A DNA stretch of 64,000 nt, from the NCBI GenBank assembly GCA_043733345.1, contig JAYTGQ010000391.1, positions 757-64,756 of the forward strand. The letters run 5' to 3'. Under the pieces are notes generated by a model. The model saw only the letters and a program-made list of their open reading frames with translations, searched no databases and was not told the origin of the DNA. The DNA comes from Schlesneria sp. Lineage in GTDB: Bacteria; Planctomycetota; Planctomycetia; Planctomycetales; Planctomycetaceae. Positions within the stretch are counted from its first letter, which is position 1. Each line of letters begins with the position of its first letter. Of this stretch, positions 1 through 64,000 are shown piece by piece. The position numbers and the translations under genes were made by a program.

Positions 1-4
1 TCCG

Positions 5-3000
5 GTGATTGATATCAGCAACCTCGTGGTCAACAACAGCGGCACGCGTGCCGTCCCGGTCACGGGCCGTGGTGTGTCGGTCTCGGGGACTGGCACGGCA
101 CTCAACCCGCTGCTCTTGGGCGATATCAATCTGACATTCGTGGCTTCCGACACCAACAGTGTGGAAGAGGCCGTGGCGGTCGTCTTCAGTGCGAATGCCG
201 CCGCCAACGGCACTGTCGGCTCGATCCTGCTCAACGACGTTTCTGCCAGAAACGGCAATCTCGCCGGCCCCGCCAACACCGTTGCTGGCCTCTTCGTGAG
301 CCTGAACACAGTCAACGTCGGCCCGGCCATCACACTGAATGGCCAAAGCAACGCCCAAGTCACCGGCAACAACGGCGACGGCATCTGGATCACCTTGAAC
401 GCGGTGAACGGGACACCCAACCTGAGTGTCTCGGACTACGCCCTAATCGGCACGAACCAGGGTGACGGTGTGATCATCCAACAGGTGAATCTCGCCAACG
501 TGGGGACGGTGGGCATCGCCAACAACATCATCAACGCCAACAACAATAACGGTGTCTTGTTCCTGTCGGGCTTCAACAACGTCAACAACAGCAACACGGG
601 GGTGGTCACGCTGACCGAGAACCAGATCACCGGCCAAGTCACCGGCGATGGCGTTCACATCGGTCCCGTTGGCGACCTAGATAACTCTCTCGACTTCGCC
701 TTCTTGCGGAACACGATCACGACCAACGCGGGCGACGGCGTGAACGTCGTGCTGCCCGTCGTCGGCTTGTTGGCTCCCACATTGAACCTGTCGTTCACCA
801 ACGACACGATTTCGTCGAACACGGGCAACGGCATCCTGGTCGATCTGACCGCCGCTGCGGGTTCTGCGGTGAACGCCAACGTCTCGATCCTCAGCAGCAA
901 TGCGGTGGGAGGGGCGAATCCGATTAGCGGCAACAACTTCTCGGACATTAGCAACAACGGTACCGTCGCCAACGGTGGGATGGGCTTGTTCATCGACTCG
1001 TCGCTGGTCAATGTCGCGAATGCCAACAACATCGTGCTGACGACCGGTGGGACCGGTGGCCTGAACCTGTTCAACCTGAATCACGACGCCGGGATCGGTA
1101 TTGAACTCGGCAGCTTCTCGACCTTGCGGACGAACGTGGCCGGTTCGTCCTTTACGAACACGATCAACGGTGGCCTGCCGATCTACAACGGCGACGGTGT
1201 GTCGATCGTGATGACCGACAACTCTCGGTACACGAACTCCACGTTCAACAACATGACCTTCACCGGCAACGCCGGTTCCGGGTTCTCGTTGCAGACGACG
1301 AACGCGGCCTTCGCCAACTCGCTGACGTTCTCGAACTCGACGTTCTCGAACAACACCACCAACGGGCTGCTGTTCTCACGAAACTCGACGGTGCCGAACA
1401 ACGGCTTCATCCAGAACATCAGCCTCGCCACCAACCAGATCAACGACAACAACGTCGGGATCAACATCCTGTCTCAATTCGCACCGACCACCGACACGTT
1501 CTCGATCACGAACAACACGATCAACTCCAACAACAGCCACGGAATTCAGTTGAACCTGACAGCCGACGCCAACATTGGCTTGGTGCTCAACACGAACTTC
1601 ATCACGAACAACGGGGGCGACGGCATCAACGCCCGAGCCAACTACGGCCCGACGGACGCCGGCCAGTATGCCATCCAGAGTACGAATGACACGATCACCG
1701 GCAACACCGGCGACGGTGTCGATGTGGTCGCCATCCACAACGTCTCCTTCAATAATGCCACGATCTCGAGAAACGTCACGGGTAACGGCGTGACGCTCAC
1801 CGGCACGAACACGCTGGCAGCTAACCCATTCTCGGTGACACCGTTCGGTAGCCCCCCCGCGCCCATCGTGGCCTTGTTGGGGAACTCCATCACGAACAGC
1901 TTCGTGGATGACAACGGCGCGGCCGGTATCGTCATGACGAATCAAGGCGCGATGTTCATCACCATCGGAACGACCCAAATCAACCGGAACGCGGCCGACG
2001 GTATCGACCTGCTGAACAGCGGCAGCATGAACGCGCAGGTGATGACAGCCACGGTCAATCAGAACTTCATCGGAGCCAACGGCGGCGATGGCATCCAGTA
2101 CAGCGGTGTCGGGACCGGTGCCAACAGTGTGGGCAATGCCGGCACGTTCAACGCGACCAACTCGTATGTGAATCAGTTTACAACCAACGCCCTGACGTTC
2201 ACGAACAACACGCTTCAGGCGAACCGAGCCCGCGGGATCAACGTGCTCAACGGCGGCAACATCTCCACCAACCTGAACATTGCTGGCAACATCATCGACC
2301 GGAGCCAACTCGAAGGTGTCTACATCGTGAACACGGCCGCCACGACGCAGAACGTCGATGCGAATGCCAATGCTGCGATGGCTACGGGTGACGCGCTGGC
2401 CGATCCAAGGCTCGGTTTGAGAGTCTTTAACAACCAGATCACCTCCAACGGCCAGATTTCTAACGTCGCGTCCGTCTTCGATACGACGGGCCTCGTGATT
2501 CGCGTGGGGACCAGCGATGCCTCGAACAGTGTTCGAGACAACGGTGGCTTCGCGTCGGCAACGGGTGTGACCAATGCCAACGTCTTGGCCAACGGTGGTC
2601 TCGTCGCCCAAATGGGGCGCGGTGGTGTGCAGGCGCTCGTTCGCAACAACACCTTGGGCGGTAACTACGCTGCGGACGTGACGTTCCAAGGCTTCGTCTC
2701 GACCACAAACCCCGCGACTTCCGCCGGGCAGTGGACCGACAACAACGACGGCACCAACCCCCCTCCAGGGCCGCCGACCGCTCCGCGAAACAATGGAAAC
2801 GACATTTTCAGAGTCGACAGCTATACCTCCGACCCGCTGTCTCGATTGGACTTGGTCTTCAGCAACAACACCGGCAATGCGCTGCGAGCCACCCGAGGCG
2901 ATGCCGCGAGCATCCTCTACAACAATGCGGAAGATGTCTTCAAGTCGCGAACCTTGGCTCAAGACGGTGCCGATTTCCCCGTGGGCGGCTTCGACGCTTC

Positions 3001-3298
3001 AAACCAGAACAATGGCGACGATGGCGGGCCGTTTAACAGTGGCACGCGAGCCCGCAACGCCACGCGGCTGGCCGACAACACGGGTATTTTCAACGCCCCA
3101 CGGAACGTCGGGTCGATCGTCGATGTTCAGAACGCCGGGAACGGCTTCCTCTTCTCGGGTGTCAGCGGTTTCTCGACGTTCCGCCAATCTCAGCCAGTGG
3201 CCAACACGTTCACGCTGCTGTCGGCTGGCTTCGGTGCCCAAGTCAACCAAGGTGCTGGAGTCGGTGAAAACACCTTCAAGTGGGATGCGTTCCCCTGA
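5..3298 (+). CDS. Large secreted/surface parallel beta-helix repeat protein, 5'-partial (frame open to window edge)
   Basis: 1097-aa Asn/Gly/Thr-rich ORF with many repeats of the form NxIxxNxGDG(I/V), typical of right-handed beta-helix (PbH1) proteins; strong GC3 codon bias; terminator follows. Confidence 0.8.
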   Translation: MIDISNLVVNNSGTRAVPVTGRGVSVSGTGTALNPLLLGDINLTFVASDTNSVEEAVAVVFSANAAANGTVGSILLNDVSARNGNLAGPANTVAGLFVSLNTVNVGPAITLNGQSNAQVTGNNGDGIWITLNAVNGTPNLSVSDYALIGTNQGDGVIIQQVNLANVGTVGIANNIINANNNNGVLFLSGFNNVNNSNTGVVTLTENQITGQVTGDGVHIGPVGDLDNSLDFAFLRNTITTNAGDGVNVVLPVVGLLAPTLNLSFTNDTISSNTGNGILVDLTAAAGSAVNANVSILSSNAVGGANPISGNNFSDISNNGTVANGGMGLFIDSSLVNVANANNIVLTTGGTGGLNLFNLNHDAGIGIELGSFSTLRTNVAGSSFTNTINGGLPIYNGDGVSIVMTDNSRYTNSTFNNMTFTGNAGSGFSLQTTNAAFANSLTFSNSTFSNNTTNGLLFSRNSTVPNNGFIQNISLATNQINDNNVGINILSQFAPTTDTFSITNNTINSNNSHGIQLNLTADANIGLVLNTNFITNNGGDGINARANYGPTDAGQYAIQSTNDTITGNTGDGVDVVAIHNVSFNNATISRNVTGNGVTLTGTNTLAANPFSVTPFGSPPAPIVALLGNSITNSFVDDNGAAGIVMTNQGAMFITIGTTQINRNAADGIDLLNSGSMNAQVMTATVNQNFIGANGGDGIQYSGVGTGANSVGNAGTFNATNSYVNQFTTNALTFTNNTLQANRARGINVLNGGNISTNLNIAGNIIDRSQLEGVYIVNTAATTQNVDANANAAMATGDALADPRLGLRVFNNQITSNGQISNVASVFDTTGLVIRVGTSDASNSVRDNGGFASATGVTNANVLANGGLVAQMGRGGVQALVRNNTLGGNYAADVTFQGFVSTTNPATSAGQWTDNNDGTNPPPGPPTAPRNNGNDIFRVDSYTSDPLSRLDLVFSNNTGNALRATRGDAASILYNNAEDVFKSRTLAQDGADFPVGGFDASNQNNGDDGGPFNSGTRARNATRLADNTGIFNAPRNVGSIVDVQNAGNGFLFSGVSGFSTFRQSQPVANTFTLLSAGFGAQVNQGAGVGENTFKWDAFP

Positions 3299-3364
3299 TC
3301 CACGGCTAGAAGCAGAGTGCCGGTTTTACCGGCCTCTACCTGACCGAATGAACACAAATGCCCG

Positions 3365-3393
3365 ACGCCCCGGTGACTTCACCGGGGCGTTTT
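3365..3393 (+). terminator. Intrinsic terminator
   Basis: ACGCCCCGGTG-actt-CACCGGGGCGT stem followed by TTT, about 65 bp after the stop of the beta-helix gene. Confidence 0.75.
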
Positions 3394-3443
3394 CGTTGAG
3401 TTGTGTAGGGCCGGTTCCACCGGCCTTCGGTTTCCCTCGCGGG

Positions 3444-3635
3444 GTGGCCCAGCTTGCTTCAAGCTGGGTGCGTAGCACAAGAAACCTCAGGGCGAACATT
3501 GATGCAGGGCGACGGCACCATTTCGTTCAAACATCCACTCTCAGTTTCTTGGGCCTGCGGCGGGGTGGCCGGGGTGGGAGCCGCTGTGGGCGAAACCCCG
3601 GGGCTTCGCGAAGACGCTCCAGCCCCGGCCACCCC
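3444..3635. repeat. REP-like hairpin cluster
   Basis: GTGGCCCAGCTTGCTTCAAGCT...CACAAGAAAC recurs at ~33157-33203; the GCAGGCCCAAGAAAC arm also occurs at ~5928; nested hairpin GGGGTGGCCGGGG...CCCCGGCCACCCC. Confidence 0.65.
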
Positions 3636-3739
3636 GCCGCCGCTGATGGCCCAGCACTTCGACGCCGCCCAAGATGACCATTGGCGAGCGTGACACCGTG
3701 TGGCTGGGTTCGATCACGCGATTGGGCGAGACGGGGCCG

Positions 3740-5830
3740 TCAGCGCAGCACTTCAAACAGGTTGCTGCGGCCGTCGGTCCAGACGAGGGGCTGTTTGCGC
3801 GGCGGAGCGAAGGGCAGGACTTCGCTCGGCTCCAACTGGATGGCGGCGAGCTTCGAGGCGTCTTGGCAAAGGAACGTCCAGAAGGCGGCTTGTGTGGCGG
3901 ACTCGTGACGTTGGCGGTTGACGAGCGTGACGACACCGAGGTTTGTCTCTTGGGCCAGCCCGTTCAGCAGAGGTCTGAGATCGAAGTGCAGGTTGGAAAT
4001 GTGGCAGGCCAAAATGCCGTTCGGCTTGAGATGCCGCTGATAAACGGCGAAGGCTTCCAGCGTGAGCAGATGCGCGGGGATGGCGTCGCCCGAGAAGGCA
4101 TCGACCACGAGGACATCGAACTGCTGGTCGTCTTCCAGTTCGAGCATCAGCCGCGCGTCGCCCGACACGATGTCCGTCTCGCCACGGCACGCGCTGAGAA
4201 ACGTGAAGTGCTTTTTCGCGAGTCCGATCACGTCGGGATTGATCTCATAGAAACGGAAGCGGTCGCCGGGACGGGCATACGTGGCGAGCGTGCCGATGCC
4301 GAGTCCGATCACGCCGACATGACGCGGCTGATCGACGGAGCCGCCGCGCAGCAGCCGTCCGATCCCGGTGGACTCACCGTAGTACGAGGTCGGGACGAGT
4401 CGCCGGTCGTCCGCTTGAAACTGCGTGCCGTGAACGATCCGCCCGTGAACCATGTCCTGCACCTGTTCGCCCTGCGTGGTCTCTCGCGCTTCGACCTTCA
4501 GTACGCCGTAGAAGTTGCGACTGACGGCGATCGCACCGTCGGCGAAGCGATCCACTTGAGAGAGGACGGCCATCGCCACTCCCAGCACGATCACCGTTCC
4601 CCAACCGCGCGTCAGTGACGGCGGAGCGACGGCGGCATTCGGCGCACGCAGCATCAAGAGCTTCATCGAGAGCAGCGCGAACGCCAACAGTCCCAATTGC
4701 AGCTCGTAGTAAGACGCAAACAGGAACGGGCACGCGAGACAGACAAACAGACCTCCACCCGCTCCGCCCGCTGAGATTGTCAGGTAGTACGTCGTCAGGT
4801 GTCGCGGATGTGGCTTCAAGGAAACCAACTCACCGTGACAGACCATGCAGATGCAGAACATCGTCGCGAAGTAGACGACAACTTGCGTGAAGATTCCCGT
4901 CATCGAGCCTTGCCCCAACACATACAACACGGCCAGGCAACCGATCCCCGCCGCGATGGCGAACGGACGACGGACGTACCAGCGGTCACTGTCGAAGCAG
5001 AGGATGAACGTCAGCAAGTACAGCGCGAGCGGCAGCACCCACAGGAACGGGATCACGGCGACATCGAGACAGACTTGGTTCGTCGTGGCGAGCAGCATCA
5101 CGGACGCGGTCATCGACAGACCGAACCACAGCCCCAACGATTGTCGCGTGGGAACTTCGTCTCGCTCGGCTTGAGTCTCGGGCACAGACAGCGCGAGGCT
5201 GGCGAGCGTCACGGGAGTCGCTCGCTGCCACATCCAGACGGCTGCCGTCGCACAGAGCAGCGCGAAGCCACAGAACAGCAGCGACCACAGCGTCGATTGC
5301 GTTGTCGTGGCGAAGCTCGGTTCGACAATGAACGGGTACGAGACCAAGGCCAACAACGAACCGATGTTCGAGAGTGCATAGAGGCGGTACGGGGAATGAT
5401 GTTCGTGAGTACGACTGAACCAGCCCTGCACGAGCGGTCCCGTCGAGGAGAGGATGAAGTACGGCAGCCCGACGCTGGAGATCGTCAGCAGCATGATGCG
5501 CCACGCGGCCCCGTCGCCGCTCGTCGGCTTCCACGACGGATCGGGCGTGATCGGCAGCGAGATCAAGGCCAGCACGAGCAGGGTCAGATGGAGATAGCCC
5601 TGCTGGCGCGGTGTCAGATAGCGCGTCGTCAGGTGGGCATAGGCATAGCCACCAAACAGCAGCACCTGAAACACCAACATGCACGTCGTCCACACGGCCG
5701 GACTCCCGCCGAACCACGGCAGGATGTACTTGCCGATCAACGGCTGGACCTGAAACAGCAGAAAGGCGCTCGTGAAGATCGTCGCCGCGTAAACGGTGGC
5801 CAAGCTGCGCGAACCGGTGGTCATCGACAT
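3740..5830 (-). CDS. Fused membrane domain / spermidine synthase-like methyltransferase
   Basis: N-terminal multi-TM region (FLLFQVQPLIGKYILPWFGGSPAVW) plus C-terminal SAM-binding domain (VIGLGIGTLA, YEINPDV, GDAR, VVDAFSGDAIP). Confidence 0.88.
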   Translation of the reverse strand: MSMTTGSRSLATVYAATIFTSAFLLFQVQPLIGKYILPWFGGSPAVWTTCMLVFQVLLFGGYAYAHLTTRYLTPRQQGYLHLTLLVLALISLPITPDPSWKPTSGDGAAWRIMLLTISSVGLPYFILSSTGPLVQGWFSRTHEHHSPYRLYALSNIGSLLALVSYPFIVEPSFATTTQSTLWSLLFCGFALLCATAAVWMWQRATPVTLASLALSVPETQAERDEVPTRQSLGLWFGLSMTASVMLLATTNQVCLDVAVIPFLWVLPLALYLLTFILCFDSDRWYVRRPFAIAAGIGCLAVLYVLGQGSMTGIFTQVVVYFATMFCICMVCHGELVSLKPHPRHLTTYYLTISAGGAGGGLFVCLACPFLFASYYELQLGLLAFALLSMKLLMLRAPNAAVAPPSLTRGWGTVIVLGVAMAVLSQVDRFADGAIAVSRNFYGVLKVEARETTQGEQVQDMVHGRIVHGTQFQADDRRLVPTSYYGESTGIGRLLRGGSVDQPRHVGVIGLGIGTLATYARPGDRFRFYEINPDVIGLAKKHFTFLSACRGETDIVSGDARLMLELEDDQQFDVLVVDAFSGDAIPAHLLTLEAFAVYQRHLKPNGILACHISNLHFDLRPLLNGLAQETNLGVVTLVNRQRHESATQAAFWTFLCQDASKLAAIQLEPSEVLPFAPPRKQPLVWTDGRSNLFEVLR

Positions 5831-6180
5831 GCCTTCCCTTTGACGGACTGGAACGAAACGCGAGCTGTCGGGCGCGTGAGTGTTTCACCAAGAGTGGCTC
5901 GGTTGGCTGTTCTTTTGATCGGATACCGCAGGCCCAAGAAACGTCAGTTCGACGTTCGCTGGAGTCCCTGGCAAAGTTCTCGATCACGGTTCGTCAAGAA
6001 GTTTCTTGGGCTTTGCACTCAGCTCACAGCACGCCTGCCACCTGCACTTCGCTGGCCGAGACCGGATGACAACGCCTATGCCGATCTCGGACCTTGCCCC
6101 GTACGTGAGTTCCCCCAGCGAGAGGAAACGTAGCTCGCAATCACAGCTTCGGCGGAACAATGTTGTGAAAAGGCAACATT

Positions 6181-6471
6181 GACGTGACCGACAGAAGTGG
6201 ACTCTCGATATTTCAGCTAAGAATCCGGGGGCTTACGCCCAATGGCACTCACTTTGGGAAAATATCCTGAGCGGCATGGCGCTAGCCGCCGGTTTCTTCG
6301 TTGGAAAAGAACCGGCGGCTAGCGCCGTGCCGCTCACAAAATGCCAAAGTGAGTGCCATTGGGCTGGCGCCGCCCGGCTCACCCAATTCGGACTTCTGTC
6401 GGTCAGGTCAACATTGCCATTGCCGACAGAAGTTGGCGAGCCGCGTGATTTCGACTTTTGTCGGTCACGTC
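6181..6471. mobile_element. Composite MITE (family M4 TIRs enclosing an M3 end and a REP doublet)
   Basis: TIRs GACGTGACCGACAGAAGT / ACTTTTGTCGGTCACGTC; inside, GGACTCTcgatatttCAGCTaAGAATCC (6199-6226) and CCCAATGGCACTCACTTT...GAGCGGCATGGCGCTAGCCGCCGG inverted arms that recur at ~34004-34140 and 56876-57025. Confidence 0.7.
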
Positions 6472-6475
6472 AGCA

Positions 6476-7201
6476 TTACCCACGCTGGTTGAGAAGGGGA
6501 GCGGTCAAAGACGCCAAAGCCACTCGTTGCCGGCCGTGCTCGTTGAAGTTGGCCGGGTCGAGCCAACGCGCGAAGGCGTTCTGGAGAGCCAGCCATTCTT
6601 GGTCGATGGCGGCGTACCAGGCGGTGTCGCGGCTTCTCCCCTTGTAGATGGCGGCCTGGCGGAAGACTCCTTCAAACGACAGGCCGAGTCGCTGTGCGGC
6701 GCGGCGAGACGGCTCGTTCAGCGCGTTGCACTTCCACTCGTACCGGCGGTAGCCGAGACCGAACGCGCGGTCCATCATCAAAAACATGGCCTCGGTGGCG
6801 GCGGGTTTTTGTTGGAGCAGTGGCGAGAAATTCAGATGCCCGACCTCAATCGAACCATGCCGCGGATCGATCCGCAGATAGCTGGCCACTCCCACCGCCT
6901 TGCCGTGCGCCTTGTCGATGATGGCGAAGAACAAGGGGTCACTCTTGGCAGCCGACTCGCTCAGCCAGACGAAAAAGTCTTCCAACGTGGCAAACGGCCC
7001 GTAGGGCAGATACGTCCAGTTCCGGCCGTCCGCATCAAGGCTGTTGGCCTCGTAGAGTTCGCGAGCGTGACGCTCCGGGTCGAGCGCCTCCAACCGGCAA
7101 AAGACACCTTCCATCGTGTCACGAGACGGAAGCGCTGGCGGCTTCCAATCGGGAACCAACAGTCCCACCGGCTGCCCTAATTGATTCGTCTCGTGCTGCA
7201 T
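6476..7201 (-). CDS. GNAT family N-acetyltransferase (RimJ/RimL, YdaF-like)
   Basis: Motifs WTYLPYGPF, GSIEVGHLNFSPLLQ, GYRRYEWKCNALNEPSRRAAQRLG, EGVFRQ...RDTAWYA; ATG preceded by TGAGG. Confidence 0.9.
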   Translation of the reverse strand: MQHETNQLGQPVGLLVPDWKPPALPSRDTMEGVFCRLEALDPERHARELYEANSLDADGRNWTYLPYGPFATLEDFFVWLSESAAKSDPLFFAIIDKAHGKAVGVASYLRIDPRHGSIEVGHLNFSPLLQQKPAATEAMFLMMDRAFGLGYRRYEWKCNALNEPSRRAAQRLGLSFEGVFRQAAIYKGRSRDTAWYAAIDQEWLALQNAFARWLDPANFNEHGRQRVALASLTAPLLNQRG

Positions 7202-7247
7202 CCTCAATATCCAGTCTTGTAGGGACGGTCGGAGCGCTTGGAGGCGG

Positions 7248-7718
7248 CTACCTCACGCCGATCAGGAGCAGGACAATGAGAAGCAACCAAACAGCAGCAA
7301 GCACGAACAGCATCCGGCCTGTGGAGAACGCGAAATAGAACCACCCCTCCCCGAGTTTGCCAGCTAAGGGTGGAAAAGCGGCCGCTTGCCCAGTCCTTTT
7401 CCACCAATTCTTGACTTCATGCATTTGCTCGAACGCAATCCGAACGACGTTCAACGCAGTCATGCTTGAAGCGATCCCCAGCAACCCAATAGCCACGAGA
7501 CCGATCGTGACGCAAGCGGAAGTCCACGGCCGACACTTTGCCTTGTCATAAAGGTCGATTCCCTTCACGAATGCTGTGAACAAAAACCCTTGTAACACTA
7601 GCAACCATGTTACGCGGTTGTTGACGAGTCCGTCCTCGTGGCGGATCAGTTCCCTCGCTACGTCGAACTTCTCTTTGTTGGTCAAGGCACCCTCCGGCAC
7701 TGATACTTCTTCCGCCAC
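7248..7718 (-). CDS. Small 2-3 TM membrane protein of unknown function
   Basis: 156 aa, GTG start; RHEDGLVNNRVTWLLVLQGFLF helix followed by hydrophobic segments; codon usage visibly less GC3-biased than neighbours. Confidence 0.65.
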   Translation of the reverse strand: MAEEVSVPEGALTNKEKFDVARELIRHEDGLVNNRVTWLLVLQGFLFTAFVKGIDLYDKAKCRPWTSACVTIGLVAIGLLGIASSMTALNVVRIAFEQMHEVKNWWKRTGQAAAFPPLAGKLGEGWFYFAFSTGRMLFVLAAVWLLLIVLLLIGVR

Positions 7719-7842
7719 CTACAGAACAGTTAAGCGTCCTACGTGCGGCCAAGTATGAGTCGGTCGTCGAAGTGGCATAAATGTTCCGAAGAGAGAATGC
7801 CGCTGTTTTTTGGGCACGTCAACAAACGTTTGTGGTTTCCGC

Positions 7843-7872
7843 CTCGTTCCCAAGCTGCGGCTTGGAAACGAG
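7843..7872. repeat. REP hairpin (CTCGTTCCCAAGC family)
   Basis: CTCGTTCCCAAGC-tgcg-GCTTGGAAACGAG; related arm at ~56236-56255. Confidence 0.65.
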
Positions 7873-7995
7873 ACCAAATGATCAAAACGATGTTGGCTCG
7901 TTAGGGATGGTACGAAAACCAGTGGATCGGGCCATGATCCTTCGGGCACAGCACTCGGACCAAACGCGGTCCGCGACGAAAACAGGAGCCAGCCG

Positions 7996-8211
7996 ATGAT
8001 TCGTCTGAAGGGACTTTGGAAACTGTCGTCACTCCATCTGGAACAGCCGCTGTCGCTGCCCGAGGGAACCGAGGTCGTCGTCGAAATCCGGACGATCGAC
8101 GAAGCGACGGACGCCGAGTGGCGGGAGTTGGGCATGCAGCGTCTCGAAGCGGAATGGGACAATCCCGCCGATGCCGTCTACGACAACTGGAAAGAGTTGT
8201 ATGGCGTTTGA
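7996..8211 (+). CDS. Antitoxin-like protein (AF2212/DUF104-like)
   Basis: 71 aa, LHLEQPLSLPEGTEVVVEI motif, acidic C-terminus EWDNPADAVYD; overlaps the start of a PemK-like toxin. Confidence 0.7.
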   Translation: MIRLKGLWKLSSLHLEQPLSLPEGTEVVVEIRTIDEATDAEWRELGMQRLEAEWDNPADAVYDNWKELYGV

Positions 8212-8300
8212 ACCCGGTGATGTCGTCCTCGTGCCGTTTCCCTACCGCGATGCGGCCGCCGTGAAGACCCGCTCTGCGGTTGTGGTTGAGAGTTCTTCTT
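8201..8300 (+). pseudogene. PemK/MazF-like toxin, N-terminal fragment
   Basis: MAFEPGDVVLVPFPYRDAAAVKTRSAVVV matches the PemK N-terminus (GDVVLVPFP...KxRPAVVV); the reading frame then runs into REP DNA. Confidence 0.75.
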
Positions 8301-8501
8301 CAGCCCGGAGGGCGCCGGAGTGTAGCCCACGGCGCGAGCCGTGGGGACGGGTGCAACAGGCTCCAACAGCCCGGAGGGCGACACTTCGTTGAGACTGGCA
8401 CCCACGCGCGGAGAGTATCGCCCTCCGGGCTAAAACAGGCACTTGCTCACCCATCCCACGGCTCGCGCCGTGGGCTACCCTCTGACGCCCTCCGGGCTGA
8501 A
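8301..8501. repeat. REP doublet cluster
   Basis: AGCCCGGAGGGCG twice forward, CGCCCTCCGGGCT twice reverse; hairpins CCCACGGCGCGAGCCGTGGG and CCCACGGCTCGCGCCGTGGG arranged as one large inverted repeat. Confidence 0.8.
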
Positions 8502-8536
8502 GAGCAAACCATTTGCGAGAAACCGGGGTCACACCG

Positions 8537-9811
8537 TCACGCTGCAATGGACTCGGGCAACCCTCCCTGGCGGTGGCGGGTGGTCAGGAGGTGGATCGCG
8601 GCGGTCAGGCCGTGCAGGGCGTCGTCGATCTGAGCCGTTTGGTGCAGCACGCGGAGGTTGTCACTGAGGGACTGTTGCAACTCGGTCAGCTTTCCTTCGC
8701 CGTGCGAGATGGCTTGCAGCGTCCGGCCGATCTCCTTGAAGTCGTCTCGTAACAGACCGACGCCTTGGAGTGTCTTTTCGATGTGCGTCAAGTGGTGGCT
8801 TTGTCGAGTCTCGACCTGAGTCAGCATGTTGAGCAGTCGATTGTCGGTCTTGGTGTCGAGTGATTCGTGTCGCTGTTCGAGGACATTCAGCGCGGTGGTC
8901 CACGCGGCCGCTTCCTGTTTCTGGCGGTCGTCGAACCGTTGGAAGAGGCTCTCCATGCTTTGAGTCCAGACGGCGACTTGACGATCGAACGTCGTAGCCA
9001 TGATGCGCAGCGCGTCATCATTGGCCGATTGAACCATGTTCAGGAACGGCGTGAGATTGGCGTGTTTCACCTCGAAGCGATTGAGCAGTTCGCGTTCGAT
9101 GAAGCGGTCGATAAAGCCGTCGAAACTGTGTTCGATCCGTTCGCAGACAAACAACGCGAACATCATCGTCATGGCCGTGGCCAGCGCGACGGTGGTCGTG
9201 TTGAACGCTTCGCCCATCTCGGACACGACGACGGGCAGCCGATCGGCCATCTCATCAAACGAAATACCGCTGAGTGCCGTGCCGAAGTGAACGACCGTCC
9301 CGAGGAACCCGAGGACCGGGCTGATGGCGATGATGAATCGCACCAGCGAATAGCGGGCGTGAGTCGTGTCCTCGCCCCGGTTGGACAGGTAGTTCAGATG
9401 CTCGCGGTAGTCTTCGGCGGAACCGTTCTCAATCACGTAGCCCAGCGCCTGCGCGACGCGCTGTCCGATCTTCGATTCGATCAGCCAGAGCGGCTTGGCT
9501 TGAACTGTCTTCAGCAGCTCGTGCGCGTGAGCCACCGGTTCGCGGCCGTTCCTCGGCGGCAACCACGTCTCGCGCAGAGCCATGCTTTCACGCGGGAATG
9601 AAAACGTCTTCAGGACGATGTCGGCGATCCCCCAGAAGAACAGCGCCACGATGACGTAATCTACGGGATGCTCGGTGGCATAACGTGCCAACAGCGTGTC
9701 GTGAAACGACGGCTGAAGCACGATCCCGTAGAAGATCGTCGTGCTGGCCGCGCCGAGAATCAGCGACAAGTCCAGCGTCTTGAGAATGGTCGGTTTGAAT
9801 TTATTGAGCAT
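8537..9811 (-). CDS. MotA/TolQ/ExbB proton channel family protein with long C-terminal coiled coil
   Basis: SPVLGFLGTVVHFG and MGEAFNTT motifs of the ExbB/TolQ TM2-TM3 region; start set at MLNKFK. Confidence 0.82.
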   Translation of the reverse strand: MLNKFKPTILKTLDLSLILGAASTTIFYGIVLQPSFHDTLLARYATEHPVDYVIVALFFWGIADIVLKTFSFPRESMALRETWLPPRNGREPVAHAHELLKTVQAKPLWLIESKIGQRVAQALGYVIENGSAEDYREHLNYLSNRGEDTTHARYSLVRFIIAISPVLGFLGTVVHFGTALSGISFDEMADRLPVVVSEMGEAFNTTTVALATAMTMMFALFVCERIEHSFDGFIDRFIERELLNRFEVKHANLTPFLNMVQSANDDALRIMATTFDRQVAVWTQSMESLFQRFDDRQKQEAAAWTTALNVLEQRHESLDTKTDNRLLNMLTQVETRQSHHLTHIEKTLQGVGLLRDDFKEIGRTLQAISHGEGKLTELQQSLSDNLRVLHQTAQIDDALHGLTAAIHLLTTRHRQGGLPESIAA

Positions 9812-9855
9812 GGTTGTCTCGATTCGTGGTGGGACGGTGACTGGGAATTGTGAGG

Positions 9856-10030
9856 AGAGAGAAGTGACGAGAGACAAGAGCCAGAAAAAAGACGAGAGTG
9901 GAGAGACGAGCGTCGAGAGCCAGCAAAGAAGTCGATAGCGGAGAGTTGAAAGCCTGCGGCAGCATCTTCTCTGGCTCTAGACTCTCGTCTCTCCACTCTC
10001 GTCTTTTTTCTGGCTCTCAACTCTCCGCTC
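9856..10030. repeat. AG-rich inverted repeats (downstream flank of four-helix-bundle cassette)
   Basis: Perfect 33-bp IR 9878-9910 / 9984-10016; the outer arm ~9856-9886 is the inverse of ~10560-10592. Confidence 0.8.
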
Positions 10031-10411
10031 TTAACTCTCGACTTTTCCTGTTCCTCGTTCCAAATGTGCTTTGAGTCCACTGAGCATTCTCGCGACTTCA
10101 TCTGCTTGCTGATAAATCCGGTCAAAGGTCTGTTTGGGGATGAAATCACGGCGTAGAGCAATGAATTGTTGCGAGACAACTTCCATGAGCGACCCATAGG
10201 CGATCTCGACAAATCTCCCGAAATCTCGATCCGAGGCTCTGCCCGATCCTTCGGCGATATTGGAGGACACTGAGACGGCCGCCCGGCGCATTTGACTCGT
10301 GAGACCAAACCGTTCATCCGATGGAAAGTGACTCGTGGCGTCGTAAACAGCATCTGCAAACTCAACGGCGCGATGCCACACGTCCAGCTTCTCGAACCGA
10401 AATCCACTCAT
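10031..10411 (-). CDS. Four helix bundle protein (23S rRNA IVS / S23-like family)
   Basis: FEKLDVWHRA...FPSDERFGLTSQMRRAAVSVSSNIAEGSGR...FVEIAYGSLMEV signature. Confidence 0.92.
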   Translation of the reverse strand: MSGFRFEKLDVWHRAVEFADAVYDATSHFPSDERFGLTSQMRRAAVSVSSNIAEGSGRASDRDFGRFVEIAYGSLMEVVSQQFIALRRDFIPKQTFDRIYQQADEVARMLSGLKAHLERGTGKVES

Positions 10412-10603
10412 GGCAAGTGCCCTTTGCTAGCAGGAATCGAGCGAGAAGAGTGGAGCGTCATGAGTCAGAAACGAGAGGGCACGCATCCTCGCACAGTCTC
10501 GCTTTAATTCCCCAACTCCATCTCGGACTCTGGTCTCATTGAATTCCACTCCCGACCTCTTCTCTGGCTCTTGTCTCTAATCTCTCTTCTCTCGACCCTC
10601 CCC

Positions 10604-11767
10604 TTACTGACTGGCCGATTTCGTGCCGCTGGGTGAACCCGCGATGGGGACGCCGTTCGGAAGCGGACGGGCTGCGACGGGGAAACCTTGTTCGTGGGCG
10701 AAGGCTTGGAGTTTGCGATAGATCGGGAAGCTGTCGGGATAGACCCAGAAGGTCAGCGTCGTGTCGGGGTCTGCACCGAGCAGTGATTCGTAAAAACGGG
10801 AGCCTTGTGAGAGGGCGACTTGCTCGGACTCGCCCTTCAAATCCGGCTCAGGAACGACTTCCCAAGAAGAGACACTGACGCGGTAGCCCCCCTGCCCGGC
10901 ACGCAAGTCTTCGAGTCCACTCAACATTTCAACTCGCACGAGGTAGCTCATGTTGAACCCGGCGAACGGGCCGACCTGCCCCTGATGCGAGCGGGTGCGA
11001 GTCAGCCAGTCCTTGCGGCGTTCAATCTGGTCCTTCAGCTTCACAACCAAGACTTCGATCGGGACTTCGGCCACGCGGTTCTTGTCGAGCCGGTAATGCT
11101 TCTCTTTCCCGGAAACGGTGCGGCTGATGGGCGTGATGTGATGCTTCAACGCTTCGACCGGCGGCGTCTTTTCTTCCAGAGCCTTCACCTGTGCCAAGAG
11201 CCGCGCCAAGGTTTGTTTTGCCAACCGGAGGTCGGACAACTGTTCGGATGTTTGCTGTTTGGAAGCGTTCAGATCGAGCTGCCTCGTGGCGAGCAGATCA
11301 CGCGCGGTTTGGACTCGCTCGTTCAGTTCCGTCTGCTGTCGATGCTGGGCCGTCAATGTGTTGGCGAGATTCGCGTGGTCTCGTCGCAGGGCGGCAAGTT
11401 CGGCGTCGAGCTGCCGCGCCCGCTCGACCATCTCCTGTGGCGGAGCCAACTCGGGGAGTCGTAAAGGTTCGAGTTCCGGTTCCGGCTCCAGTTCGAGCAG
11501 TGGTGGCGTTAAGTCGGGTTCGATCGCGGCCAACTCGGGTGCGGTCGCTGCCTCCGGTGAAGCGACCTCAGCCAGAACCGGCGGTAAATCCAAGGGTGAA
11601 TCCAACGACGCGGCAACGCTCTCGGGCGCTGGGTTCGGTTTCAGCGGCGGGCGTGTGCGGACTCCCGCAATCACGATCAGGACGATCAAAATGCCGACGA
11701 CATTACAGATCACGTCCAAGAACGAACTGGAACTGAACTCTTCTTCTTCACGATGACGACGGCTCAT
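10604..11767 (-). CDS. ExbD/TolR-like single-TM protein with Pro-rich linker and coiled coil
   Basis: N-terminal SFLDVICNVVGILIVLIV with intramembrane Asp; coiled coil; C-terminal TLTFWVYPDSF domain; overlaps upstream gene by 4 bp. Confidence 0.65.
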   Translation of the reverse strand: MSRRHREEEEFSSSSFLDVICNVVGILIVLIVIAGVRTRPPLKPNPAPESVAASLDSPLDLPPVLAEVASPEAATAPELAAIEPDLTPPLLELEPEPELEPLRLPELAPPQEMVERARQLDAELAALRRDHANLANTLTAQHRQQTELNERVQTARDLLATRQLDLNASKQQTSEQLSDLRLAKQTLARLLAQVKALEEKTPPVEALKHHITPISRTVSGKEKHYRLDKNRVAEVPIEVLVVKLKDQIERRKDWLTRTRSHQGQVGPFAGFNMSYLVRVEMLSGLEDLRAGQGGYRVSVSSWEVVPEPDLKGESEQVALSQGSRFYESLLGADPDTTLTFWVYPDSFPIYRKLQAFAHEQGFPVAARPLPNGVPIAGSPSGTKSASQ

Positions 11768-13956
11768 GGTGCCCCTCCCCGTGAAACGCGCAAGGGCTTT
11801 GATGCGGGAGGAGTCGTGGCCGAACCGGTCGTGGCCGCAGTGCCGGTCTTGTCAGCGGTGTCCGGCGCGTACTCTTTCGACGTGGAGAGTCCTGACCGTT
11901 CGGTGAGCGCGCGGGCTTGCTCGTAGTTCGGGTTTCCGTCTTTGGCGACGACGAATCGCAGGCTGGGCTTCCAGAAGAAACCTTGCGGCGGCTGCCCCCA
12001 GTCGCGCGCTTGCAGGTCGAGGACCGTCACCAGTCGCTCCAGCGTTTCCTGCTTGGACTCGCCGTCGCCCATGTGGATGGCGTGCTTGCCGCCCACGACG
12101 AGCCGCTTCGATTCCACGTCGATGCGCACTTCGCGTTCGAGGCCGATGGCGGCGTCAGCGGCCGAAAGTCCCCACCGTTTGTGCGAGAGCATTTCGGGTT
12201 CAATTGGCTTGTTGAGAGCAGACTTCTTCGAGCGGCGGTCGATCACGGGGACCGCCATTGGTCCCGTCGAACCCAGTCCAATGTCTAGGGGTGCTTCGCC
12301 GCGATCAGCTCCGACAGCAGCACCGGTCGCGGAGTCGGCGTCGCTCTCCTCCGCGAGCCGTTCGATGCCGGAGTCGCCGGGCGGGGGCGAGTTGCCAGAT
12401 GCTTCTTTGCCGGACGCTTGGCGATTTGGTTCGGACGCACCCCGTCGTCCCACATTGCCGTCGCCCGAAACAGACCGCCGAACACCCGAATCAGAACCGT
12501 TTGCAGCAGACTCATACTCATCTCCTTCTGTAATGCGTTGCCCGGGAGCCAGCCCGTTCATTCCCTTGGCAACGGACTGTGGACCGCCCTGTCCTGTTGA
12601 ACGCGGATTCCTGCCCGCGAAATTCTCGATCCGTTCCCAACTGCGTGACCCGACATCGTGGTCGTCGCCAGTCACGTCGGTGAGTTCAAAGCGATTTGTC
12701 GAAGCACTACGAACGGTGGCTTCACCCGGACCTCCGGCGCTTCCGGTGGCTCCCGATCCGCCCTGACTCACCGACCCACCGGTGCCGCGCGATCCATTGC
12801 GGAAAGCATCGCTGCCGGAGCCGCCGCCTCGCAGAAAACTGCCCACACCAGATCGCTTCGACGCGAACTCCTTGATCTGCGCCCGCTCGGCAAGCAGACG
12901 TTTGATAGCCGCTTCACACGCGGCTTTGGCGGCGAGATCGACCGGTGGTTGTTGAAGCTGTGTGTCCTCTTCGATCAATTCGTAACCGTGCGGTTGCTGG
13001 AGTGTCGCCAACATTTTGATGGCGATGTAGTACGCGACCGTGCCACTCGGGCGAACGAGCATCAGCACGTAAGGCTCGGGTTGGCGGGCCGGTTGAGGTT
13101 GCTTGAGGTTCCACGCGGTCCAGTAACTGACGAGCGCGTTCGATCCCGCCAACAACGGGTTGACGCGCGCCGTGAAGCCTTCGAGATCGTCCGGTCGAAT
13201 CACGATGTCTTCGGGAAGAAACCGCAGTCCGTCCGCCGTGCATTCAATCAGGATCGGACGCCGCGACGTTCCCGACTGCGCATCGAACGGGACCACCATG
13301 AACTTGCTCTCGCCCCCGGCGGCGGTGGCCTGCGCCGCCTTGAGCCGCCTTTGAACTGCGGCAATCTGTTGTTCGATCGCCTGGCGTTCCTGCGAGGTCG
13401 AATCGCCTCCAGTCGAATTCAAAAGCTCGCGAGTCAGCCCGCCGAGCTTCGCCTCCAGTCCCTGCGCTTCGTCTTGCAACGTGGCAACCTGCCGTGCAGC
13501 GACTTCCTTTAAGCGGCGGCGTTGTTCGAGTGACTTCGCGTGTTGATCGCGTGCTTGAGTGAGTGCGCCCGTTTTCTGATGCCACTCCGCCAACAACTCA
13601 TGGAGTTCCTGTTCGCGCTGAGCCAGTGCGGCCGCACGTTCGGCGAGCACTCTGTCGCGCGGATTGATCGCCGGTTCGGAAGATTCGAGGGCGAGCGGCT
13701 CCGGTTCTGCTTCAGGCTGCGCGGGAATCATGATCGAAGTGACTGACGGTGGCGCGGCCAATCGTGGAGGCTCAACAGACATGCGCGGAGGAGGAGGATT
13801 CTTCAGTTCTGCGAGAACCTGCGCGAGCGAATCTTTGCGGAGCTGCCGTGTTGTGACCACCATCAACATCAGGATCAGCGCGCCCATCGTGCAAATGAGG
13901 ATGTCCAGAAAGGCAAACAGATTGACCGACGGCGAACTCTGGGATCTGTGACGCAT
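11764..13956 (-). CDS. Large ExbD/TolR-like single-TM protein with coiled coil and low-complexity insert
   Basis: N-terminal NLFAFLDILICTMGALILMLMVV (ExbD-like Asp), coiled coil, PYVLMLVRPSG domain, Gly/Ser-rich insert, second small C-terminal domain. Confidence 0.65.
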   Translation of the reverse strand: MRHRSQSSPSVNLFAFLDILICTMGALILMLMVVTTRQLRKDSLAQVLAELKNPPPPRMSVEPPRLAAPPSVTSIMIPAQPEAEPEPLALESSEPAINPRDRVLAERAAALAQREQELHELLAEWHQKTGALTQARDQHAKSLEQRRRLKEVAARQVATLQDEAQGLEAKLGGLTRELLNSTGGDSTSQERQAIEQQIAAVQRRLKAAQATAAGGESKFMVVPFDAQSGTSRRPILIECTADGLRFLPEDIVIRPDDLEGFTARVNPLLAGSNALVSYWTAWNLKQPQPARQPEPYVLMLVRPSGTVAYYIAIKMLATLQQPHGYELIEEDTQLQQPPVDLAAKAACEAAIKRLLAERAQIKEFASKRSGVGSFLRGGGSGSDAFRNGSRGTGGSVSQGGSGATGSAGGPGEATVRSASTNRFELTDVTGDDHDVGSRSWERIENFAGRNPRSTGQGGPQSVAKGMNGLAPGQRITEGDEYESAANGSDSGVRRSVSGDGNVGRRGASEPNRQASGKEASGNSPPPGDSGIERLAEESDADSATGAAVGADRGEAPLDIGLGSTGPMAVPVIDRRSKKSALNKPIEPEMLSHKRWGLSAADAAIGLEREVRIDVESKRLVVGGKHAIHMGDGESKQETLERLVTVLDLQARDWGQPPQGFFWKPSLRFVVAKDGNPNYEQARALTERSGLSTSKEYAPDTADKTGTAATTGSATTPPASKPLRVSRGGAP

Positions 13957-14040
13957 CGGCGGATATCGCTTCCTAACAATTCACCGGCACCATCGGCCGA
14001 AAGGTTGGCGTCGTTTCATCCGGATTGCGCACTATGACTG

Positions 14041-14111
14041 ACTAGCCCGACGCGCAAGCGAGGGCTTCGCATTGATTTCACGCGAAGCCCTCGCTTGCGC
14101 GTCGGGCTAGT
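14041..14111. repeat. REP hairpin (CCCGxxGCGxxAGCGAGG family)
   Basis: Perfect 30-bp arms ACTAGCCCGACGCGCAAGCGAGGGCTTCGC; relatives at 26506-26568, ~34211-34283, ~61352-61414 and 62865-62928. Confidence 0.85.
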
Positions 14112-14483
14112 TGCATGACACGCTGTTCCGAAACGGTCGGGGCGTTGCCCACGCGGTGATACGAACCAACGGGTCCGATCACGAGACGACATCGCCTCGC
14201 ACAGACTTTCCGACCGACATGACCGTTACAATCGTCACAGTTTGCCATCTGAGTTGAGACGAAATCCGCTTCAACGGGGGATGGCCGCATTCGCGATCAC
14301 TGTTTCACAGAAGTCTCGGCAGAAGTCTGGTTTGCGAACCCCTGTCTCAGTCACGTATCCTCTTCGCCGCCCGAGACCTCGCAGCGGTGAAACGTTGTGA
14401 CTACTGGTTCTGCATGACGGGCTAATGCCGGACAGCGAGTTCTTTTCCCGCGAGCGAACTCGCCCCACAGGAGGGTTGGTCCT

Positions 14484-17400
14484 TTGAATCTCAATCCGAA
14501 CGATGCTGCGATTGCCCAAGAGATCCTCGGCTATCTGAACTTTTCAGGCGGCCGATCCGACCCGAAGTTTCAAAAGAATCTCGACCTGCTGCGGCAGAGT
14601 TTGCCGTTTGCAGACTTCGTGTCCGGCTTGCGTCAAATGCTGGCGAATCTGCACCAGACCTCAGCCGCGTTCTCTGACATTTCTCAGGCCGAGCAAGTCC
14701 TTTCGTTGGCTCTCGACAAGACGCTGCCTCAATATCGCGAGCATCACCGCGACCTGCTGTTCCACTTGCAGCCCGAAGAGCTTCAACAGCCGTTCTTCTT
14801 GGCGAAGGTGTTTGAAGCGGTTCTCGAACAGGGCGGGCCGTGGGACGAAGCCGACCGGATCGTGGCGGGGGCGATCGACCGACTGAACGATTTCGTGGGC
14901 TATCGTCCGATCGCCATTTTGGAAAACGGTCGCAAATGTGAACCGTACGCGCACGAGCGGTTTCGTCCGCTGCCGATCTATCTGCGCGGAGCGGGCGTGG
15001 TGAGCGGCAAGTATCACGCACTCATCACGCGCGTGTTGGAACTGCTGCGTGAGATGCCGCGCGAGATGCTCGCCGATGCGTATTTCGATCTCGACAATCT
15101 CGATGAACTGGCGATCGATCTGCGTGCCCACGATCACATTCATCCGGCGAACAAGCGAACCAATTATTTGTTCGGTGAGTGGGATCCGCATCAGATCGAC
15201 TTGAAGGGAAACTATCGCCGCTTCGTCGTTCGCAAAGTGATTCTCGACGCACTGCTCGATTGGGCCGCCTCGCAAAAGCGGGTCGATCCGGACGAGACGC
15301 TGTTCGATATCTCCGCCGTTTTGTGCGGAACGATTCTGATGGCGTCGGCCATCAGCGGGTACGGTCCCGAATGTCACGACTCCAGCGTCACGCTGACCTC
15401 GCTACTGCCGAAGGTCGCCCGCCAGCGCGACGAGTTCTATTCGCAGCTCTCCAACTCGGCGTCGGGGGCGCGAGCCAAACGACTCGCCCGACATGCCAAA
15501 ACGACGCGGCAACCCTTCGGCCATGTGCGGCAATCGTTGAACATGTTTCTCGCGCAGTACGGCGCCCAGCAAGTGCAACGGCGTCAGTTGGCGTACCTGT
15601 TCGCACGCATGGGCTATGCCGAAGCGAGCCTTCGCCAGGCCGAAGTCATTCCGTGCGCCTCGGCTCGGTTCGAGTGCGAAGTTCTCTGCCGTGTTCACTC
15701 TGCGCGGCGCATCGTCGAGCAGAAGCAGATCGCGGAAGCCTTCGTGTTGCTGCAAGAGGCGGAAGACTTTTTGCATCGCGGCATCAATTGCGGGGCGCTG
15801 GTTGATCCGTGGAACGTACTCGGTTTTCAGGGCCTCTTCCCACTGTTCATCTCGCGTGAAGACAGTGTTCCCGATCAACGAATCGAGATGCTGTACCACA
15901 TCATGGAAGCGTTGCTCGACGCTTATTCGCGCGCGTTGGAGGAATCGGCCGCGCGCGGTGAAAAGGCTCTCGAACTGGCGATCTCGCAACGATACGAAAA
16001 GCTTGCCGAATTCTGGGACCGGTTCGGAACCTTGACCGTCCATGACTTGCCGCGCGTCGCCGCGCGCGAACACCTCGATTCGGCCGAACACGTCGCCAAA
16101 GCCCTTGCCGACTGGCGGGCCGCCGGTGAATCGGCCGGTGACATGCTGTTCTGGCGCGCTCACGTCGATCAGTTCCAATCGGCGAAGGCGTACGCGCAGG
16201 TCGTGTCGGCATTACTGGAACGGCACGATCGCATCGCCGCGTTGGGGCTGCTCATGCAGTGGCTCAGTCAGCATGAAACGGTGGGCCTCGAGTCGGGGCA
16301 TCTGTCGTTCGAGGATCTGCTGTTGTGGTGGATGGGTCAGGCAGTGGAAGACGGTTCGACGGCCAAGGACGATCCGTGGCCGCTGGTGCGCCGCATGTTC
16401 GATTACCTCGAAGCGAACGCCGGTGAAATGTGGTCGGCACCGGTTTACCGGGCGGGAACGGTCGATGGCGAATTGGGCACGGCATCCGACTGGCCTGAAG
16501 CAGATGGCGGTCGTCCGGATGCGATGGATGACGAGGAAGATGAACAGGGACTCTTCGGCGCGGCCTACGACAACATGGTCTTCCACGACAGTTCGGACGA
16601 CGGTCAGGAAGGGGCGACGATGGATGACGGCCCCAAACTCGATGGCGACACGCAGTTCGAGCTGGTTGAAAAGCAATTGGAGCCACGACTGAAGTTCCTC
16701 CGCGTGCTGGCTCAACTGTGGCAGATGGCCGCGACGCTGGCGGTCGAACGCGAAGATCGAGCGGCGCTCGATGATTCCAAGGAAGGCCGTGCGGCACGGC
16801 TCGCGCAGACCGAGTCTCTCAAACACTGGCTCGAACACTCGGTGCATCTCCAAACCGATCTCATGCGACTGACGGACGATCTCTGGAAGGGAGACATCGG
16901 CGAATCGAGTGGAGAACACGATGCGAACGTCGAGTACGACAGCCAGTTGCAGACGAAGCTCTTTCTCGTCCAGATGTCACTGACGACTTGGCTCAGTTTC
17001 CGCTCGGCGCAGTGGTGCTTGGCCTGTGCGCTGTCGCCGGAAGATCAGTCGGTGCGTAATTCGGCTGAGGAAGTCCGGATCATCGACATGTATCGCGGCA
17101 TCATGCGTCGCGATGAGGAAGAAGTGCGTCGAGTCCTCCCCGGTTTGCTGCGATCGCTGCAAAGCAAGCCGCTGCTCTACGTGCCGCTCGAACATGGGGG
17201 CGAGCCGAAACAGATTCTCACTGCCCGCTCGATGCAAATGCTGGTGAAGTTCCTGCTCGCACATCTACCCCAATTGGGCCTCTTGCGTGAGACGTGGCAT
17301 CTGCTGCGAACCGCTCAGAAAATGGAGCGAGGTTCGCGACCGCGCGGCATGGCCGTCACCGAGTTCGATCGCCTGTTCCGCATCGCGCTCCGCAATACGC

Positions 17401-18452
17401 TCGAATGTGTTGTGCGGGCGTCGGAGGATTGGAAGGGGGGCCGCTTCAGCGACGAAGACCTGATCGAAATCGTCGGTGAGATCGTCGAGCTGTATCTGGA
17501 CCAATGGCTCGAACACAGCAGCACGATGCGGTTGTCGTCGGTCGAGGCACTGAAGGTCGATGAGGTCTGGGATGACACCGCCAAGTTCGTGAAGAAGTAT
17601 GGCTCTGACATTCTGAACGCCCGAGTTCTGACGCTCGGCAACGTGCGCGCGATCCTGCACAGCGGCGTCTCGAAATTCCTGGAGTACCTCGAACAGAACG
17701 AAGACCCGTTCCGACCGATCCGCCTGCTGAATGACCTACGCAACGGCACGGTGGATCGCGATGAGGCGGCGGAACAACTGCATTTGATCTACCAAGTCGT
17801 CGTCGAAAAATTCGACCGTTTCCTCGAATACAACACGACCACCACGCAGTCCGATTACGGCGAGCAGTTCTTCAGTCTGCTCGACTTTCTCAGGCTGGAG
17901 ACCGCCTACGATCGCGATGCGTGGAACCTGTTGCCGGTCGCCGTCGCGCATGAAGTTCTCGCGCGGCAGGGCAAGCCCGAAGCAGCCGTCATCTGGGAAG
18001 ATGTCTTCGCGGTGAAGACCGAAGACATGGCCGACTCACACCTCGAAGGCTTGGAGTCGCTGCAAAAGAAGTACGGGATGAAGCTGCTCTCCATCTCGAA
18101 CCATTTGCAGGAGCGGTTCGTCAAACCACTGGCCGTCAATCACATGCTCGCGCGGATTCGCCCGGCCTGTGAAGATGCAGATCAGGGTCGAGGCAATTCG
18201 CCGTCGTTCCTCGCGCTGCAGGCGGGTGTCGAGGAATACCTCCGCACGACCTCGGGGTCGGGGCTGGATGTCCCCGTCTGGCTCAAGACGCTGGAAGACG
18301 AACTGAATCGAGTCCACGAATCGGGCGACCAACCGAACCCCGATGCCGAGCCACAACTGCGACTCCCCGTCCCGTCGATCACACTCAAGGACATCCGCCA
18401 GCAACTGAAGCAATGGAAGGAACCGCCCGGCAACCGCAAAGGCAAGGCGTGA
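14484..18452 (+). CDS. Large hypothetical protein (1322 aa, mostly helical)
   Basis: Long uninterrupted ORF with host-like codon bias, TTG start, acidic linker DAMDDEEDEQ; no recognisable catalytic motif. Confidence 0.8.
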   Translation: MNLNPNDAAIAQEILGYLNFSGGRSDPKFQKNLDLLRQSLPFADFVSGLRQMLANLHQTSAAFSDISQAEQVLSLALDKTLPQYREHHRDLLFHLQPEELQQPFFLAKVFEAVLEQGGPWDEADRIVAGAIDRLNDFVGYRPIAILENGRKCEPYAHERFRPLPIYLRGAGVVSGKYHALITRVLELLREMPREMLADAYFDLDNLDELAIDLRAHDHIHPANKRTNYLFGEWDPHQIDLKGNYRRFVVRKVILDALLDWAASQKRVDPDETLFDISAVLCGTILMASAISGYGPECHDSSVTLTSLLPKVARQRDEFYSQLSNSASGARAKRLARHAKTTRQPFGHVRQSLNMFLAQYGAQQVQRRQLAYLFARMGYAEASLRQAEVIPCASARFECEVLCRVHSARRIVEQKQIAEAFVLLQEAEDFLHRGINCGALVDPWNVLGFQGLFPLFISREDSVPDQRIEMLYHIMEALLDAYSRALEESAARGEKALELAISQRYEKLAEFWDRFGTLTVHDLPRVAAREHLDSAEHVAKALADWRAAGESAGDMLFWRAHVDQFQSAKAYAQVVSALLERHDRIAALGLLMQWLSQHETVGLESGHLSFEDLLLWWMGQAVEDGSTAKDDPWPLVRRMFDYLEANAGEMWSAPVYRAGTVDGELGTASDWPEADGGRPDAMDDEEDEQGLFGAAYDNMVFHDSSDDGQEGATMDDGPKLDGDTQFELVEKQLEPRLKFLRVLAQLWQMAATLAVEREDRAALDDSKEGRAARLAQTESLKHWLEHSVHLQTDLMRLTDDLWKGDIGESSGEHDANVEYDSQLQTKLFLVQMSLTTWLSFRSAQWCLACALSPEDQSVRNSAEEVRIIDMYRGIMRRDEEEVRRVLPGLLRSLQSKPLLYVPLEHGGEPKQILTARSMQMLVKFLLAHLPQLGLLRETWHLLRTAQKMERGSRPRGMAVTEFDRLFRIALRNTLECVVRASEDWKGGRFSDEDLIEIVGEIVELYLDQWLEHSSTMRLSSVEALKVDEVWDDTAKFVKKYGSDILNARVLTLGNVRAILHSGVSKFLEYLEQNEDPFRPIRLLNDLRNGTVDRDEAAEQLHLIYQVVVEKFDRFLEYNTTTTQSDYGEQFFSLLDFLRLETAYDRDAWNLLPVAVAHEVLARQGKPEAAVIWEDVFAVKTEDMADSHLEGLESLQKKYGMKLLSISNHLQERFVKPLAVNHMLARIRPACEDADQGRGNSPSFLALQAGVEEYLRTTSGSGLDVPVWLKTLEDELNRVHESGDQPNPDAEPQLRLPVPSITLKDIRQQLKQWKEPPGNRKGKA

Positions 18453-18527
18453 CTGCGATCACATTAGGGAACGCGGCCGCAATACTTCCCGAAGTGAAGC
18501 AGGCTGCTATCAGCCGCAGGGCGCTAG

Positions 18528-18646
18528 CAGCCTGTTGAAAAACGGCTGTCGGGAGGGCGAGGCTCCTGCCGAGCCGCGAGTAACAAGCGACTTTCCTCAC
18601 GCACACGGCTCGGCGGGAGCCTCGCCCTCCCTTTTTCAACAGGCTG
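18528..18646. mobile_element. MITE family M1 (119 bp) inserted in a REP hairpin
   Basis: TIR CAGCCTGTTGAAAA / TTTTCAACAGGCTG; flanks CTAG / TTAG; host hairpin ATCAGCCGCAGGGCGCTAG...CTAGCGCCCTGCGGCTGAT (~18509-18696). Confidence 0.85.
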
Positions 18647-19732
18647 TTAGCCCCGGTTTGTGTCATCCAAACCGGGGCTAGCGCCCTGCGGCTGATCGGG
18701 AAGGGAAGTTATTGTGCCGATCCCTACACGTTGGCTTGGTCGCGGTTTTCGGGCAATGCGATCTGCGATGGCCGTGTCCATCACCAGCTGTACGGCGTGG
18801 AAGAGCAGGATCGGAAACGTGATGAACGGCAGCGAGCGGCCTCCCGTCACGGCGGGCATGGCGGCGAGCAGCAGTCCGACCGGCAACGTCTTCTGACTGC
18901 CAGCGAACAGTGTCGCGATGGTGTCCTCGCGCGAGAGGCCAAGCCAGCGGCTCCCTCGATGCGCGATCAGCATCGCCAGTGCATGCAGTCCCGCGCACTC
19001 GATGGCCAACCGCGCGAAGTCGATCGCCGTCGGCCAGACTGCTTGAGCTTGCAGCCGCCCTCCCGCTTCAATCGCCGTCTTGGTGACGATCAGCAGGACC
19101 AAGCATTGCGCGACGATGCCAATTCCAAACTTGTGCGACACCGCGAAACGAAAAAGTTGCGGTACGAATCGCGCGAGCTGACCGAGGAGCGTCGGCAACA
19201 GCACCGTCAGCGCAAGGTTGCGGATGATCGGCACGGTATCGATTTGAGCAGCTTCGATCTCACCGCCAGCCGAGATCGCCCAGCGCAGCCACAGCGGCGT
19301 CAGGATGACTCCCACGAGATTTGTCAGCAGTGTGATGAGCAGCGATACCGCATCGTTGCCGCCGGCCTGCCGCGTGGAAACGGAAGCGGTCGCCAACGTG
19401 CAGGGGACCGCAGCGGCGATCATCAGTCCCAGCGACAGGTCGGCCAACGAATGAGTTCTCGCCAGCGGCCACGCCATCAATGGCAACAGCACAATATTGA
19501 CGACGGTTCCCCAAACGACCGGCCTCGGCGCGCGAAACGACTCGCGCAGCTTGCCGCTGTCCAGACTGAACGACATCAGAAACAGAATGGCCACCGTCGT
19601 GAGGGCCGGTTGCACGCGACCGGCCGTCGCCAGTCGCCAGCTCTCGGACGTGGACCAGCCCCACGTCATTCCGCCCGGCAGCAGCACGAGCAGCGCGACG
19701 AGAAACCACGACTTGGCCAGCCATCGTCCCAT
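18647..19732 (-). CDS. Bile acid:sodium symporter family (BASS) transporter
   Basis: About 9-10 TM; AVPCTLATASVSTRQAGGN and FAGSQKTLPVG motifs; start set at MGRWLAK. Confidence 0.85.
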   Translation of the reverse strand: MGRWLAKSWFLVALLVLLPGGMTWGWSTSESWRLATAGRVQPALTTVAILFLMSFSLDSGKLRESFRAPRPVVWGTVVNIVLLPLMAWPLARTHSLADLSLGLMIAAAVPCTLATASVSTRQAGGNDAVSLLITLLTNLVGVILTPLWLRWAISAGGEIEAAQIDTVPIIRNLALTVLLPTLLGQLARFVPQLFRFAVSHKFGIGIVAQCLVLLIVTKTAIEAGGRLQAQAVWPTAIDFARLAIECAGLHALAMLIAHRGSRWLGLSREDTIATLFAGSQKTLPVGLLLAAMPAVTGGRSLPFITFPILLFHAVQLVMDTAIADRIARKPRPSQRVGIGTITSLPDQPQGASPGLDDTNRG

Positions 19733-19842
19733 GAAAGTCTTTCGTAGGGTAAGCGTCTCGCTTGCCCGTCTTTGGCCTCTTCGGTCACATCTGTCCGTCA
19801 CGACCACATCCGTCCGGCAGCCGGGCAAGCGAGACGCTTACC

Positions 19843-21639
19843 CTACGACTTCAATCCACCAAGACCGCTCGCATCCGCAAACTGGTCGCGGATCGCATCG
19901 ACTGTCTGCGCGAACGACTCGATGCGATCGCGTTCACGGGCGAAGTCTCCCACCTGTTGTTCGAGGTCGGGGAACAAGCCGCCTCCCACTTGGAGCGATG
20001 CCAGTTCGCGCGCCAATTCGTTAACGTGCTGCGTCAGCCCGCGACGCAATCGGCCGGTGAACGACATCACCAGCAGGCCCGCCCATAGGACGAGGAACAT
20101 CGCGGCCGGAATGTAGAAGTTCGTGTCGAGGTATGGCAGCGGTGGCGTTCGGAGAAATGTGTCGTAGAAAAAGTTTCGACCGATGCGGTACAGCAGGAAC
20201 AGCGGTAGCTCGGCGAACATCACTTCGTAGACAGCTCGCACCAGCCAGTGCGAGTGGCGTGTGGCGGCTTGAAGGATGATTTCGTCGATGCGGCGGGCGG
20301 CATCGGTGAGGAACTCGTGCTGCACGCTGGACGCAGCGTGGCGAAGCGCGTCGAGCGTCGAGGCCGATGATGTTGGCCGGTCGAGCTGCGCCGCATGGGC
20401 ATGTCCCGCGATCACGAGCTGCGCCTCACGCAGTTCCACATCGGAGAGGCCAAGCGACGTGAGACCCTCCAACCGGCGTTCGGCCGCGTGTTCCTGTTGT
20501 GACGACGCCAGCCAGCGCGAGCCGTGGACGAGACCGACCAGTGCCATCTGCGCCGTCGTGCGTGCCCGCGTCAGCGCGAACGACGCCAGCAAACTCGACT
20601 GACTGTGCCACAGTCGCAGCACCGACGCGAACGGGCTGTACCCCCAAAGCTGCGTCACCTGGCCAAGCAACCGCTGCTCCCACAACCCGCGACTGACAAG
20701 CAACTCGTCCCGCAGTCGGCTCGCCATCCGTTCGGTCGCGCGGTGACGTTGGTCGGCCAGCGCCTGTTCGAGCTTGGCGACGAGCGGTGCATGTTGCGCG
20801 AGCGATCCCTTCGCGTGACCGAGAACCTCGTGAACCAACCCGAGCAGGTTGGCCTTGCGGATGCGAACTCGCTGCGCGGCGGAAAGCTCTCGTTGCAAGA
20901 GGTCGATGAGGCGACCGAACTCACCCGTTGGCCGGACGCTCGATTGCTGTTCGGCCAACGCTCGTTTGGAATCGACGAAGAAGAGGTCGCTCACTTCAAA
21001 GCGACCGGTCAATTGCTTCCGCCAGTCGTCGCGAACGTCTTCGTCGAGATCGGCGTGTGTCTGGACGAAGACGATCCGGCACCCTTTCGCCGCCTCCAGC
21101 AACTCATCGCTCACGCGGGCCGAACGGTATTTCTGTTGCGTGCTGACGTAGAGCAGCACATCGCAAAACGGCAGCAACCGATGCAGCCGCGCGAGGTTGC
21201 TTTCGGCAGTCTCAGTTTCGTTCGTATCCGGATCGGGGCAGTCGATCAACACGATGTCCCGCAGCAATGGCGTCTCTTTGCGGACGACATGCAGATCGTC
21301 GAGTGGCAGGTCAAACGAGGAGAGGTCGGTCTGCGGATGAGCGATCAAGTACGGGACCGTCGTCGTCGGTCGTTGTCGTCCCGCTGCCGTGACTTCAGCT
21401 CCCACGAGCGCGTTCACCAGCGAACTTTTGCCGACACCGGTCCCGCCGAACGTGGCGACGACCAGCGGTGCTTCGACCCGCGCCCGCATCGGCTCGAGCC
21501 GTTCGAGTGTTCGCCGCACGAGCCGTTTCTCGCGCTGCACTGGCTCCCACGCGGAGGACTCCACCGACCAAGCCGACAGCCGCGCGATGAGGTCATCCAC
21601 GTTCGATAACAGTTCGAGTTGAGCGAGTTCGGTCGTCAT
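19843..21639 (-). CDS. Dynamin-like/TRAFAC GTPase with C-terminal membrane segments
   Basis: G1 GGTGVGKSS, G2 RPTT, G3 DCPD, G4-like QTHAD; two hydrophobic helices near the C-terminus; start set at MTTELAQ. Confidence 0.82.
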   Translation of the reverse strand: MTTELAQLELLSNVDDLIARLSAWSVESSAWEPVQREKRLVRRTLERLEPMRARVEAPLVVATFGGTGVGKSSLVNALVGAEVTAAGRQRPTTTVPYLIAHPQTDLSSFDLPLDDLHVVRKETPLLRDIVLIDCPDPDTNETETAESNLARLHRLLPFCDVLLYVSTQQKYRSARVSDELLEAAKGCRIVFVQTHADLDEDVRDDWRKQLTGRFEVSDLFFVDSKRALAEQQSSVRPTGEFGRLIDLLQRELSAAQRVRIRKANLLGLVHEVLGHAKGSLAQHAPLVAKLEQALADQRHRATERMASRLRDELLVSRGLWEQRLLGQVTQLWGYSPFASVLRLWHSQSSLLASFALTRARTTAQMALVGLVHGSRWLASSQQEHAAERRLEGLTSLGLSDVELREAQLVIAGHAHAAQLDRPTSSASTLDALRHAASSVQHEFLTDAARRIDEIILQAATRHSHWLVRAVYEVMFAELPLFLLYRIGRNFFYDTFLRTPPLPYLDTNFYIPAAMFLVLWAGLLVMSFTGRLRRGLTQHVNELARELASLQVGGGLFPDLEQQVGDFARERDRIESFAQTVDAIRDQFADASGLGGLKS

Positions 21640-21672
21640 GAGTTCGTGCCTCCGTTGCTCTGTCTTCGTTTC

Positions 21673-21753
21673 ACCGCGTGGGCAACGCCCCGCGTGTTGA
21701 GTGACGTTCGGCGTTGTTCCGCCACTCGACGCGCGGGGCGTTGCCCACGCGGT
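21673..21753. repeat. REP hairpin between the two GTPase genes
   Basis: Perfect 22-bp arms ACCGCGTGGGCAACGCCCCGCG; single arm also at ~14139-14157. Confidence 0.8.
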
Positions 21754-23726
21754 TAAACGAGTTTGGTGTGATTCAACGTGTTCGCCAACTCTGCGACGAC
21801 GGCTTTGACTTCGCCGAACGACGGTGATTCGGGGACGTTCGCGCCCGCTTGCAGTTCGTCGAGGAGTTCGCCCAGCAGATGCTCGCGCAGTTGGGCGAGC
21901 AACCAAGCTTCGCGTTCCGCTTTGAATTTGGTGTGGAGTTGCAGCAGCCACGCTTTGGCTTGTCCCAGCACACCGCCAGCCGTTTCGACGACGGCTTCGC
22001 CCGCGACCGTGGTGGCCGCTGCGCCGGTCGTGTCGATGGCGACGTGTGTCAGCGTTTGTGTGGCCGCTTCTGCGATGAGATGGTCTGCACCGAAGCCGCC
22101 GCCCATCGCGAGCAAGAGCGTGAGCGCGGGGCGGAAGACGGCGGCGGCGCGGTCGGCCTGACGCAGCATCGTGAACAACTGCTGGCGATCCGTCTTCAGT
22201 ACGGACATCTCCTCGTGGACGAGGCGTTTGGCCAGTGCGGCGAAGTCAAACTGATCGTGTTCGCGGTGGAGTTGAGCCAGCACGGCCTCGCACGAGGTCC
22301 CCGAGAGAAGTCGCTCCAAACGTGAGGTCAGCAGTTCGTTGCCGAGTGTTGTGATGACCTGCAACTGTCCGTAGACCTGTTCGAGGACGCGGACGATCGC
22401 GTCCCATTCGGCCTTGCGGTACTCATCGAGCGGCGGCGGTGGAGCACCCCACACGTGATCGCGCACGAGCCGCACTCCCCCCGTCAGCCAACGGCCGAGA
22501 TGCGCGTAGAAGCCATGCACGCTGGCCGTCCACGCCTCACGATGCCCGTCCCACCACGACCACATCTCATCGACCAGCAGCCCGTTCGGCGGAGCGGGCC
22601 AGTCCGCTTGCTTGACCATCGCGCGGGAGGCAAACACATCGGAGGCGTCTCGAAACTGGCGACTCCTCGTGGCGACTTCACGCAGGTACGCGGGGACGCC
22701 GGAGTCCACATCGACCAGCCGTGTCAGCGACCCTCGCAACGTCCGCAGCTTGATCTCGGCGAAGCGGAGCTGCGACAAGACTGTGCTGAGTGCTGAGTGC
22801 TGAGTGTCGAGTGCCAGAGGGGAAGCAACGACATCACGCGCAGTCATCGCCTGCTCTGGCACTCGACACTCGACGCTCGTCACTCGACGCTCTTCAAACT
22901 TCAACGCAATCGCTTCCGCTGCCTTGCGGTTGTTCTCGGCGAGATAGACGTATTCGGGCTTCAGCCCGGTTTCGCCACAAAACGTGTTGAGCCAGATCGG
23001 CCAGTACGGTTCGTCGTCGGGAAGCTCGACTTGGTTGAAGACGATGATGGCCGCTTTGTCTTCGCTGGCCGCCTTGCGGAAGAATTGTTTGACCGCCGCG
23101 TCGTTGTATTTCTGCTGCGTGAGGACCGCGACGAGGACATCGGCCGCTTGGCGCACGGCGTCGGCCCGCTGCCAGTTCACCGGCGCATCGCTGTCCACGT
23201 CGGGCGTGTCGAGGATCACGAGATTCTTCGGCACGCTGTCGTGAGTCCGCCAGAAGAGGCAATGCGCGTCGCTGCTCTGCAACGCCTCATCGCCGCTCGT
23301 CCACGAGCGGAGCTCAAACGCGGGGAACATCGCGTGCAGATCGTGCTGCTCGGCAAAGTCCGTCGGGACAAGACAGACAGGATGCTTCGTGCCCGATGCC
23401 AGTGGACTGCTCGCACTGGCGCGAAAGCCCGCGATGTGATTGAAGACAACGCTCTTGCCGATGTTCGTCCCGCCCACGACCGCGACGATCAAGTAGGCTC
23501 CGTCGGCCAGTTGAGGCACCAGCTTGCGAGTCAGCAAATCGAACCAGTCTCGCCCGGCCAGCGGTTTTAAACGGAGCGGCTTTGCAGCGCGTTCGAGGGA
23601 AGTCAGTGAGCCACTTAGCCGCTGCACGAGACTTGAGAACCGAGTCAGTCCGGCGGACGCGCGATCCGCATTCGGCGAGTCCCCTGCGATCGCGATTGAA
23701 CCGAACTCCCGTAGACTGTCGGTCAC
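21753..23726 (-). CDS. Dynamin-like/TRAFAC GTPase, contains in-frame repeat insertion
   Basis: G1 GGTNIGKS, G2 SGTK, G3 DTPD, long helical C-terminal stalk with a hydrophobic hairpin; low-complexity insert at ~22784-22890. Confidence 0.82.
   Translation of the reverse strand: MTDSLREFGSIAIAGDSPNADRASAGLTRFSSLVQRLSGSLTSLERAAKPLRLKPLAGRDWFDLLTRKLVPQLADGAYLIVAVVGGTNIGKSVVFNHIAGFRASASSPLASGTKHPVCLVPTDFAEQHDLHAMFPAFELRSWTSGDEALQSSDAHCLFWRTHDSVPKNLVILDTPDVDSDAPVNWQRADAVRQAADVLVAVLTQQKYNDAAVKQFFRKAASEDKAAIIVFNQVELPDDEPYWPIWLNTFCGETGLKPEYVYLAENNRKAAEAIALKFEERRVTSVECRVPEQAMTARDVVASPLALDTQHSALSTVLSQLRFAEIKLRTLRGSLTRLVDVDSGVPAYLREVATRSRQFRDASDVFASRAMVKQADWPAPPNGLLVDEMWSWWDGHREAWTASVHGFYAHLGRWLTGGVRLVRDHVWGAPPPPLDEYRKAEWDAIVRVLEQVYGQLQVITTLGNELLTSRLERLLSGTSCEAVLAQLHREHDQFDFAALAKRLVHEEMSVLKTDRQQLFTMLRQADRAAAVFRPALTLLLAMGGGFGADHLIAEAATQTLTHVAIDTTGAAATTVAGEAVVETAGGVLGQAKAWLLQLHTKFKAEREAWLLAQLREHLLGELLDELQAGANVPESPSFGEVKAVVAELANTLNHTKLV
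22784..22890. repeat. Heptamer-based palindromic element inside a CDS
   Basis: (TGCTGAG)3-TGTCGAG-TGCCAGAG ... CTCTGGCA-CTCGACA-CTCGACG; 18-bp perfect core 22802-22819 / 22854-22871. Confidence 0.8.
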
Positions 23727-23749
23727 CGGTGACTCTCCCTTGCAGCAGA

Positions 23750-24136
23750 TTAGACGAGAGAAAGCCGCCCCGTGACAAAGTTGATCGACAAGTGATGGCC
23801 TCGAAAGAAATCGAGCCCGAGCAGTCCATCCACCTTGGTATCCCCCGGAATGGAATGGACGATGACATCCAATCCGAGGCGATGTTGACCCAATGCGCTG
23901 AGACGGTTCAAGGTGATGATGGGCCGAGTGACCGGACCACCCGTCGTTGTGAACTCGATCGTTTTTGATTCGAGTGCGGGGCCGTAACCGAGATAGCGGA
24001 CGACATCCTCACTGAGCATGGTCGTCGTTGCGCCGGTGTCGAGGATCAGTTGGAGGTCCATGCTGTCCGCAGGCCCACTGGCGGATGCTTCGACGAGGAT
24101 CGGTCCCCTCCGTGCCGTGAACGAAAACTCACTCAT
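23750..24136 (-). CDS. Retropepsin-like (clan AA) aspartyl protease
   Basis: LILDTGATTT catalytic motif and DGLLGLDFF flap/psi motif; ATGA overlap with the upstream gene. Confidence 0.88.
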   Translation of the reverse strand: MSEFSFTARRGPILVEASASGPADSMDLQLILDTGATTTMLSEDVVRYLGYGPALESKTIEFTTTGGPVTRPIITLNRLSALGQHRLGLDVIVHSIPGDTKVDGLLGLDFFRGHHLSINFVTGRLSLV

Positions 24137-24360
24137 AGCACCAGCACCACGTCTTCCAACCACGGCCCCAATTTCCGAATGGCGATATGGTGCAGTCCCA
24201 ACTCCTTGGCTCTTTGGAAGAGCTGACTTCGATCCGCAGAATGGGCGACGACACGCCCGCCCAACAACCGTTGCGAGTCATCTTTCTGCGGTTCGTCGAT
24301 GAGTACCCATTCTGGTGAGAAGCGGGCTTCGATCTCGTCGAGTGTGAGATAGTCATCCAT
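24133..24360 (-). CDS. Small DUF5678-like protein
   Basis: 75 aa, EWVLI...[13 protein letters not shown]...R pattern; translationally coupled to the protease. Confidence 0.65.
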
Positions 24361-24432
24361 CGTTTGTTCCTTGGCGGCAGGAGTTGGTTGCCATCATCCT
24401 GCGATCACGGGCGGAGTCAATTGGCCCCAGCT

Positions 24433-25554
24433 TCATCCGATGTTCACGAAGACCTTCAACGCCTCTTTGTCTTCGACCAGCAGACGCATCATTTCCTGGT
24501 AGTTGTCCAAACCCGCGACGGGGTTGGTGAGGATGCGTTGGGTGACACCGGGGAACATCGCTTCGCCGTGGGACAAGGCTTGCAGGCCGAGTTCAAAGTG
24601 GTGACGGTTGCCGTTCACGCTCGACACAAGCAGCTTGTTGCCGAGTACCCATTCGAGGTTGATCTTGGCGGCGTCGATCGTCACTTCGTGCGTGCCGCCG
24701 GTGATGCTCGTCCAGATCAGCGCGCCGTTCAGATTGAGCACCTCCATCGAGCGGAAGCACTGCTCGGCGTTGCCGGTGGCTTCAAAGATGATGTCCGGTC
24801 TGCCAACGCGCTTGACGAGATCGTGCATCGACTCTTGCTTCGTGCTGACGTAGGTGGCTCCATACGCCGTGGCGATCTCGGACTTCCGATGCGGTCCCGG
24901 TTTGGTGGCCAGCGTGTAAACATCCAGCCCACGCAGCTTGAGCATCATCGTGGCGAGCAGCCCGATCTGACCGGCTCCCAGCACGAAGGCGCGCCGGGGT
25001 CTCCAGACTTGCAGCCGCTGCTGGGCCAGATACGCCTGCTCGATCGCCTTCGCGCAGACGCTGGCCGGTTCCGATAACACGCCGAGATGCTTCAGTTGCG
25101 GCGGAACTTTCACCATGTACTCGGCATCGTCCACGAACAGCTCGGTCAGGTAGCCGTGACAGAGATTGATGCCGCGCTCGTAGTAAGTCTCTTCGCTGGT
25201 GATGTCGTTGCGACCGATCACGTCATAGACCGAACCGCCCGGTCGGCGGACGGTGCAGGAGACCAGATCGCCCGGCTTCAGCTCCGTGACCTTCGCACCC
25301 ACCTCGACCACCTGTCCAAAGCTCTCGTGCCCGATGACGAGATGTTCGCCACCGGGTGGAGCGTTGCCGTAGAGGGCCTCGTTGATCTCGCGATCAGTCG
25401 CATCGACGCCGATTTGCAGCGTCTTCACCAATACCGCGCGGCCATCGGGGATCTGGCAGACATGTGCATGAGGCTGATCGGTCAGCTTCGGCTGCGGGAT
25501 GTCTCGCAGGTGGACACTGTTGGTCTGTCCGGGAAGTACGGCTACGGCTTTCAT
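24433..25554 (-). CDS. Glucose 1-dehydrogenase-like zinc-dependent MDR dehydrogenase
   Basis: MKAVAV...[30 protein letters not shown] Rossmann motif; archaeal-type GlcDH layout. Confidence 0.85.
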
Positions 25555-25788
25555 GAGGGACCACTCGTCGAAGGGAGGCGGGAACGGAGGCGTGACCCAC
25601 GACCGGGCCAACGCGCGGCGGAGTGTATCGGACGGCGATGCGTCGTTCCACGAATGGCTTGCGATCCCATTCGGCCGGAGTCTGTGTCGGATCGACTTGC
25701 CGAAACGGGTGGCTCACACTGGAGAACCTTTCAAAGCCGGTTCGACTCGCGAAACGAGCCTGACGCGCGAGTTTTGAAGTTGCGCTAT

Positions 25789-25907
25789 CAGCCTGTTGAA
25801 AAACGGCTGCCGGGAGGGCGAGGCTCCTGCCGAGCCGCGAGAAACAAGCGACTTTCCTGACGCACATGGCTCGGCGGGAGCCTCGCCCTCCCTTTTTCAA
25901 CAGGCTG
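25789..25907. mobile_element. MITE family M1 (119 bp)
   Basis: Same TIRs and near-identical interior as 18528-18646; 4-bp duplication CTAT on both sides. Confidence 0.88.
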
Positions 25908-25975
25908 CTATTCGTCGAAGAATCTCCTCAAACTCAAGTTTGTACCTGACCTGGCTGTCAGAAGGGCATTGTGCC

Positions 25976-26053
25976 ATTCGCGGTCTCTCTTCATTCGCTG
26001 TCGATCTTGAAAAGTGGGAGTCCTTCGACAGCGAATGAAGAGAGACCGCGAAT
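25976..26053. repeat. Perfect 29-bp inverted repeat with 20-bp spacer
   Basis: ATTCGCGGTCTCTCTTCATTCGCTGTCGA (25976-26004) and its exact reverse complement (26025-26053). Confidence 0.9.
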
Positions 26054-26230
26054 CACGACCGTCCTTACCCGACGTTTCCCCCGAATCCCATGGGGAAAGG
26101 CGGAGAACGACGCCCACAAAATCAAAAGTGTGCAACTTCAAAACGCGCGAGCGAGGGCTGGGCATTCGATGACCCCGAATCGCGCGCGTCGGGCGAGTAC
26201 CTTGTCATGACTCGGTTTGGGAGTTGGTAG

Positions 26231-26323
26231 TTACGCTTCCAAGAACTGTCGGTCTTGGAGGCGGCAGCCGGTCTGGATCGCCTTGTGGAATTCTTCGATC
26301 AGCCAGCGGCGCTCGTAGTACTC
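26231..26323 (-). pseudogene. IS4-family transposase fragment (YREK motif)
   Basis: YYERRWLIEEFHKAIQTGCRLQDRQF matches the Y-x2-R-x3-E signature of IS4/IS50 transposases; only ~30 codons present, starting at a REP end. Confidence 0.75.
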
Positions 26324-26447
26324 GACGGGACCGCTTGTCGGCGGAGCGACAGGGCTACCGCAAAAGCAGGTGCGTTCCGAAGTCTCCACGTACCCGACGT
26401 GTGCCAGGACTCTCAAGAACTCTCGGACAGAGCGGATGCACAGCCCC
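26324..26447. repeat. REP arm plus orphan right end of MITE family M2
   Basis: GACGGGACCGCTTGTCGGCGGAGCGAC...GTGCGTTCCGAAGTCTCCACG as at ~33832-33910; AACTCTCGGA-N9-TGCACAGCCCC as at 56840-56869. Confidence 0.7.
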
Positions 26448-26474
26448 TTGGAGATGGACTGTCGTCGGGGTGAT

Positions 26475-26589
26475 ATACCGCGCACGGATGAGGATGGCAC
26501 ATTTCACACTAACCCGAAGCGTAAGCGAGAACGTGTGTTGCATCCTCGCTTACGCTTCGGGTTAGTGTCAGCGTGTACCGCGTGAGGTA
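26475..26589. mobile_element. MITE family M5 carrying a REP hairpin
   Basis: ATACCGC...GAGGATGGCACATTTCACACTAACCCGAAGCGTAAGCGAG...CCTCGCTTACGCTTCGGGTTAGTGTCAGC is near-identical to 61321-61436. Confidence 0.7.
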
Positions 26590-26605
26590 GAGCGTCTTCA
26601 CGAAA

Positions 26606-26640
26606 CAAAAAAACGGGGCAGGTTTGCCACCTGCCCCGTC
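26606..26640 (-). terminator. Intrinsic terminator of SDR-SCP2 gene
   Basis: On the minus strand ACGGGGCAGGT-loop-ACCTGCCCCGT followed by a T-run. Confidence 0.75.
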
Positions 26641-26699
26641 TCGATATTCGTCGAATCAGGGCCGATTCAAGCCACCCCGGTGCTTCGTACCTCAGCGTG

Positions 26700-28172
26700 T
26701 CAGTTGACGGTCTGCTCCAGCATCTGCTCGAGTAGTTTCGCGTACTGATGCAGCGTTCGCCCGTTGCCTTGGATGACGGCCGCTCCAGAATTGAAGGCGT
26801 CGTCCCAGTTGCGTTGCCCCTGTGCGAGCGACGCGAGCGTCTCCACGTTCAGTCGGCACGTTGCCAGACGGTCTTCGTGCAGTCCGGTTTCCACGCCGAC
26901 GATCTCTTCGCCACGGACGATGACCTGCCATTGACCGCCGCCGTGGCCGCAGACATCCAAGCCGAGCAACCGTTCGTCGGACGACTTGGGTGGATGCACG
27001 TCCGTCTGCTCCAGCAACGGAGTCAACAGCGAGACCACATCGAACTCGGGAACCACCGGGCGTTTGCTCGGTTCTGGGAATCCGTCATCAATGACGATGC
27101 GCGACAGCTTTGTCAGCAGGTCTCGACTGACATGCGGACAGGCCAGATGAGGCGCGGCGGCTTCGGTGTTGGTCCGATCGAAGATCGGGTCCATCTTCCA
27201 ATACGAGTTGTAAATGCGGATGTGCTCGTAGAAGAGTCGCTCCGCTTCGGTGGGATCACCCGGTTGCTGGTTCGGGCCGACGAGAGTTGACCCGTAAGTG
27301 CCGGTCGTCTGTTCGAGGACATCGCGGATGAGCCGGGTCGTGACCGGGTGCTTTGGCGTGAGATGGTACGTCTGGCCATGCAGTCTCGGGTGAGTCAGCA
27401 CGTGAGCCATGAACGCGGAAACCCAATCCACAGGGACCAAGTGCTTGGTTTCAGTGCCGTTCAGTGTCAGTCGCACTGGCTGGTCGCCGACCAACCCCGT
27501 GAGGTCTTTCGGGAACGCTTGAATGATGGTGTGAGTCAACTTGAGCGCGGCGTAAAAGCCGTGGTAAGTTGTGGTCCGTCCGGTCATCGAATCACCGATG
27601 ATGATCGCCGGACGGAAGATCGTGGGCGTGTCGATGAAGTCGCAGTTGCGAACCATTGTCTCCGACTCCAGCTTGCTCCGCTCGTAGTCGTTTGAGAATT
27701 CCTGTCCGACGTTCAGTTCGGACTCCAGCACGCGGCCCTGACGCAGCCCAGCCACGTACGCGGTAGAGACGTGATGAAATTGGCGGAGGCCCGTTGTGCG
27801 GCAGAAGTCCAGCACGTTGCGAGTTCCGCCGACGTTCGACCGCCACGGCTCGCCTTCTTTGCTGGTCGAATGAAACGTCAAGCTGGCGGCGTTGTTGATG
27901 ATGGCCGAGCAATACTCCGCCACCCAGCGCACATCGTTCGCGTTCAAGCCCAAGTCGGGCTGGCTGATGTCACCTTCCATCACGACGGGGCGAGGCAATG
28001 CTCGTCCTGCCTCGGCGTCCCAGCCGCACATGGCGACTTCGATTCTCTGTCGAGCGGACTGTCGCCGATTGGATCGGCCAATCACCGCCACGGGCACGTC
28101 GGCGAGCAACAGGTCACGGAGCAGGTAGTTCCCGAGCAGACCGGTCGCACCGGTAAGCAAGAAATAACTCAT
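26700..28172 (-). CDS. Extended SDR (thioester reductase/fatty acyl-CoA reductase-like) fused to SCP2 lipid-binding domain
   Basis: TGATGLLG, NNAAS, VSTAYVAG, YERSK, RPAIIIG motifs; C-terminal GGGQW...G-x-xxIQGN SCP2-like tail. Confidence 0.82.
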   Translation of the reverse strand: MSYFLLTGATGLLGNYLLRDLLLADVPVAVIGRSNRRQSARQRIEVAMCGWDAEAGRALPRPVVMEGDISQPDLGLNANDVRWVAEYCSAIINNAASLTFHSTSKEGEPWRSNVGGTRNVLDFCRTTGLRQFHHVSTAYVAGLRQGRVLESELNVGQEFSNDYERSKLESETMVRNCDFIDTPTIFRPAIIIGDSMTGRTTTYHGFYAALKLTHTIIQAFPKDLTGLVGDQPVRLTLNGTETKHLVPVDWVSAFMAHVLTHPRLHGQTYHLTPKHPVTTRLIRDVLEQTTGTYGSTLVGPNQQPGDPTEAERLFYEHIRIYNSYWKMDPIFDRTNTEAAAPHLACPHVSRDLLTKLSRIVIDDGFPEPSKRPVVPEFDVVSLLTPLLEQTDVHPPKSSDERLLGLDVCGHGGGQWQVIVRGEEIVGVETGLHEDRLATCRLNVETLASLAQGQRNWDDAFNSGAAVIQGNGRTLHQYAKLLEQMLEQTVN

Positions 28173-28717
28173 AAGGCAGGTTTCCGCTGGAGATATCGGT
28201 GGAGATCGAGCCTCATGCACGTTCCAAATCGCTCGGCATCCTGAGCGAGCGGCCAAGTCTAACCGGCTGGATTCGACCAATGCAATCGACGGAATCCCCG
28301 CGCGTCGCTTAGTTCTCTTGGCCCGTCGTCAAAATTGCGCTGAGTGAAACGACTCGCGAAACGTGCAGCATTTCCCGGACAGTGAGCCTCTTCCATGCGC
28401 TGGCGGCAGAGCGAATCACCCGCCACGAGAACGATTTGCGTTCGACGAACAGGGGTTGTAATGATTGCATCGCGCGATCACGGTGCGACCTATCGGAATG
28501 CTCTGGTTCGGCGGATTCCACCGATGAGACGGTTCTCAGTCGGACGCAAGGTGATCTGTTACGTAGGCGAGTTCCGTTGGCTGGCAGCAACGATTGTCCG
28601 TGTCGCAGCGATAAGGCATCGCTTGGCGGCCTCAAGATTATTGAGACGACGTAACGGCTTTATGACGACCAGGCGCGGATTGATGCTACGAACGCCATCT
28701 TCCACTTTCACGCTCCT

Positions 28718-28793
28718 CTAAACGGTCACCGGAGATTCAATCCGCAGACGGTGACTAAACGGTCACCGGAGATTCAATCCGCAGACGGTGACT
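28718..28793. repeat. 37-bp exact tandem duplication
   Basis: CTAAACGGTCACCGGAGATTCAATCCGCAGACGGTGA occurs twice head-to-tail and overlaps the stop of the ATP-grasp gene. Confidence 0.9.
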
Positions 28794-29997
28794 TCGGGAT
28801 CAGTTCCAGGCGTTCCAATTCCGTGACTCGTTGCATCACTCTGTCTCGACATTCCTTCAACGATGGGCCGTCTGCGAACACGGTACAAACGGGCCACTCT
28901 GCTTCGATGATTGTGCCCGGTGTGGGGATGTCTGCCAGAAACGGCGTTTGCCACGGCGACCTTCCGAGCAACAGGTGGCTTAGGTCCGGAGCGGTGAATC
29001 GTCGTGGGGCGTAGAGAATGACCTTGGCCACGAACGAGTCGGCCGCGTTGACCGTGAGTTCACCATTTCCGTGGCAGACGTGGCCACGGCACGTCGGTAG
29101 TAACGGTCGGCCGTTCGACAGTTCGAGGACCTCCACCGAGGCCGTGTAACGCGGGTTGATCTCGGTCGGACAAATCTGCTCTCCGTCGAGCAGGAAGTCG
29201 ATGCTGAAGAGGCCTCGCAGGGAACTGGCTTGAGCGACCGTCTCCGCCATTCGAGTCAATGTGTGGCGAGCGGCCTTGGTGATCGATCCCGATTCATTCG
29301 GCCGGTCGATCGGCCCGATGGAACCGCAGTACGCGAACGGCATCGCCGCGTGAGACGATGCGAGATTGATGAACTGCCGCGATGCTCCGAGCCACTCGAC
29401 CCCGTGGCTCTTCACACGGAACACGGCTGAGCAGGACTCGCCCACCGCACGCCGTTGAAAGTAATGTGGTTCCGCGAATTGCTGCTCGACAGCAAACTTG
29501 TCCCACACGCGGATTGCTCGACCGCCGGCGCTGGCGAACGGCTTCTGCATCCAAGTGCCGTCCGTAGGAGGCGTCACCGTTTCCGGTTCGACATCCAGCG
29601 CGGGAAGGCCCGCGTCGCGCAGTGTCGCCGTCAGCCAAAAGGGATCTCGCACGAGTCGTAATCCAGCGGCGGCCGTTCCCCAGAGAGGCCCATACGAAGC
29701 ATTGGGCTGAGACAGTCGCTCGATGATCTCGGGCTGATTTTCCAAGGCTCCCGTGTAGAACCAGCCCTCCGCCTGAACGCTCGCAACATCCTCGGGCAGG
29801 CTCCGCGGATAGTCTCGCACGGGGATGACCTCGGCCACTTGATGCGTGTCCAAGTCGGCAAACAAGTCCGCGCAGATCGGCTGCCAGCCCGCACGAACAG
29901 CCGACCACGCGGCCGCGCGCGTGCTGCCCCCAACGATGAGCACTCGCCCACGCCGCTGCGACGGGACAGACCGTGAATCCATCGGAGTTGTCACCAC
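28774..29997 (-). CDS. ATP-grasp domain protein (COG2232/OrfY-like); start uncertain 29982-29997
   Basis: VLIVGGSTRAAAWSAVRAG...ADLFADLD N-domain; KPFASAGG, FQRR, FSIDFLL, EINPRYTAS ATP-grasp motifs. Confidence 0.8.
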   Translation of the reverse strand: MVTTPMDSRSVPSQRRGRVLIVGGSTRAAAWSAVRAGWQPICADLFADLDTHQVAEVIPVRDYPRSLPEDVASVQAEGWFYTGALENQPEIIERLSQPNASYGPLWGTAAAGLRLVRDPFWLTATLRDAGLPALDVEPETVTPPTDGTWMQKPFASAGGRAIRVWDKFAVEQQFAEPHYFQRRAVGESCSAVFRVKSHGVEWLGASRQFINLASSHAAMPFAYCGSIGPIDRPNESGSITKAARHTLTRMAETVAQASSLRGLFSIDFLLDGEQICPTEINPRYTASVEVLELSNGRPLLPTCRGHVCHGNGELTVNAADSFVAKVILYAPRRFTAPDLSHLLLGRSPWQTPFLADIPTPGTIIEAEWPVCTVFADGPSLKECRDRVMQRVTELERLELIPKSPSAD

Positions 29998-30773
29998 AGT
30001 GTGTAGCCGCCGTCGATCACGAGCGACGCGCCGGTCATGTAGCGCGAGGCATCACTCGCGAGGTAAACCGCCAGCGGGCCGAGGTCTTCGGGTTGACCGA
30101 AGTCTCCCTGCGGAATCTGCTCGCGAAACTTCGTGATGACATCGGGATGCTCGCTCGCCCAGCGGACGTTCGGTGCGGTCATGAAGCCACCGGGACAGAT
30201 CGCATTCACGGTGACTCCGTGAGGTGCCCAATCGGCCGCTGCCGCGCGAGTCAATTGAATCACGCCGGCCTTGGACACTTCGTAGCTGCGCCCGCCGATG
30301 CCGCGATTGGCGATCAGCCCCGAAATCGACGCCACGTTGATGACGCGACCACCCTTCCCGCGCGAGACCATCGCGCCGCCAATCACCTTCGTGCAAAGAA
30401 ACGTGCTGGTCAGATTCAGGTCGAGAATCTGCTGCCACTGCTCCAACGTCTGCTCCTCCAGTGGCACGTTGACGCGCCGACCGCCGACGTTATTGATGAG
30501 AATGTCGATCGGCCCGCACTCGTCCAACACGCGACGACATAGGGCCTCGCACTCGTCCGCCCGCCCGACATCACCAATGATCGGTGTCGCAATTCGGCCC
30601 AACTTCCGAATGTCACCCGCCGTCGCGTTCAGACTCTCCTCATCGCGACCGACCAGCACCACATCCGCCCCAACGTCGGCAATGGCCAACGCCATCTCGC
30701 GCCCCAGCCCGCGACTCCCCCCCGTAATAAACAACCGCTTGCCATCAAGTCGAAACCGGTCGAGAACACTCAT
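29991..30773 (-). CDS. Classical SDR oxidoreductase (gluconate 5-dehydrogenase/KduD-like)
   Basis: TGGSRGLG, NNVG, NVASISG, YEVSK, VNAICPG, DGGYT. Confidence 0.9.
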   Translation of the reverse strand: MSVLDRFRLDGKRLFITGGSRGLGREMALAIADVGADVVLVGRDEESLNATAGDIRKLGRIATPIIGDVGRADECEALCRRVLDECGPIDILINNVGGRRVNVPLEEQTLEQWQQILDLNLTSTFLCTKVIGGAMVSRGKGGRVINVASISGLIANRGIGGRSYEVSKAGVIQLTRAAAADWAPHGVTVNAICPGGFMTAPNVRWASEHPDVITKFREQIPQGDFGQPEDLGPLAVYLASDASRYMTGASLVIDGGYTLW

Positions 30774-30822
30774 CACGAAACTCCTCACTTGATCAGACGC
30801 TTAATTCAGAGAGCGGTCCTAA

Positions 30823-31021
30823 CAGCCTGTGGAAGAACGTAGAGTAGGCGGCTCGCCTGCTGCATTTCCAGGCGTTGTCGGAAAACTGCCGAACGAGTGT
30901 CCCGGACGCTCAAAGCTTCCGGGGCACTGCAAGCAGCCGCTGGTCCCCGACAGAGTTTTCCGACAGAGCCTAGTTGGAAAACACAGGCGAGCCGTCTGTG
31001 CGACGACTTTTCAGCAGGCTG
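30823..31021. mobile_element. MITE family M1, longer variant (199 bp)
   Basis: CAGCCTGTGGAAGAA ... TTTTCAGCAGGCTG with CTAA duplicated on both sides; different interior from the 119-bp copies. Confidence 0.8.
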
Positions 31022-31086
31022 CTAAGCGACGATTGTCACTGCGATTTGAGTCTGTTTCGTCTTGAATTTGCGATGCATCGAAAGCA

Positions 31087-32055
31087 TCACGCACTGAACG
31101 CCTTCCTGAGCAGAGCGAGGCTCTTTGGGATCGCCGTGGCCGGGGCTTCCTTGCCTTCCATTTCGAGCGACACATAGCCGCGATAGTTGTGCTGGCGGAG
31201 CAGCTTGGCCACTCGATCATAATCAATGTCGAGCGAGTACCACTCACCACCGCCGTGGTAGGTCTTGGCTTGGACCAGAACGGCTCGCGGGGCGAGGGCG
31301 TCCATTTGCTCGTACATGTTTTCGAGGAAATTGCCCGTGTCGAGTGTCGCCTGCAACCACGGGGACTTGATCGCGTCGAGCACTTTCAACACGCCAGTCG
31401 CCTCGCGCCCCAGGCCCCAATGATTTTCGAGCCCCATCACCACGCCACACTCTTCGGCTTTCGGGAGGAGTTCCTCGAAGCTGCGGTTCACCCATTCAAA
31501 CCCCTGCTCGTCGGAGTAACCCGGCAGACGCGGCTCGATCCCCTTGTTGGCCATCAACTCGTCGAAGCTTTTGCTCGTGCCCCAGCGACCGGTGTTGACT
31601 CGAATTGTGGGGATGCCGAGTTCGTAAGCCAACTCCAAACAGCGGGCGGTGTGCGCGACGTTCTTTTTCCGCTTCTCTTCGTCCGGTGTGACGAAGCCCT
31701 GATGCGTTGAAAAGCCCATCAGGTCGAGGCCCAGCGAAAAGGCGAGCCGCTTCAGTTTGCGCAGGTACGGCTTATCGACTTGGCCGCCCGCCGCCTTGGC
31801 CGCCTCTTCCATGTGGACGTGCAGAATTTCGACGCCATCAAAACCCATTTCGGCCGCTTGTTCGAGACAACTCTCGATGGGTGTCGGCTCCCCTTGGAAG
31901 TGCCAGAACGAATACGTCGAGGCCCCGATCCGGTTGGCTCTCCGCCGCTCGGCCCCCGGTGATTCCGCTGCCCGCCCCACTGAGGCCGCTCCCCCAACAA
32001 GCCCCAGCGCGGCGAGACTCACCATTTCGCGACGAGTAATCTGCACGATGTCCAT
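31087..32055 (-). CDS. Tat-exported sugar phosphate isomerase/epimerase (xylose isomerase-like TIM barrel)
   Basis: TRREMVSL twin-arginine signal; GFDGVE, LENH, LDTGNF, QAK, YRGYVSLEMEG motifs. Confidence 0.88.
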   Translation of the reverse strand: MDIVQITRREMVSLAALGLVGGAASVGRAAESPGAERRRANRIGASTYSFWHFQGEPTPIESCLEQAAEMGFDGVEILHVHMEEAAKAAGGQVDKPYLRKLKRLAFSLGLDLMGFSTHQGFVTPDEEKRKKNVAHTARCLELAYELGIPTIRVNTGRWGTSKSFDELMANKGIEPRLPGYSDEQGFEWVNRSFEELLPKAEECGVVMGLENHWGLGREATGVLKVLDAIKSPWLQATLDTGNFLENMYEQMDALAPRAVLVQAKTYHGGGEWYSLDIDYDRVAKLLRQHNYRGYVSLEMEGKEAPATAIPKSLALLRKAFSA

Positions 32056-32399
32056 TCCTAACGAGGCTTCGCCTCAGTTCGACGAGATGTGTGACTCAGG
32101 CAAACCGTGCCACTGATTCGGAGTCTGCGGAGAAGCCGTGTTCTTCGCGAGGTCCTTCCCCAACCGGCACTGCTTCTCCGCAGTAGTGGCACGTCCTGTA
32201 TTTCAGTAATCGCGATCAAGCAAAGACACCCCGCCAGTTGACCACGCTGGTTTCCACTGGCGATCCAACTCCTGAGAGATGCGGGGGCCAATGTTGGTTT
32301 CCACTGGCGGCTGCTTTGAGCCGCCAGTGGCTTTGAAGAACACTGGCGAGCGAAGCCCATCGCCAATGGCACCCGAGTGTCCGTAGGCTTGCGACTGAA

Positions 32400-33125
32400 T
32401 TAGTTGTCCCACTCGCAGATGTACGGCAGACGCTCGCTTCCGCTAACGTCATTTAACACGTTTCGGTTTCCATCCAATGTCAAAAAATGCTGCGGTCCCA
32501 GCGAGCCGGAACCGCCGTTGTCGGTCTCCCAAGTATTTGGCATCCACAACGTTCCATCGTGCCACCGCCATAGGCCTTCGCGCTCCTCGTCTGTCGCCCC
32601 AAGATAGATCGAGTTCTTGCCGCTCATTTTATAGAGAAACGCGTACTCCTTACCGCTCTTACAGTACGCCAAATGCCCACCCATCTCCTCACATCGTCGT
32701 TTCGCCACATACCATGTCGCCGGCTCTGTGATGAGCGCGTACGTGTGGCCGTCGAACTTCACGAGATCCTTCGGTTGCGGTCGAGAAAAATCTAACCCGC
32801 TCGATTCGAGCGCAGCCTTGCAAGCCATCGCCTTGTCGAAGTCCCCTGCCTTGGTAAACGCCTTGAGCTGCGCTCGATAAACGGCGAGTCGCTTTTCGGT
32901 CGCCTTGCGCTTCGCCGTAAAATAGACCGATTCGACCAACTTCATTTCGGCCTCAAACGCAGCGTTCGCCTTCTTGACCACGGGATCGGCGTCGAATGCA
33001 GCCAGTTGTTCAGCAGACACACTGGTCTTTGTTGACGGAGGATCGTCGCCCGACACCAATGAACCAACAAGGACGCAAATGACTGTTGGCCAAAATAGTA
33101 AGCGGGACACGGACTTGAGCGTCAT
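32400..33125 (-). CDS. Secreted C-type lectin domain protein
   Basis: Signal peptide, coiled-coil, then GHTYAL...TWYVAKRRCEEMGGHL...IYLG...WRWHDG...ND...YICEW C-type lectin fold. Confidence 0.85.
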   Translation of the reverse strand: MTLKSVSRLLFWPTVICVLVGSLVSGDDPPSTKTSVSAEQLAAFDADPVVKKANAAFEAEMKLVESVYFTAKRKATEKRLAVYRAQLKAFTKAGDFDKAMACKAALESSGLDFSRPQPKDLVKFDGHTYALITEPATWYVAKRRCEEMGGHLAYCKSGKEYAFLYKMSGKNSIYLGATDEEREGLWRWHDGTLWMPNTWETDNGGSGSLGPQHFLTLDGNRNVLNDVSGSERLPYICEWDN

Positions 33126-33323
33126 GGTCAGTTTGCTCCTCTGAAAAGATCGCGGAGTGGCCCAGCTTGCTTCAAGCTAGTTGCCGCAGGCACAAGAAAC
33201 TCAGGATCGGGCTGGAATTGGATACGGTCGCGTCTTCTCAATCAACGTCGGTCAGAGATTTCTTGTACTGTCCCCACCCAGCTTGAAGAAAGTTGGCTCA
33301 CCCAGGCAAGGAACCGACTCTTC

Positions 33324-33778
33324 TCACGACCGGACGGCCTGTCGCCAGTCGTCTTGGCGGAGGTCGTTGTTGCGGTAGAGTTCGATCAGGCGTTCGAGCA
33401 GGGTGATGTCGCAGCGGAACTGGTCGCCTCGTTCGGTGTCGGCCATGCGGCGCGGGCGGTCCCATTCGCGGACGGCGGTGATGCTGGGGACGATGTCCAC
33501 GCCGTCTCGCACCGCCGCGTCGACCGACTCGAAGTGATGATGCTTGGCGAGGACCGTGCGGACCGCTTCGAGGACCAGCGTGAAGCCGTGGTCGCCGTAG
33601 GCTTCGGAAAACGCTCCGTCGATGGTGATTGCCTTGCCGCTGCGCTTGATCGGCGATTCGCCCGCTTCGATCTTCACCGGGACGTGGCCGTTGACGATCA
33701 GGCCGCGGGCGGGATCGACTCCGAACTCGGCGAATACCTTTTTGCAGAACCACGGTTCGTGGATCAGCGCGAAGGCCG
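33324..33778 (-). pseudogene. fbp: Class 3 fructose-1,6-bisphosphatase, C-terminal fragment
   Basis: IVNGHVPVKIEAGESPIKRSGKAITIDGAFSEAY matches the class 3 FBPase INGHVPV...GESP...IDGGF motif; most of the gene is absent and the fragment starts at a REP arm. Confidence 0.8.
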
Positions 33779-34320
33779 TCGGGTGCGTGGAGTCTTCGGA
33801 ACGCACCGTGACTGTCGTCCCGTCGTTCCGCCGACGGGACCGCTTGTCGGCGGAGCGACAAGGCGACCGTAACAGCCGGTGCGTTCCGAAGTCTCCACGC
33901 ACCCGACGTGTGTCATCACCCCCAAAACTCTCGGACGTAGTAAATGCACCGCCCCTGAGTTTTTGTTATACCTCGCGCGGTCAGTGATGATACCTCTGAG
34001 GCGTCAGCCCAATGGCACTCACTTTGTCACCTCGCTTGTGAGCGGCACGGCGCTAGCTGCCGGCTTTTGCAGGGGAAATCGACACCACGACACCGGTGGC
34101 TAGCGCCATTCCGCTCAAAGTGAGTGCCATTGGGCGTCAGCCCCCCGGTTCTTGGGCGTCAGCCCGCTGTGGAAGAACCAGGGAGCTGACGCCCAATGGC
34201 ACTTACTTTACTAACCCGCAGCGTGAGCGAGGGCGATGACATGAGGCGTTTCCCCTTGTTTCCCTGCCTACGCTGCGGGTTACTGAGGTAAAGCAAGTGC
34301 CATTGGGCTGACGCCGCCCC
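33779..34320. repeat. Dense REP/MITE cluster (several families)
   Basis: GTGCGTTCCGAAG doublet (~33790-33910), M2 right end (33927-33955), CCCAATGGCACTCACTTT doublet (~34004-34140), CCCGCAGCGTGAGCGAGG hairpin (~34211-34283). Confidence 0.8.
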
Positions 34321-34356
34321 GCTCGGAAACCTCTCACTTTGTGCCGCGTGAGGGAT

Positions 34357-34532
34357 AGTTCTTGGCCATTGAAGGTTTGGTCAAGGATTGCGGGGAGCAT
34401 GACCTCAAGCTCGCATCTGAGATCATTACGGACAACCTGAGAAGCGGAAAGCCTCTCTCGGAGCTCGGCCACATGTGACAGCATTAGCTGCTTGTCATCT
34501 CGCGAGGGAATGATGACGGGAAACGGGTTCAT
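34357..34532 (-). pseudogene. Probable type I restriction S-subunit C-terminal remnant
   Basis: PVIIP...VAELRERL...ELEVMLPAILDQTFNGQEL resembles the HsdS C-terminal spacer (ELDALLPSILDRAFxGEL); low-GC-looking context. Confidence 0.5.
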
Positions 34533-34793
34533 CGGACTCAGATGACGCCAACCCTAACCGGATGACTTGTTCGACTTATAGCCAGACAGTTGCGGCCTGA
34601 AACAGGAAACAACACGAACGAGATTGTCACTTTTTTCAAAATAGTAGGAACAACCTCCTCGCTATTCTCAATTGGTGCTTGTAGCATACTGCCGTGGATG
34701 GTCGGTGAGCGTTGAGATCACAAGCTTCGACATTATTCGGATGACAAGATAAGTAGCAGCCCCGAGTTTACTCAGGGAGGCTAATTAGAAGGT

Positions 34794-34850
34794 AAGCCGA
34801 CTCAGCAGAAAACCTCAAAGGTACTCTGCTGAGTCGGCTTTTTTGTTTTG
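34794..34850 (+). terminator. Strong intrinsic terminator with no adjacent plus-strand CDS
   Basis: 16-bp perfect stem AAGCCGACTCAGCAGA / TCTGCTGAGTCGGCTT followed by TTTTGTTTTG. Confidence 0.7.
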
Positions 34851-35100
34851 TCAGTAGATTCGGACGACTACATAAAGAGCAGCCCGGCCCACTCCGGGAG
34901 GCTCGTTAATGGGTAGGCCGACGCGGTGGAACATCTCAGGGTGTTCTGCGGCGTCGGCCTTTTTCGTTTCGTCACTTCCCCCAGTGGCGAGCGGTCACCG
35001 GTGGATTGTCCGCTTGGTGTGTCTTGAACCTTTAAGGATGGAGATGATCACGATGAATCGCTTAATGACAGTTGTTTGTGGCTTGCGGTCCAGTGGAGCA

Positions 35101-35916
35101 ATGACTCGGTATCGCCTGAATTTCAAGCGGGCTTCGAGCCTGCTGGCGATCGCCAGCGCCATGGCTATTACGTCGGCATTCGCACGGGAACCCGCCGTGC
35201 CGGAAGCCAAGCCGATCAACAAGGGGCAGGCGGTACGTGTCCAAGGGCAGCCAGAGCCAGCCGCAACGGAGACGAGATCAGTCAACAGAGGCCCGGCAAC
35301 TCAAGCCCATTCCGAGTCCGCCGTGATTCCCGAATGTCTGGAAAAGCTGAACCTCTCGGCTCAGCAGCAAGATCAAGTCAAGGGGATCGTTCACAATTAC
35401 GACGGCTCGCTCCGCGTCGTCTGGACGCAATTTAGCGACCGCTACATGCAGGCGATCTGCATGGAGACCGCGTTGATGGCTGCCATTGAGGACAACCTGA
35501 CCGAAGCGCAACGGCAGCAAGTGCGCAATCAGCGTCGCGTGACTGCTCAGCATGAGAAGGCCATGGCGGCAACGAGTACCAAGGTGAATCAGGCAAAGGT
35601 CAAGCCGAATGAGGAAACCACCAAGCCTGTCGATGCTGCCGAGGAAGGGATTGCTGCTGCTGGCATATCGCTCACCGACGAGCAGGAAACTGCGGCCGAC
35701 AGGGTTCAAGAAAAGTATCGCTCTCAACTGCGGTCACTGAACCGTGACATTCAAGGTCTCCATACTCGGTTGGTTTCACTGGAAGCCGACAAACTGACGG
35801 AGATCGAAAAGGTTCTCACGAAGGATCAGCTTTCGCAGCTGCGTATAAACCGACAGAACGCTCCTGTCGCACCAAAAGTGGCGAGCAGCCAAGCCGAGCC
35901 GACGAAGGCCGAGTAA
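35101..35916 (+). CDS. Secreted Spy/CpxP-like helical protein
   Basis: Signal peptide (LLAIASAMAITSAFA); LNLSAQQQDQV, NLTEAQRQQV and VLTKDQLSQL LTxxQ-type repeats; GGAG RBS before ATG. Confidence 0.7.
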   Translation: MTRYRLNFKRASSLLAIASAMAITSAFAREPAVPEAKPINKGQAVRVQGQPEPAATETRSVNRGPATQAHSESAVIPECLEKLNLSAQQQDQVKGIVHNYDGSLRVVWTQFSDRYMQAICMETALMAAIEDNLTEAQRQQVRNQRRVTAQHEKAMAATSTKVNQAKVKPNEETTKPVDAAEEGIAAAGISLTDEQETAADRVQEKYRSQLRSLNRDIQGLHTRLVSLEADKLTEIEKVLTKDQLSQLRINRQNAPVAPKVASSQAEPTKAE

Positions 35917-36016
35917 CACTTTCCCGCTCTCGTGGCACGGGCCACCGCAAGGTGCCCGTGCCACTTTGAGAGTGTTCGACCAACTTCAACCGTGATGGAT
36001 TCACAAGGAACAAATA

Positions 36017-36406
36017 ATGACACGTATACTTGGCTTGTCGGCACTCGTCATTGGCCTGCTCGCGGCGGCGGTGCCGCAGAATAATGCTCATGCCCAAACA
36101 ATCTCCATCGGTCGGGGTGGGGTGCAATACAATGGGTATGGACAAGGCTACTACGGTGGATACGGACGAGGATATCGCGGTTACGGGCAAGACTACGGCG
36201 GCTGGCACAGCCCCCGAATTCAATCTTATTCTGGTTACGGAAACGGCCCTTATGGATACGGTTCGGGAAATATGTATCAGCAGTATAACGGTGGATACAG
36301 TTACGGAAATGGAACCTACTACGACGGGTACGGTAACTCAGGATATTACACTCAGCCTTACGCGCCCGTTTACCGTCCGTATGGATTCGGAGTTTACATC
36401 CAGTAG
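36017..36406 (+). CDS. Secreted Gly/Tyr-rich low-complexity protein
   Basis: Signal peptide ending AHA; repeated GYG/YNG tracts. Confidence 0.75.
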   Translation: MTRILGLSALVIGLLAAAVPQNNAHAQTISIGRGGVQYNGYGQGYYGGYGRGYRGYGQDYGGWHSPRIQSYSGYGNGPYGYGSGNMYQQYNGGYSYGNGTYYDGYGNSGYYTQPYAPVYRPYGFGVYIQ

Positions 36407-36829
36407 CCCAAGAAACATCTGCTGCAGCGATGATCGGCTGGGGCAAGTCGCGTGGCGAGACAACGCAGCCAGAAAGTGACTTTGAAATGTCATGCACGTC
36501 GTCGCTCGTTCCACATTTAATGAAAGATCGACGTGGGCGATTGCTGGATGCGCCTGCCGTCCACGGAATTGACTTTGGCCCACGATCACGAATTGGTTCA
36601 GCGAGTCGTGGTTCGACTGCGATGTCGGCTGGAGAGTTCGGTTCGTAACTTTATAAATGTCGGCGAGCGAAGACGGTTTGGTTCTGCAATGTGTGATCGA
36701 AATCTATTACGGCAAGCAAATGGCCCAAGAGGTCGTGATGGAAGTGTCGCCACTGTCGATCCTCGCAAATGATATCGAAGTCCAATGCTTTGCGTTGACA
36801 CGCCACGTAGTCTCTTAAGAGCGATGTTT

Positions 36830-37249
36830 ATGAATAACATAACGCTGAAAATGGCGCAGCAGATTGCCAATGCGACCAGTGCTTTAGAAGAGAAGCGAAC
36901 GGGGCACCAGCCTCATGCCGTGACGGTCGTTCTGAGCGAAGACATTTTGGTGGTCACACTGCACGAGGCTTTTTCTCCCGCCGAAAAGGAACTGGCCAAG
37001 ACGGTGGTTGGTGCCGTTCAAGTGGAGGATTATCACAAACAACTCTTCGCCAATTCCTCCGACCCGTTGCGACTCGAGATCAATCGTCTCAGTGGTCGGG
37101 TGGTGATGGAAGCCGATGCGGTCGTCGAGCCGGCGACGGGATCAGTCATACATGCCTTCTCGACCGGCCGCTTGATGCAGGTGTACCTGCTCACCAAGAA
37201 CATTTTTATGGAACCCGAAAGCGGGAATGAATTGCGTCCGCAGTCTTAA
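36830..37249 (+). CDS. DUF2294 (MpsC-like) family protein
   Basis: MAQQIA...RTGHQPHAVTVVLSEDILVVTLHEAFSPAEKEL...GRVV pattern; start uncertain (36785-36851). Confidence 0.75.
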   Translation: MNNITLKMAQQIANATSALEEKRTGHQPHAVTVVLSEDILVVTLHEAFSPAEKELAKTVVGAVQVEDYHKQLFANSSDPLRLEINRLSGRVVMEADAVVEPATGSVIHAFSTGRLMQVYLLTKNIFMEPESGNELRPQS

Positions 37250-37265
37250 GAAAGGATTCTCAGAC

Positions 37266-37496
37266 ATGTTGGTCTTAACGCGAAAGATTGAACAGGCCGT
37301 CGTTGTCGGTGACGCGGCGGACGTGGGGCGTTTGCTCAAAATCACGGTGCTTGAGATCGCGCGAGGGAGCGTGAGGCTGGGCTTTGAGGTCGATGCCAGC
37401 GTGCCCGTTCATCGTTGGGAAGTGTGGCAGCGAATCCGCGACGAGGATCCGACCGAGGGTTCGCCGGAAACTTTGGCGTCATTGGTTGTGCAGTAA
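37266..37496 (+). CDS. csrA: Carbon storage regulator CsrA family RNA-binding protein
   Basis: MLVLTRK...ITVLEI...VRLGFE...VPVHR-EV canonical CsrA pattern. Confidence 0.9.
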   Translation: MLVLTRKIEQAVVVGDAADVGRLLKITVLEIARGSVRLGFEVDASVPVHRWEVWQRIRDEDPTEGSPETLASLVVQ

Positions 37497-37600
37497 TGCT
37501 GGGGGCTGGTGCCTCTCAGGTGTTGTGGCTTGATGGCTCGTGCATTGCCACCGTTTGAACGCGGCACTCACGGTCATCCGAACAGAAGGGGAGAGCAATC

Positions 37601-37768
37601 ATGTTGAATTGGGCACTGACATTCTTAGTTGTGGCGCTGGTCGCCGCCGTATTTGGTTTTGGCGGCATCGCCGGTGAAGCCGCTTGGATCGCGAAGGTTT
37701 TGTTTGTCGTGTTCCTCGTCATGTTTCTCGTTTCGGCACTGACGGGACGCCGAACGCCGCTGGCATGA
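37601..37768 (+). CDS. DUF1328 small membrane protein (55 aa; not in ORF track)
   Basis: [47 protein letters not shown]; GGGGAG RBS. Confidence 0.92.
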
Positions 37769-37917
37769 CGAAGACCGCTGGCGTGATCGCGGATTGGCCG
37801 TCTCTCCGCGACCACATCGAACTCGCGAGCTGTCGAATGATTCTTGGAGGTCTGTTCCTCGCAGGAGTCTTGGCCCGCTGGGCCGTGTTTGAGTTTGCTC
37901 TAAAAGGAGTTTTGAAA

Positions 37918-38250
37918 ATGACTCGGAAAATGATCTCTCTGGCTGGTGTGGTGATTGCGGCGCTGAGTTTCGCCGTGGGCGGTTCCGATGTGGAAGCGCG
38001 ACATTGCCGCACCCACAGAAATCACTGCTGTCGGCAGTCCGTTAACAACGGGTGTCAGCAGAATTCCAACATTGGCTTCCGCAACAACGGCACGAATGGC
38101 AACTGCTGTCAGCAGTCTGGCAACAACGGCTACCAACAGACCAGCAATTATGCATCTGGGCAGATGACCTACGGCACGACGGAAGCTGCTGTGGGCGTGA
38201 GCCAGCCGGCTCCTCCTGTTGAATCCGCAGCCCCGGTTCCCGTCAATTGA
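37918..38250 (+). CDS. Secreted Cys/Asn/Gln-rich small protein
   Basis: AAGGAG RBS; signal peptide ending VEA; HCC/GC/NCC repeats. Confidence 0.7.
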   Translation: MTRKMISLAGVVIAALSFAVGGSDVEARHCRTHRNHCCRQSVNNGCQQNSNIGFRNNGTNGNCCQQSGNNGYQQTSNYASGQMTYGTTEAAVGVSQPAPPVESAAPVPVN

Positions 38251-38312
38251 TTTGAAGGCCGTCACGTCCAGACACCGACCGCCTACGGGCGGTCGGTGAG
38301 GAGGAGATTCAC

Positions 38313-39425
38313 ATGCGACGCATTGCGTTTTTATCGACATCCACGCTGGCACTGGTCGCGCTCTGTTTTGGTGCGAGCGAGGAGCCGGCGGCACTTAAAC
38401 CGGCCTCCCCCAAACCAGCCGTCAAGGCGGGCACTCCACCAGCAGCCAGTGCCGTGGTGAAGCCGTCCGAAAAGCCGGCGGCTCCACCAACCGATACGGC
38501 GAGAATAAAACCGAGCGCCAATGTTGCTGAGCAGAAGCCATCAACACGGCTGCCCACCAACGAACGCTCGAACGACGAAGTAGCCATCCGTCAAACCGGC
38601 GAGTCGTTCGTCAAGGCGTATTGCGCTGCGGACGCCAAGGCGATCGCGGCTCATTTCACGCCAGACGCCGAATATATTGACGAGCGGGGGAATGTCTATC
38701 AGGGCCGCGCAGAGATTGAAGCGGCGTTGACCGCTTGCTTCTCCAAAAACGTCGGTTGCCAGATCGAGATGGAGATTGACTCGATTCGTTTCATCAGTCC
38801 CGGCGTGGCAGTCGAGGATGGAACGACGACGGTCACGCCGACAGACGGTGAGGAGCCTGCCTATAGCCGCTACACCGCCGTCCATGTGAAGACCGATGGC
38901 AAGTGGCTCGCCGCCAGCGTGCGCGACCATGCTCCGAAGGGTCGTCGGCAGCATCGCACACAACTCCGGCAACTCGGGTGGCTCGAAGGGGAGTGGGTCG
39001 ATGAAGGTGACGATTCTGTGGTGTTCTTTTCGTGCGAGTCGATAGACAACGGCAACTTTTTGCTGCGCAAGTTCACGATTCAAGTCGCTGGACGTGAGGC
39101 CATGAGCGGCACACAGCGCATCGGCTGGGATTCGCTGACTGGCAAGCTGCGGGCGTGGATCTTCGACTCAGAAGGTGGCTATAGCGACGGCGTCTGGCAC
39201 CGCGACGACGAACGCTGGGTGCTCAAGTCCACCGGCGTGACGGCCGACGGCCAGACCGCATCGAGTACGAGCATCTATACGTTCGTGAACGACCACACGA
39301 TGACGTGGCAGTCCGTGGATCATGAGATCGCCGGCGTGCAGCTTCCCGACAGTGGACTGGTGACGATCGTGCGCCGGGCACCGATGCCGGAGTTGAACGA
39401 CAACCCTGTGTCGAGTTTGAAATGA
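38313..39425 (+). CDS. SgcJ/EcaC (SnoaL/NTF2-like, DUF4440) secreted protein
   Basis: Signal peptide; DAKAIAAHFTPDA...GRAEIE NTF2 motif; second domain LGWLEGEW...IGWD...IRAWIFDSEGG. Confidence 0.85.
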   Translation: MRRIAFLSTSTLALVALCFGASEEPAALKPASPKPAVKAGTPPAASAVVKPSEKPAAPPTDTARIKPSANVAEQKPSTRLPTNERSNDEVAIRQTGESFVKAYCAADAKAIAAHFTPDAEYIDERGNVYQGRAEIEAALTACFSKNVGCQIEMEIDSIRFISPGVAVEDGTTTVTPTDGEEPAYSRYTAVHVKTDGKWLAASVRDHAPKGRRQHRTQLRQLGWLEGEWVDEGDDSVVFFSCESIDNGNFLLRKFTIQVAGREAMSGTQRIGWDSLTGKLRAWIFDSEGGYSDGVWHRDDERWVLKSTGVTADGQTASSTSIYTFVNDHTMTWQSVDHEIAGVQLPDSGLVTIVRRAPMPELNDNPVSSLK

Positions 39426-39481
39426 ACCTCTCTCGCCCCGCGCACACGGCGCTTCGCGACAACTCGTTGGAGAACTGAATC

Positions 39482-41416
39482 ATGAACCGGAATCTTTGGA
39501 AAACGCTGTTCGCTTGCGGCCTCGCCGCATCACTTGGCTCGGCCGATCTGTTCGCTCGCGGCGGTACTGGAGGCGGTGGCGGTGGACATGCAGGTGGCGG
39601 CGGCGGAAATGCTGGCGGAGGAAATGCTGGCGGAGGACAAGGGGGCGGGCGGCAAGGTGGGGGCGGCGGAGCCAATGTTGGCGGTGGCGGCGGTGGTGGG
39701 AATGCTGGTGGTGGCGGTGAGGGACGAGGTGCTGGTGGCGGGCAACAACCTGGCGGAGGTGGCCGTGGTGGTTCGCCCTCCAATCCGGGTGGCGGAAACC
39801 AGCCGTCGATCAATCGTACTCCGTCGTTCAGTCAGCCAAGCCCCGGCGGCGGTCAGCCGCGAATTGCTCGTCCGCAGCAGGAGACACGTCCTCCACAATC
39901 GACGATTCGCCCCGGAGCGGGTGCAACGTTGGAACCGAATGCGGGACGAGTTCAACCGGGCGGCGGGAGAATTGGTACCGATCCTCCCGGCGTGTCGGGC
40001 AGAGTCAATGGGGGAGGCTCTGGCGCAGCCGGTCAACCTCGGGCAAACAATGGCCGAGTTCCGAACGGCAACCTCGGAGCCGGGGCACAACTGACCGGAG
40101 CAAACCAAGTACGGGTCGGCGGTCAGTCGCTCGGCGGCAATACCATCAATCTCAATAATCACACTGTCAATCTGGGCCATAACAATTATCAACCCGCTTT
40201 CCAGCGTCACACGCAATATCGCGGTTACTGGAACGGCAATTACGGTCGTGGATATGGCAGCGGCTTCGGTGGTGGATTTGGTTCCGGCTTGGGATTCGGA
40301 CTTGGTTCGAGCCTAGGTTACGGCCTCGGCGGATATGGATTCGGCGGTGGTTATGGAGGCTATGGCTGGGGAAATGGGTACGGCGGATATGGTGGCTACG
40401 GTGGCTATGGATATCGCCCGCTCGGTTGGGGACTGGGGGCTTGGGGACTGGGATCGCTGGCGTACAACAGCGGCTATCTGGGGTACTCGAATCCGTACTA
40501 CAATAACAGCTACGGCTCCTACGGGAACTACAACTATTCGCAGCCAATTCCAGTCGTCTATTACAACGCTCCGACGGTGACTGCGGCCAACACGACGACG
40601 TGCGAGCAAAGTTTGGACGACGCCATCGCGGCTTTCAAGCAGAACGATTACGACGTGGCGCTGGATCTCGTCAACAAGGGGCTGAACCAGTGTCCCGACG
40701 ATTCGGTGATGCACGAGTTCCGAGCATTGACTTTGTTTGCGAAGGGCGACTATCAGCAGGCGGCATCGACCGTTCACTCGGTACTGGCTGTCGGTCCAGG
40801 CTGGAACTGGACCACGCTCAGCAGCCTGTATCCGAGCGTCTCGATCTACACGACACAGCTCCGATCACTTGAAGCGTTCACAAACGCGCATCCGCAGGAC
40901 GGAGCCGCGCGGTTCCTGCTGGCTTACCATTATATGGCCGACGGATATCCCGACGCTTCCGAGCGACAGTTGCAGCAGGTTGTGAAGCTCGTTCCCAGCG
41001 ACCGCGTGGCGGCAGATGTATTGAAGATGGTCTCGAAGCCACCGGCCGATCAACCCGCGGACACCGGGCAACTTCCGACTCCGCAACCTCCGACCGATAC
41101 GACGCCAACTGCCGCGCCCACAGCTAAGCCGATCGACCCCGCAATGCTCATCGGCACATGGCAGGCCGTGCGTGATGACGGTTCGCAGTTCGAGTTGATC
41201 CTCAAGCAAGATGCGACCTTCCATTGGAAGTTCACTCAGAAGGGGACCGTTCAGGAGTTCGGCGGCACCTATACCGTCGAGGCGAATGTTCTGGCGCTGG
41301 AACGCAAGGACGGCGGCTCATTAATCGCGGGAGTGATCCCCAAGGATGCACAAGCATTCAACTTCAAACTGCTGGGTGCTCCCGAAGAAGACCCGGGCCT
41401 CAGCTTCAGCAAATAA
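39482..41416 (+). CDS. Secreted Gly-rich TPR protein
   Basis: Signal peptide, long Gly-rich tracts, TPR helices (AIAAFKQNDYDVAL...HEFRALTLFAKGDY), C-terminal lipocalin-like IGTW domain. Confidence 0.85.
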   Translation: MNRNLWKTLFACGLAASLGSADLFARGGTGGGGGGHAGGGGGNAGGGNAGGGQGGGRQGGGGGANVGGGGGGGNAGGGGEGRGAGGGQQPGGGGRGGSPSNPGGGNQPSINRTPSFSQPSPGGGQPRIARPQQETRPPQSTIRPGAGATLEPNAGRVQPGGGRIGTDPPGVSGRVNGGGSGAAGQPRANNGRVPNGNLGAGAQLTGANQVRVGGQSLGGNTINLNNHTVNLGHNNYQPAFQRHTQYRGYWNGNYGRGYGSGFGGGFGSGLGFGLGSSLGYGLGGYGFGGGYGGYGWGNGYGGYGGYGGYGYRPLGWGLGAWGLGSLAYNSGYLGYSNPYYNNSYGSYGNYNYSQPIPVVYYNAPTVTAANTTTCEQSLDDAIAAFKQNDYDVALDLVNKGLNQCPDDSVMHEFRALTLFAKGDYQQAASTVHSVLAVGPGWNWTTLSSLYPSVSIYTTQLRSLEAFTNAHPQDGAARFLLAYHYMADGYPDASERQLQQVVKLVPSDRVAADVLKMVSKPPADQPADTGQLPTPQPPTDTTPTAAPTAKPIDPAMLIGTWQAVRDDGSQFELILKQDATFHWKFTQKGTVQEFGGTYTVEANVLALERKDGGSLIAGVIPKDAQAFNFKLLGAPEEDPGLSFSK

Positions 41417-41454
41417 ACCAGCGGCCAAGCCGCATCTGGAAGGAGCCTTTCGAC

Positions 41455-41694
41455 ATGTTGAACATCAGTCTGCTGTCCCTGATCTGTGCTCTGGCGAGCG
41501 GCGTCTTCGGCTTCGGAGCCGATGCGCCGCCCGACTGGACCTGGGAGAAAGGCTCATTCTTTTTCTTCCTGCTGCTGGCGGCGGTCGCCTTCGTCGGAAG
41601 CACGATTCGCAGGCCGTCGCTCTTGTGGGAATTGCTGGAAGAATTCCAAGGCAAACGCATTCAACACCCTCATCAGGGCCAGCTCACGGATTGA
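41455..41694 (+). CDS. Divergent DUF1328-like membrane protein
   Basis: AAGGAG RBS; LICALASGVFGFGA...FFFFLLLAAVAF. Confidence 0.6.
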   Translation: MLNISLLSLICALASGVFGFGADAPPDWTWEKGSFFFFLLLAAVAFVGSTIRRPSLLWELLEEFQGKRIQHPHQGQLTD

Positions 41695-41788
41695 CTGACG
41701 AATCAACCGCATGGAGGACACCGCATGAAAAGTATTTAGCGTTTTGACTGTTTAGAACGATCGATCAATAACTCAAAAGGAACGCCCC

Positions 41789-42223
41789 ATGAAATATCTC
41801 CTGTTCGGAACACTCTGCGGAATGGCTTTGGGATGCAATCAAAACAATCCCCCGGCGTCCTCCACTACTTCGACGACAGTACCAGCAACCAAGATCACGG
41901 CGAACCGTCCCACAACAACGGAACCGATGGACCGGACCAACACCGGGGTCAACGTCCGCGACCGTGACAGCACGGCGAAGACGCCATTGGACCAAAACGA
42001 GAACAAGGCTGACATCGAAATCACCGCTGAAATCCGCAAGCGCGTCGTTGAAACGAAAATGTCCGTCAATGCGCACAACGTCAAGATCATCACCCAAAAC
42101 GGGATGGTCACGCTGCGCGGGCCGGTGAAGACGGAAGAGGAGAAGCGGACGATCGAACAAATCGCTCTCACCGCTGCGGGTACCGACAAGGTTGATAATC
42201 AATTGGAAGTCAATAACGACTAA
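41789..42223 (+). CDS. BON domain lipoprotein (OsmY-like)
   Basis: Lipobox ALGC; ADIEITAEIRK...VKIITQNGMVTLRGPV...VDNQLEV. Confidence 0.9.
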   Translation: MKYLLFGTLCGMALGCNQNNPPASSTTSTTVPATKITANRPTTTEPMDRTNTGVNVRDRDSTAKTPLDQNENKADIEITAEIRKRVVETKMSVNAHNVKIITQNGMVTLRGPVKTEEEKRTIEQIALTAAGTDKVDNQLEVNND

Positions 42224-42291
42224 ACGCAGTTGAAGCATCGTTTAAGTCAATTTCAAACCACGTTCATAACCACTTTCACAGGATTATAAAC

Positions 42292-42861
42292 ATGTCCACT
42301 TCAGTTTTTTGCGCGGCGACATCCGCTCAGGCCAACACGATCATTGCCGATTTGAAAGCGGCCGGATTCTCGGGGAACGACATCTCCGTATTGATGGCGG
42401 ACAAGAGCGGGACGCGAGACTTCGCGCATGACAACAGCACCAAGGCTCCGGAAGGTGCCGCAGCCGGAGTTGGAACCGGCGCATTAGTTGGCGGAGCCTT
42501 GGGCTGGCTGGCTGGCATCGGCGCGTTGGCCATTCCCGGACTTGGCCCCTTTATTGCTGCTGGTCCAATTATGGCCGCCCTAAGTGGTGCGGCGATCGTC
42601 GGTACGGTCGGCGGTCTGACGGGCGCTCTCGTCGGCATGGGCATCCCGGAATACGAAGCCAAGCAGTACGAGGGCAAAGTGAAATCCGGAAGCTCGCTCA
42701 TTTCCGTTCACTCCGAGGACAGTGCCGAGACGACGCGTGCCAAAGAAATCTTTCAGCGTGCCGGGGGCCAGGACATCAGCACGGGAGGCGAATGCGCGGT
42801 CCCGGCAACCGATCGTAAAAGCGCCGGTGCGTGCGCAGTGCCATCGACCAACCGTGTGTGA
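42292..42861 (+). CDS. General stress membrane protein (YflT/DUF3341-like, glycine zipper)
   Basis: LKAAGFSGNDISVL...GALVGGALGWLAGIGALAIPGLGPFIAAGP...GMGIPEYEAKQYE. Confidence 0.85.
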   Translation: MSTSVFCAATSAQANTIIADLKAAGFSGNDISVLMADKSGTRDFAHDNSTKAPEGAAAGVGTGALVGGALGWLAGIGALAIPGLGPFIAAGPIMAALSGAAIVGTVGGLTGALVGMGIPEYEAKQYEGKVKSGSSLISVHSEDSAETTRAKEIFQRAGGQDISTGGECAVPATDRKSAGACAVPSTNRV

Positions 42862-43003
42862 AACACAGAAATGCGTTTCCGCGACGAACGGCAACTCTTG
42901 GTGACATCTGTGCCACGAATGTCGGGAACAAGCAGCCACGTCAGCGTGCTGATCCTCGGATCGCTGGCGTGGTCCTTACTGAACTGGAACAACGGAACAT
43001 CAC

Positions 43004-43510
43004 ATGAAACTTAAAACGCTGCACGACCTGTACGTGGACGAACTGAAGGATCTTTATAACGCAGAGAACCAGCTTCTCAAGGCGCTGCCGAAGATGGCGA
43101 AAGCCGCTTCCGATCCTCAATTGGCCCAAGCGTTCACCGACCACCTAGAAGAAACGACGGGGCACGTCGATCGGTTGGAGAAGATATTCAAGAAGCTTGA
43201 CACCAGCCCCAAGGGAAAGAAGTGCAAGGCGATGGAGGGACTGCTCGAAGAGGGTAAAAATCTCATGGCCGAAGACGCCGCTCCCTCGGTGATGGACGCC
43301 GCCCTGATTTCGGCGGCGCAGCGGGTCGAACACTACGAAATGGCCGGTTACGGATGTGTGCGAACCTACGCGAGATTGCTCGGCTACGAGGAGGCGGCCG
43401 ACCTGTTGCAGGAGACGCTGGATGAAGAGGGAACCGCCGACAAGAAGTTAACCGACTTGGCCGAGACGGTCATCAACGCCGAGGCCGTTGCACCGATGGC
43501 CAGCGTCTAG
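43004..43510 (+). CDS. Ferritin-like protein DUF892 (YciE/YciF family)
   Basis: ELKDLYNAENQL...HLEET...CKAMEGL...AQRVEHYEMAGYG...ETLDEE. Confidence 0.93.
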   Translation: MKLKTLHDLYVDELKDLYNAENQLLKALPKMAKAASDPQLAQAFTDHLEETTGHVDRLEKIFKKLDTSPKGKKCKAMEGLLEEGKNLMAEDAAPSVMDAALISAAQRVEHYEMAGYGCVRTYARLLGYEEAADLLQETLDEEGTADKKLTDLAETVINAEAVAPMASV

Positions 43511-43777
43511 GCCGTGATTGCATCAACTCAAGAAAAAGCGACAGTCCGATGTTCTATCAGCAGTACGCCAGTTCGCTCCCCTTGGGAGGCAGTGGTCCGG
43601 AAAGCAGACGCTTTATCGACTTGACGATCGACGCTGTCGCGATATTGTCTCAGACCAAGACTCGCGCGATGAATTGTTTTGATCGCGTACCAAGCGGCTC
43701 GAAGCTCGATCGATTTCGCGATCCAAAAGACCAATGCTGAGACGCACGCCAAGGCGACAGTTTTCTAAAGAATACAA

Positions 43778-43906
43778 ATGGACATTCTCACACAAACGGT
43801 CTTTCCACTGGCGGCGGCCGGTTATTCGCTGGCTTGGCTGCTAGCCGGCGGAGGCTTCTTTGGAGCGGTTGTTATCTTCGTCGTCATGAAGATGGTCGGA
43901 AATTAA
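43778..43906 (+). CDS. 42-aa membrane microprotein (not in ORF track)
   Basis: MDILTQTVFPLAAAGYSLAWLLAGGGFFGAVVIFVVMKMVGN; in-frame from ATG to TAA, in the operon direction. Confidence 0.7.
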   Translation: MDILTQTVFPLAAAGYSLAWLLAGGGFFGAVVIFVVMKMVGN

Positions 43907-43937
43907 CGAAACTTATAATGCCACACAGGAGATCAGC

Positions 43938-44453
43938 ATGATGGAAACGACACACGTGCATCACGAAGCTCCGGCTGTGACGCGGGAAGACTTGGTAGCT
44001 CTGCTGAACGAAGATCTCGCGGGCGAGTATCAGGCGATTATCTCGTATGTGATTTATTCACAGGTACTGAAGGGGGCGCAGTACATGAATATCGCCGCCG
44101 AGCTGGAACGGCACGCGGCGGAGGAGCTGGCGCACGCACTGATTATCGCCGGACAGATCGACTATCTGGGGGGGATGCCACTGGCGATTCCCGATCCGGT
44201 CGAAACGTCAGACAGGGCGGAGGACATGCTGTGGTTCGATTTGAAAAACGAAAACGCGACGATCGCCCGCTACCGGCAGCGAGTCCGCCAGTGTGAAGCC
44301 TTGGGTGAGTATGCCATCGCCGAACAGATTCGCGGCATTCTCGTTCAAGAACAGGATCATCAAGTCGCATTGGCGACGGCTCTCAGCGTGAAGGTTCCGA
44401 ATGTCACACAACTCGAAAATACTTCTTCACTCAAGCAAAGTCCGGCGAACTGA
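43938..44453 (+). CDS. Bacterioferritin-like ferritin domain protein
   Basis: LNEDLAGEYQAIISY...EELAHA...IDYLGG...ENATIARY...EQDH di-iron helices; CAGGAG RBS. Confidence 0.85.
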   Translation: MMETTHVHHEAPAVTREDLVALLNEDLAGEYQAIISYVIYSQVLKGAQYMNIAAELERHAAEELAHALIIAGQIDYLGGMPLAIPDPVETSDRAEDMLWFDLKNENATIARYRQRVRQCEALGEYAIAEQIRGILVQEQDHQVALATALSVKVPNVTQLENTSSLKQSPAN

Positions 44454-44535
44454 AACGTGTCGATTGCGGATTGTGGCCAGCTTCTGATGGAAGCGGATAC
44501 ACCGTGCCGCAGGTTCTCAAATAAAGGTCTTAAAG

Positions 44536-44721
44536 ATGAGGCGACTTATTGCAGCAGCTTTGATTGTCGGTATGGCTTCGATCGGCATGGCTGGATGCAC
44601 GGAGAAGAAGTCATCGACCAAGCAGGAGGTGAAGATCACGACGCCCGGCGGGACGACGACGATTACGACCGAGAAGGAAGTCAAGAAGACCGGCGACAAC
44701 CCACCGGCCACAACCCCTTGA
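44536..44721 (+). CDS. Small lipoprotein
   Basis: Lipobox MAGC; TTPGGTTTITTEKEVKKTGDNPP. Confidence 0.8.
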   Translation: MRRLIAAALIVGMASIGMAGCTEKKSSTKQEVKITTPGGTTTITTEKEVKKTGDNPPATTP

Positions 44722-44797
44722 ATCGGGTGCATTCTGACCGGCGCGTGTTGCGTGCGTGAGATGGCCCGAACACCTCTTCACAAAAAGGAATTGAGCA

Positions 44798-45277
44798 ATG
44801 TCGAATACAACTACGATGCCATGCAGCAATAAGCAAGAGTGGGCTCCGACAGTCGATAAGGCCAAGGAGGTCGCGGACAAAGCTAAAGAGACGGCTGCGT
44901 CTGTAGGTGAGCTGGCCAGTGATGCGGCTAGCGCAGTCGGCGCGATGGCGAGCAAGGCGGCCTGCGATGCCGGTTCGATGGCGAGTCAGGCAGCTTGTGA
45001 TGTCGGCAAGAGGGCGGACAACCTGACCGCCAGCGCGGGTGCTGGCATTCAGCAGTGGGGTGACAGACTCGGCAAGAACGCCCCGCACGAGGGTGTGCTG
45101 GGGAGTGCGTCTCAAGCGGTTGCCAAGGCCGTCAAGGATGGCGGCGAATATTTGGAGGATGCCAAGCTCAGTGGACTCACCGAGGACATCGTCAAGTTGG
45201 TGCGGAAGAACCCCATTCAGGCGCTTCTCATCGCGGTCGGTCTAGGGTGGTTCGCGGCCAGCAAACTGAAGAGTTGA
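44798..45277 (+). CDS. ElaB/YqjD-like (DUF883) membrane-anchored stress protein
   Basis: LEA-like Ala/Lys repeats and C-terminal VRKNPIQALLIAVGLGW anchor. Confidence 0.8.
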   Translation: MSNTTTMPCSNKQEWAPTVDKAKEVADKAKETAASVGELASDAASAVGAMASKAACDAGSMASQAACDVGKRADNLTASAGAGIQQWGDRLGKNAPHEGVLGSASQAVAKAVKDGGEYLEDAKLSGLTEDIVKLVRKNPIQALLIAVGLGWFAASKLKS

Positions 45278-45278
45278 G

Positions 45279-45420
45279 CCATTTCCACTGAAGTTGATTA
45301 TCCGTCGGAACAAACCGCCGCATCGCTGTTGAATGGCATCCTCGGCTATCTCCAGCACCTCGTCGAACAGCAGTTCCAATTGACGCGGCGGGAGGTTGAA
45401 ACTGAACCACCTGAGGTGGC
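45279..45420 (+). pseudogene. Phage-holin-like (YqjE/DUF1469) N-terminal remnant
   Basis: SEQTAASLLNGILGYLQHLVEQQFQLTRREVE matches the family N-helix; no start codon or TM region follows; expected position after ElaB. Confidence 0.55.
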
Positions 45421-45518
45421 TCAACGTCCTTTGTCGTGTAACGGCGATTCGCACCGTTATCTGGTTCGTCGCGATTGGACGGTTCTGGATGCGACACTTT
45501 TACTGAAGGAGATTAAAG

Positions 45519-46268
45519 GTGAAGAATTCATTCGCAAGTTTGGCAGTGATGATGATGGCAGCTTTGGTTGGCTGCACGCAGGGGACTCCCGGCGGGCCGG
45601 GAACGACCAACACGAACGCTCCGAAGCCGACATACGGGCAGGCCGACGACACGTTCAATCTGAGCGTTCCCGTGATGTCGTCCTCACTCCAACAGGGAGC
45701 GCAGGCGGAAGCCACCATCGGCATCAAGCGGGCCAAAAACTTCGACGAAGATGTCACACTCCTCTTCGCCGACGTGCCCCAGGGAGTGACGATCGAACCC
45801 GCCAGCCCGGTGATCAAACACGGCGACAAGGATGCGAAGATCACGTTCAAGGCTGAGGATGAAACTCCACTCGGAGATTTCAAAATCAAGGTCACAGGCC
45901 ACCCGACAAAGGGGGGCGACGCCCAGATCGACTTCAAACTCACTCTGGCCGCGAAGGACACCTTTACGTTGAGCGTGCCGCTACTATCGACTTCGCTCAA
46001 ACAGGGCGAGACGCAGACCGTCTCGATCGGCATCAAGCGAGATAAGAGCTTCAGTCAGGATGTGGCACTGACGTTCGGTGACCTGCCCACCGGCGTGGTG
46101 ATCGAGCCTTCTGCCCCGGTCATTAACCGCGGCGATGAGGAAGTACAGGTCACGCTCACAGCCGCGAACGACGCATCATTGGGGAACTTCACGATCAAGG
46201 TGACCGGCCATCCTGCGAAGGGAGCGGATGCCTTGAATGAACTCAAGCTCACCGTCACCAAAGAGTGA
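45519..46268 (+). CDS. Lipoprotein with two tandem Ig-like domains
   Basis: Lipobox LVGC; two ~100-aa repeats DTFxLSVP...IGIKRxKxFxxDVxLxF...GxFxIKVTGHPxKG. Confidence 0.85.
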   Translation: MKNSFASLAVMMMAALVGCTQGTPGGPGTTNTNAPKPTYGQADDTFNLSVPVMSSSLQQGAQAEATIGIKRAKNFDEDVTLLFADVPQGVTIEPASPVIKHGDKDAKITFKAEDETPLGDFKIKVTGHPTKGGDAQIDFKLTLAAKDTFTLSVPLLSTSLKQGETQTVSIGIKRDKSFSQDVALTFGDLPTGVVIEPSAPVINRGDEEVQVTLTAANDASLGNFTIKVTGHPAKGADALNELKLTVTKE

Positions 46269-46607
46269 CAGGCCACGCGCCCATAACTCTGAATCAATAG
46301 TGGAATAATGTGGAGGGCTCTCCGTTCTGACGGCACGTTTCCAGTTCGCTCCCTCTGGGAGACCGTGGTTCCATCGCCCATACATGAGCGACACCACAAC
46401 AGTCACTGCTGCGACACACGTCAACAACGGATCTCTCGCCCAACAGTTTCGAGGGCGTGCCGAACGCATGGAGCCTGAATCGCAAACACGATCCAGCAGC
46501 ACGCAGCGCGGACCAGATGCTCCGTCAGCCCGAGTGGGTCGGCGGACGACGAACGCATGTTGCTTCCGTTGGAAGGTCCAAACGCATTTGCAATGAAAGG
46601 CAAAGCT

Positions 46608-47183
46608 ATGTCTTACCGTATGTTCTCAATGGCGGCAGTGGCCGTGACGATGTTTGTGAGTTCACCCGCGTGGGCGGCCAAGGATGCCAAGGCCGAGAAG
46701 GATGTCACGCACGACGGCAAGGTCGTCAGTGTGAATGGCAATCAGTTGGTGATGAAGGGGAAGGCCGGCAAGGAACACACGCACACGCTGGCGGCGGATG
46801 CCAAAGTGACTTGCGACGGCGACGCCTGCAAAGCGGCCGACTTGAAGGCCGGGATGAAGATTCGCGTGACCACCAAGCACGATGACAAGAAGGTCGCCAC
46901 GCACGTCGAAGCGCTCGACAAGCACGAGACATTTGCGAACTCGCACGACGGCAAATTCGTCAGCATCGTCGATCACAAGCTGACGATGACAAATCACAAG
47001 GGGAAGGAACACACCCACATGCTGGCCGCCGACGCGACCATGACCTGCGACGGCAAGGCCTGCAAGATCGACCAGCTCAAGGCGGGGATGAAAATCCGCG
47101 TGACCACCGAGAAGGGCGAAGCGGGTAAGGCGACTCATGTGGAAGCCATCGACAAAGATGCCGAGTTCTCACAAGGGAACTGA
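46608..47183 (+). CDS. Secreted protein with two tandem OB-like repeats containing CDGxxC
   Basis: Signal peptide ending AWA; two repeats HDGKxVS...KEHTHxLAADAxxTCDGxACK...LKAGMKIRVTT. Confidence 0.8.
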   Translation: MSYRMFSMAAVAVTMFVSSPAWAAKDAKAEKDVTHDGKVVSVNGNQLVMKGKAGKEHTHTLAADAKVTCDGDACKAADLKAGMKIRVTTKHDDKKVATHVEALDKHETFANSHDGKFVSIVDHKLTMTNHKGKEHTHMLAADATMTCDGKACKIDQLKAGMKIRVTTEKGEAGKATHVEAIDKDAEFSQGN

Positions 47184-47351
47184 AGACACACGGGTGCCTA
47201 ACGCGTGTTACTAATGCAACGCGGGGCGCGGGTTCAAAGCCAGCGTCCCGCGTGCTTCGCCGACGAACTAAAACTGCGACATCGAAGCTTTCACCGTTGC
47301 GAACTGTTGTTCGCAACGACACAACGGACCTTCCCAGGAAAGGGAACAACC

Positions 47352-47516
47352 ATGGGCTTAATACTGCTGATCGTTCTGATATTGCTCCTCGCAGGCGGGT
47401 TGCCACGTTGGAATCACTCGCGCGATTGGGGCTATGGCCCGAGCGGCGGCTTGGGACTCGTGCTGGTGATCGTGCTGGTTCTGATTCTGCTGGGACACAT
47501 TCCTCGCGGCTTCTGA
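47352..47516 (+). CDS. DUF3309 family small membrane protein
   Basis: MGLILLIVLILLLAGGLPRWNHSRDWGYGPSGGLG. Confidence 0.92.
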   Translation: MGLILLIVLILLLAGGLPRWNHSRDWGYGPSGGLGLVLVIVLVLILLGHIPRGF

Positions 47517-47565
47517 CGAGCTGCGTGGCCACCAGGGCCAATGCCTGTTTGAAGCTGGGCAAGCT

Positions 47566-47666
47566 GTAGGGTGGGACCAGCGGCGCTTCGCCGCGCCAGC
47601 CCACCCTGATTTCCAGTGATTGCATGATGGTGGGCCGGCGCTCGAAGCGAGCTTGTCCCACCCTAC
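47566..47666. repeat. GTAG-type REP doublet
   Basis: GTAGGGTGGG...CCCACCC / GGTGGG...CCCACCCTAC; related arm at ~61472. Confidence 0.7.
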
Positions 47667-47826
47667 TTTGAAAAAGGCGCTGGCCCTGCGTGGCCGCATC
47701 GAGCCCTTGATTTTTCCGGTATCCACGGCGTTAACCGCTGGTGTTAGCCGGAGACGCCCGACCCCAACCATGCCGCTCATGAAAAACTTCAAGCTTCCCA
47801 TTTCTCGATCAATCAGGAATCCAACC

Positions 47827-48360
47827 ATGTCCAACACACACACGGTGGTTGCGGTCTTTCATACGCATGAACATGCCGAAGAGGCGATCCGTGACCTTCA
47901 AAAGGAGGGCTTCGATATGAAAACACTTTCAATCATGGGGAAGGATTACCACACGGAAGAGCATGTCGTCGGCTACTACAACACGGGCGACCGAATGCAG
48001 AGTTGGGGGCAGAACGGGGCCTTCTGGGGAGCGCTCTGGGGGACGCTGTTCGGTTCCGCGTTCTTCGTGCTGCCGGGCATTGGTCCGATGCTCATGGCCG
48101 GGCCATTCGTCGCCGTGATCGTCTCGGCATTGCAAGGTGCCACCGTGGTGGGAGGCATCGGTGTACTTGGCGGAGCACTGGCCAGCATCGGCATTCCCGA
48201 GAACAGCGTCGTGCAATACGAGGCCGAATTAAAGGTCGGCAAGTTCCTGCTGATCGTCCACGGGACACAAGAAGAAGTGGCTCGCGCACAACGATATTTC
48301 GATGCCGCAGCCTCGACCGTCACGACGCTGCACACCGTACCAGTCACGATGTCCGCGTAG
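47827..48360 (+). CDS. General stress protein (YflT/DUF1269-like)
   Basis: VVAVFHTHEHAEEAIRDLQKEGFDMKTLSIMGKDYHTEEHVVGYYNTGDRM...GIPENSVVQYE. Confidence 0.88.
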   Translation: MSNTHTVVAVFHTHEHAEEAIRDLQKEGFDMKTLSIMGKDYHTEEHVVGYYNTGDRMQSWGQNGAFWGALWGTLFGSAFFVLPGIGPMLMAGPFVAVIVSALQGATVVGGIGVLGGALASIGIPENSVVQYEAELKVGKFLLIVHGTQEEVARAQRYFDAAASTVTTLHTVPVTMSA

Positions 48361-48458
48361 CCTACTGCGACTCGGTTAATTTCAACGAACGGTAGCTGTT
48401 GGCGACATGCAGGTCGTCGCTCCAGCACAAACAGTTTTCACCTGCGCGAGCAGAAATC

Positions 48459-48779
48459 ATGATTACGAAGGCCGCCTATATCGAGCGACGACACACGTCG
48501 TTGAAGGCTTTGGATGTGGAGATCGCCAAGCTGACGGACTACGCGGAGGGGGCCACTCCGAATGCCGTCCGCCGGTACGACATGGCGATCCGTCGCCTAC
48601 AGCGCACACGCAACAAAGCTGCTCTCAGACTTCGAGAACTGCGCTCACTTCGAGGAGCAACGTGGGCGACGGAAGAGGCGACCGCGGGCGCAGAACATGC
48701 CTGGCGAGACCTGAGACACGCCGTACTCGTCGCGATTTCCGCGACCTACGATGAAGAGCGTGATTCGTCAATACAGTGA
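48459..48779 (+). CDS. Small coiled-coil stress-associated hypothetical protein
   Basis: AYIE...LDVEIAKL...LRELR...W...GAEHAW pattern typical of two-helix proteins in stress clusters. Confidence 0.65.
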   Translation: MITKAAYIERRHTSLKALDVEIAKLTDYAEGATPNAVRRYDMAIRRLQRTRNKAALRLRELRSLRGATWATEEATAGAEHAWRDLRHAVLVAISATYDEERDSSIQ

Positions 48780-48806
48780 CTTCAAAGCAAGCGAGGATGT
48801 CGTCTC

Positions 48807-49193
48807 ATGTCCATAAACGCAATTTCAGATGATGCTCAACAAGTGCCGGTCCTGAAAGGCCACACCATTGGCTTCGCCGATACACCAGCGGTCTGCGTGG
48901 CGATGGAGCAAGCACTCAACAAGGCGGGTTTTCCAGACGCTCGGATCTTGATGCTGCACGGTGCTGCCGAGATCCCTGCGCTGGAACGATTGATGGGAGG
49001 TTCTTCGTGGGGCGAAAGCGCAGAGAAGCTTTTAACGCAGGGAACGGCTGAGTTGCGCAGCGACCATTCGGTGGTCTGCGTTGAAGTTCAAAATGTAGAG
49101 CAGGCGGCGACCGTCGCTGCGATATCGACACAATGCGGCGTGCGGAGCATTTATCACTTTGGAGATTTCGTTGATACGCAACTGACGCCATGA
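48807..49193 (+). CDS. Hypothetical protein
   Basis: GAGG RBS; 128-aa globular-looking ORF in the operon direction. Confidence 0.65.
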   Translation: MSINAISDDAQQVPVLKGHTIGFADTPAVCVAMEQALNKAGFPDARILMLHGAAEIPALERLMGGSSWGESAEKLLTQGTAELRSDHSVVCVEVQNVEQAATVAAISTQCGVRSIYHFGDFVDTQLTP

Positions 49194-49277
49194 AGCAACC
49201 AACGGGTGCGGCAGATGGTCCCGTGTCGGCACACGGGACACCGCACTTTCCGCTGTTGACCACGAAAGAAATAAATC

Positions 49278-49487
49278 ATGAAGAAGCTATGCACCGTGCT
49301 GATCGTACTGGCGATTCTCGTCGTGGGCGTCGGCTTCTATCGAGGCTGGTTCGTTCTGTCGAGCAAGGGAAACTCCGCGAGTCACAAGGTCAACGTCAAT
49401 CTGACGGTGGACCAAGACAAAATGAAAGAGGATGGCGCGAAGCTGAAGGAAAAGACAAAGAAGCTAACGGGACAAACCCATGACTGA
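49278..49487 (+). CDS. Small single-TM protein
   Basis: N-terminal TM (VLIVLAILVVGVGFYRGWF) and VNLTVDQDKMKED tail. Confidence 0.75.
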   Translation: MKKLCTVLIVLAILVVGVGFYRGWFVLSSKGNSASHKVNVNLTVDQDKMKEDGAKLKEKTKKLTGQTHD

Positions 49488-49567
49488 CACCCTACGCCGA
49501 TCGCCTTCTTGAAGTCCGGCTCACAAAGCGAATCCGGACTTCGGTAATGAAGAAAGACTTTATAATC

Positions 49568-49876
49568 ATGACTGACTCGCAAGATTGTGGAATGGCAACG
49601 GACAAGGCACGCAAGCTGAAAAGCTTTTACATTCATCTCTTGGTGTTCGTGCTGGTGAACGCGGGGTTGCTCGCCATGAACAGTATCCGACAACCGGACA
49701 AAATGTGGTCTTATTGGGTGTTCCTCGGATGGGGTGCCGGGATTTTGCTTCATGCGACCAAAGTATTCTCCTGCAGTGTCTGCAATAAATGGTGGAGACG
49801 CAAAAACAACACGTTGGTAAAGGGGGCGAATTCCGAAGTGAGCACGCAGCCACAACCGTCCTCGATAACGAAGTAG
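49568..49876 (+). CDS. 2TM domain protein
   Basis: KLKSFYIHLLVFVLVN...WSYWVFLGWGAGILLHATKVF. Confidence 0.8.
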   Translation: MTDSQDCGMATDKARKLKSFYIHLLVFVLVNAGLLAMNSIRQPDKMWSYWVFLGWGAGILLHATKVFSCSVCNKWWRRKNNTLVKGANSEVSTQPQPSSITK

Positions 49877-49894
49877 AGGCCGTTTATAAAACGG

Positions 49895-50030
49895 AGCCGC
49901 AGTCACTTCTCGATTTACGGTGGAGTAGTCTGGCCCCCTTGGTCCGGACGAAATGCTCAACGGCGATTGCGAAGGGATACGTCTGGACCAAGGGTCCAGA
50001 CTACGAGCGCCGGAAAGTGATTGCGGCCCC
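49895..50030. repeat. Nested double-stem element, copy 1
   Basis: Outer stem GCCGCAGTCACTTC / GAAAGTGATTGCGGC; inner ~24-bp stem 49926-50003; second copy at 50945-51085. Confidence 0.75.
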
Positions 50031-50134
50031 GTCCCTGCGAGTACTGTCGGAAGAACGCGGTGACCTCGGTGGCGAGTCTCATAGCCGGGCACAAAATCAC
50101 GGGATTGAAGATCTGATTGAAAGCGAGCGGACAA

Positions 50135-50284
50135 ATGTTGTGGACCATTTTTGTAGTGCTGTTGATCCTGTGGGTATTGGGAGTGGTCACCTCCACCACG
50201 CTCGGGGGATTCATCCACCTGCTGCTCGTCATCGCCATCGCGGTGGTGTTGATCCGCATCATTCAGGGACGGCCACCGATGTAA
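50135..50284 (+). CDS. lmo0937-family small membrane protein (49 aa; not in ORF track)
   Basis: MLWTIFVVLLILWVLGVVTSTTLGGFIHLLLVIAIAVVLIRIIQGR. Confidence 0.92.
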   Translation: MLWTIFVVLLILWVLGVVTSTTLGGFIHLLLVIAIAVVLIRIIQGRPPM

Positions 50285-50351
50285 TCGCGGCCGCCTCACA
50301 CAACGCAACTCAACCAAGACAAGCCAGGCGTTTCTGGCGAAAGGCAAGCTC

Positions 50352-50771
50352 ATGTCGATCAAAGCGGGGGTGTGGATTGACCATCATAAAGCGGTCGTGG
50401 TCCTGATAAATGGGGGCGGGGAAGAGATCAAACAGATCGACTCCCACGTTGACAAGGTCTTTGCGTCGGCGGGTGGTCCGGAAATGCGGCACCCGAACCG
50501 GCCTGAAGGATTTATGCCCGAGGACAAGCAGGAAAATAAGTTCATGAACGAACTCAACACGTACTACGACGAGGTTCTCGCGTCCCTGGGTGACGTGGAT
50601 TCGCTGCTGATCCTCGGGCCTGGCGAAGCGAAGGGCGAGTTTCAGAAGCGTCTGAAGAGCAAGAAGTTTCCGGCGGAGCTCGTTGAGCTTGAGACGACAG
50701 ACAAGCTGTCGGATCGTCAGCTTGCGGCCAGAGTGCGTCAGCACTTTTGTGAGACGCCGAGCATCTCATGA
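50352..50771 (+). CDS. Host attachment / eRF1-related (baeRF-like) small protein
   Basis: GVWIDHHKAVVV...YYDEV...LILGPGEAKGEF...ETTDKLSDRQLAA. Confidence 0.8.
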   Translation: MSIKAGVWIDHHKAVVVLINGGGEEIKQIDSHVDKVFASAGGPEMRHPNRPEGFMPEDKQENKFMNELNTYYDEVLASLGDVDSLLILGPGEAKGEFQKRLKSKKFPAELVELETTDKLSDRQLAARVRQHFCETPSIS

Positions 50772-50944
50772 AGTGAGCGACAGCAACGAATCGACCCGTC
50801 GGAATGCAGCAACGAGAGGACGCGGGACTTCCCCAGTCTTGGTTCGCTGTTCGATAAACAGGGGCGCGTCCATTGCGGCTTGGCCAATAGTGACCTCGCC
50901 TCGATCCGCGCGGTTTGAGGACTGAATTCGCTTCGCTCAGCAAC

Positions 50945-51085
50945 GGGGCCGCAATCGCTTCCTAATTTTCAGTGACGTAATCTGGACCCCTTGGTCCGGA
51001 CGAAATGCTCGACAATAACGACGACTGCGAAGGGAAACGTCCGGATCAAGGGATCCAGACTACGAGTGGAAAATGATTGCGGCCA
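50945..51085. repeat. Nested double-stem element, copy 2
   Basis: GGCCGCAATCGCTTCC / GGAAAATGATTGCGGCC outer stem; inner stem 50978-51062 with G-C/G.U exchanges relative to copy 1. Confidence 0.75.
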
Positions 51086-51148
51086 CGAAGTCTTACCTCT
51101 GACAAGTCCAATGTCTGAGACAAGGATTGGTTGACTCCAAGGACAGGC

Positions 51149-51373
51149 ATGGGTGACTTGCCTCCCAAAATATCCCGCAGTGCCCAAGGCAACATCGTGC
51201 AGATCGAGCAGGAGTTCGCACGGCAGCGTTCCAAGGTGGACCGCCTGGGTGAAACGATCAGCCGTTGCGCCGGAAGCCTTGGCTTTGCGATCACTCACAT
51301 TTGTAGTGTTGTCGGTTGGCTGACGATCAATGCGGAACTGACCACACTTCGTCCGTTCGCCCCCTATTCATTT
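51149..51373 (+). pseudogene. DUF1003 membrane protein truncated by IS insertion
   Basis: IEQE...RQRSKVDRLGETISRCAGS...H...W..IN...PFAPYSF (family PFDPYPF) ends at the IS end GGGTGTAACC. Confidence 0.75.
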
Positions 51374-51940
51374 GGGTGTAACCGGCGTTCCGGGATGTGG
51401 TTTTGAGATGGCGGTGGGTGTGAGTGGCCAGTGGATGGATTGAAAGTGGATGGATTGCCGTTGAAGAGTGGTTGGGTGGAGGCGTTGGGTTTCGTGTTGG
51501 ATGCGGAAGTCTTGGAAAGTTTCCCAATCGCCGTTGGCTCGGATGGCGCGCAGGGTGAGCATGGCTTGGGTGCCGGGGATTTTCCAACGCATGCCGCTGC
51601 GTTCCATGCGGTCGCAGTGTTTCATTCTGTGTTTGGCCAGATGGCGGCAGGCGCCTTCGATCACGCCGGTGGCGAGGTATTCGTCGTACTGCAGGCGGTG
51701 CAGGTTGGATTCCAGGAACCCGGTCAGCGTGCGGAGCTTGACCTTGGCCGAGCAGGTGAGTCCGCGCTGCGTGCCCTGGCTGCGCAGATCGGCGATGACC
51801 GACTTGGCCTGTCCTTGCAAGCCGCGCAGCAGGCGGCGTCTGACGAACGCGATCGCTGCGGGGCTGGCTTCCTTGTGGAACAGATGCGCCGCGTCGGGGA
51901 TGGGAGACTCGGGAAGGACAGCCGCTTCGGCGAGCATCTC
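51374..51940 (-). mobile_element. Degenerate ISKra4/ISLre2-type (IS256 superfamily) transposase 3' part
   Basis: YDEYL..TGVIEGACRHL...DRMERSGMRW...QAMLTLRAIRANGDW; internal deletion and duplication; N-terminal half absent; element end ...GTTACACCC. Confidence 0.8.
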
Positions 51941-52008
51941 CTTCGGTGCGCCCAGCGCGTCGTGACGGTTCACCGGACTGGGCCTGACACGGGTTCGATG
52001 GCCATGAA

Positions 52009-52128
52009 GACGTTTCCGACAGAAGTCGATTCCCACGCCGGTCGTAGCTGAATTCGCAAGAATTCAGACTCAAATGAACGAGCGTCTGAACTCTTGCGAG
52101 TTCAACTACGACTTTTGTCGGAAACGTC
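52009..52128. mobile_element. MITE family M4 (120 bp)
   Basis: TIRs GACGTTTCCGACAGAAGTCG / CGACTTTTGTCGGAAACGTC; same family as 6181-6471 and 57083-57100. Confidence 0.75.
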
Positions 52129-52230
52129 AATGAACTCGTAGAGATGGTCCCGCTCAAGCTGAGAGCGCAGTGTGTGGTACAGACGCTCCGCGATCACAAC
52201 CGCCTCTTGATCTTCGCCCAGCTTCACCAT
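52102..52230 (-). pseudogene. Truncated second DUF5678-like ORF (42 aa)
   Basis: MVKLGEDQEAVVIAERLYHTLRSQLERDHLYEF parallels IAKRAKELYEACWRAELERDPLPEF of the upstream gene, then runs into the M4 TIR. Confidence 0.55.
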
Positions 52231-52673
52231 GAGTCGCCTCCGTGGCTTTCGCCATTGGTTCGCACTCTTGCGGACGCGATCTGTTCAATCTGCATTCCGA
52301 CCATCTTGATCGCACAGTCATGGCCGATGCGCAGCGTGAATGTCACCCGATCAGGATGGGCATGTCTCGCCGAGCGAATGGCGTCACGAAAACTCTTGCC
52401 GAGGAAATACGTTGCTAACTCCGGTTCCATCGCGGCGAACTCAGGCAGAGGATCTCGTTCCAACTCGGCCCGCCAGCAGGCTTCGTAGAGTTCTTTGGCC
52501 CTCTTGGCGATCTCGCGAGAATCGGCTCGGTCAACCTTGATCGCTCCAACCTTGTTCTCGAAGACATCCGACAACCGTGCTGGCTGGGCGCGCCTTGCGC
52601 CCGCAGGTATCAGCCTCAGCGTCCAAGCCGCGAATTGGGCCGCACGGGCTACGATTTGGTGGCGCAACGGCAA
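52224..52673 (-). CDS. DUF5678-like small protein (true start probably ~52535)
   Basis: EIAKRAKELYE...LERDPLPEFAAMEPELATYFLGKSFRDAIRSARHAHPDRVTFTLRIG. Confidence 0.55.
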   Translation of the reverse strand: MPLRHQIVARAAQFAAWTLRLIPAGARRAQPARLSDVFENKVGAIKVDRADSREIAKRAKELYEACWRAELERDPLPEFAAMEPELATYFLGKSFRDAIRSARHAHPDRVTFTLRIGHDCAIKMVGMQIEQIASARVRTNGESHGGDSW

Positions 52674-53698
52674 AGTGGATGGCCGCCCGGTTTACCAACC
52701 AGTCGATCAACTCCGCTTTCGTGGTCCTTCAGCCGATGAATCGTGACCGCGTCCGGCCGGATTTCGGCGATCACCGTACCAGCACATGCGAGGTTCCGAG
52801 GTTTGCCACTCGTGGTGACATCGCGACGGCGTAGCGAACGGCAAGGCTCATCGGGCGTTCGCACACCAGGCCGAAGTGATTCGACATCATCCGAACACTG
52901 CTTCGTGACCTGCGTGCATAAAACTTGGAACTGCTGCTGGACGAGTTTTTCAATGACTCGTTGTCGGGGATGTCCATCGCCATTGCTTGTCCCAACGGAG
53001 ACCACGGCAAACTTCGGTCGTAAAGCTGACTCGTACAGGAAGGCGAGATCAGCGGCTTCGGATTTGTCTGAATCAGCGACTTTGCCACCGTGATGAGGAA
53101 CAGCACATACATCACATGAAATGGGCGCTCCACCATTTCGGAGATTGACTTGTCTCCACTGTTTGACCGTCGAGTCTCCCGGAAAAACGATGCGTCGTTC
53201 ACCACAATCCAGAGACAGGATTCCACTCGTCGCGTTCGGTTTTCGTCCAGCCTGTGCCGACCAGTTCTCGATGAGAGTTGGCGAATACAAGCGAAGGCGA
53301 ATGCCCGTGGTGCCATCGGCGAACAACTCACGAACCGTGCCATCGCATTCCAAGCGAACTGGTGGCGCGGATAATCTCTTTGACCGTAGCTCCGACTCGA
53401 TCAAGGAATACAACGGCGACTCACCGATGGGGCGATCTTGAAGGACGTAAAGTTGATCGATCGCATTGGGATATGCGGAAAGGACACCTGTGGCACCGCC
53501 CAAATGGTCTGAGTCATTATGGGAGATGACAAGGGCGACGATCCGATCGACGTACCGTTTGAGCAGTTTTAGCGGCACGAACGAGCCGGCCTTGGGGCCG
53601 CAATCGATGACGATCGCACGCCGGTTCCCCAACAAGACAACCTGTGATGTCCCTTGTCCAACGTCGAGGAAAAAGCATTCGCTGACCGGTGGAAGCAT
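52649..53698 (-). CDS. Stand-alone ComEC/Rec2-type metallo-beta-lactamase fold hydrolase (putative nuclease) with Cys-rich tail
   Basis: FLDVGQG, VIDCG, ISHNDSDHLGG, NATS, FPGD, VPHHGG, SVG...GHP motifs; no ComEC membrane channel; six Cys in the last ~95 aa. Confidence 0.88.
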   Translation of the reverse strand: MLPPVSECFFLDVGQGTSQVVLLGNRRAIVIDCGPKAGSFVPLKLLKRYVDRIVALVISHNDSDHLGGATGVLSAYPNAIDQLYVLQDRPIGESPLYSLIESELRSKRLSAPPVRLECDGTVRELFADGTTGIRLRLYSPTLIENWSAQAGRKPNATSGILSLDCGERRIVFPGDSTVKQWRQVNLRNGGAPISCDVCAVPHHGGKVADSDKSEAADLAFLYESALRPKFAVVSVGTSNGDGHPRQRVIEKLVQQQFQVLCTQVTKQCSDDVESLRPGVRTPDEPCRSLRRRDVTTSGKPRNLACAGTVIAEIRPDAVTIHRLKDHESGVDRLVGKPGGHPLCRCATKS

Positions 53699-53701
53699 TG
53701 G

Positions 53702-54415
53702 CTAGTCCCAGGTTGCCTCGGGAAGACTGCTCGTTGTCGCCCAGCCATCAAACGCACTTTGAATCTGACTCTCAGACAGTCGGTCGAATTGGGGAAGACG
53801 TTGAACGGTTCGGATCTTCAATAACCGCCCGGTTTCCTTATCGAGATCGGCAAATGCCTCGAACCACTGCCCCGGCTGGAACCCGGCCATTTCGGGAGGC
53901 ACGTTCTCAGGAGACCACGTTTCGGTGGCTCCAGAGACCCACCGAATCTTCTGATGACGATTCCGCATGTCGATGGCTTGACCAATGCGGCGAACGGTCA
54001 ATGGTCGGGCGTTCTCGTAAACGTCCACGTCGATCACCGACTTGAGGACATCCCATTTCAGACGATCGCCCTCATTCATCTCGAACAGCCGCTGGCCAAA
54101 CAGTTGTTGGAAGGCAATGTGGACTTGGTTAGACCAATCCTGCATTGCCGCCGAGAGTGTTGGTCCGCGCCCGACGAAACAGTTGCCCGTTGCATCAACG
54201 ACAAATTCACCATCACGGAATTGGGCACATCGCGGTGGAAGAAAACGCCCCGTTGCGCTTTCGCGAAACGGGTACGTCGCTTCACCGACAGTGACTTCTC
54301 GGATTGTCCGCTGAAGCACGCTGTAATCGGTCTGGAATTGTCGCCATTCCTGAACGGACGGCGTGAATTCATTGTCTATCGTCGGCCGCACGTATGCGGG
54401 CGGAGCAAGCAGCAT
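53702..54415 (-). CDS. Hypothetical protein with possible HicB-like central domain
   Basis: 237 aa between two recognisable genes (13 and 3 bp gaps); EFVVDATGNCFVGRGPTLSAAMQDW resembles the HicB beta-beta-beta-alpha GxTxxEA motif. Confidence 0.75.
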   Translation of the reverse strand: MLLAPPAYVRPTIDNEFTPSVQEWRQFQTDYSVLQRTIREVTVGEATYPFRESATGRFLPPRCAQFRDGEFVVDATGNCFVGRGPTLSAAMQDWSNQVHIAFQQLFGQRLFEMNEGDRLKWDVLKSVIDVDVYENARPLTVRRIGQAIDMRNRHQKIRWVSGATETWSPENVPPEMAGFQPGQWFEAFADLDKETGRLLKIRTVQRLPQFDRLSESQIQSAFDGWATTSSLPEATWD

Positions 54416-54427
54416 GATTTATTTCCT

Positions 54428-55225
54428 CTATTCAACATTTGGCTCGAACAACGTCCACCCAGCGGGAGTAAAACAGGCATTGAAGCAGGTAAACAGGTTG
54501 GTGTGTGCTTCATTCAAGCGAAGGACTATTGTCTCCGCACCACTGTTTTCAATCTCTTGACAGTCTGAGTGCCATTCCAAGCGAAACCGATACGGCTCGT
54601 GGTTGGGAGCATCGGAACGTCCGCCAAGTTCGCTTCCAAAATGCATACTGACTCGATCTCTCGGGTCTCCTCCTCGAAACGCTAGCCGGATCGCGAACTT
54701 TTCAACGGGTTCAAATGGAGCCCCCGGCAGTTGAGGATGGACTCGGAAGTAATCTTCGACTCGGAGTTGCCCGTTTGTTGCAACAGGCACCTCTACGAGA
54801 TCAACATAATGCAGCCCTGCCTGCTGAACCTCTCGCCGACCAAACTGGTCGTTGTGCCGATCTAGGAAGCTAAACGCAGCGTCACGCAACGACGTGAATC
54901 CGGGATAATCTGCTTCGCGTCTCGTAAATCCAAACCGCAAAACATTTCTGCCGACTTCAAGCCACCTTCGTCCGTTGCCGTCACGAATTCGAACTCGTTC
55001 AACCGTTGTTTGACCACGAATTTCTTTGGGGACTCCCGTCGAAGATCGGCTCACGATCTGAATCGTGTCGGTTTGGACAAACTCAAACTCGGGGTCAACG
55101 AACTCGGATACCAAATTCTCCAGAAAACTAAGCGCAACCTTGTGATCCCAACTCGTCGAATCACCATCACCGAATGAAAAGCCAATCCACGCTTCCGTGA
55201 TTGGTGGCCGTTTCAACTCTCCCAT
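54428..55225 (-). CDS. TIGR04255-family protein
   Basis: N-terminal LKRPPITEAWIGFSF, central YPGF and GLHYVD, C-terminal LNEAHTNLFTCFNACFT pattern; GAGG RBS before ATG. Confidence 0.8.
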   Translation of the reverse strand: MGELKRPPITEAWIGFSFGDGDSTSWDHKVALSFLENLVSEFVDPEFEFVQTDTIQIVSRSSTGVPKEIRGQTTVERVRIRDGNGRRWLEVGRNVLRFGFTRREADYPGFTSLRDAAFSFLDRHNDQFGRREVQQAGLHYVDLVEVPVATNGQLRVEDYFRVHPQLPGAPFEPVEKFAIRLAFRGGDPRDRVSMHFGSELGGRSDAPNHEPYRFRLEWHSDCQEIENSGAETIVLRLNEAHTNLFTCFNACFTPAGWTLFEPNVE

Positions 55226-55286
55226 TTTCGTCCTCAACAGTCTGAATGCAGTTCCGAGAGACTATTTGTCGGCTGTTTCCAGAATT

Positions 55287-55345
55287 CTACCCTACCGAAA
55301 TCTGTACAAGTTCGCCGCGTTTCTCTTGAAGCTCGCCGGGTGCCA
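55287..55345 (-). pseudogene. Duplicate of thiC extreme 3' end
   Basis: Encodes ELQEKRGELVQISVG*, paralleling QLQEKRGDLVELTVP* at 56279-56330; 22 bp identical (55312-55333 = 56304-56325). Confidence 0.6.
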
Positions 55346-55671
55346 CGGGCGGCAGCTCGGGGCCGCCCGTGTTTAGCTCAGTCAGCATCGCCCATTCTCG
55401 GTCACTCCGCCAGCGTTTCCACGGGTTGAAATCGCAGGCGCGCTGGCAGGAGAGGGTGAGATCGACCAAGGTGCTGAGGCCGGGTTCGACTTTCCCATTC
55501 GACTGTGGGGAGCGGCTCGGTGGCCGACCAGTCCCGACTGCGGAAGCGTCGGCGGCCGGGCGGGGTAGCATGCGCACCGCTGCCCCCGAATCCTGTCGTG
55601 CCATGCCGCCCGAGTCGGCTTGAGCCGAATCTCCATTTGTCACCCCAGCCAAGCTGTTCCGCGACCGTTGC

Positions 55672-55896
55672 TCAACTGTGGTTCTGAAGTGCGAGCAGAT
55701 CCCTCGCCTTCTGAATGCCGAGGTACTCGTCGATCTCGCCGCGCAGGTGTTCGATCACGTCCATCGGGCCTTCCAACCGCAAGGCCAACTGCGACGGGTG
55801 CATCGTCTCCGCCTGTCGCAGCAAGTCGGCGACGAACTCTTCCATGTTTCGCAATTGTTGCCGGGCCTGAGTCAGCGCGGCGGCGTCTTCGATCAT
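55672..55896 (-). CDS. Small helical protein, putative partner/antitoxin of DUF6932-like NTase
   Basis: 74 aa, ATGA-coupled to the upstream NTase; IEHLRGEIDEYLG C-terminal helix. Confidence 0.7.
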   Translation of the reverse strand: MIEDAAALTQARQQLRNMEEFVADLLRQAETMHPSQLALRLEGPMDVIEHLRGEIDEYLGIQKARDLLALQNHS

Positions 55897-56185
55897 GGTC
55901 GCACCCTGACAAGCCCCTTGGTCCGTTGAGGCTGATTGCGGACCTGACTGAAAAAATCCACGAACCGATCCTATTCCAGAGAGTGTGGCATCACCACGAA
56001 CAAGTCCAAGCCGAATGTGCGCTGGATGCGCCTCCGCGACCGCAGGTTGTACTCGAATGGCGAAACACTTTGGCTCACATCGTAACCGTCAGGCAGCACC
56101 AGGACGACATCCATGTCATTCGGCTCCGGCTCATCGGTCACGAAGCTGCCATCCACCAGGACGGCTTGCGCCAACGGCCAGCAAC
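55893..56185 (-). pseudogene. DUF6932-like minimal nucleotidyltransferase, 5'-truncated with internal amber
   Basis: VLVDGSFVTDEPEPNDMDVV (GS-DxD Pol-beta NTase motif); in-frame TAG at 55971-55973, then DRFVDFFSQVR...KGLVRVRP*. Confidence 0.75.
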
Positions 56186-56278
56186 ATGGACCGGGTGACT
56201 CCACAATGGATCGCGAGGATGAGTTCCCTTGAACAAAGCTCCGGCTTGGGAACGAGACTCCACGCACCCTACTTGCTG

Positions 56279-56610
56279 TTACGGCACAGTCAACTCGACT
56301 AAGTCGCCGCGTTTCTCTTGAAGCTGCCGGGCCGTTTCGGGGTCGACGTAATCGCTGTGGCAGGAGGCTTTGGCTTCTGCTTCGGCGGTCATCGTCTTCT
56401 TGGTCTTGGTCTTGGCGGCGAGGCGGTGGATTTCGTCGGGGCTGAAGACGCCGCGTTTGCTCAGGATGTCTTGCTGTTCGGGGGTGAGAGCGGCGGAGAC
56501 TTTGGCCTTTTCCCATTGGTAGTTCTCGTCCTTGCCCGAGGTGAATTCGACGATCTCCTTGCTGATGCGGACGCTGCACCAGTCGTGGCCGCACATGGCG
56601 CAGATGTCGG
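56279..56610 (-). pseudogene. thiC: Phosphomethylpyrimidine synthase C-terminal fragment
   Basis: CAMCGHDWCSVRISKEI = ThiC CX2CX4C [4Fe-4S] motif; no N-terminal body; begins next to a MITE TIR. Confidence 0.8.
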
Positions 56611-56613
56611 TTC

Positions 56614-57100
56614 GGACTCTTGAGATTGCAGCTCAGGGGCTGTGCAGAATCAATCTCCGAGAGTTGGTAGATGGCGATCAGGCCCCCAACCGCAGGACGG
56701 CACGAACGCCCATCTTTCTACCGCTCATCTTTTTGCCGTACTCTTTGAGGAAGCGGCAGAAAGATGAGTGGTAGAAAGATGTCTCGGAACCGTGGCTCCG
56801 TGACGCGGCAATCCTTGGGAACGACACAATCACTTCTGAAATTCTCGGACGTAATAAATGCACAGCCCCTAAGAATCCGGGGGCTGACGCCCAATGGCAC
56901 TCACTTTGTCATTCTGTGAGCGGCACGGCGCTAGCCGCCGGTTCTTTTCCAACTTAGAAACCGGCGGCTAGCGCCGTGCCGCTCAGGTTATGTTCCCAAA
57001 GTGAGTGCCATTGGGCGTCAGCCCCCGGATTCTGAGCTGCAATCACAAGAGTCCGGAGGAGGCTGACGCCGCCCGGCTCACCACTTCTGTCGGAAACGTC
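56614..57100. mobile_element. Nested MITE stack: M2 (56636-56869) inside the left TIR of M3 (56614-57054), REP doublet, M4 right end
   Basis: Removing 56636-56872 restores GGACTCTTGAGATTGCAGCTCAGAATCCGGGGGCTGACGCCCAATGGCAC, the inverse of 57005-57054; M2 flanks TCA/TAA; ACTTCTGTCGGAAACGTC at 57083-57100. Confidence 0.82.
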
Positions 57101-57194
57101 AGTCATGACACAAACTCGGTTTTTATGGACGATCAATTCTCGGTCGTGGCGCTAGCGCCCTGCCGCTCACGAGAAGTTGTTTCAAACCAGTCCC

Positions 57195-59087
57195 CTATTT
57201 TTTCCGCTCGTACTGAAAGTCCAGAGTTCCTTCGGCGAGCGTGATGTCTTTGATCGCTTCGAGCAGCTTGGCTCGATTAGCCTTGTCGGGAGTGAGTTTG
57301 AGTTCCGACGACAACGCGTAGACCGTGATGTGGTACTGCTTCACGCCGGGGCCTTTGGATTTCATCGGGTCGTACTCGCGGCGGTTCTTGTCGTTGAGGC
57401 CCACGGTGCCGGAGGACTTATCGTTCTTGGCGAGCTTCGTGATGTTCGCCGGGATGTTGTAAACGACCCAGTACGACTTGATGTCGCCGGGGCCGGGGAT
57501 ATGCCAGACGTTGACCGCGAACGACTTCGTTCCTTGTGGAGCGTCCTTCCATTCGATCGGCGGCGAGGTACTGGCTCCGTCGCCGGTGAACTCGATGGGA
57601 ATGCTGCCGCCCGCTTCAAACGCGGGACTGGCCACGACCAACTGCGGCAGGTTGCTCTTCGGTTTGGGGTTCGAGGTCGTTTGCTCATCGCGTCGCGGCG
57701 GCGGGTTTTCGCCCGGGCGCGGCGGTCGATTTTCTCCGGGACGGGGTGGCGGAGGTGGCCGACGGTCGTTGCCCCCTCCTCCACCGGGGCCGCGCCGTCG
57801 GGGTGAGTACGTTTCATTGGTCGTGCTGCCATTCGTATCGACGAACGTGAACTTCGCCGTGCCATCCTCAGTGAGGACGTAGCTCACCGAGCCTGTCTTG
57901 CCGCGCACGTGATACGTCAGGACGTAGCTGCCGGGCTTGGTCTCTTGGAAGTCGGTGATCTTCGCATCACGGAGAGGCCGCAGGTCGGGACGGATCGGTT
58001 CGGCTCGCGGCTGCGGATCGACTTGGCTGTCGCGCTCGACGACTTCGCCGTGAAAGCCGCCGTTGAGGTACGGGTACTTCTTCGTCGCGTGATAGTGATA
58101 GTTGCCCTGCTTGTCCTTGTGGCCGTTGAAGGCGTCGAGGCCGACGACCTTGGAACTGTCCGGCTCGTCGTACCCGTAGATCGGATAGCCATCGAGGGCG
58201 TACGCGATCGGCAATCCTTTGCCGACGGTCTTCTCCAGATGCACTGGTGCGATGTGATAGTGATAGTCGTCAGCTCGACCGCAGTGGCCGCCGAACTCGT
58301 CGAGTTCCCCGAAGAGATACGCGTCGTCGCCGCGATTGTTGAGCGGGTTGAAGATGGGGACGCCGTTCGCCGCGAGCGCAATCGCTCCGCGCAGGAATCG
58401 ACCTTTGGTTGATTGTGGATTCTTGGCCGGCACCGGATGCAGCGGGATCTGCCAGGAGTTCTCACCGAAATACTTCTGCGGCAACGGCACCTGCTGCTGC
58501 CACGCGGTGATGCCGACCATCATTCGGTGATCGGGGATGCCGTTCGATTCGACGTAGAAGTAATTGTCATCCCAGCGGGTCCGGATCGCTTTTGTTTTCA
58601 CAAACGCCTCGAAGGCGGCGGCCATTTCGGGGGCCTGCACATTGCGATCCGGCTTCGCCTGATCGGCCTGAGCCAGCAGCAGGGGCAATTCATTGGCGAC
58701 GAGCAGATTCATGGCAGCGTCGTCCTCGCCGTCGGCGGTTTGAACGACGTGAAGCAGTGTGGGCCTCGGGAACCGTCCCAACACTTCGTTGGCTCGTTCA
58801 ATCTGTGAGAGTCGCTGCTCAACCCACGTTTGATCGGTCTCGACAAGTTGCGACAGTTTCACACTGACGAGTGAATCATCAGGCCGTCGAATCTGCACCT
58901 GCCCGTCCTTCGCCGCGACGAACGAGCCGCGTAGTGGAAGCGTCCCCGAAACATCGGTCCACGTTCGGTCCTGGTTTGCAGCAGCGGACTCCTGCCTCCC
59001 CCGCGCGTGACCGGGATGGGCGAGTGCCGGTGAACTCGCACACAGCAAGGCCAGCAAGGCGGCGAGAGACATCGTGATTCGAGACAT
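57195..59087 (-). CDS. Secreted SHD1 - YHYH - YbhB/YbcL (PEBP) fusion protein
   Basis: Signal peptide; RTWTDVSG...SVKLSQL (SHD1); GVPIFNP...GGH...DYHYH (YHYH); AFEAGGSIP...SPPIEW...WVVYNIPA...Y..TVYAL (PEBP). Confidence 0.87.
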   Translation of the reverse strand: MSRITMSLAALLALLCASSPALAHPGHARGRQESAAANQDRTWTDVSGTLPLRGSFVAAKDGQVQIRRPDDSLVSVKLSQLVETDQTWVEQRLSQIERANEVLGRFPRPTLLHVVQTADGEDDAAMNLLVANELPLLLAQADQAKPDRNVQAPEMAAAFEAFVKTKAIRTRWDDNYFYVESNGIPDHRMMVGITAWQQQVPLPQKYFGENSWQIPLHPVPAKNPQSTKGRFLRGAIALAANGVPIFNPLNNRGDDAYLFGELDEFGGHCGRADDYHYHIAPVHLEKTVGKGLPIAYALDGYPIYGYDEPDSSKVVGLDAFNGHKDKQGNYHYHATKKYPYLNGGFHGEVVERDSQVDPQPRAEPIRPDLRPLRDAKITDFQETKPGSYVLTYHVRGKTGSVSYVLTEDGTAKFTFVDTNGSTTNETYSPRRRGPGGGGGNDRRPPPPPRPGENRPPRPGENPPPRRDEQTTSNPKPKSNLPQLVVASPAFEAGGSIPIEFTGDGASTSPPIEWKDAPQGTKSFAVNVWHIPGPGDIKSYWVVYNIPANITKLAKNDKSSGTVGLNDKNRREYDPMKSKGPGVKQYHITVYALSSELKLTPDKANRAKLLEAIKDITLAEGTLDFQYERKK

Positions 59088-59204
59088 GTGAAACTCCTGC
59101 ATGAGGTATTCGTGATCGGGGTTGGCTGGCATCGTTTGGCGGTATATCGGCTGATTGGCTGATTCACGAATAGTGCCCGTTCGCCCGCGCTTTGGCGAGC
59201 GTGG

Positions 59205-59447
59205 CTACGTCGAGGTCGCGCTACTCCTCCACCGCTCGACCCAATTTGTGCGATCCCCAACACTCAACTGATGAACGGGCGCGACGGGGTCGTACCGATC
59301 GAATGATTCGAGTACCGCGACCGCGACCTCTTGCAGCACATCGTCCCGAGCTGTGAAGTCCCGCACGACCGACGTGACAAACGCCGAAACGACCGGCTGG
59401 GCCAGCGTCCAAAGTCGAGCAGCCTGTCGCATGTTGTCGTCCATCAA
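59205..59447 (-). pseudogene. ECF sigma-70 factor (Planctomycete/Verrucomicrobia type) remnant
   Basis: RLWTLAQPVVSAFVTSVVRD...DDVLQEVAVAV...FDRYDP region 2; after a +1 shift the frame reads SRPFIS*VLGIA (TGA at the W position), then similarity ends. Confidence 0.8.
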
Positions 59448-59541
59448 TTCCTCGCACCACGTTCGTGTTCACACCGAGACTTATCCGGTGAACGTAAATC
59501 GTGACCGCGAAAATGATCCGAATCTGCAGCTGCGGACGAGC

Positions 59542-59584
59542 AAAAAACGTTGGCCCGGCAGCTTGAAGCTGCCGGGCCAACGTT
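59542..59584 (-). terminator. Terminator of DUF1501 gene
   Basis: 18-bp perfect stem AACGTTGGCCCGGCAGCT followed by a T-run on the minus strand. Confidence 0.75.
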
Positions 59585-59624
59585 CGTCTTGAGGATCGCG
59601 CACGATTCTCCGAACAGGGATGAC

Positions 59625-61088
59625 TCAGGAAAGGATTCCTGTCACGGCATCGGCACCCACCATCTCGCGCGGTTGATTGAGGTGATTGAAGACCATGCGG
59701 CGCGGATTCATGCCGACGCTGTGGTAGATCGTGGCGAGCAGTTCGATCGGATGAACGGGGTTCTCAACAGGTGCCGAAGCGGTTTGATCCGACTTGCCCC
59801 AGACGAGGCCGCGCTTCACGCCAGCTCCCGCGATCAGGCCCGTATAGCAGTAAGGCCAGTGATCGCGACCGTCGTCCGAGTTGCCGTTCCCCGACGTACT
59901 GACTCCACGTTTGGGGCTGCGTCCGAATTCGCCGATGGCCAGTACGAGCGTGTCTTTCAACAAGCCGCGCTGGTCGAGATCGGCGATCAAGCCCGAGAGA
60001 CCGGCGTCAAGCATCGGGGCCGACTGGTTTTTCATGCGAGTCGAGAGACCGGTGTGGACATCGAACGAATGGTTGTCCGAGTTGGCGACCTTCGGCCAAT
60101 TGACCTGCACGACGCGCGTCCCCGCTTCGATCAGGCGGCGAGCCAGCAAACAGCTTTGGCCGAACGTGTTGTTGCCGTACATCTCGCGCGTTTCGGGCGA
60201 TTCCGCAGAGAGATTGAATGCCTCACGTGCTTTGCCCGAGAGGACGAGCGACAGAGCCTTGCCGTAGTACTCATCGAGCGCGTACTTGCTAACGGACTTT
60301 TCGAGGTCGTTCAGGCTGGCATTGACGGTGTCACGCAGTTGAGCACGGCGGGCCAATCGTTCCTGAGGAATCTCGGGACGAAGTTGCAGATCGTCCACCT
60401 TCAGGCGATCCATCTTGGCCATGTCCATGTCGTCACCGACAGGAAACAACGTGTACGGATCGAAGGCTCGCCCCATGAAACCGGCGTTGCCGCCTTTGCC
60501 AATCACGTTGCTCTCTTGCAAAGGCCGCGGCATCGTGACGTGCGGAAGCATCGGCACTGTCGTCGGCTTGGCTTTCACAATGTGACAGCCCCAGTTTGGG
60601 AAGTCCTTTGGGCTGGGCGGCTCAAGCTGGCCGGAGGGACTGACCTTGTCAGCCGTGTAGCCAGTCATCATTTGATAGATGGCGGCCGTGTGATTGAACA
60701 AGCCGTTGGGCGTGTAGCTGACCGCTCGCAAAAGCGTTGTCTTGTCGATTTGTTGAGCCAACTTCGGCATCAACTCGGTGAACTGGACGCCGGGCAACTT
60801 CGTGTCGATTGGCTTGAAGATGCTCCGAACATTGTCAGGGACATCGGTTTTCGGATCCCAAAGATCGAGATGGCTTGGCCCACCTTGCAGGTAGACGAGG
60901 ATGACATGCTTGGCCTTCCCGAATCCGACACCACCGTAACGAGCGTCTTCCGCCGCGTTGGCTTGCTCCATCTTCAACATTTGCGGGAGAGACAGCCCCA
61001 AGAGCGAAGCTCCACCAACTCGGAGAAGTTCGCGGCGACCGAAGCCATCGCAGGTGTCTTTGCCGTACTGACCTTGAATTGAGAACAT
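59625..61088 (-). CDS. DUF1501 domain protein
   Basis: [61 protein letters not shown]. Confidence 0.93.
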
Positions 61089-61320
61089 CGAAACGACCTC
61101 CGGAACGAAAGTGTTTTGGCGGGAGCCACAGCCAAGCGATCAGCTTGTCTGGGCGGAAGCGGGCGTCGGCGGGAGCCGGTCTAGCAGTGAATGCACAGGT
61201 CTTCATCGGCATTGATGATGAATCGGCATCGGGTTATACAGGCGAAAACTGATGGCTGTCAATTACCGATTGAACGTTCGACTCGGCGCATCCCGTCGTC
61301 CCGGCAACACGTTGTGAGAG

Positions 61321-61436
61321 ATACCGCAGACGGTTGAGGATGGCACATTTCACACTAACCCGAAGCGTAAGCGAGGACTGGTGTTGCCTCCTCGCTTACG
61401 CTTCGGGTTAGTGTCAGCTTCAACTGCGTGCGGTAT
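61321..61436. mobile_element. MITE family M5 carrying a REP hairpin
   Basis: TIR ATACCGCAGACGGTTGA / TCAACTGCGTGCGGTAT; interior near-identical to 26475-26589. Confidence 0.75.
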
Positions 61437-61567
61437 AGTGCGAAGGGGCGGAAGGGCTGTGAACAAAGAATGTAGGGTGGGCACTGCCACCACAAACGAT
61501 GGTGAGAAGGTCGGCAGTGCTCACCTTACAGAAAGTGCATGACCTGATTATTTGTGCAAAGCTTTCG

Positions 61568-62779
61568 TCACCCTACCTCAACCGTCGGGTCTGGCCACAG
61601 TGTGACGGGCCACGGTGAGACTGCGGCAATGCGTCGTGCGGCGGCGTAATTGGGAACGAAGACCAAGCCGTACTCGCGCGGAAGTTGGCTCAGATCGAGG
61701 TCGCCAATGTGACGCCATTCGCGTTCGACGGTCCAGTCGATCCGCGCGGACATCTGTTCCTCGGCGGTGACTTCGGCGGACACGCTCGGTTGTGAATGAG
61801 CCAGTTGAAAGAACGGCTTGTCGTTCCTATCGAGACTGCTCCAACGAGCTTCATCACCGTAGACGACCGGACGCGTTCCGCGTTCCTCGAGCCAACTTCG
61901 GCGAAGACACAACCCGAACGGCTCGAAGTCCCAACGACCGCGATGAGGACGGAACCGCCTCAATTCCGGCAGGTGTGATAGGGGCGAGGCCGTGAAGCTG
62001 ACGACCCGTACGCCTTCGCGCGCGGTTCGAGCCGACGCAAGCAAACACTGTTGTTGAAGAATCCGTTCGAGAGTCCCGGCTGGCGAATGGTCGGCATTTC
62101 GGCGTGATAGCAACAAGCTGTCGAGATAGTCCTCCAGCGACTGTTCTGGCCACGGGCCGGGACAACTGCGTGTCGTATGCGACAGCGAGACCCAACCGTC
62201 GGCCGCAGGGAACGGCACAAGTTCGACGATGTCCTCGGAGAGTGTCGCCATGCTGGCGTGAATGCCCGACAACGGCCCAGTCTCCACAGGCGTAGGCTTC
62301 CAGACGGCCGCCCCCAGCGACGCCAATTCGTCGCGCACCGTCGCTCCTTCCAAGTTGGGAAGGTCAACGAGTGTCACGCCGCCCGCGCCGGTTCGCAGCC
62401 GGTCTCTCAGGAGTCGATGCCAGTGGCCATTGCTCCGCAATCCCAACACCAGCAGTTCGTTCACCGCCGCCAGTGTTCGGTCTCGCTCTGGAATCTCATC
62501 TGTCTGGTGGAACGACGAGCGTCGTTCTGAATCGGGCACGCCGCTCAAAGGACTCACACGTTCGTGATTCACATTGAGGAGTTCGGCACCGCGCCGCACG
62601 AATTCGCTCCCGGCGGTTCCGTCACCGATGAGCAGTTGTTGCCCGCGATCACGGACTCGACGCAGACAGGCTCGCAGTCCGAGCAACCACGGCGCATCCG
62701 GCGTTACCAGACGCGGGAGCCTCGACATCACGATTGCCGCGTGGCTCTTCACACTCATCGAGCGGACTCCCGAAACCAT
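61568..62779 (-). CDS. Hypothetical protein (Rossmann-like N-domain, C-terminal DWxxEREWR motif)
   Basis: Coding-like composition; SFT...FRPHRGRWDFEPFG and DWTVEREWRHIGDLDL conserved-looking blocks; track start at 62950 runs through a REP, so start moved. Confidence 0.7.
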   Translation of the reverse strand: MVSGVRSMSVKSHAAIVMSRLPRLVTPDAPWLLGLRACLRRVRDRGQQLLIGDGTAGSEFVRRGAELLNVNHERVSPLSGVPDSERRSSFHQTDEIPERDRTLAAVNELLVLGLRSNGHWHRLLRDRLRTGAGGVTLVDLPNLEGATVRDELASLGAAVWKPTPVETGPLSGIHASMATLSEDIVELVPFPAADGWVSLSHTTRSCPGPWPEQSLEDYLDSLLLSRRNADHSPAGTLERILQQQCLLASARTAREGVRVVSFTASPLSHLPELRRFRPHRGRWDFEPFGLCLRRSWLEERGTRPVVYGDEARWSSLDRNDKPFFQLAHSQPSVSAEVTAEEQMSARIDWTVEREWRHIGDLDLSQLPREYGLVFVPNYAAARRIAAVSPWPVTLWPDPTVEVG

Positions 62780-62864
62780 TGATGCCGCGTCACGAGCGAT
62801 CCGCAACTCGGCATCAATGGCATCCTCGACAACTACTGGGCTATACTGCTCGCGGCCGATTCTG

Positions 62865-62928
62865 ACACTAACCCGAAGCGTGAGCGAGGAACGCAACCCA
62901 CCTCCTCGTTTACACTTCGGGTTAGTGT
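62865..62928. repeat. REP hairpin
   Basis: ACACTAACCCGAAGCGTGAGCGAGG...CCTCGTTTACACTTCGGGTTAGTGT. Confidence 0.8.
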
Positions 62929-62971
62929 GCCGCAGCGGCAAATGTCTCACTTTGGGCCGTGCGAGGTATAA

Positions 62972-63829
62972 CTACTTGGCGGACGCCTTGGGATCGGCCT
63001 GCGGCTGGAGCGGTTCGAGGACGATTGGCTTGACGCCCGTCCCTTCGTAACCGGCCATTGGTTTGCCGTCGTCGGTCAACTTGCCGACCGACCAGAGCAG
63101 GCCGCGTGAAACGAGATCCAGATAGCGGGCATCGGCGACGGTGTCAGTGTTGTGACCGAGTGTCGTGCTGAAGACGCGCGACTTGCCGAACTCGTTTGTC
63201 CACGCGACGACGAAGTCATCGACCTTCTTACCGGTGTCCTGCCGGCCGCGTGCGAGCGGCTTCGCAGTCTCAAACAGCTTGACATTGTTGTAAAGCTCTT
63301 CGTTAACCGTCGTCCAATTCTCCAGCCCCTTGGTCACGCCGTGATTGAGCTCGACAAACGTGACATCGATCGGTTTCTGCGGCCCGTGACTTGTCGAATG
63401 AATCCCGACGAACTGGAACCATTCATCCGTTCCGACGCGGTAGCAGTGCATCGCACAGTGCAGGTTCACCGCCGCGACACCGTTCTTGTGCGCGTTCAAA
63501 ATGTTGTCCACATAGGGGCGTTCGGTCACGTCGGACGTGCATTCGTCGTGAATGACGATGTCGTAGCCTTTGGCCCAATCGGGGCTTTCATACATCTCGA
63601 ACCGCGCCTTCGTCGTCTTGTCGTCGGTGTGAACCAACTTCACTTCGACGTTCGCCCGCTGCTCAATTCCCTGCTTGAGAACTTCCTTCTGCCGCCCATA
63701 GTCGTGACAGCAGCCGCCGGTGATGAGCAGTGCCTTAAGCGGTTTTGGTTTGGCGACATCGGCGGCCAAACCGACCGACGAACCGATGAACAACGCAGTC
63801 AGAACCCACACAGCCGATCGAACAGTCAT
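62972..63829 (-). CDS. ThuA-like (trehalose utilisation / class I GAT-like) secreted protein
   Basis: Signal peptide; LLITGGCCHDY, LHCA, NEELY, VAWT, RVFSTTLGH, RGLLWS. Confidence 0.88.
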   Translation of the reverse strand: MTVRSAVWVLTALFIGSSVGLAADVAKPKPLKALLITGGCCHDYGRQKEVLKQGIEQRANVEVKLVHTDDKTTKARFEMYESPDWAKGYDIVIHDECTSDVTERPYVDNILNAHKNGVAAVNLHCAMHCYRVGTDEWFQFVGIHSTSHGPQKPIDVTFVELNHGVTKGLENWTTVNEELYNNVKLFETAKPLARGRQDTGKKVDDFVVAWTNEFGKSRVFSTTLGHNTDTVADARYLDLVSRGLLWSVGKLTDDGKPMAGYEGTGVKPIVLEPLQPQADPKASAK

Positions 63830-64000
63830 GTTGCAATCCTTGGTAATGAAGACAAACAGTTGAGGAAACGAGCAACTCTGGGACAGGGCATTAAGCCGGG
63901 CGGGATTCTAACCACGACACTCCGAACTCGAAACTCGCTCGGGTTTCCACAAAGTATCTCTACGGGGTGCAGTCGTTAATTGGTGGTCACATTCCGGTCC

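Follow-up and report, generated by a model that had tools for sequence, protein, structure and literature searches.

Gene fragments and their junctions with repeats

The window analysed here is a stretch of 64,000 nt on contig C391 of a Schlesneria sp. MAG, a planctomycete genome of 7.45 Mb. It contains seven gene pieces that the original prediction had read as one recurring pattern of foreign fragments cut at or next to REP or MITE ends. The repeats exist, as do most of the fragments, but the seven junctions are not all of one type, and only four of them, those of the PemK toxin, IS4 transposase, fbp and thiC genes, are true truncations against a repeat. The repeat is complete at the PemK and fbp junctions, and is itself truncated at the thiC and IS4 junctions.

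A probable N-terminal relic of a PemK/MazF toxin (8201–8290, plus strand), approximately 30 of approximately 110 aa in length, overlaps in the ATGA manner, at 8201–8211, the antitoxin-like small gene that is its apparent partner (7996–8211, plus strand; weak AF2212-like match), and the two are conserved together in G015:C714. The match to PemK_toxin (positions 2–32 of 109, E = 0.045) scores 14 bits, under the cut-off because just 30 aa remain, and is extended by the G015 ortholog, which runs on to approximately aa 68 and supports the N-terminal relic. As predicted, the fragment ends at a REP: homology stops at most 8 bp ahead of a complete REPIN-like element of family F (8297–8503; 207 bp, termini TCTTCAGCCCGGAGGGCG), which has about 55–60 full copies and a cognate RAYT-like gene on contig C632. 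The ends of family F are reached by 74 and 110 copies, with unique flanks in each case, and no target duplications were seen at family F copies. The orthologous PemK gene in G015 is cut at another residue, by another REP family.

The second truncated gene is plausibly the C-terminal YREK region of an IS4-family transposase (26224–26325, minus strand; DDE_Tnp_1 positions 155–180 of 200, E = 0.02), a 91 bp piece of which is multi-copy in relatives and loses homology at 26325. It abuts a repeat at 26323–26325, as had been claimed, but only the right half of this family G REPIN is present, with an attached module (26323–26449); the segment 26323–26416 matches 33832–33925 at 88%, position 26323 corresponding to 33832, and the left arm is missing.

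The 3′ relic of fbp (class 3 FBPase; 33307–33774, minus strand) spans the final 150 codons and a further 17 bp (FBPase_2 positions 501–639 of 639, E = 4e-38). Full-length donors, which the original prediction proposed to seek, were found for both fbp (94% identity) and thiC (92%); the intact fbp lies on a separate contig (C550:19139–21148), and C550:19122–19589 matches the relic at 93.8% nucleotide and 97% amino acid identity. The predicted cut at a REP arm end proved exact, the relic stopping 2 bp short of position 33777, where a complete family G REPIN with two 32 nt CGTC-tagged arms begins (33777–33908). This is the natural end of the REPIN, because other copies share no flanking sequence past CGTCGGG. 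Past the REPIN follows a cluster of nested REP and MITE copies (families B, A and others; 33909–34361, depth 100–400), and on its 3′ side the relic abuts a family I repeat (33148–33310, depth up to 46). The reading frame of the relic is open, and its private changes (four nonsynonymous and eight synonymous, against none and nine in the intact copy) suggest that selection acted on it for the greater part of its divergence and that the cut is recent. The relic is equidistant (94–96%) from the fbp genes of G000, G001, G002 and G009, most of the differences being synonymous. It derives from a second allele, functional until recently and diverged to the degree of a sister species’ gene. One remaining oddity concerns G015 and G017, two further species in which decayed fragments of fbp break at the same base (within 1 bp), at loci that are not syntenic with the window; a fragment in G008 has a different break.

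The 3′ relic of thiC (56281–56611, minus strand) retains 110 codons in an open frame, including the CX2CX4C motif, and shares 91.8% identity with the 3′ end of the intact gene (C708:13942–14266). The predicted fragment is thus real, and its junction (56611/56612) with a composite H/B-type MITE (56612–57101; inner insertion at 56637–56868, right terminus intact at 57101) is sharp. However, the supposed ‘M3 TIR’ sits within a larger MITE as one of its modules, since seven of the ten other copies have approximately 42 bp before it, ending in TGACGTTTCCGACAGAAGT. This real terminus is absent at the thiC junction, and the MITE is therefore truncated there too, with the left approximately 42 bp missing. 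The relic keeps its ancestral downstream neighbours (3.9 kb at 88% in G017; also in G001, G006 and G008), C708 retains the ancestral upstream side, and the two parts overlap by 331 bp. The new downstream flank on C708 opens with a repeat 27 bp past the thiC stop codon. The thiC gene is a split ancestral locus whose relic still sits in its ancestral neighbourhood, so that the label ‘foreign’ is just half right, given also the formerly functional allele behind the fbp relic. Beyond the thiC relic the DNA encodes genes of the usual chromosomal kind, DUF1501 and PBP/YHYH among them, and downstream of thiC there is toxin-antitoxin or defence-like cargo that differs by species. A second short thiC-like tail occurs at 55287–55345.

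The other three junctions have different histories. M4, a 120 bp H-type MITE (52009–52128) with 21 nt TIRs (GACGTTTCCGACAGAAGTCG), does lie in the DUF5678-like small gene (51983–52230, minus strand), but the gene does not end in its TIR. M4 is a simple insertion with a 7 bp target duplication (TTCATTG/TTCATGG, that is, TTCAT(T/G)G); the site is empty in G008, and alignment with G008:C145 has the gene running on at both sides and resuming past M4 at 51983–52001. The split gene was then cut at approximately 51983 by a C-terminal relic of an ISKra4-family transposase (51368–51982, minus strand; NF033572 positions 299–422 of 422, E = 8e-22), a relic with copies at many contig ends. The DUF6932 fragment (55971–56260, minus strand; DUF6932 positions 53–112 of 142, E = 2e-11), listed as starting near a REP, is instead an in situ pseudogene that no REP has cut: it carries a clean 143 bp internal deletion at 56185, away from repeats, and the G017:C353 ortholog is intact. 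Lastly, a weak, possible HsdS C-terminal remnant (34365–34532, minus strand) matched two PDB entries only, both HsdS C-termini (E about 1), and nothing in Pfam, NCBIfam or PADLOC. It does end near REPs, but these stand at its natural 3′ end, and the actual 5′ break, near 34532, is not at a repeat.

Repeat load and breakpoints across the genome

The host genome is saturated with RAYT-associated REP and REPIN families and small TIR MITEs. Repeats present in at least ten copies make up about 8.6% of the genome, and account for approximately 25% of intergenic DNA versus 2% of coding DNA; palindromic families reach 100–480 hits genome-wide, mostly extragenic. REPs occur as the inverted pairs that characterize REPINs, for example at 33777–33908 and 8297–8503 (arms 97 and 94% complementary, respectively), and carry the tag GTAG in family E and CGTC in family G. 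RAYT genes, which the original prediction suggested looking for, are present in number: the genome has 18 Y1_Tnp matches, and several of its RAYT-like Y1 transposase genes, of which there are at least 15, have their own REPs on both sides. Cognate REPs in inverted orientation accompany the genes on C632 (family F), C742 (family E) and C754 (family C), and other Y1 transposase genes have high-copy repeats on either side. REP families are widely shared among Planctomycetota, and synteny between species breaks off repeatedly at REP clusters. A further break, on C982, has a complete GTAG-type hairpin 6 bp away.

The association of breaks with repeats was assessed on 34 gene fragments with a donor in the same genome, a repeat being defined by at least ten copies. 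Breaks proved enriched at repeats, with 11 of the 34 lying 20 bp or less from such a repeat versus 6% expected (binomial p = 2.8e-6), where the null is the share of low-copy intergenic positions near a repeat and gene calls come from a home-made caller. As about two thirds of the fragment breaks lie away from high-copy repeats, repeats are at most one contributor. Fragments from the 3′ end outnumber those from the 5′ end by 18 to 8, an imbalance that needs selection or another mechanism, and 3′ relics that stop at the donor’s stop codon are in surplus across the genome.

Competing explanations for the truncations

Active capture of host gene pieces by MITEs or RAYT-driven elements, which the original prediction had proposed alongside deletion, is in keeping with fragments that adjoin element sequences and with the many Y1 HUH transposase genes. 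In plants, Pack-MITEs and Helitrons capture genes, and there too gene pieces adjoin element ends, but none of the pieces described here is enclosed by the two ends of a single element, they have not been multiplied, and cargo-bearing copies are absent. No fragment has a second copy other than its donor, none of the 34 has flanking inverted repeats above the 99th percentile of controls, all 65 paired H-type MITEs are shorter than 400 bp and free of cargo, and fbp and thiC each have repeats of different families on their two sides. Capture is largely refuted by these observations, and we regard it as highly improbable. Little more credit can be given to chimeric assembly at repeats or co-binning of related strains, even though the MAG is fragmented (1007 contigs, N50 11.5 kb), many contigs terminate in repeats and the bin holds over 100 short segment pairs of 85–97% identity. 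The longest exact matches elsewhere of junction-adjacent repeats are 21–51 bp, compared with contig-end overlaps of 98–99 bp, and nothing crosses a junction by more than 13–18 bp; the relics differ by 6–8% from the intact copies, fbp fragments with the same break recur in independent assemblies, the thiC neighbourhood is present in G017 and estimated contamination is 1.35%. Chance adjacency, whereby pseudogene pieces in repeat-rich intergenic DNA touch repeats without a causal link, could draw on the repeat share of intergenic DNA and on the three of seven cited cases that are not truncations at repeats. It is already disfavoured by the enrichment test, and the base-exact abutment at fbp (on both sides), PemK, IS4 and thiC makes it a poor candidate.

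Two further explanations address fbp and thiC in particular, and we consider each of them unlikely, if less so than the foregoing. Phage 21 and e14 integrate at icd in Escherichia coli and supply a surrogate 3′ end, and site-specific integration of this kind at the 3′ ends of fbp and thiC would keep the gene intact and displace the native 3′ end, which would persist as a relic on the far side of the insert. The resemblance lies in a relic of a few hundred base pairs alongside an intact gene copy, with homology to the intact gene stopping 2–17 bp past the stop codon in both 3′-terminal relics; the overlap of the split thiC parts, the shared fbp break in the differing contexts of G015 and G017, the surplus of stop-codon relics, the species-variable cargo downstream of thiC and the second thiC-like tail all point the same way. 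However, no integrase or recombinase adjoins either relic among the genes scanned in the window, the chromosomal genes beyond the thiC relic are not island-like, the 3′ ends of intact fbp and thiC do not look foreign against their orthologs, and the G008 fbp fragment is broken elsewhere. Orthologous loci likewise lose homology at gene borders, and a boundary at the stop codon is therefore not diagnostic. Import from a related species by homology-facilitated illegitimate recombination, with shared REPs as anchor, has a comparably small probability. Here an incoming piece, for instance a REP with the 3′ end of the gene next to it, would recombine with a REP of the host at one side and be joined illegitimately at the other. 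Import would accommodate the spread of REP families across Planctomycetota, the collinearity of the fbp relic and its family I repeat with intact fbp and the DNA that follows it in G002:C559 (91% over 625 bp), the separate functional lineage suggested by the relic’s distances to its homologues, and the G015 and G017 fragments, which are nearer to the G000-clade fbp than to their own gene. Against import, the thiC relic looks resident, since over 4 kb of its ancestral surroundings adjoin it without a break, no donor genome matching both flanks was found, and scans of metagenomes and genomes for the junctions came back empty.

Proposed decay of gene copies in a repeat-saturated genome

The repeats themselves have close parallels. 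The genome resembles REPIN/RAYT systems (Bertels & Rainey 2011, PMC3116915; PMC3337134) in that its extragenic palindromes are of high copy number and stand in inverted pairs, that Y1 transposase genes have their own REPs around them and that no target duplications were seen at family F copies; GTAG- and CGTC-tagged REPs are also described (PMC3733652). The planctomycete host differs in having many families and at least 15 RAYT-like genes in one genome; moreover, truncation or capture of genes is not known for REPINs, whose link to breaks here is statistical. M4, a short TIR element inside a gene with a target duplication, resembles other bacterial MITEs, although the repeat density of this genome is unusually high. 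REPs are known IS targets, tied to recombination and truncated genes (review PMC3184786, citing Tobes & Pareja 2006 and Ogier 2010), and like such plasticity zones the window has IS4 and ISKra4 relics in or beside repeats and truncated genes clustered with them. REP/BIME recombination and IS rearrangements without target duplications (PMC3184786; PMC11708052) similarly have dispersed short repeats as rearrangement end points. In contrast, the junctions described here yielded no hybrid repeat, and neither a reciprocal recombination product nor a ‘before’ state was found for the four truncations. The repeat itself is cut at two of them, where illegitimate joining fits better than homologous exchange. 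In Salmonella, REPs were reportedly the join-points of tandem duplications (Shyamala et al. 1990).

On balance, we lean, with moderate confidence, towards regarding the cited junctions as a mixture of ordinary decay products (insertion, deletion and rearrangement) rather than the outcome of one process, with cutting back at repeats the most likely origin of the true truncations. Deletion of neighbouring DNA by the elements, one part of the original prediction, agrees with the four truncations and with the enrichment across the genome, and deletion is indicated where gene and repeat are both truncated, as at thiC and IS4. The shared fbp break in G015 and G017 is not predicted by random deletion and counts against this preferred explanation.

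We propose that, at the four true truncations, redundant or dispensable gene copies were trimmed by deletions or rearrangements whose end points lay at or within palindromic repeats. This could occur by insertion of an element followed by ectopic recombination among dispersed copies, or by breakage at hairpin-forming repeats and illegitimate repair, with REP-targeting IS elements contributing further debris. Both fbp and thiC would have been cut recently, from formerly functional genes, and their pieces may owe their survival entirely to an intact second copy elsewhere. Under this model, the elements that saturate the genome would neither pick up nor carry host DNA.

Repeat load and REP/REPIN families

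The window (C391:757–64756) belongs to a 7.45 Mb assembly of approximately 60 % G+C (1007 contigs, N50 11.5 kb), and contains a DUF1501 gene, which indicates Planctomycetota, as does a REP 23-mer present in many MAGs of that phylum (see below). Looking up one window gene by exact protein match gave no hit. In an all-against-all comparison, repeats with at least 10 copies accounted for 8.6 % of the genome and, according to a rough home-made gene call, for approximately 25 % of intergenic versus 2 % of coding DNA. About 15 repeat patches, with genome-wide depths of up to 480, were found in the window. They fall into several separate families of palindromes, namely A (CTAACCCGAAGCGTAAGCGAGG), B (GTGCCATTGGGCG), C (CGTGGGCAACGCC), D (GGAGGGCGAGGCT), E (GTAGGGTGGGAC), F (AGCCCGGAGGGCG) and G (CGTCGGGTGCGTGGAG), alongside an H-type MITE with the TIR GACGTTTCCGACAGAAGT.

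The original prediction had suggested looking for REP-associated Y1 transposase (RAYT) genes, and the search was positive. There were 18 Y1_Tnp matches genome-wide, the majority exceeding the Pfam cut-off, and at least 15 RAYT-like genes in this one genome (on contigs C632, C649, C230, C835, C742, C762, C754 and others). Several have their own flanking REPs in the classic RAYT layout, with one high-copy family on both sides in inverted orientation; the gene on C632 is paired with family F, that on C742 with family E and that on C754 with family C. This bracketing by inverted copies of a single family indicates that the window repeats are genuine REP/REPIN systems.

A family-A 23-mer (ACTAACCCGAAGCGTRAGCGAGG), present in the window at 26505–26568, 61351–61414 and 62865–62928 and represented in the collected loci L046–L125, has exact copies in more than 100 contigs of Isosphaeraceae, Gemmataceae, Schlesneria, Planctomycetaceae, Pirellulaceae and other MAGs, an unusual breadth for REPs, which are normally lineage-specific. 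An approximately 105 bp element without an Rfam match (34859–34969), upstream of the gene at 34909–35916, is tandemly duplicated (34760–34850 and 34860–34960) and is matched at about 80 % across many genomes of the genus, frequently more than once per genome. No tRNA genes or Rfam families were found in the window, which consequently has no att site of the tRNA type.

Gene relics at the repeat junctions

Seven junctions between gene fragments and REP or MITE repeats had been cited in the window. Four proved to be true truncations against repeats, and in two of these the repeat had been cut too.

The fbp relic matches positions 501–639 of the 639 in FBPase_2 (window 33324–33775, minus strand; E=4e-38). 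Window 33307–33774 shares 93.8 % identity with the 3′ end of the intact 669-codon fbp gene (C550:19139–21148), and the homology ends sharply on both sides. The left edge abuts a repeat (33148–33310), and on the right the homology stops 2 bp short of a complete family-G REPIN (33777–33908), which bears out the claim that the fragment starts at the end of a REP arm. As other family-G copies have unrelated flanks past CGTCGGG, position 33777 is a natural element end.

Synteny was uninformative for fbp, because homology between species ends at gene borders everywhere; the relic and its downstream repeat are collinear with the fbp locus of the relative G002. By codon-position counts, the relic branch has four nonsynonymous and eight synonymous private changes, versus none and nine on the branch of the intact copy, and the two share 97 % protein versus 94 % nucleotide identity. 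These values indicate that the relic derives from a second fbp lineage, diverged about as far as a sister species, that was functional for most of this divergence. The fbp relic was cut recently, and the open frame is kept in both the fbp and the thiC relics.

Of 33 genomes from the genus, only four carry additional fbp pieces: the genome under study (G000), G008, and G015 and G017, two other species belonging to the other subclade. The G015 and G017 pieces are decayed 3′ fragments (locus L014, G015:C668, 4051–5253; locus L015, G017:C1452, 3594–4462), each with a small membrane-protein gene inserted mid-fragment. They are mutually orthologous, adjoin genes located on contig C240 in G000, and are nearer to the fbp of the G000 clade than to the gene of their own species. 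They break at most 1 bp from the break in the window, but their flanks are unrelated to it and the loci are non-syntenic; the G008 fragment breaks at a different position. The shared break fits a single ancient event with later movement or gene conversion, and it also fits transfer of a segment bearing the fragment, or a site-specific process.

The thiC fragment was said to start beside a MITE TIR. The fragment is real, with window 56281–56611 matching the 3′ end of intact thiC (C708:13940–15823) at 91.8 % identity, but no element terminus adjoins it: the module on its right, TCGGACTCTTGAGATTGCAGCT, is preceded in seven of ten other copies by approximately 42 bp ending in the H-type terminus. 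These are missing at the junction, so that gene and MITE are both truncated there. In the relatives G001, G006 and G008, intact thiC is followed by homologues of window genes at 52.1–52.6 kb or 55.4–55.6 kb, and G017:C353 aligns with window 52283–56185 at 88 % and continues to the thiC tail. Contig C708 has thiC and its upstream side in common with G001 and G006, and shares nothing downstream of the stop codon. It ceases to resemble the relatives' thiC loci at a mid-copy palindromic repeat (C708:13650–13915, depth 30–100) that starts 27 bp past the stop of the intact gene. The ancestral thiC locus has therefore been split, with the downstream neighbours and 331 bp of thiC in the window, and the whole gene and its upstream side on C708.

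The relic shares 87 nt around the CX2CX4C motif (56518–56604) without a single change, even at synonymous sites, with the intact copy and with three other species, whereas the rest of thiC differs by 5–10 %. The last 21 aa of an ORF at 55287–55652 (minus strand) resemble the ThiC C-terminus, forming a second short thiC-like tail (55287–55345); homologues of window 55383–55570 are found twice in G017 and, in G006, downstream of thiC. In G017 (locus L029, C353), the DUF6932 gene and the thiC stop are separated by a 2.9 kb insert (6820–9697) that holds one DUF4058 and two PIN-domain genes.

At the IS4 junction, a 30 aa tail of the YREK region (a weak DDE_Tnp_1 match) abuts, at 26323–26325, the right half alone of a family-G REPIN; the expected truncation at the REP base is thus present, and the REPIN is halved as well. 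PemK was likewise correctly described as ending at a REP, its homology to the G015:C714 orthologue being lost at most 8 bp before a complete 207 bp family-F REPIN; that orthologue is itself cut, near residue 68, by a REP of another family. Between the GNAT and MotA/ExbB genes lies a locally variable spot (7209–8519), with different DNA (1.3–1.7 kb) in G000, G008, G006 and G015.

The remaining three junctions differ. M4 does adjoin the DUF5678-like gene, but alignment with G008:C145 revealed a simple insertion of this 120 bp MITE (52009–52128) with the target duplication TTCAT(T/G)G, rather than an end of the gene, which resumes for 19 bp beyond M4 and then meets a transposase relic of the ISKra4 family. 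Many contigs of G000 and G015 (C260, C97, C182, C856) end in copies of this ISKra4-family element (51368–51982), which probably causes many assembly breaks. The hsdS-like piece matched just two PDB entries at E~1, both HsdS C-termini; the REPs sit at its would-be natural 3′ end and its actual 5′ truncation is away from any repeat, contrary to a cut at a REP. Neither the hsdS nor the DUF5678 call found support in Pfam, NCBIfam or PADLOC. DUF6932 is not cut by a REP either: its start region is retained, and relative to the intact G017 orthologue it has lost 143 bp in a clean internal deletion at 56185.

Break enrichment and the origin of the relics

For a genome-wide survey, as the original prediction had proposed, we took low-copy segments of at least 150 bp that were internal to contigs and had a counterpart with at least 85 % identity, and kept those of which one member, the donor, was part of a far longer ORF with a good score. 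The yield was 34 fragments with an in-genome donor (18 3′-terminal, eight 5′-terminal and eight internal). Breaks lay within 20 bp of a repeat with at least 10 copies in 11 cases, against an expected 6 % of low-copy intergenic positions (binomial p=2.8e-6); in a further case, at a break on C982, a perfect 30 nt GTAG-type hairpin lies 6 bp away. The association of breaks with repeats is real yet partial, as two thirds of breaks are elsewhere.

The proposal that the elements capture adjacent DNA (transduplication) was not supported. Each fragment had its donor as sole second copy, in none of the 34 did flanking inverted repeats exceed the 99th percentile of the control, and all 65 paired H-type MITEs in a size survey were shorter than 400 bp. 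For fbp and for thiC, the repeat families on the two sides differ.

Chimeric assembly at repeats is likewise not supported, and three observations count against it. Contig ends overlap by 98–99 bp, but exact matches of the junction-adjacent repeats elsewhere reach only 21–51 bp, and no exact match elsewhere crosses a junction beyond 13–18 bp; the relics are 6–8 % divergent from the intact genes; and the same fbp break and thiC neighbourhood are present in other assemblies. A scan of genome-contig and metagenome-contig collections, which may lack the window's own records, found no fbp/REP or thiC/MITE junctions. End overlaps did not link C391, the contig of the window, to C708 or C550, since the contig ends are multi-copy repeats.

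The evidence best supports a heterogeneous decay associated with repeats. MITEs and REPINs would insert into dispensable genes, IS elements would land in REPs, a known insertion preference (PMC3184786), and deletions or rearrangements would have end points at or inside palindromes, arising through ectopic recombination between repeat copies or through breakage and illegitimate repair at hairpins. The thiC and IS4 junctions, where both partners are cut, point to illegitimate deletion, and the fbp and PemK junctions, with a complete element, fit insertion and then loss of one side. The observed pattern is borne out in part, and the suggestion that the elements delete adjacent DNA is supported in part, by the four truncations and the enrichment.

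Two other processes are kept alive by the 3′ bias of the fragments and by the shared fbp break, and both seem to us quite improbable: integration at specific sites, with surrogate 3′ ends, and import of relatives' DNA anchored on REPs. The former predicts foreign-looking 3′ ends of intact genes, and no discontinuity was seen. Also unlikely is a model where, in this lineage, hairpin-forming REP/REPIN ends are preferred points of breakage or joining, yielding a standing population of 3′ relics via REP-anchored uptake of relatives' DNA or a site-specific process; the site-specific variant is suggested by the recurrence of the window's fbp break in G015 and G017 at non-syntenic loci.

Implications for Planctomycetota genomes

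Repeat-driven plasticity of the kind favoured here, repeat-associated decay, is already known, and this genome represents a new instance with one unexplained detail, the shared fbp break. It is a clear case of a very high REP/REPIN and MITE load shaping gene decay and synteny loss in Planctomycetota, where such systems are little described. A gene fragment beside a repeat is not, alone, evidence of capture, and telling insertion, deletion and rearrangement apart requires comparison with relatives and a repeat-family consensus. Should a site-specific or REP-anchored process underlie the shared fbp breakpoint, this would be a testable way for short repeats to promote the exchange or loss of gene ends.

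Follow-up and report, generated by a model that had tools for sequence, protein, structure and literature searches.

How is a long run of small stress genes controlled when it encodes no sigma factor of its own? This question is raised by a region of the window, i.e. the whole 64,000-nucleotide stretch of Schlesneria sp. DNA that we analysed. Codon-score gene calling placed 29 ORFs between 35053 and 51406, all on the plus strand, and found no convincing minus-strand gene within these limits. An arrangement with all 29 genes on one strand is far from chance. Coding sequence occupies ~83% of the span with a median gap of 79 nt, 16 of the ORFs have Pfam or NCBIfam support, and 24 of the proteins are without a paralog in the rest of the genome. 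A sequence-only reading had taken the region for a physically clustered, single-strand set of general-stress genes, possibly mobile, with an unknown regulator. The cluster proved to be real, and its family matches are of a general-stress type, probably osmotic, desiccation and stationary-phase. The absence of a sigma factor from the island was confirmed as well. What has to be revised is the regulator: a tandem pair of a novel leader RNA heads the island, a DUF2294-CsrA gene pair co-occurs with this RNA, and the RNA may be the regulator that was missed. We think it probable that the island is a lineage-conserved, modular stress cluster of Schlesneria-like Planctomycetaceae that is not self-mobile and is gated by a leader-RNA attenuator. 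The region is laid out as follows.

33324-33902 (-): C-terminal fragment of class III FBPase, forming the left boundary together with MITE-rich sequence
34659-34687 (+): sigma70-like promoter of RNA copy 1 (-35 TCGCTA, 17-nt spacer, -10 TAGCAT)
34730-34848 (+): leader RNA copy 1; box UUCGGAUGAC, bulged hairpin, 17-bp terminator, U-run (CM R1, 95.4 bits, E 4e-26)
34853-34968 (+): leader RNA copy 2, in tandem; terminator and U-run, no promoter of its own (CM R1, 115.8 bits, E 4e-32)
35053-35916 (+): g01, secreted Spy/CpxP-like protein, weak LTXXQ; starts 85 nt beyond RNA copy 2
36017-36406 (+): g02, secreted Gly/Tyr-rich protein; homolog RNA-led in G427
36533-36818 (+): g03, BON-like gene, frameshifted in the window genome
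36824-37249 (+): g04, DUF2294/MpsC, island type (Pfam 3e-15)
37263-37496 (+): g05, CsrA homolog, MLVLTRK...VHRWEV (Pfam 6.5e-15)
37601-37768 (+): g06, DUF1328 membrane microprotein (Pfam 1.3e-16)
37765-38250 (+): g07, orphan TM/Q,N-rich protein, conserved (4 loci)
38313-39425 (+): g08, secreted DUF4440/SnoaL-like protein (Pfam 7e-14; 11 loci)
39482-41416 (+): g09, Gly-rich/TPR secreted protein (Pfam TPR; 9 loci)
41455-41694 (+): g10, weak DUF1328-like (NCBIfam PRK13682 2e-5, below cut-off)
41789-42223 (+): g11, BON lipoprotein (Pfam 6.5e-14; 23 loci)
42292-42861 (+): g12, YflT-like protein with glycine-zipper (Pfam 2e-5, just below cut-off; 29 loci)
43004-43510 (+): g13, DUF892 (YciF-like), the genome's only copy (Pfam 4e-60)
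43549-43906 (+): g14 (63 aa) and g15 (42-aa TM microprotein, conserved in 17 loci, RNA-led in G427)
43938-44453 (+): g16, ferritin-like protein (Pfam 4e-19)
44536-44721 (+): g17, 61-aa lipoprotein (12 loci; RNA-led in L018 and L019)
44798-45277 (+): g18, ElaB/YqjD-like tail-anchored protein (no Pfam match; RNA-led in L003 and L012)
45290-45518 (+): YqjE-like gene remnant at a ~1.2-kb deletion
45519-46268 (+): g19, duplicated Ig-like lipoprotein
46557-47183 (+): g20, secreted two-repeat protein, weak ExtJ-like (NCBIfam 8e-9, below cut-off; 13 loci)
47352-47516 (+): g21, DUF3309 (Pfam 6e-23; RNA-led in G162 and G427)
47827-48360 (+): g22, YflT plus DUF1269-like membrane protein (Pfam 8e-11)
48459-48779 (+): g23, sll1863-family stress response protein (NCBIfam 1.2e-12, above cut-off)
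48807-49487 (+): g24 (128 aa) and g25 (69-aa TM), orphans
49547-49876 (+): g26, 2TM-domain protein (Pfam 1.2e-18)
50135-50284 (+): g27, DUF5670 (lmo0937-like) microprotein (Pfam 6e-14; RNA-led in G269)
50352-50771 (+): g28, 139-aa protein, weak baeRF_family10 (5 loci)
51131-51406 (+): g29, truncated DUF1003 fragment (Pfam 1.6e-3, profile positions 2-36 of 103)
51373-51870 (no strand assigned): repeat/IS remnant, right boundary; copies on at least five other contigs (C659, C855, C747, C260, C97), 86-94% identical

Some of the family names given earlier hold less firmly than others. In each of the two proposed pairs, DUF1328 (g06, g10) and YflT-like (g22, g12), one member is well supported and the other falls below the cut-off. 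The Spy-like character of g01 comes down to LTXXQ at 0.013 and Metal_resist at 0.017, and that of g28 as a host-attachment protein to baeRF_family10 at 0.08, both weaker than had been stated. Although g18 matches no Pfam family, the YqjE-like (Phage_holin_3_6) remnant next to it, comparable with yqjD-yqjE of E. coli, favours the ElaB-like label. The DUF1003 gene is indeed broken, its match covering the N-terminal 35 of 103 profile positions, and the copies of the right-end repeat on other contigs agree with an IS remnant. The sll1863 family of g23 had escaped the sequence-only reading.

The genes are linked and co-oriented in relatives, not scattered. In another Schlesneria MAG (L005), 27 of the 29 island genes are colinear with the window, and 15-19 are colinear in L001, L002, L013, L018, L024, G401, G406, G425 and G431. 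A BON-YflT-DUF892 core is present in ~25 loci, and the gene content is modular across relatives. Relatives also help to read the damaged genes: in L001 and L002, g03 encodes a whole protein of 97 aa, whereas the window and L005 have it divided between two frames. The deletion at the YqjE-like remnant also took out a 224-aa gene and CsbD; at the same site L005, L013 and L018 retain the YqjE-like gene (Phage_holin_3_6, 5e-13), a 212-224 aa gene and CsbD. The first gene, g01, is kept downstream of the leader RNA in at least six genomes, and the tandem RNA pair itself is kept in L005, L001, L002, G401, G406, G425 and G431.

The two RNA copies, each ~115 nt, occupy 34730-34968 just upstream of the island. 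Both have the 5' box UCGGAnGA, which is invariant, as well as a bulged hairpin and a 17-bp terminator with a U-run. An Rfam search with the RNA matched no family; it is absent from Rfam and previously undescribed. In an alignment of 35 copies, standard pairs made up 94.9% of the pair cells, compared to 30-46% in slid controls, double changes occurred at 23 of 31 pairs, and the covariation score was 0.477 against about 0.1. The excess of G.U over A.C among the pairs (102 vs 18, p=2e-15) indicates that the pairing is specific to the RNA strand. The copies have diverged to a mean column identity of 65% and have retained compensatory changes. Terminator energies range from -26 to -41 kcal/mol. A helix between the box and a downstream CCGA formed in 33 of 35 nascent folds and is paired at 95.7% across the alignment; this putative 4-bp antiterminator helix is much weaker than the terminator and, because its 4 bp are invariant, has no covariation support.

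Upstream of the RNA, a positionally conserved sigma70-like promoter was found in 17 of 34 non-tandem copies, compared to 1.7 +/- 1.3 in shuffles, with the end of the -10 element 47-53 nt before the box. For each of the 54 copies, the best downstream ORF lies on the strand of the RNA (p=1e-16), and the distance from the U-run to the start codon is 26-100 nt. In L013, L018 and L024, the MpsC start codon follows ~26 nt past the U-run, too close for a second promoter to fit between them. Of the 31 genomes of the genus, 22 carry the RNA, with 1-27 copies each; across the phylum, strict filtering leaves 11 of 401 genomes with it. The genes that it leads are MpsC-CsrA, CsbD, DUF892, BON, 3xBON, Usp, PRC, DUF4142, KaiC, YflT, DUF3309, DUF5670, Spy-like and an HPF-like protein; a few, namely arsD-arsA, MCRA and an FtsX permease, fall outside the classic stress genes. 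Since each genome has the RNA before general-stress-type genes at 1-27 places, the genes that it leads would make up a regulon, with the island as its densest part. Within the window, the RNA is found only at the island head.

From these features we infer that expression of the island would be gated after transcription initiation and not by a dedicated sigma factor. The promoter at 34659-34687 would drive both tandem copies, and the very stable intrinsic terminator ending each copy would give a short terminated transcript by default. In the nascent RNA, UCGG of the box is predicted to pair with CCGA of the invariant GUAAGCCGAC, closing a long hairpin with purine bulges; as this hairpin takes up the terminator's 5' strand, it would act as an antiterminator. 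An effector that stabilises this structure would allow RNA polymerase to read through into g01 and the later genes, presumably under stress, which would make the RNA an ON-type attenuator of a general-stress regulon. Candidate effectors are the DUF2294 proteins and CsrA, whose genes neighbour the RNA in most genomes, or else a small ligand or ion; the single invariant GGA is a poor fit to a CsrA dimer.

The same copies could be viewed as a small RNA acting mainly in trans, e.g. as a regulator that base-pairs with its targets or as a decoy for CsrA, and their position before stress genes would then reflect co-regulation instead of attenuation. Such a role would suit the RNA's own promoter, its strong terminator with a U-tail, its single-stranded 5' box, its genomic coupling to csrA and DUF2294 and its invariant GGAnGA, which we take to resemble the CsrA/RsmE core motif; a terminated leader would accumulate under either model. 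However, we find it unlikely, given the same-strand downstream gene of every copy, the short distance to the start codon, the MpsC cases with no intervening promoter and the tandem copies without their own. Each leader carries a single invariant GGA, compared to many in known CsrA sponges, and an sRNA gene would not usually be present in as many as 27 divergent copies per genome. The copy number, the intergenic location and the internal palindrome in a MITE-rich genome might instead suggest a selfish MITE/REP-like repeat that carries a terminator by chance. This is hardly credible, because the pairing is strand-specific, diverged copies keep their compensatory changes, co-orientation with downstream genes is strict and no terminal inverted repeats were seen. 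Moreover, the gene partners are functionally coherent, and before MpsC-CsrA the RNA holds an orthologous position in different families.

A conventional regulator encoded elsewhere, either an alternative sigma factor or a two-component/sigma54 system, might control the island while the RNA insulates or fine-tunes it. A candidate is the PAS-kinase, Hpt and NtrC-type set by a second stress cluster on contig C505, where genes for a hybrid kinase, a sigma54-type activator and an Hpt protein adjoin paralogs of the ferritin, lipoprotein, CsbD and Ig-lipoprotein genes; the window's island genes, moreover, mostly lack an RNA copy of their own. We judge this quite unlikely, as sigma54-type and EcfG-type promoter patterns are neither enriched nor conserved in the island, its intergenic regions yielded no shared two-block motif, and paralogy is the one tie between C505 and the island. 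Whether the attenuated cluster is also a horizontally mobile genomic island is a separate matter. In G401 it is flanked by genes that map to other contigs of the window genome, and it is 66-78% identical to the window's island while the flanks are 85-89% identical. In the window, MITE and IS remnants are present at both ends of the island, and synteny around the window's flank gene is lost even in congeners. These points, with the modular content, speak for the earlier suggestion of mobility, which is nevertheless doubtful: neither an integrase or transposase nor a tRNA or shared flanking repeat was found at the island, its GC content is only slightly below that of the flanks, similarity fades gradually as relatives become more distant, and the family keeps the gene order. 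The lower identity may simply mean that small stress proteins evolve faster than core genes.

The RNA co-occurs with DUF2294 at the level of genomes: DUF2294 is present in 9 of 11 RNA-positive and 22 of 390 RNA-negative genomes (p=1.5e-9). The conserved layout is a canonical DUF2294 gene on the minus strand, the promoter and RNA on the plus strand and then the island-type DUF2294, followed by CsrA where checked. An AF2 model of g04 (pLDDT 83) gave no fold match and no hint of RNA binding. The g05 protein matches PDB CsrA chains (E about 1e-6) with a conserved RNA-binding core. As in CsrA systems with CsrB/RsmZ sRNAs or FliW, this CsrA has a small-protein partner and a GGA-containing RNA nearby; however, the partner is DUF2294 and not FliW, and the RNA differs from CsrB/RsmZ in its single conserved GGA and cis-leader position.

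YciF, OsmY, CsbD, YflT and other such proteins are established members of RpoS, SigB or EcfG regulons. The island and the RNA-led set have in common with the regulons of E. coli RpoS, B. subtilis SigB and alphaproteobacterial EcfG the families YciF/DUF892, OsmY/BON, ElaB-YqjE, YtjA/DUF1328, CsbD and YflT, as well as Dps/ferritin, Usp, PRC-barrel, DUF4142 and HPF. Those regulons are scattered over the genome and set by a sigma-factor promoter, whereas here ~29 genes are contiguous on one strand, no such sigma factor or promoter motif was found, and the common element is the terminator leader RNA. Riboswitches of the terminator type, such as the bulged-hairpin ion riboswitches nhaA-I/DUF1646, and leaders with protein-dependent antitermination, such as RAT-BglG/LicT, show the same order of promoter, conserved bulged hairpin, terminator and gene, with the 3' side of the hairpin overlapping the 5' strand of the intrinsic terminator; tandem copies and a possible regulator gene directly downstream are shared too. 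In contrast to them, our RNA has no Rfam match, no CAT-PRD or ANTAR protein was identified, and it precedes a broad stress regulon instead of one pathway. Among planctomycete RNAs, the Rhodopirellula-1 motif is a hairpin with 36 copies in R. baltica (Weinberg et al. 2010, PMC2864571), and it likewise has conserved sequence at the hairpin base, clusters in the genome and lies 5' of short hypothetical genes (PMC2864571). It differs from the leader RNA in consensus and lacks a terminator. An HMM from the published alignment found no copy in the window and six elsewhere in the genome. Rhodopirellula-1 and the leader RNA are separate families, both present in this genome.

The general-stress island of the window is headed by a tandem pair of structured leader RNAs, each of about 115 nt with a box, a bulged hairpin and a terminator. 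This RNA is new and well supported, and it links the island with a general-stress-type regulon that spans the genus, which is the main value added to the sequence-only reading; the observation made in that reading was confirmed and its interpretation was supported in part. The features concerned are the following.

33324-33902, minus strand: C-terminal fragment of a class III fructose-1,6-bisphosphatase (FBPase) gene, last ~140 of 639 profile positions, a gene remnant
33850-34730: MITE-dense stretch adjoining the remnant, about 1000 BLAST matches in the genome
34730-34848: leader RNA, first copy
34853-34968: leader RNA, second copy
35053-51406, plus strand: island, ORFs g01 to g29
35932-35964: conserved GC-rich hairpin without U-tract, between island genes
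38273-38298: the same type of hairpin
47219-47253: the same type of hairpin
47561-47679: long near-perfect GC-rich hairpin between the DUF3309 gene and the second YflT gene
49877-50116: nested palindromic element of about 130-150 nt, first copy
50772-51130: nested palindromic element, second copy

The source genome comprises 7.45 Mb in 1007 contigs. A single-strand stress island of about 28 genes had been proposed, and codon-score gene calling placed 29 ORFs there, on the plus strand throughout; coding sequence makes up about 83% of the island, with a median of 79 nt between genes. Pfam and NCBIfam supported the hallmark families, recognizing DUF2294/MpsC, CsrA, DUF1328, DUF4440, TPR, BON, two YflT genes, DUF892, ferritin, DUF3309, 2TM and DUF5670, and added g23, a stress protein of the sll1863 family. 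General-stress hallmark families (DUF892, BON, CsbD, YflT, DUF1328, ferritin, Usp and others) were present, with CsbD found in the relatives' loci L005 and L013 and on contig C505 of the source genome, and Usp, PRC, DUF4142 and 3xBON in a relative's genome, G427. The DUF1003 gene, described earlier as broken, is truncated, because its weak match (1.6e-3) covers the N-terminal part of the profile only. The Spy-like label of g01, based on an LTXXQ match at E 0.013, is weak, as is the host-attachment label (baeRF_family10 at 0.08 only), and the ElaB-like label found no profile match. For 24 of the 29 proteins there is no paralog elsewhere in the genome. Even on a conservative reading, the island brings together in compact form about 29 small proteins of stress and membrane type, many of them orphans that remain linked across one bacterial family.

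The GC-rich hairpins without U-tracts may be mRNA-stabilising or processing elements, and the one at 35932-35964 is kept in the loci L002, L005 and L014. The long hairpin at 47561-47679 had a spurious Rfam match only (snaR-A). The nested palindromic element behaves like a REP or MITE, because the same family recurs on other contigs (roughly 12-15 more copies, 72-86% identity).

All 29 proteins were compared by tblastn with 80 loci fetched around DUF892 relatives. The DUF892 protein of the window shares 96% identity with its counterpart in a Schlesneria MAG, which makes the source organism a Schlesneria-like planctomycete of the Planctomycetaceae. The Schlesneria locus L005 keeps 27 of the 29 genes in unchanged order, colinear with window 34607-50773 at 82-91% identity. 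Contig-limited loci hold 15-19 of the genes, and the more distant L013, L018, L019, L020 and L024 hold 15-17 on one strand with small rearrangements. The genes were therefore not unlinked in relatives, in agreement with the island first proposed. About 25 loci of Planctomycetaceae and Pirellulaceae share a BON-YflT-DUF892 core, and DUF892 stands alone in Gemmataceae and other phyla. The window is decayed in places. A 1.2-kb deletion took out CsbD, a 224-aa gene and all but a remnant of a YqjE-like gene; the BON-like g03 is frameshifted, and a cytochrome-c-peroxidase-like gene is absent from the island. The content is modular across the genus: the genome G401 retains the head and 17 genes without g10-g15, and in G406 nothing but DUF892 is missing from its usual place. 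Presence of DUF892 (5 of 15 congeners) proved a misleading indicator of the island: both genomes carry the island but no DUF892 there.

The left border of the island is MITE-rich with the FBPase fragment, the hsdS-like remnant proposed there being putative, and the right border is a repeat common to at least five other contigs. There is no tRNA and no integrase- or transposase-family match at the island, and no shared flanking repeat or direct repeat borders it, the repeats of the two flanks being of different families. In a search for an empty site beside the left-flank gene in G401, G404, G409 and G412, the gene itself was the sole shared sequence. However, the genes flanking the island in G401 map to contigs C96, C5 and C593 of the source genome with 85-89% identity, whereas the island itself is only 66-78% identical, a different insertion context and an atypical divergence between close genomes. 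Because the G401 neighbours lie elsewhere in the source genome, the island is more diverged and synteny around the window's left-flank gene is lost in congeners, we conclude that the island is a relocatable or exchangeable locus without visible mobility machinery. The earlier suggestion of possible mobility agrees with the changed context and divergence, but not with the lack of tRNA, integrase and shared flanking repeat. That the island is a horizontally mobile genomic island is rather doubtful, and this question is separate from that of regulation.

No sigma-factor gene occurs among the 29 ORFs, as had been noted before. The EcfG pattern GGAAC-N16-17-CGTT was matched 3 times in the window, where 3.7 would be expected, none of them in promoter position in the island, and sigma54 and EcfG promoter patterns were not enriched. 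We found no shared two-block promoter motif in the island's own intergenic regions and, by strict pattern, no internal promoters of the leader-RNA type; a generic sigma70/terminator scan was uninformative. Literature searches on the planctomycete general stress response yielded no described regulon or regulator. We infer the control of the inner genes from their co-orientation and from intergenic regions without intrinsic terminators.

The leader RNA came to light in an alignment of the sequences that precede the first island genes, where a terminator hairpin and the sequence upstream of it are conserved; a 3-sequence HMM then detected 5 copies in the source genome, and about 40 among the fetched loci. 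In an alignment of 35 copies, the RNA consists of a single-stranded box UUCGGAnG, a three-tier bulged hairpin and a 17-bp terminator followed by a U-run. Standard pairs occupy 94.9% of the pair cells (30-46% in slid controls), double changes occur at 23 of 31 pairs and covariation scores 0.477 compared with about 0.1, so the secondary structure is well supported by covariation. The pairing is selected on this strand as RNA, because G.U pairs outnumber A.C by 102 to 18. Non-tandem copies have a promoter (-35 TTGC(A/T)(T/A), spacer of 16-17 nt, -10 TAnnAT) whose end lies 47-53 nt before the box; it was seen in 17 of 34 such copies against 1.7 in shuffles. In the predicted nascent folds of 33 of the 35 copies, UCGG of the box pairs across a purine 3x3 internal loop with the CCGA in the invariant GUAAGCCGAC, and this segment is the 5' strand of the terminator (-26 to -41 kcal/mol). 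The 4-bp helix is paired in 95.7%, but it is invariant and covariation cannot confirm it. The predicted arrangement is the layout of an ON-type attenuator.

Rfam 15, searched with the whole region and the RNA alone at gathering-free thresholds, returned no matching family and spurious hairpin matches only, and nothing relevant to the RNA was found in the literature. The Streptococcus yjbJ motif (PMC11109978) is unrelated. Rhodopirellula-1 is a distinct family, since its consensus AACAA..UGCACCGGAGC-loop-GCCCGGUGA..CGUU differs from that of the leader RNA and nhmmer from the published alignment gave no match in the window. Six matches to the published motif (Weinberg 2010) lie on contigs C981, C165, C378, C652, C86 and C816 of the source genome, and the genes downstream of them looked heterogeneous.

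Within the window the RNA stands at the island head only. Its downstream genes across genomes are g01 (Spy-like), MpsC-CsrA, the lipoprotein g17, CsbD, DUF892, BON, ElaB-like and YflT, and further DUF3309, DUF5670, HPF-like, DUF2934-like and small ferritin-like proteins. In G427 it leads 3xBON, tandem Usp, PRC-barrel, DUF4142, KaiC, receiver domains, a PAS sensor, an ice-binding-like protein, MCRA and an FtsX permease. Three copies of the source genome lie outside the window, one ahead of a PepSY-like gene, one near a contig end and one (C406:12406-12519, minus strand) directly upstream of arsD-arsA for arsenite resistance; because of this last copy, the targets extend beyond classic general-stress proteins. 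Of 31 genomes of the genus, 22 carry the RNA, with 1-27 copies each, often clustered; by a strict filter, 11 of 401 genomes of the phylum have it, across several families.

DUF2294 occurs in 9 of 11 RNA-positive but 22 of 390 RNA-negative genomes of the phylum sample (p=1.5e-9). Commonly, a canonical DUF2294 gene on the minus strand is succeeded by promoter and RNA and these by an island-type DUF2294 gene on the plus strand, with CsrA behind it where examined (L013, L018, L021); the divergent copy has been lost from the window. DUF2294 has no PDB relative by sequence, a fold comparison of its confident AF2 model (pLDDT 83) gave no match (best E 0.14, TM <0.4), and nothing relevant on it was found in the literature.

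We consider it probable that initiation is constitutive, termination is the default and an effector stabilises antitermination into the island. Transcription would start constitutively upstream of the RNA and by default end there; an effector would stabilise the antiterminator and let transcription enter the island, and the tandem copies would sharpen the switch. More tentatively, the RNA may be a new class of riboswitch or protein-dependent antiterminator that senses an ion, a second messenger or a DUF2294/CsrA complex, a general-stress master switch of Planctomycetaceae in the role that RpoS, SigB or EcfG promoters have in other phyla. If the attenuator reading is true, an entire general-stress regulon would be wired by a shared leader RNA and not by a sigma-factor promoter, which is rare, and DUF2294/MpsC, a family without assigned role, would gain a candidate function beside CsrA. 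The locus gives a concrete and testable approach to general stress control in Planctomycetes: a covariance model exists for its structured RNA, and the copies of that RNA enumerate the regulon in each genome.

The RNA could instead act in trans, as an sRNA or a CsrA decoy. The CsrA protein g05 scores 55.3 bits against a Pfam cut-off of 27, aligns to 5z38, 1y00 and 2jpp and conserves the RNA-binding core MLVLTRK and VHR, and the invariant GGAnGA of the box resembles the CsrA/RsmE recognition core. However, a CsrB/Rsm-type sponge has many loop GGAs, whereas the leader RNA has a single invariant one (columns 10-12), its other GGAs not being conserved. CsrA-like ACA-GGA motifs are only weakly enriched at ribosome-binding sites (CA..GGA 25% vs 9.5%), and inaccurate automatic start calls confound this comparison. 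All 54 of the 54 assessable copies have their best downstream ORF on the same strand, with 19-254 nt from U-run to start codon (about 26 nt ahead of MpsC in L013, L018 and L024); a trans-acting role seems unlikely to us, and a selfish repeat would be a very improbable explanation of the RNA. Control by an unlinked regulator, for instance the kinase-Hpt-NtrC set next to the stress cluster on C505, is improbable as well, though less so than a repeat; C505 carries no copy of the leader RNA.

This contig (13.2 kb, outside the window) holds a second, smaller stress cluster of the source genome, with a ferritin (83% to g16), a lipoprotein (77% to g17), a g20-like gene, CsbD, an Ig-lipoprotein and a cytochrome-c-peroxidase-like gene, adjoining a multi-PAS hybrid histidine kinase, an Hpt protein and an NtrC-type sigma54 activator. 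In G427, at least nine leader RNA copies lie within about 65 kb of contig C304 (31-95 kb), each ahead of a stress-type gene, among them Spy-like, tandem Usp, DUF3309, DUF4142, receiver-domain and PRC-barrel genes and the g15 microprotein, and this RNA-punctuated stress region is much larger than that of the window.
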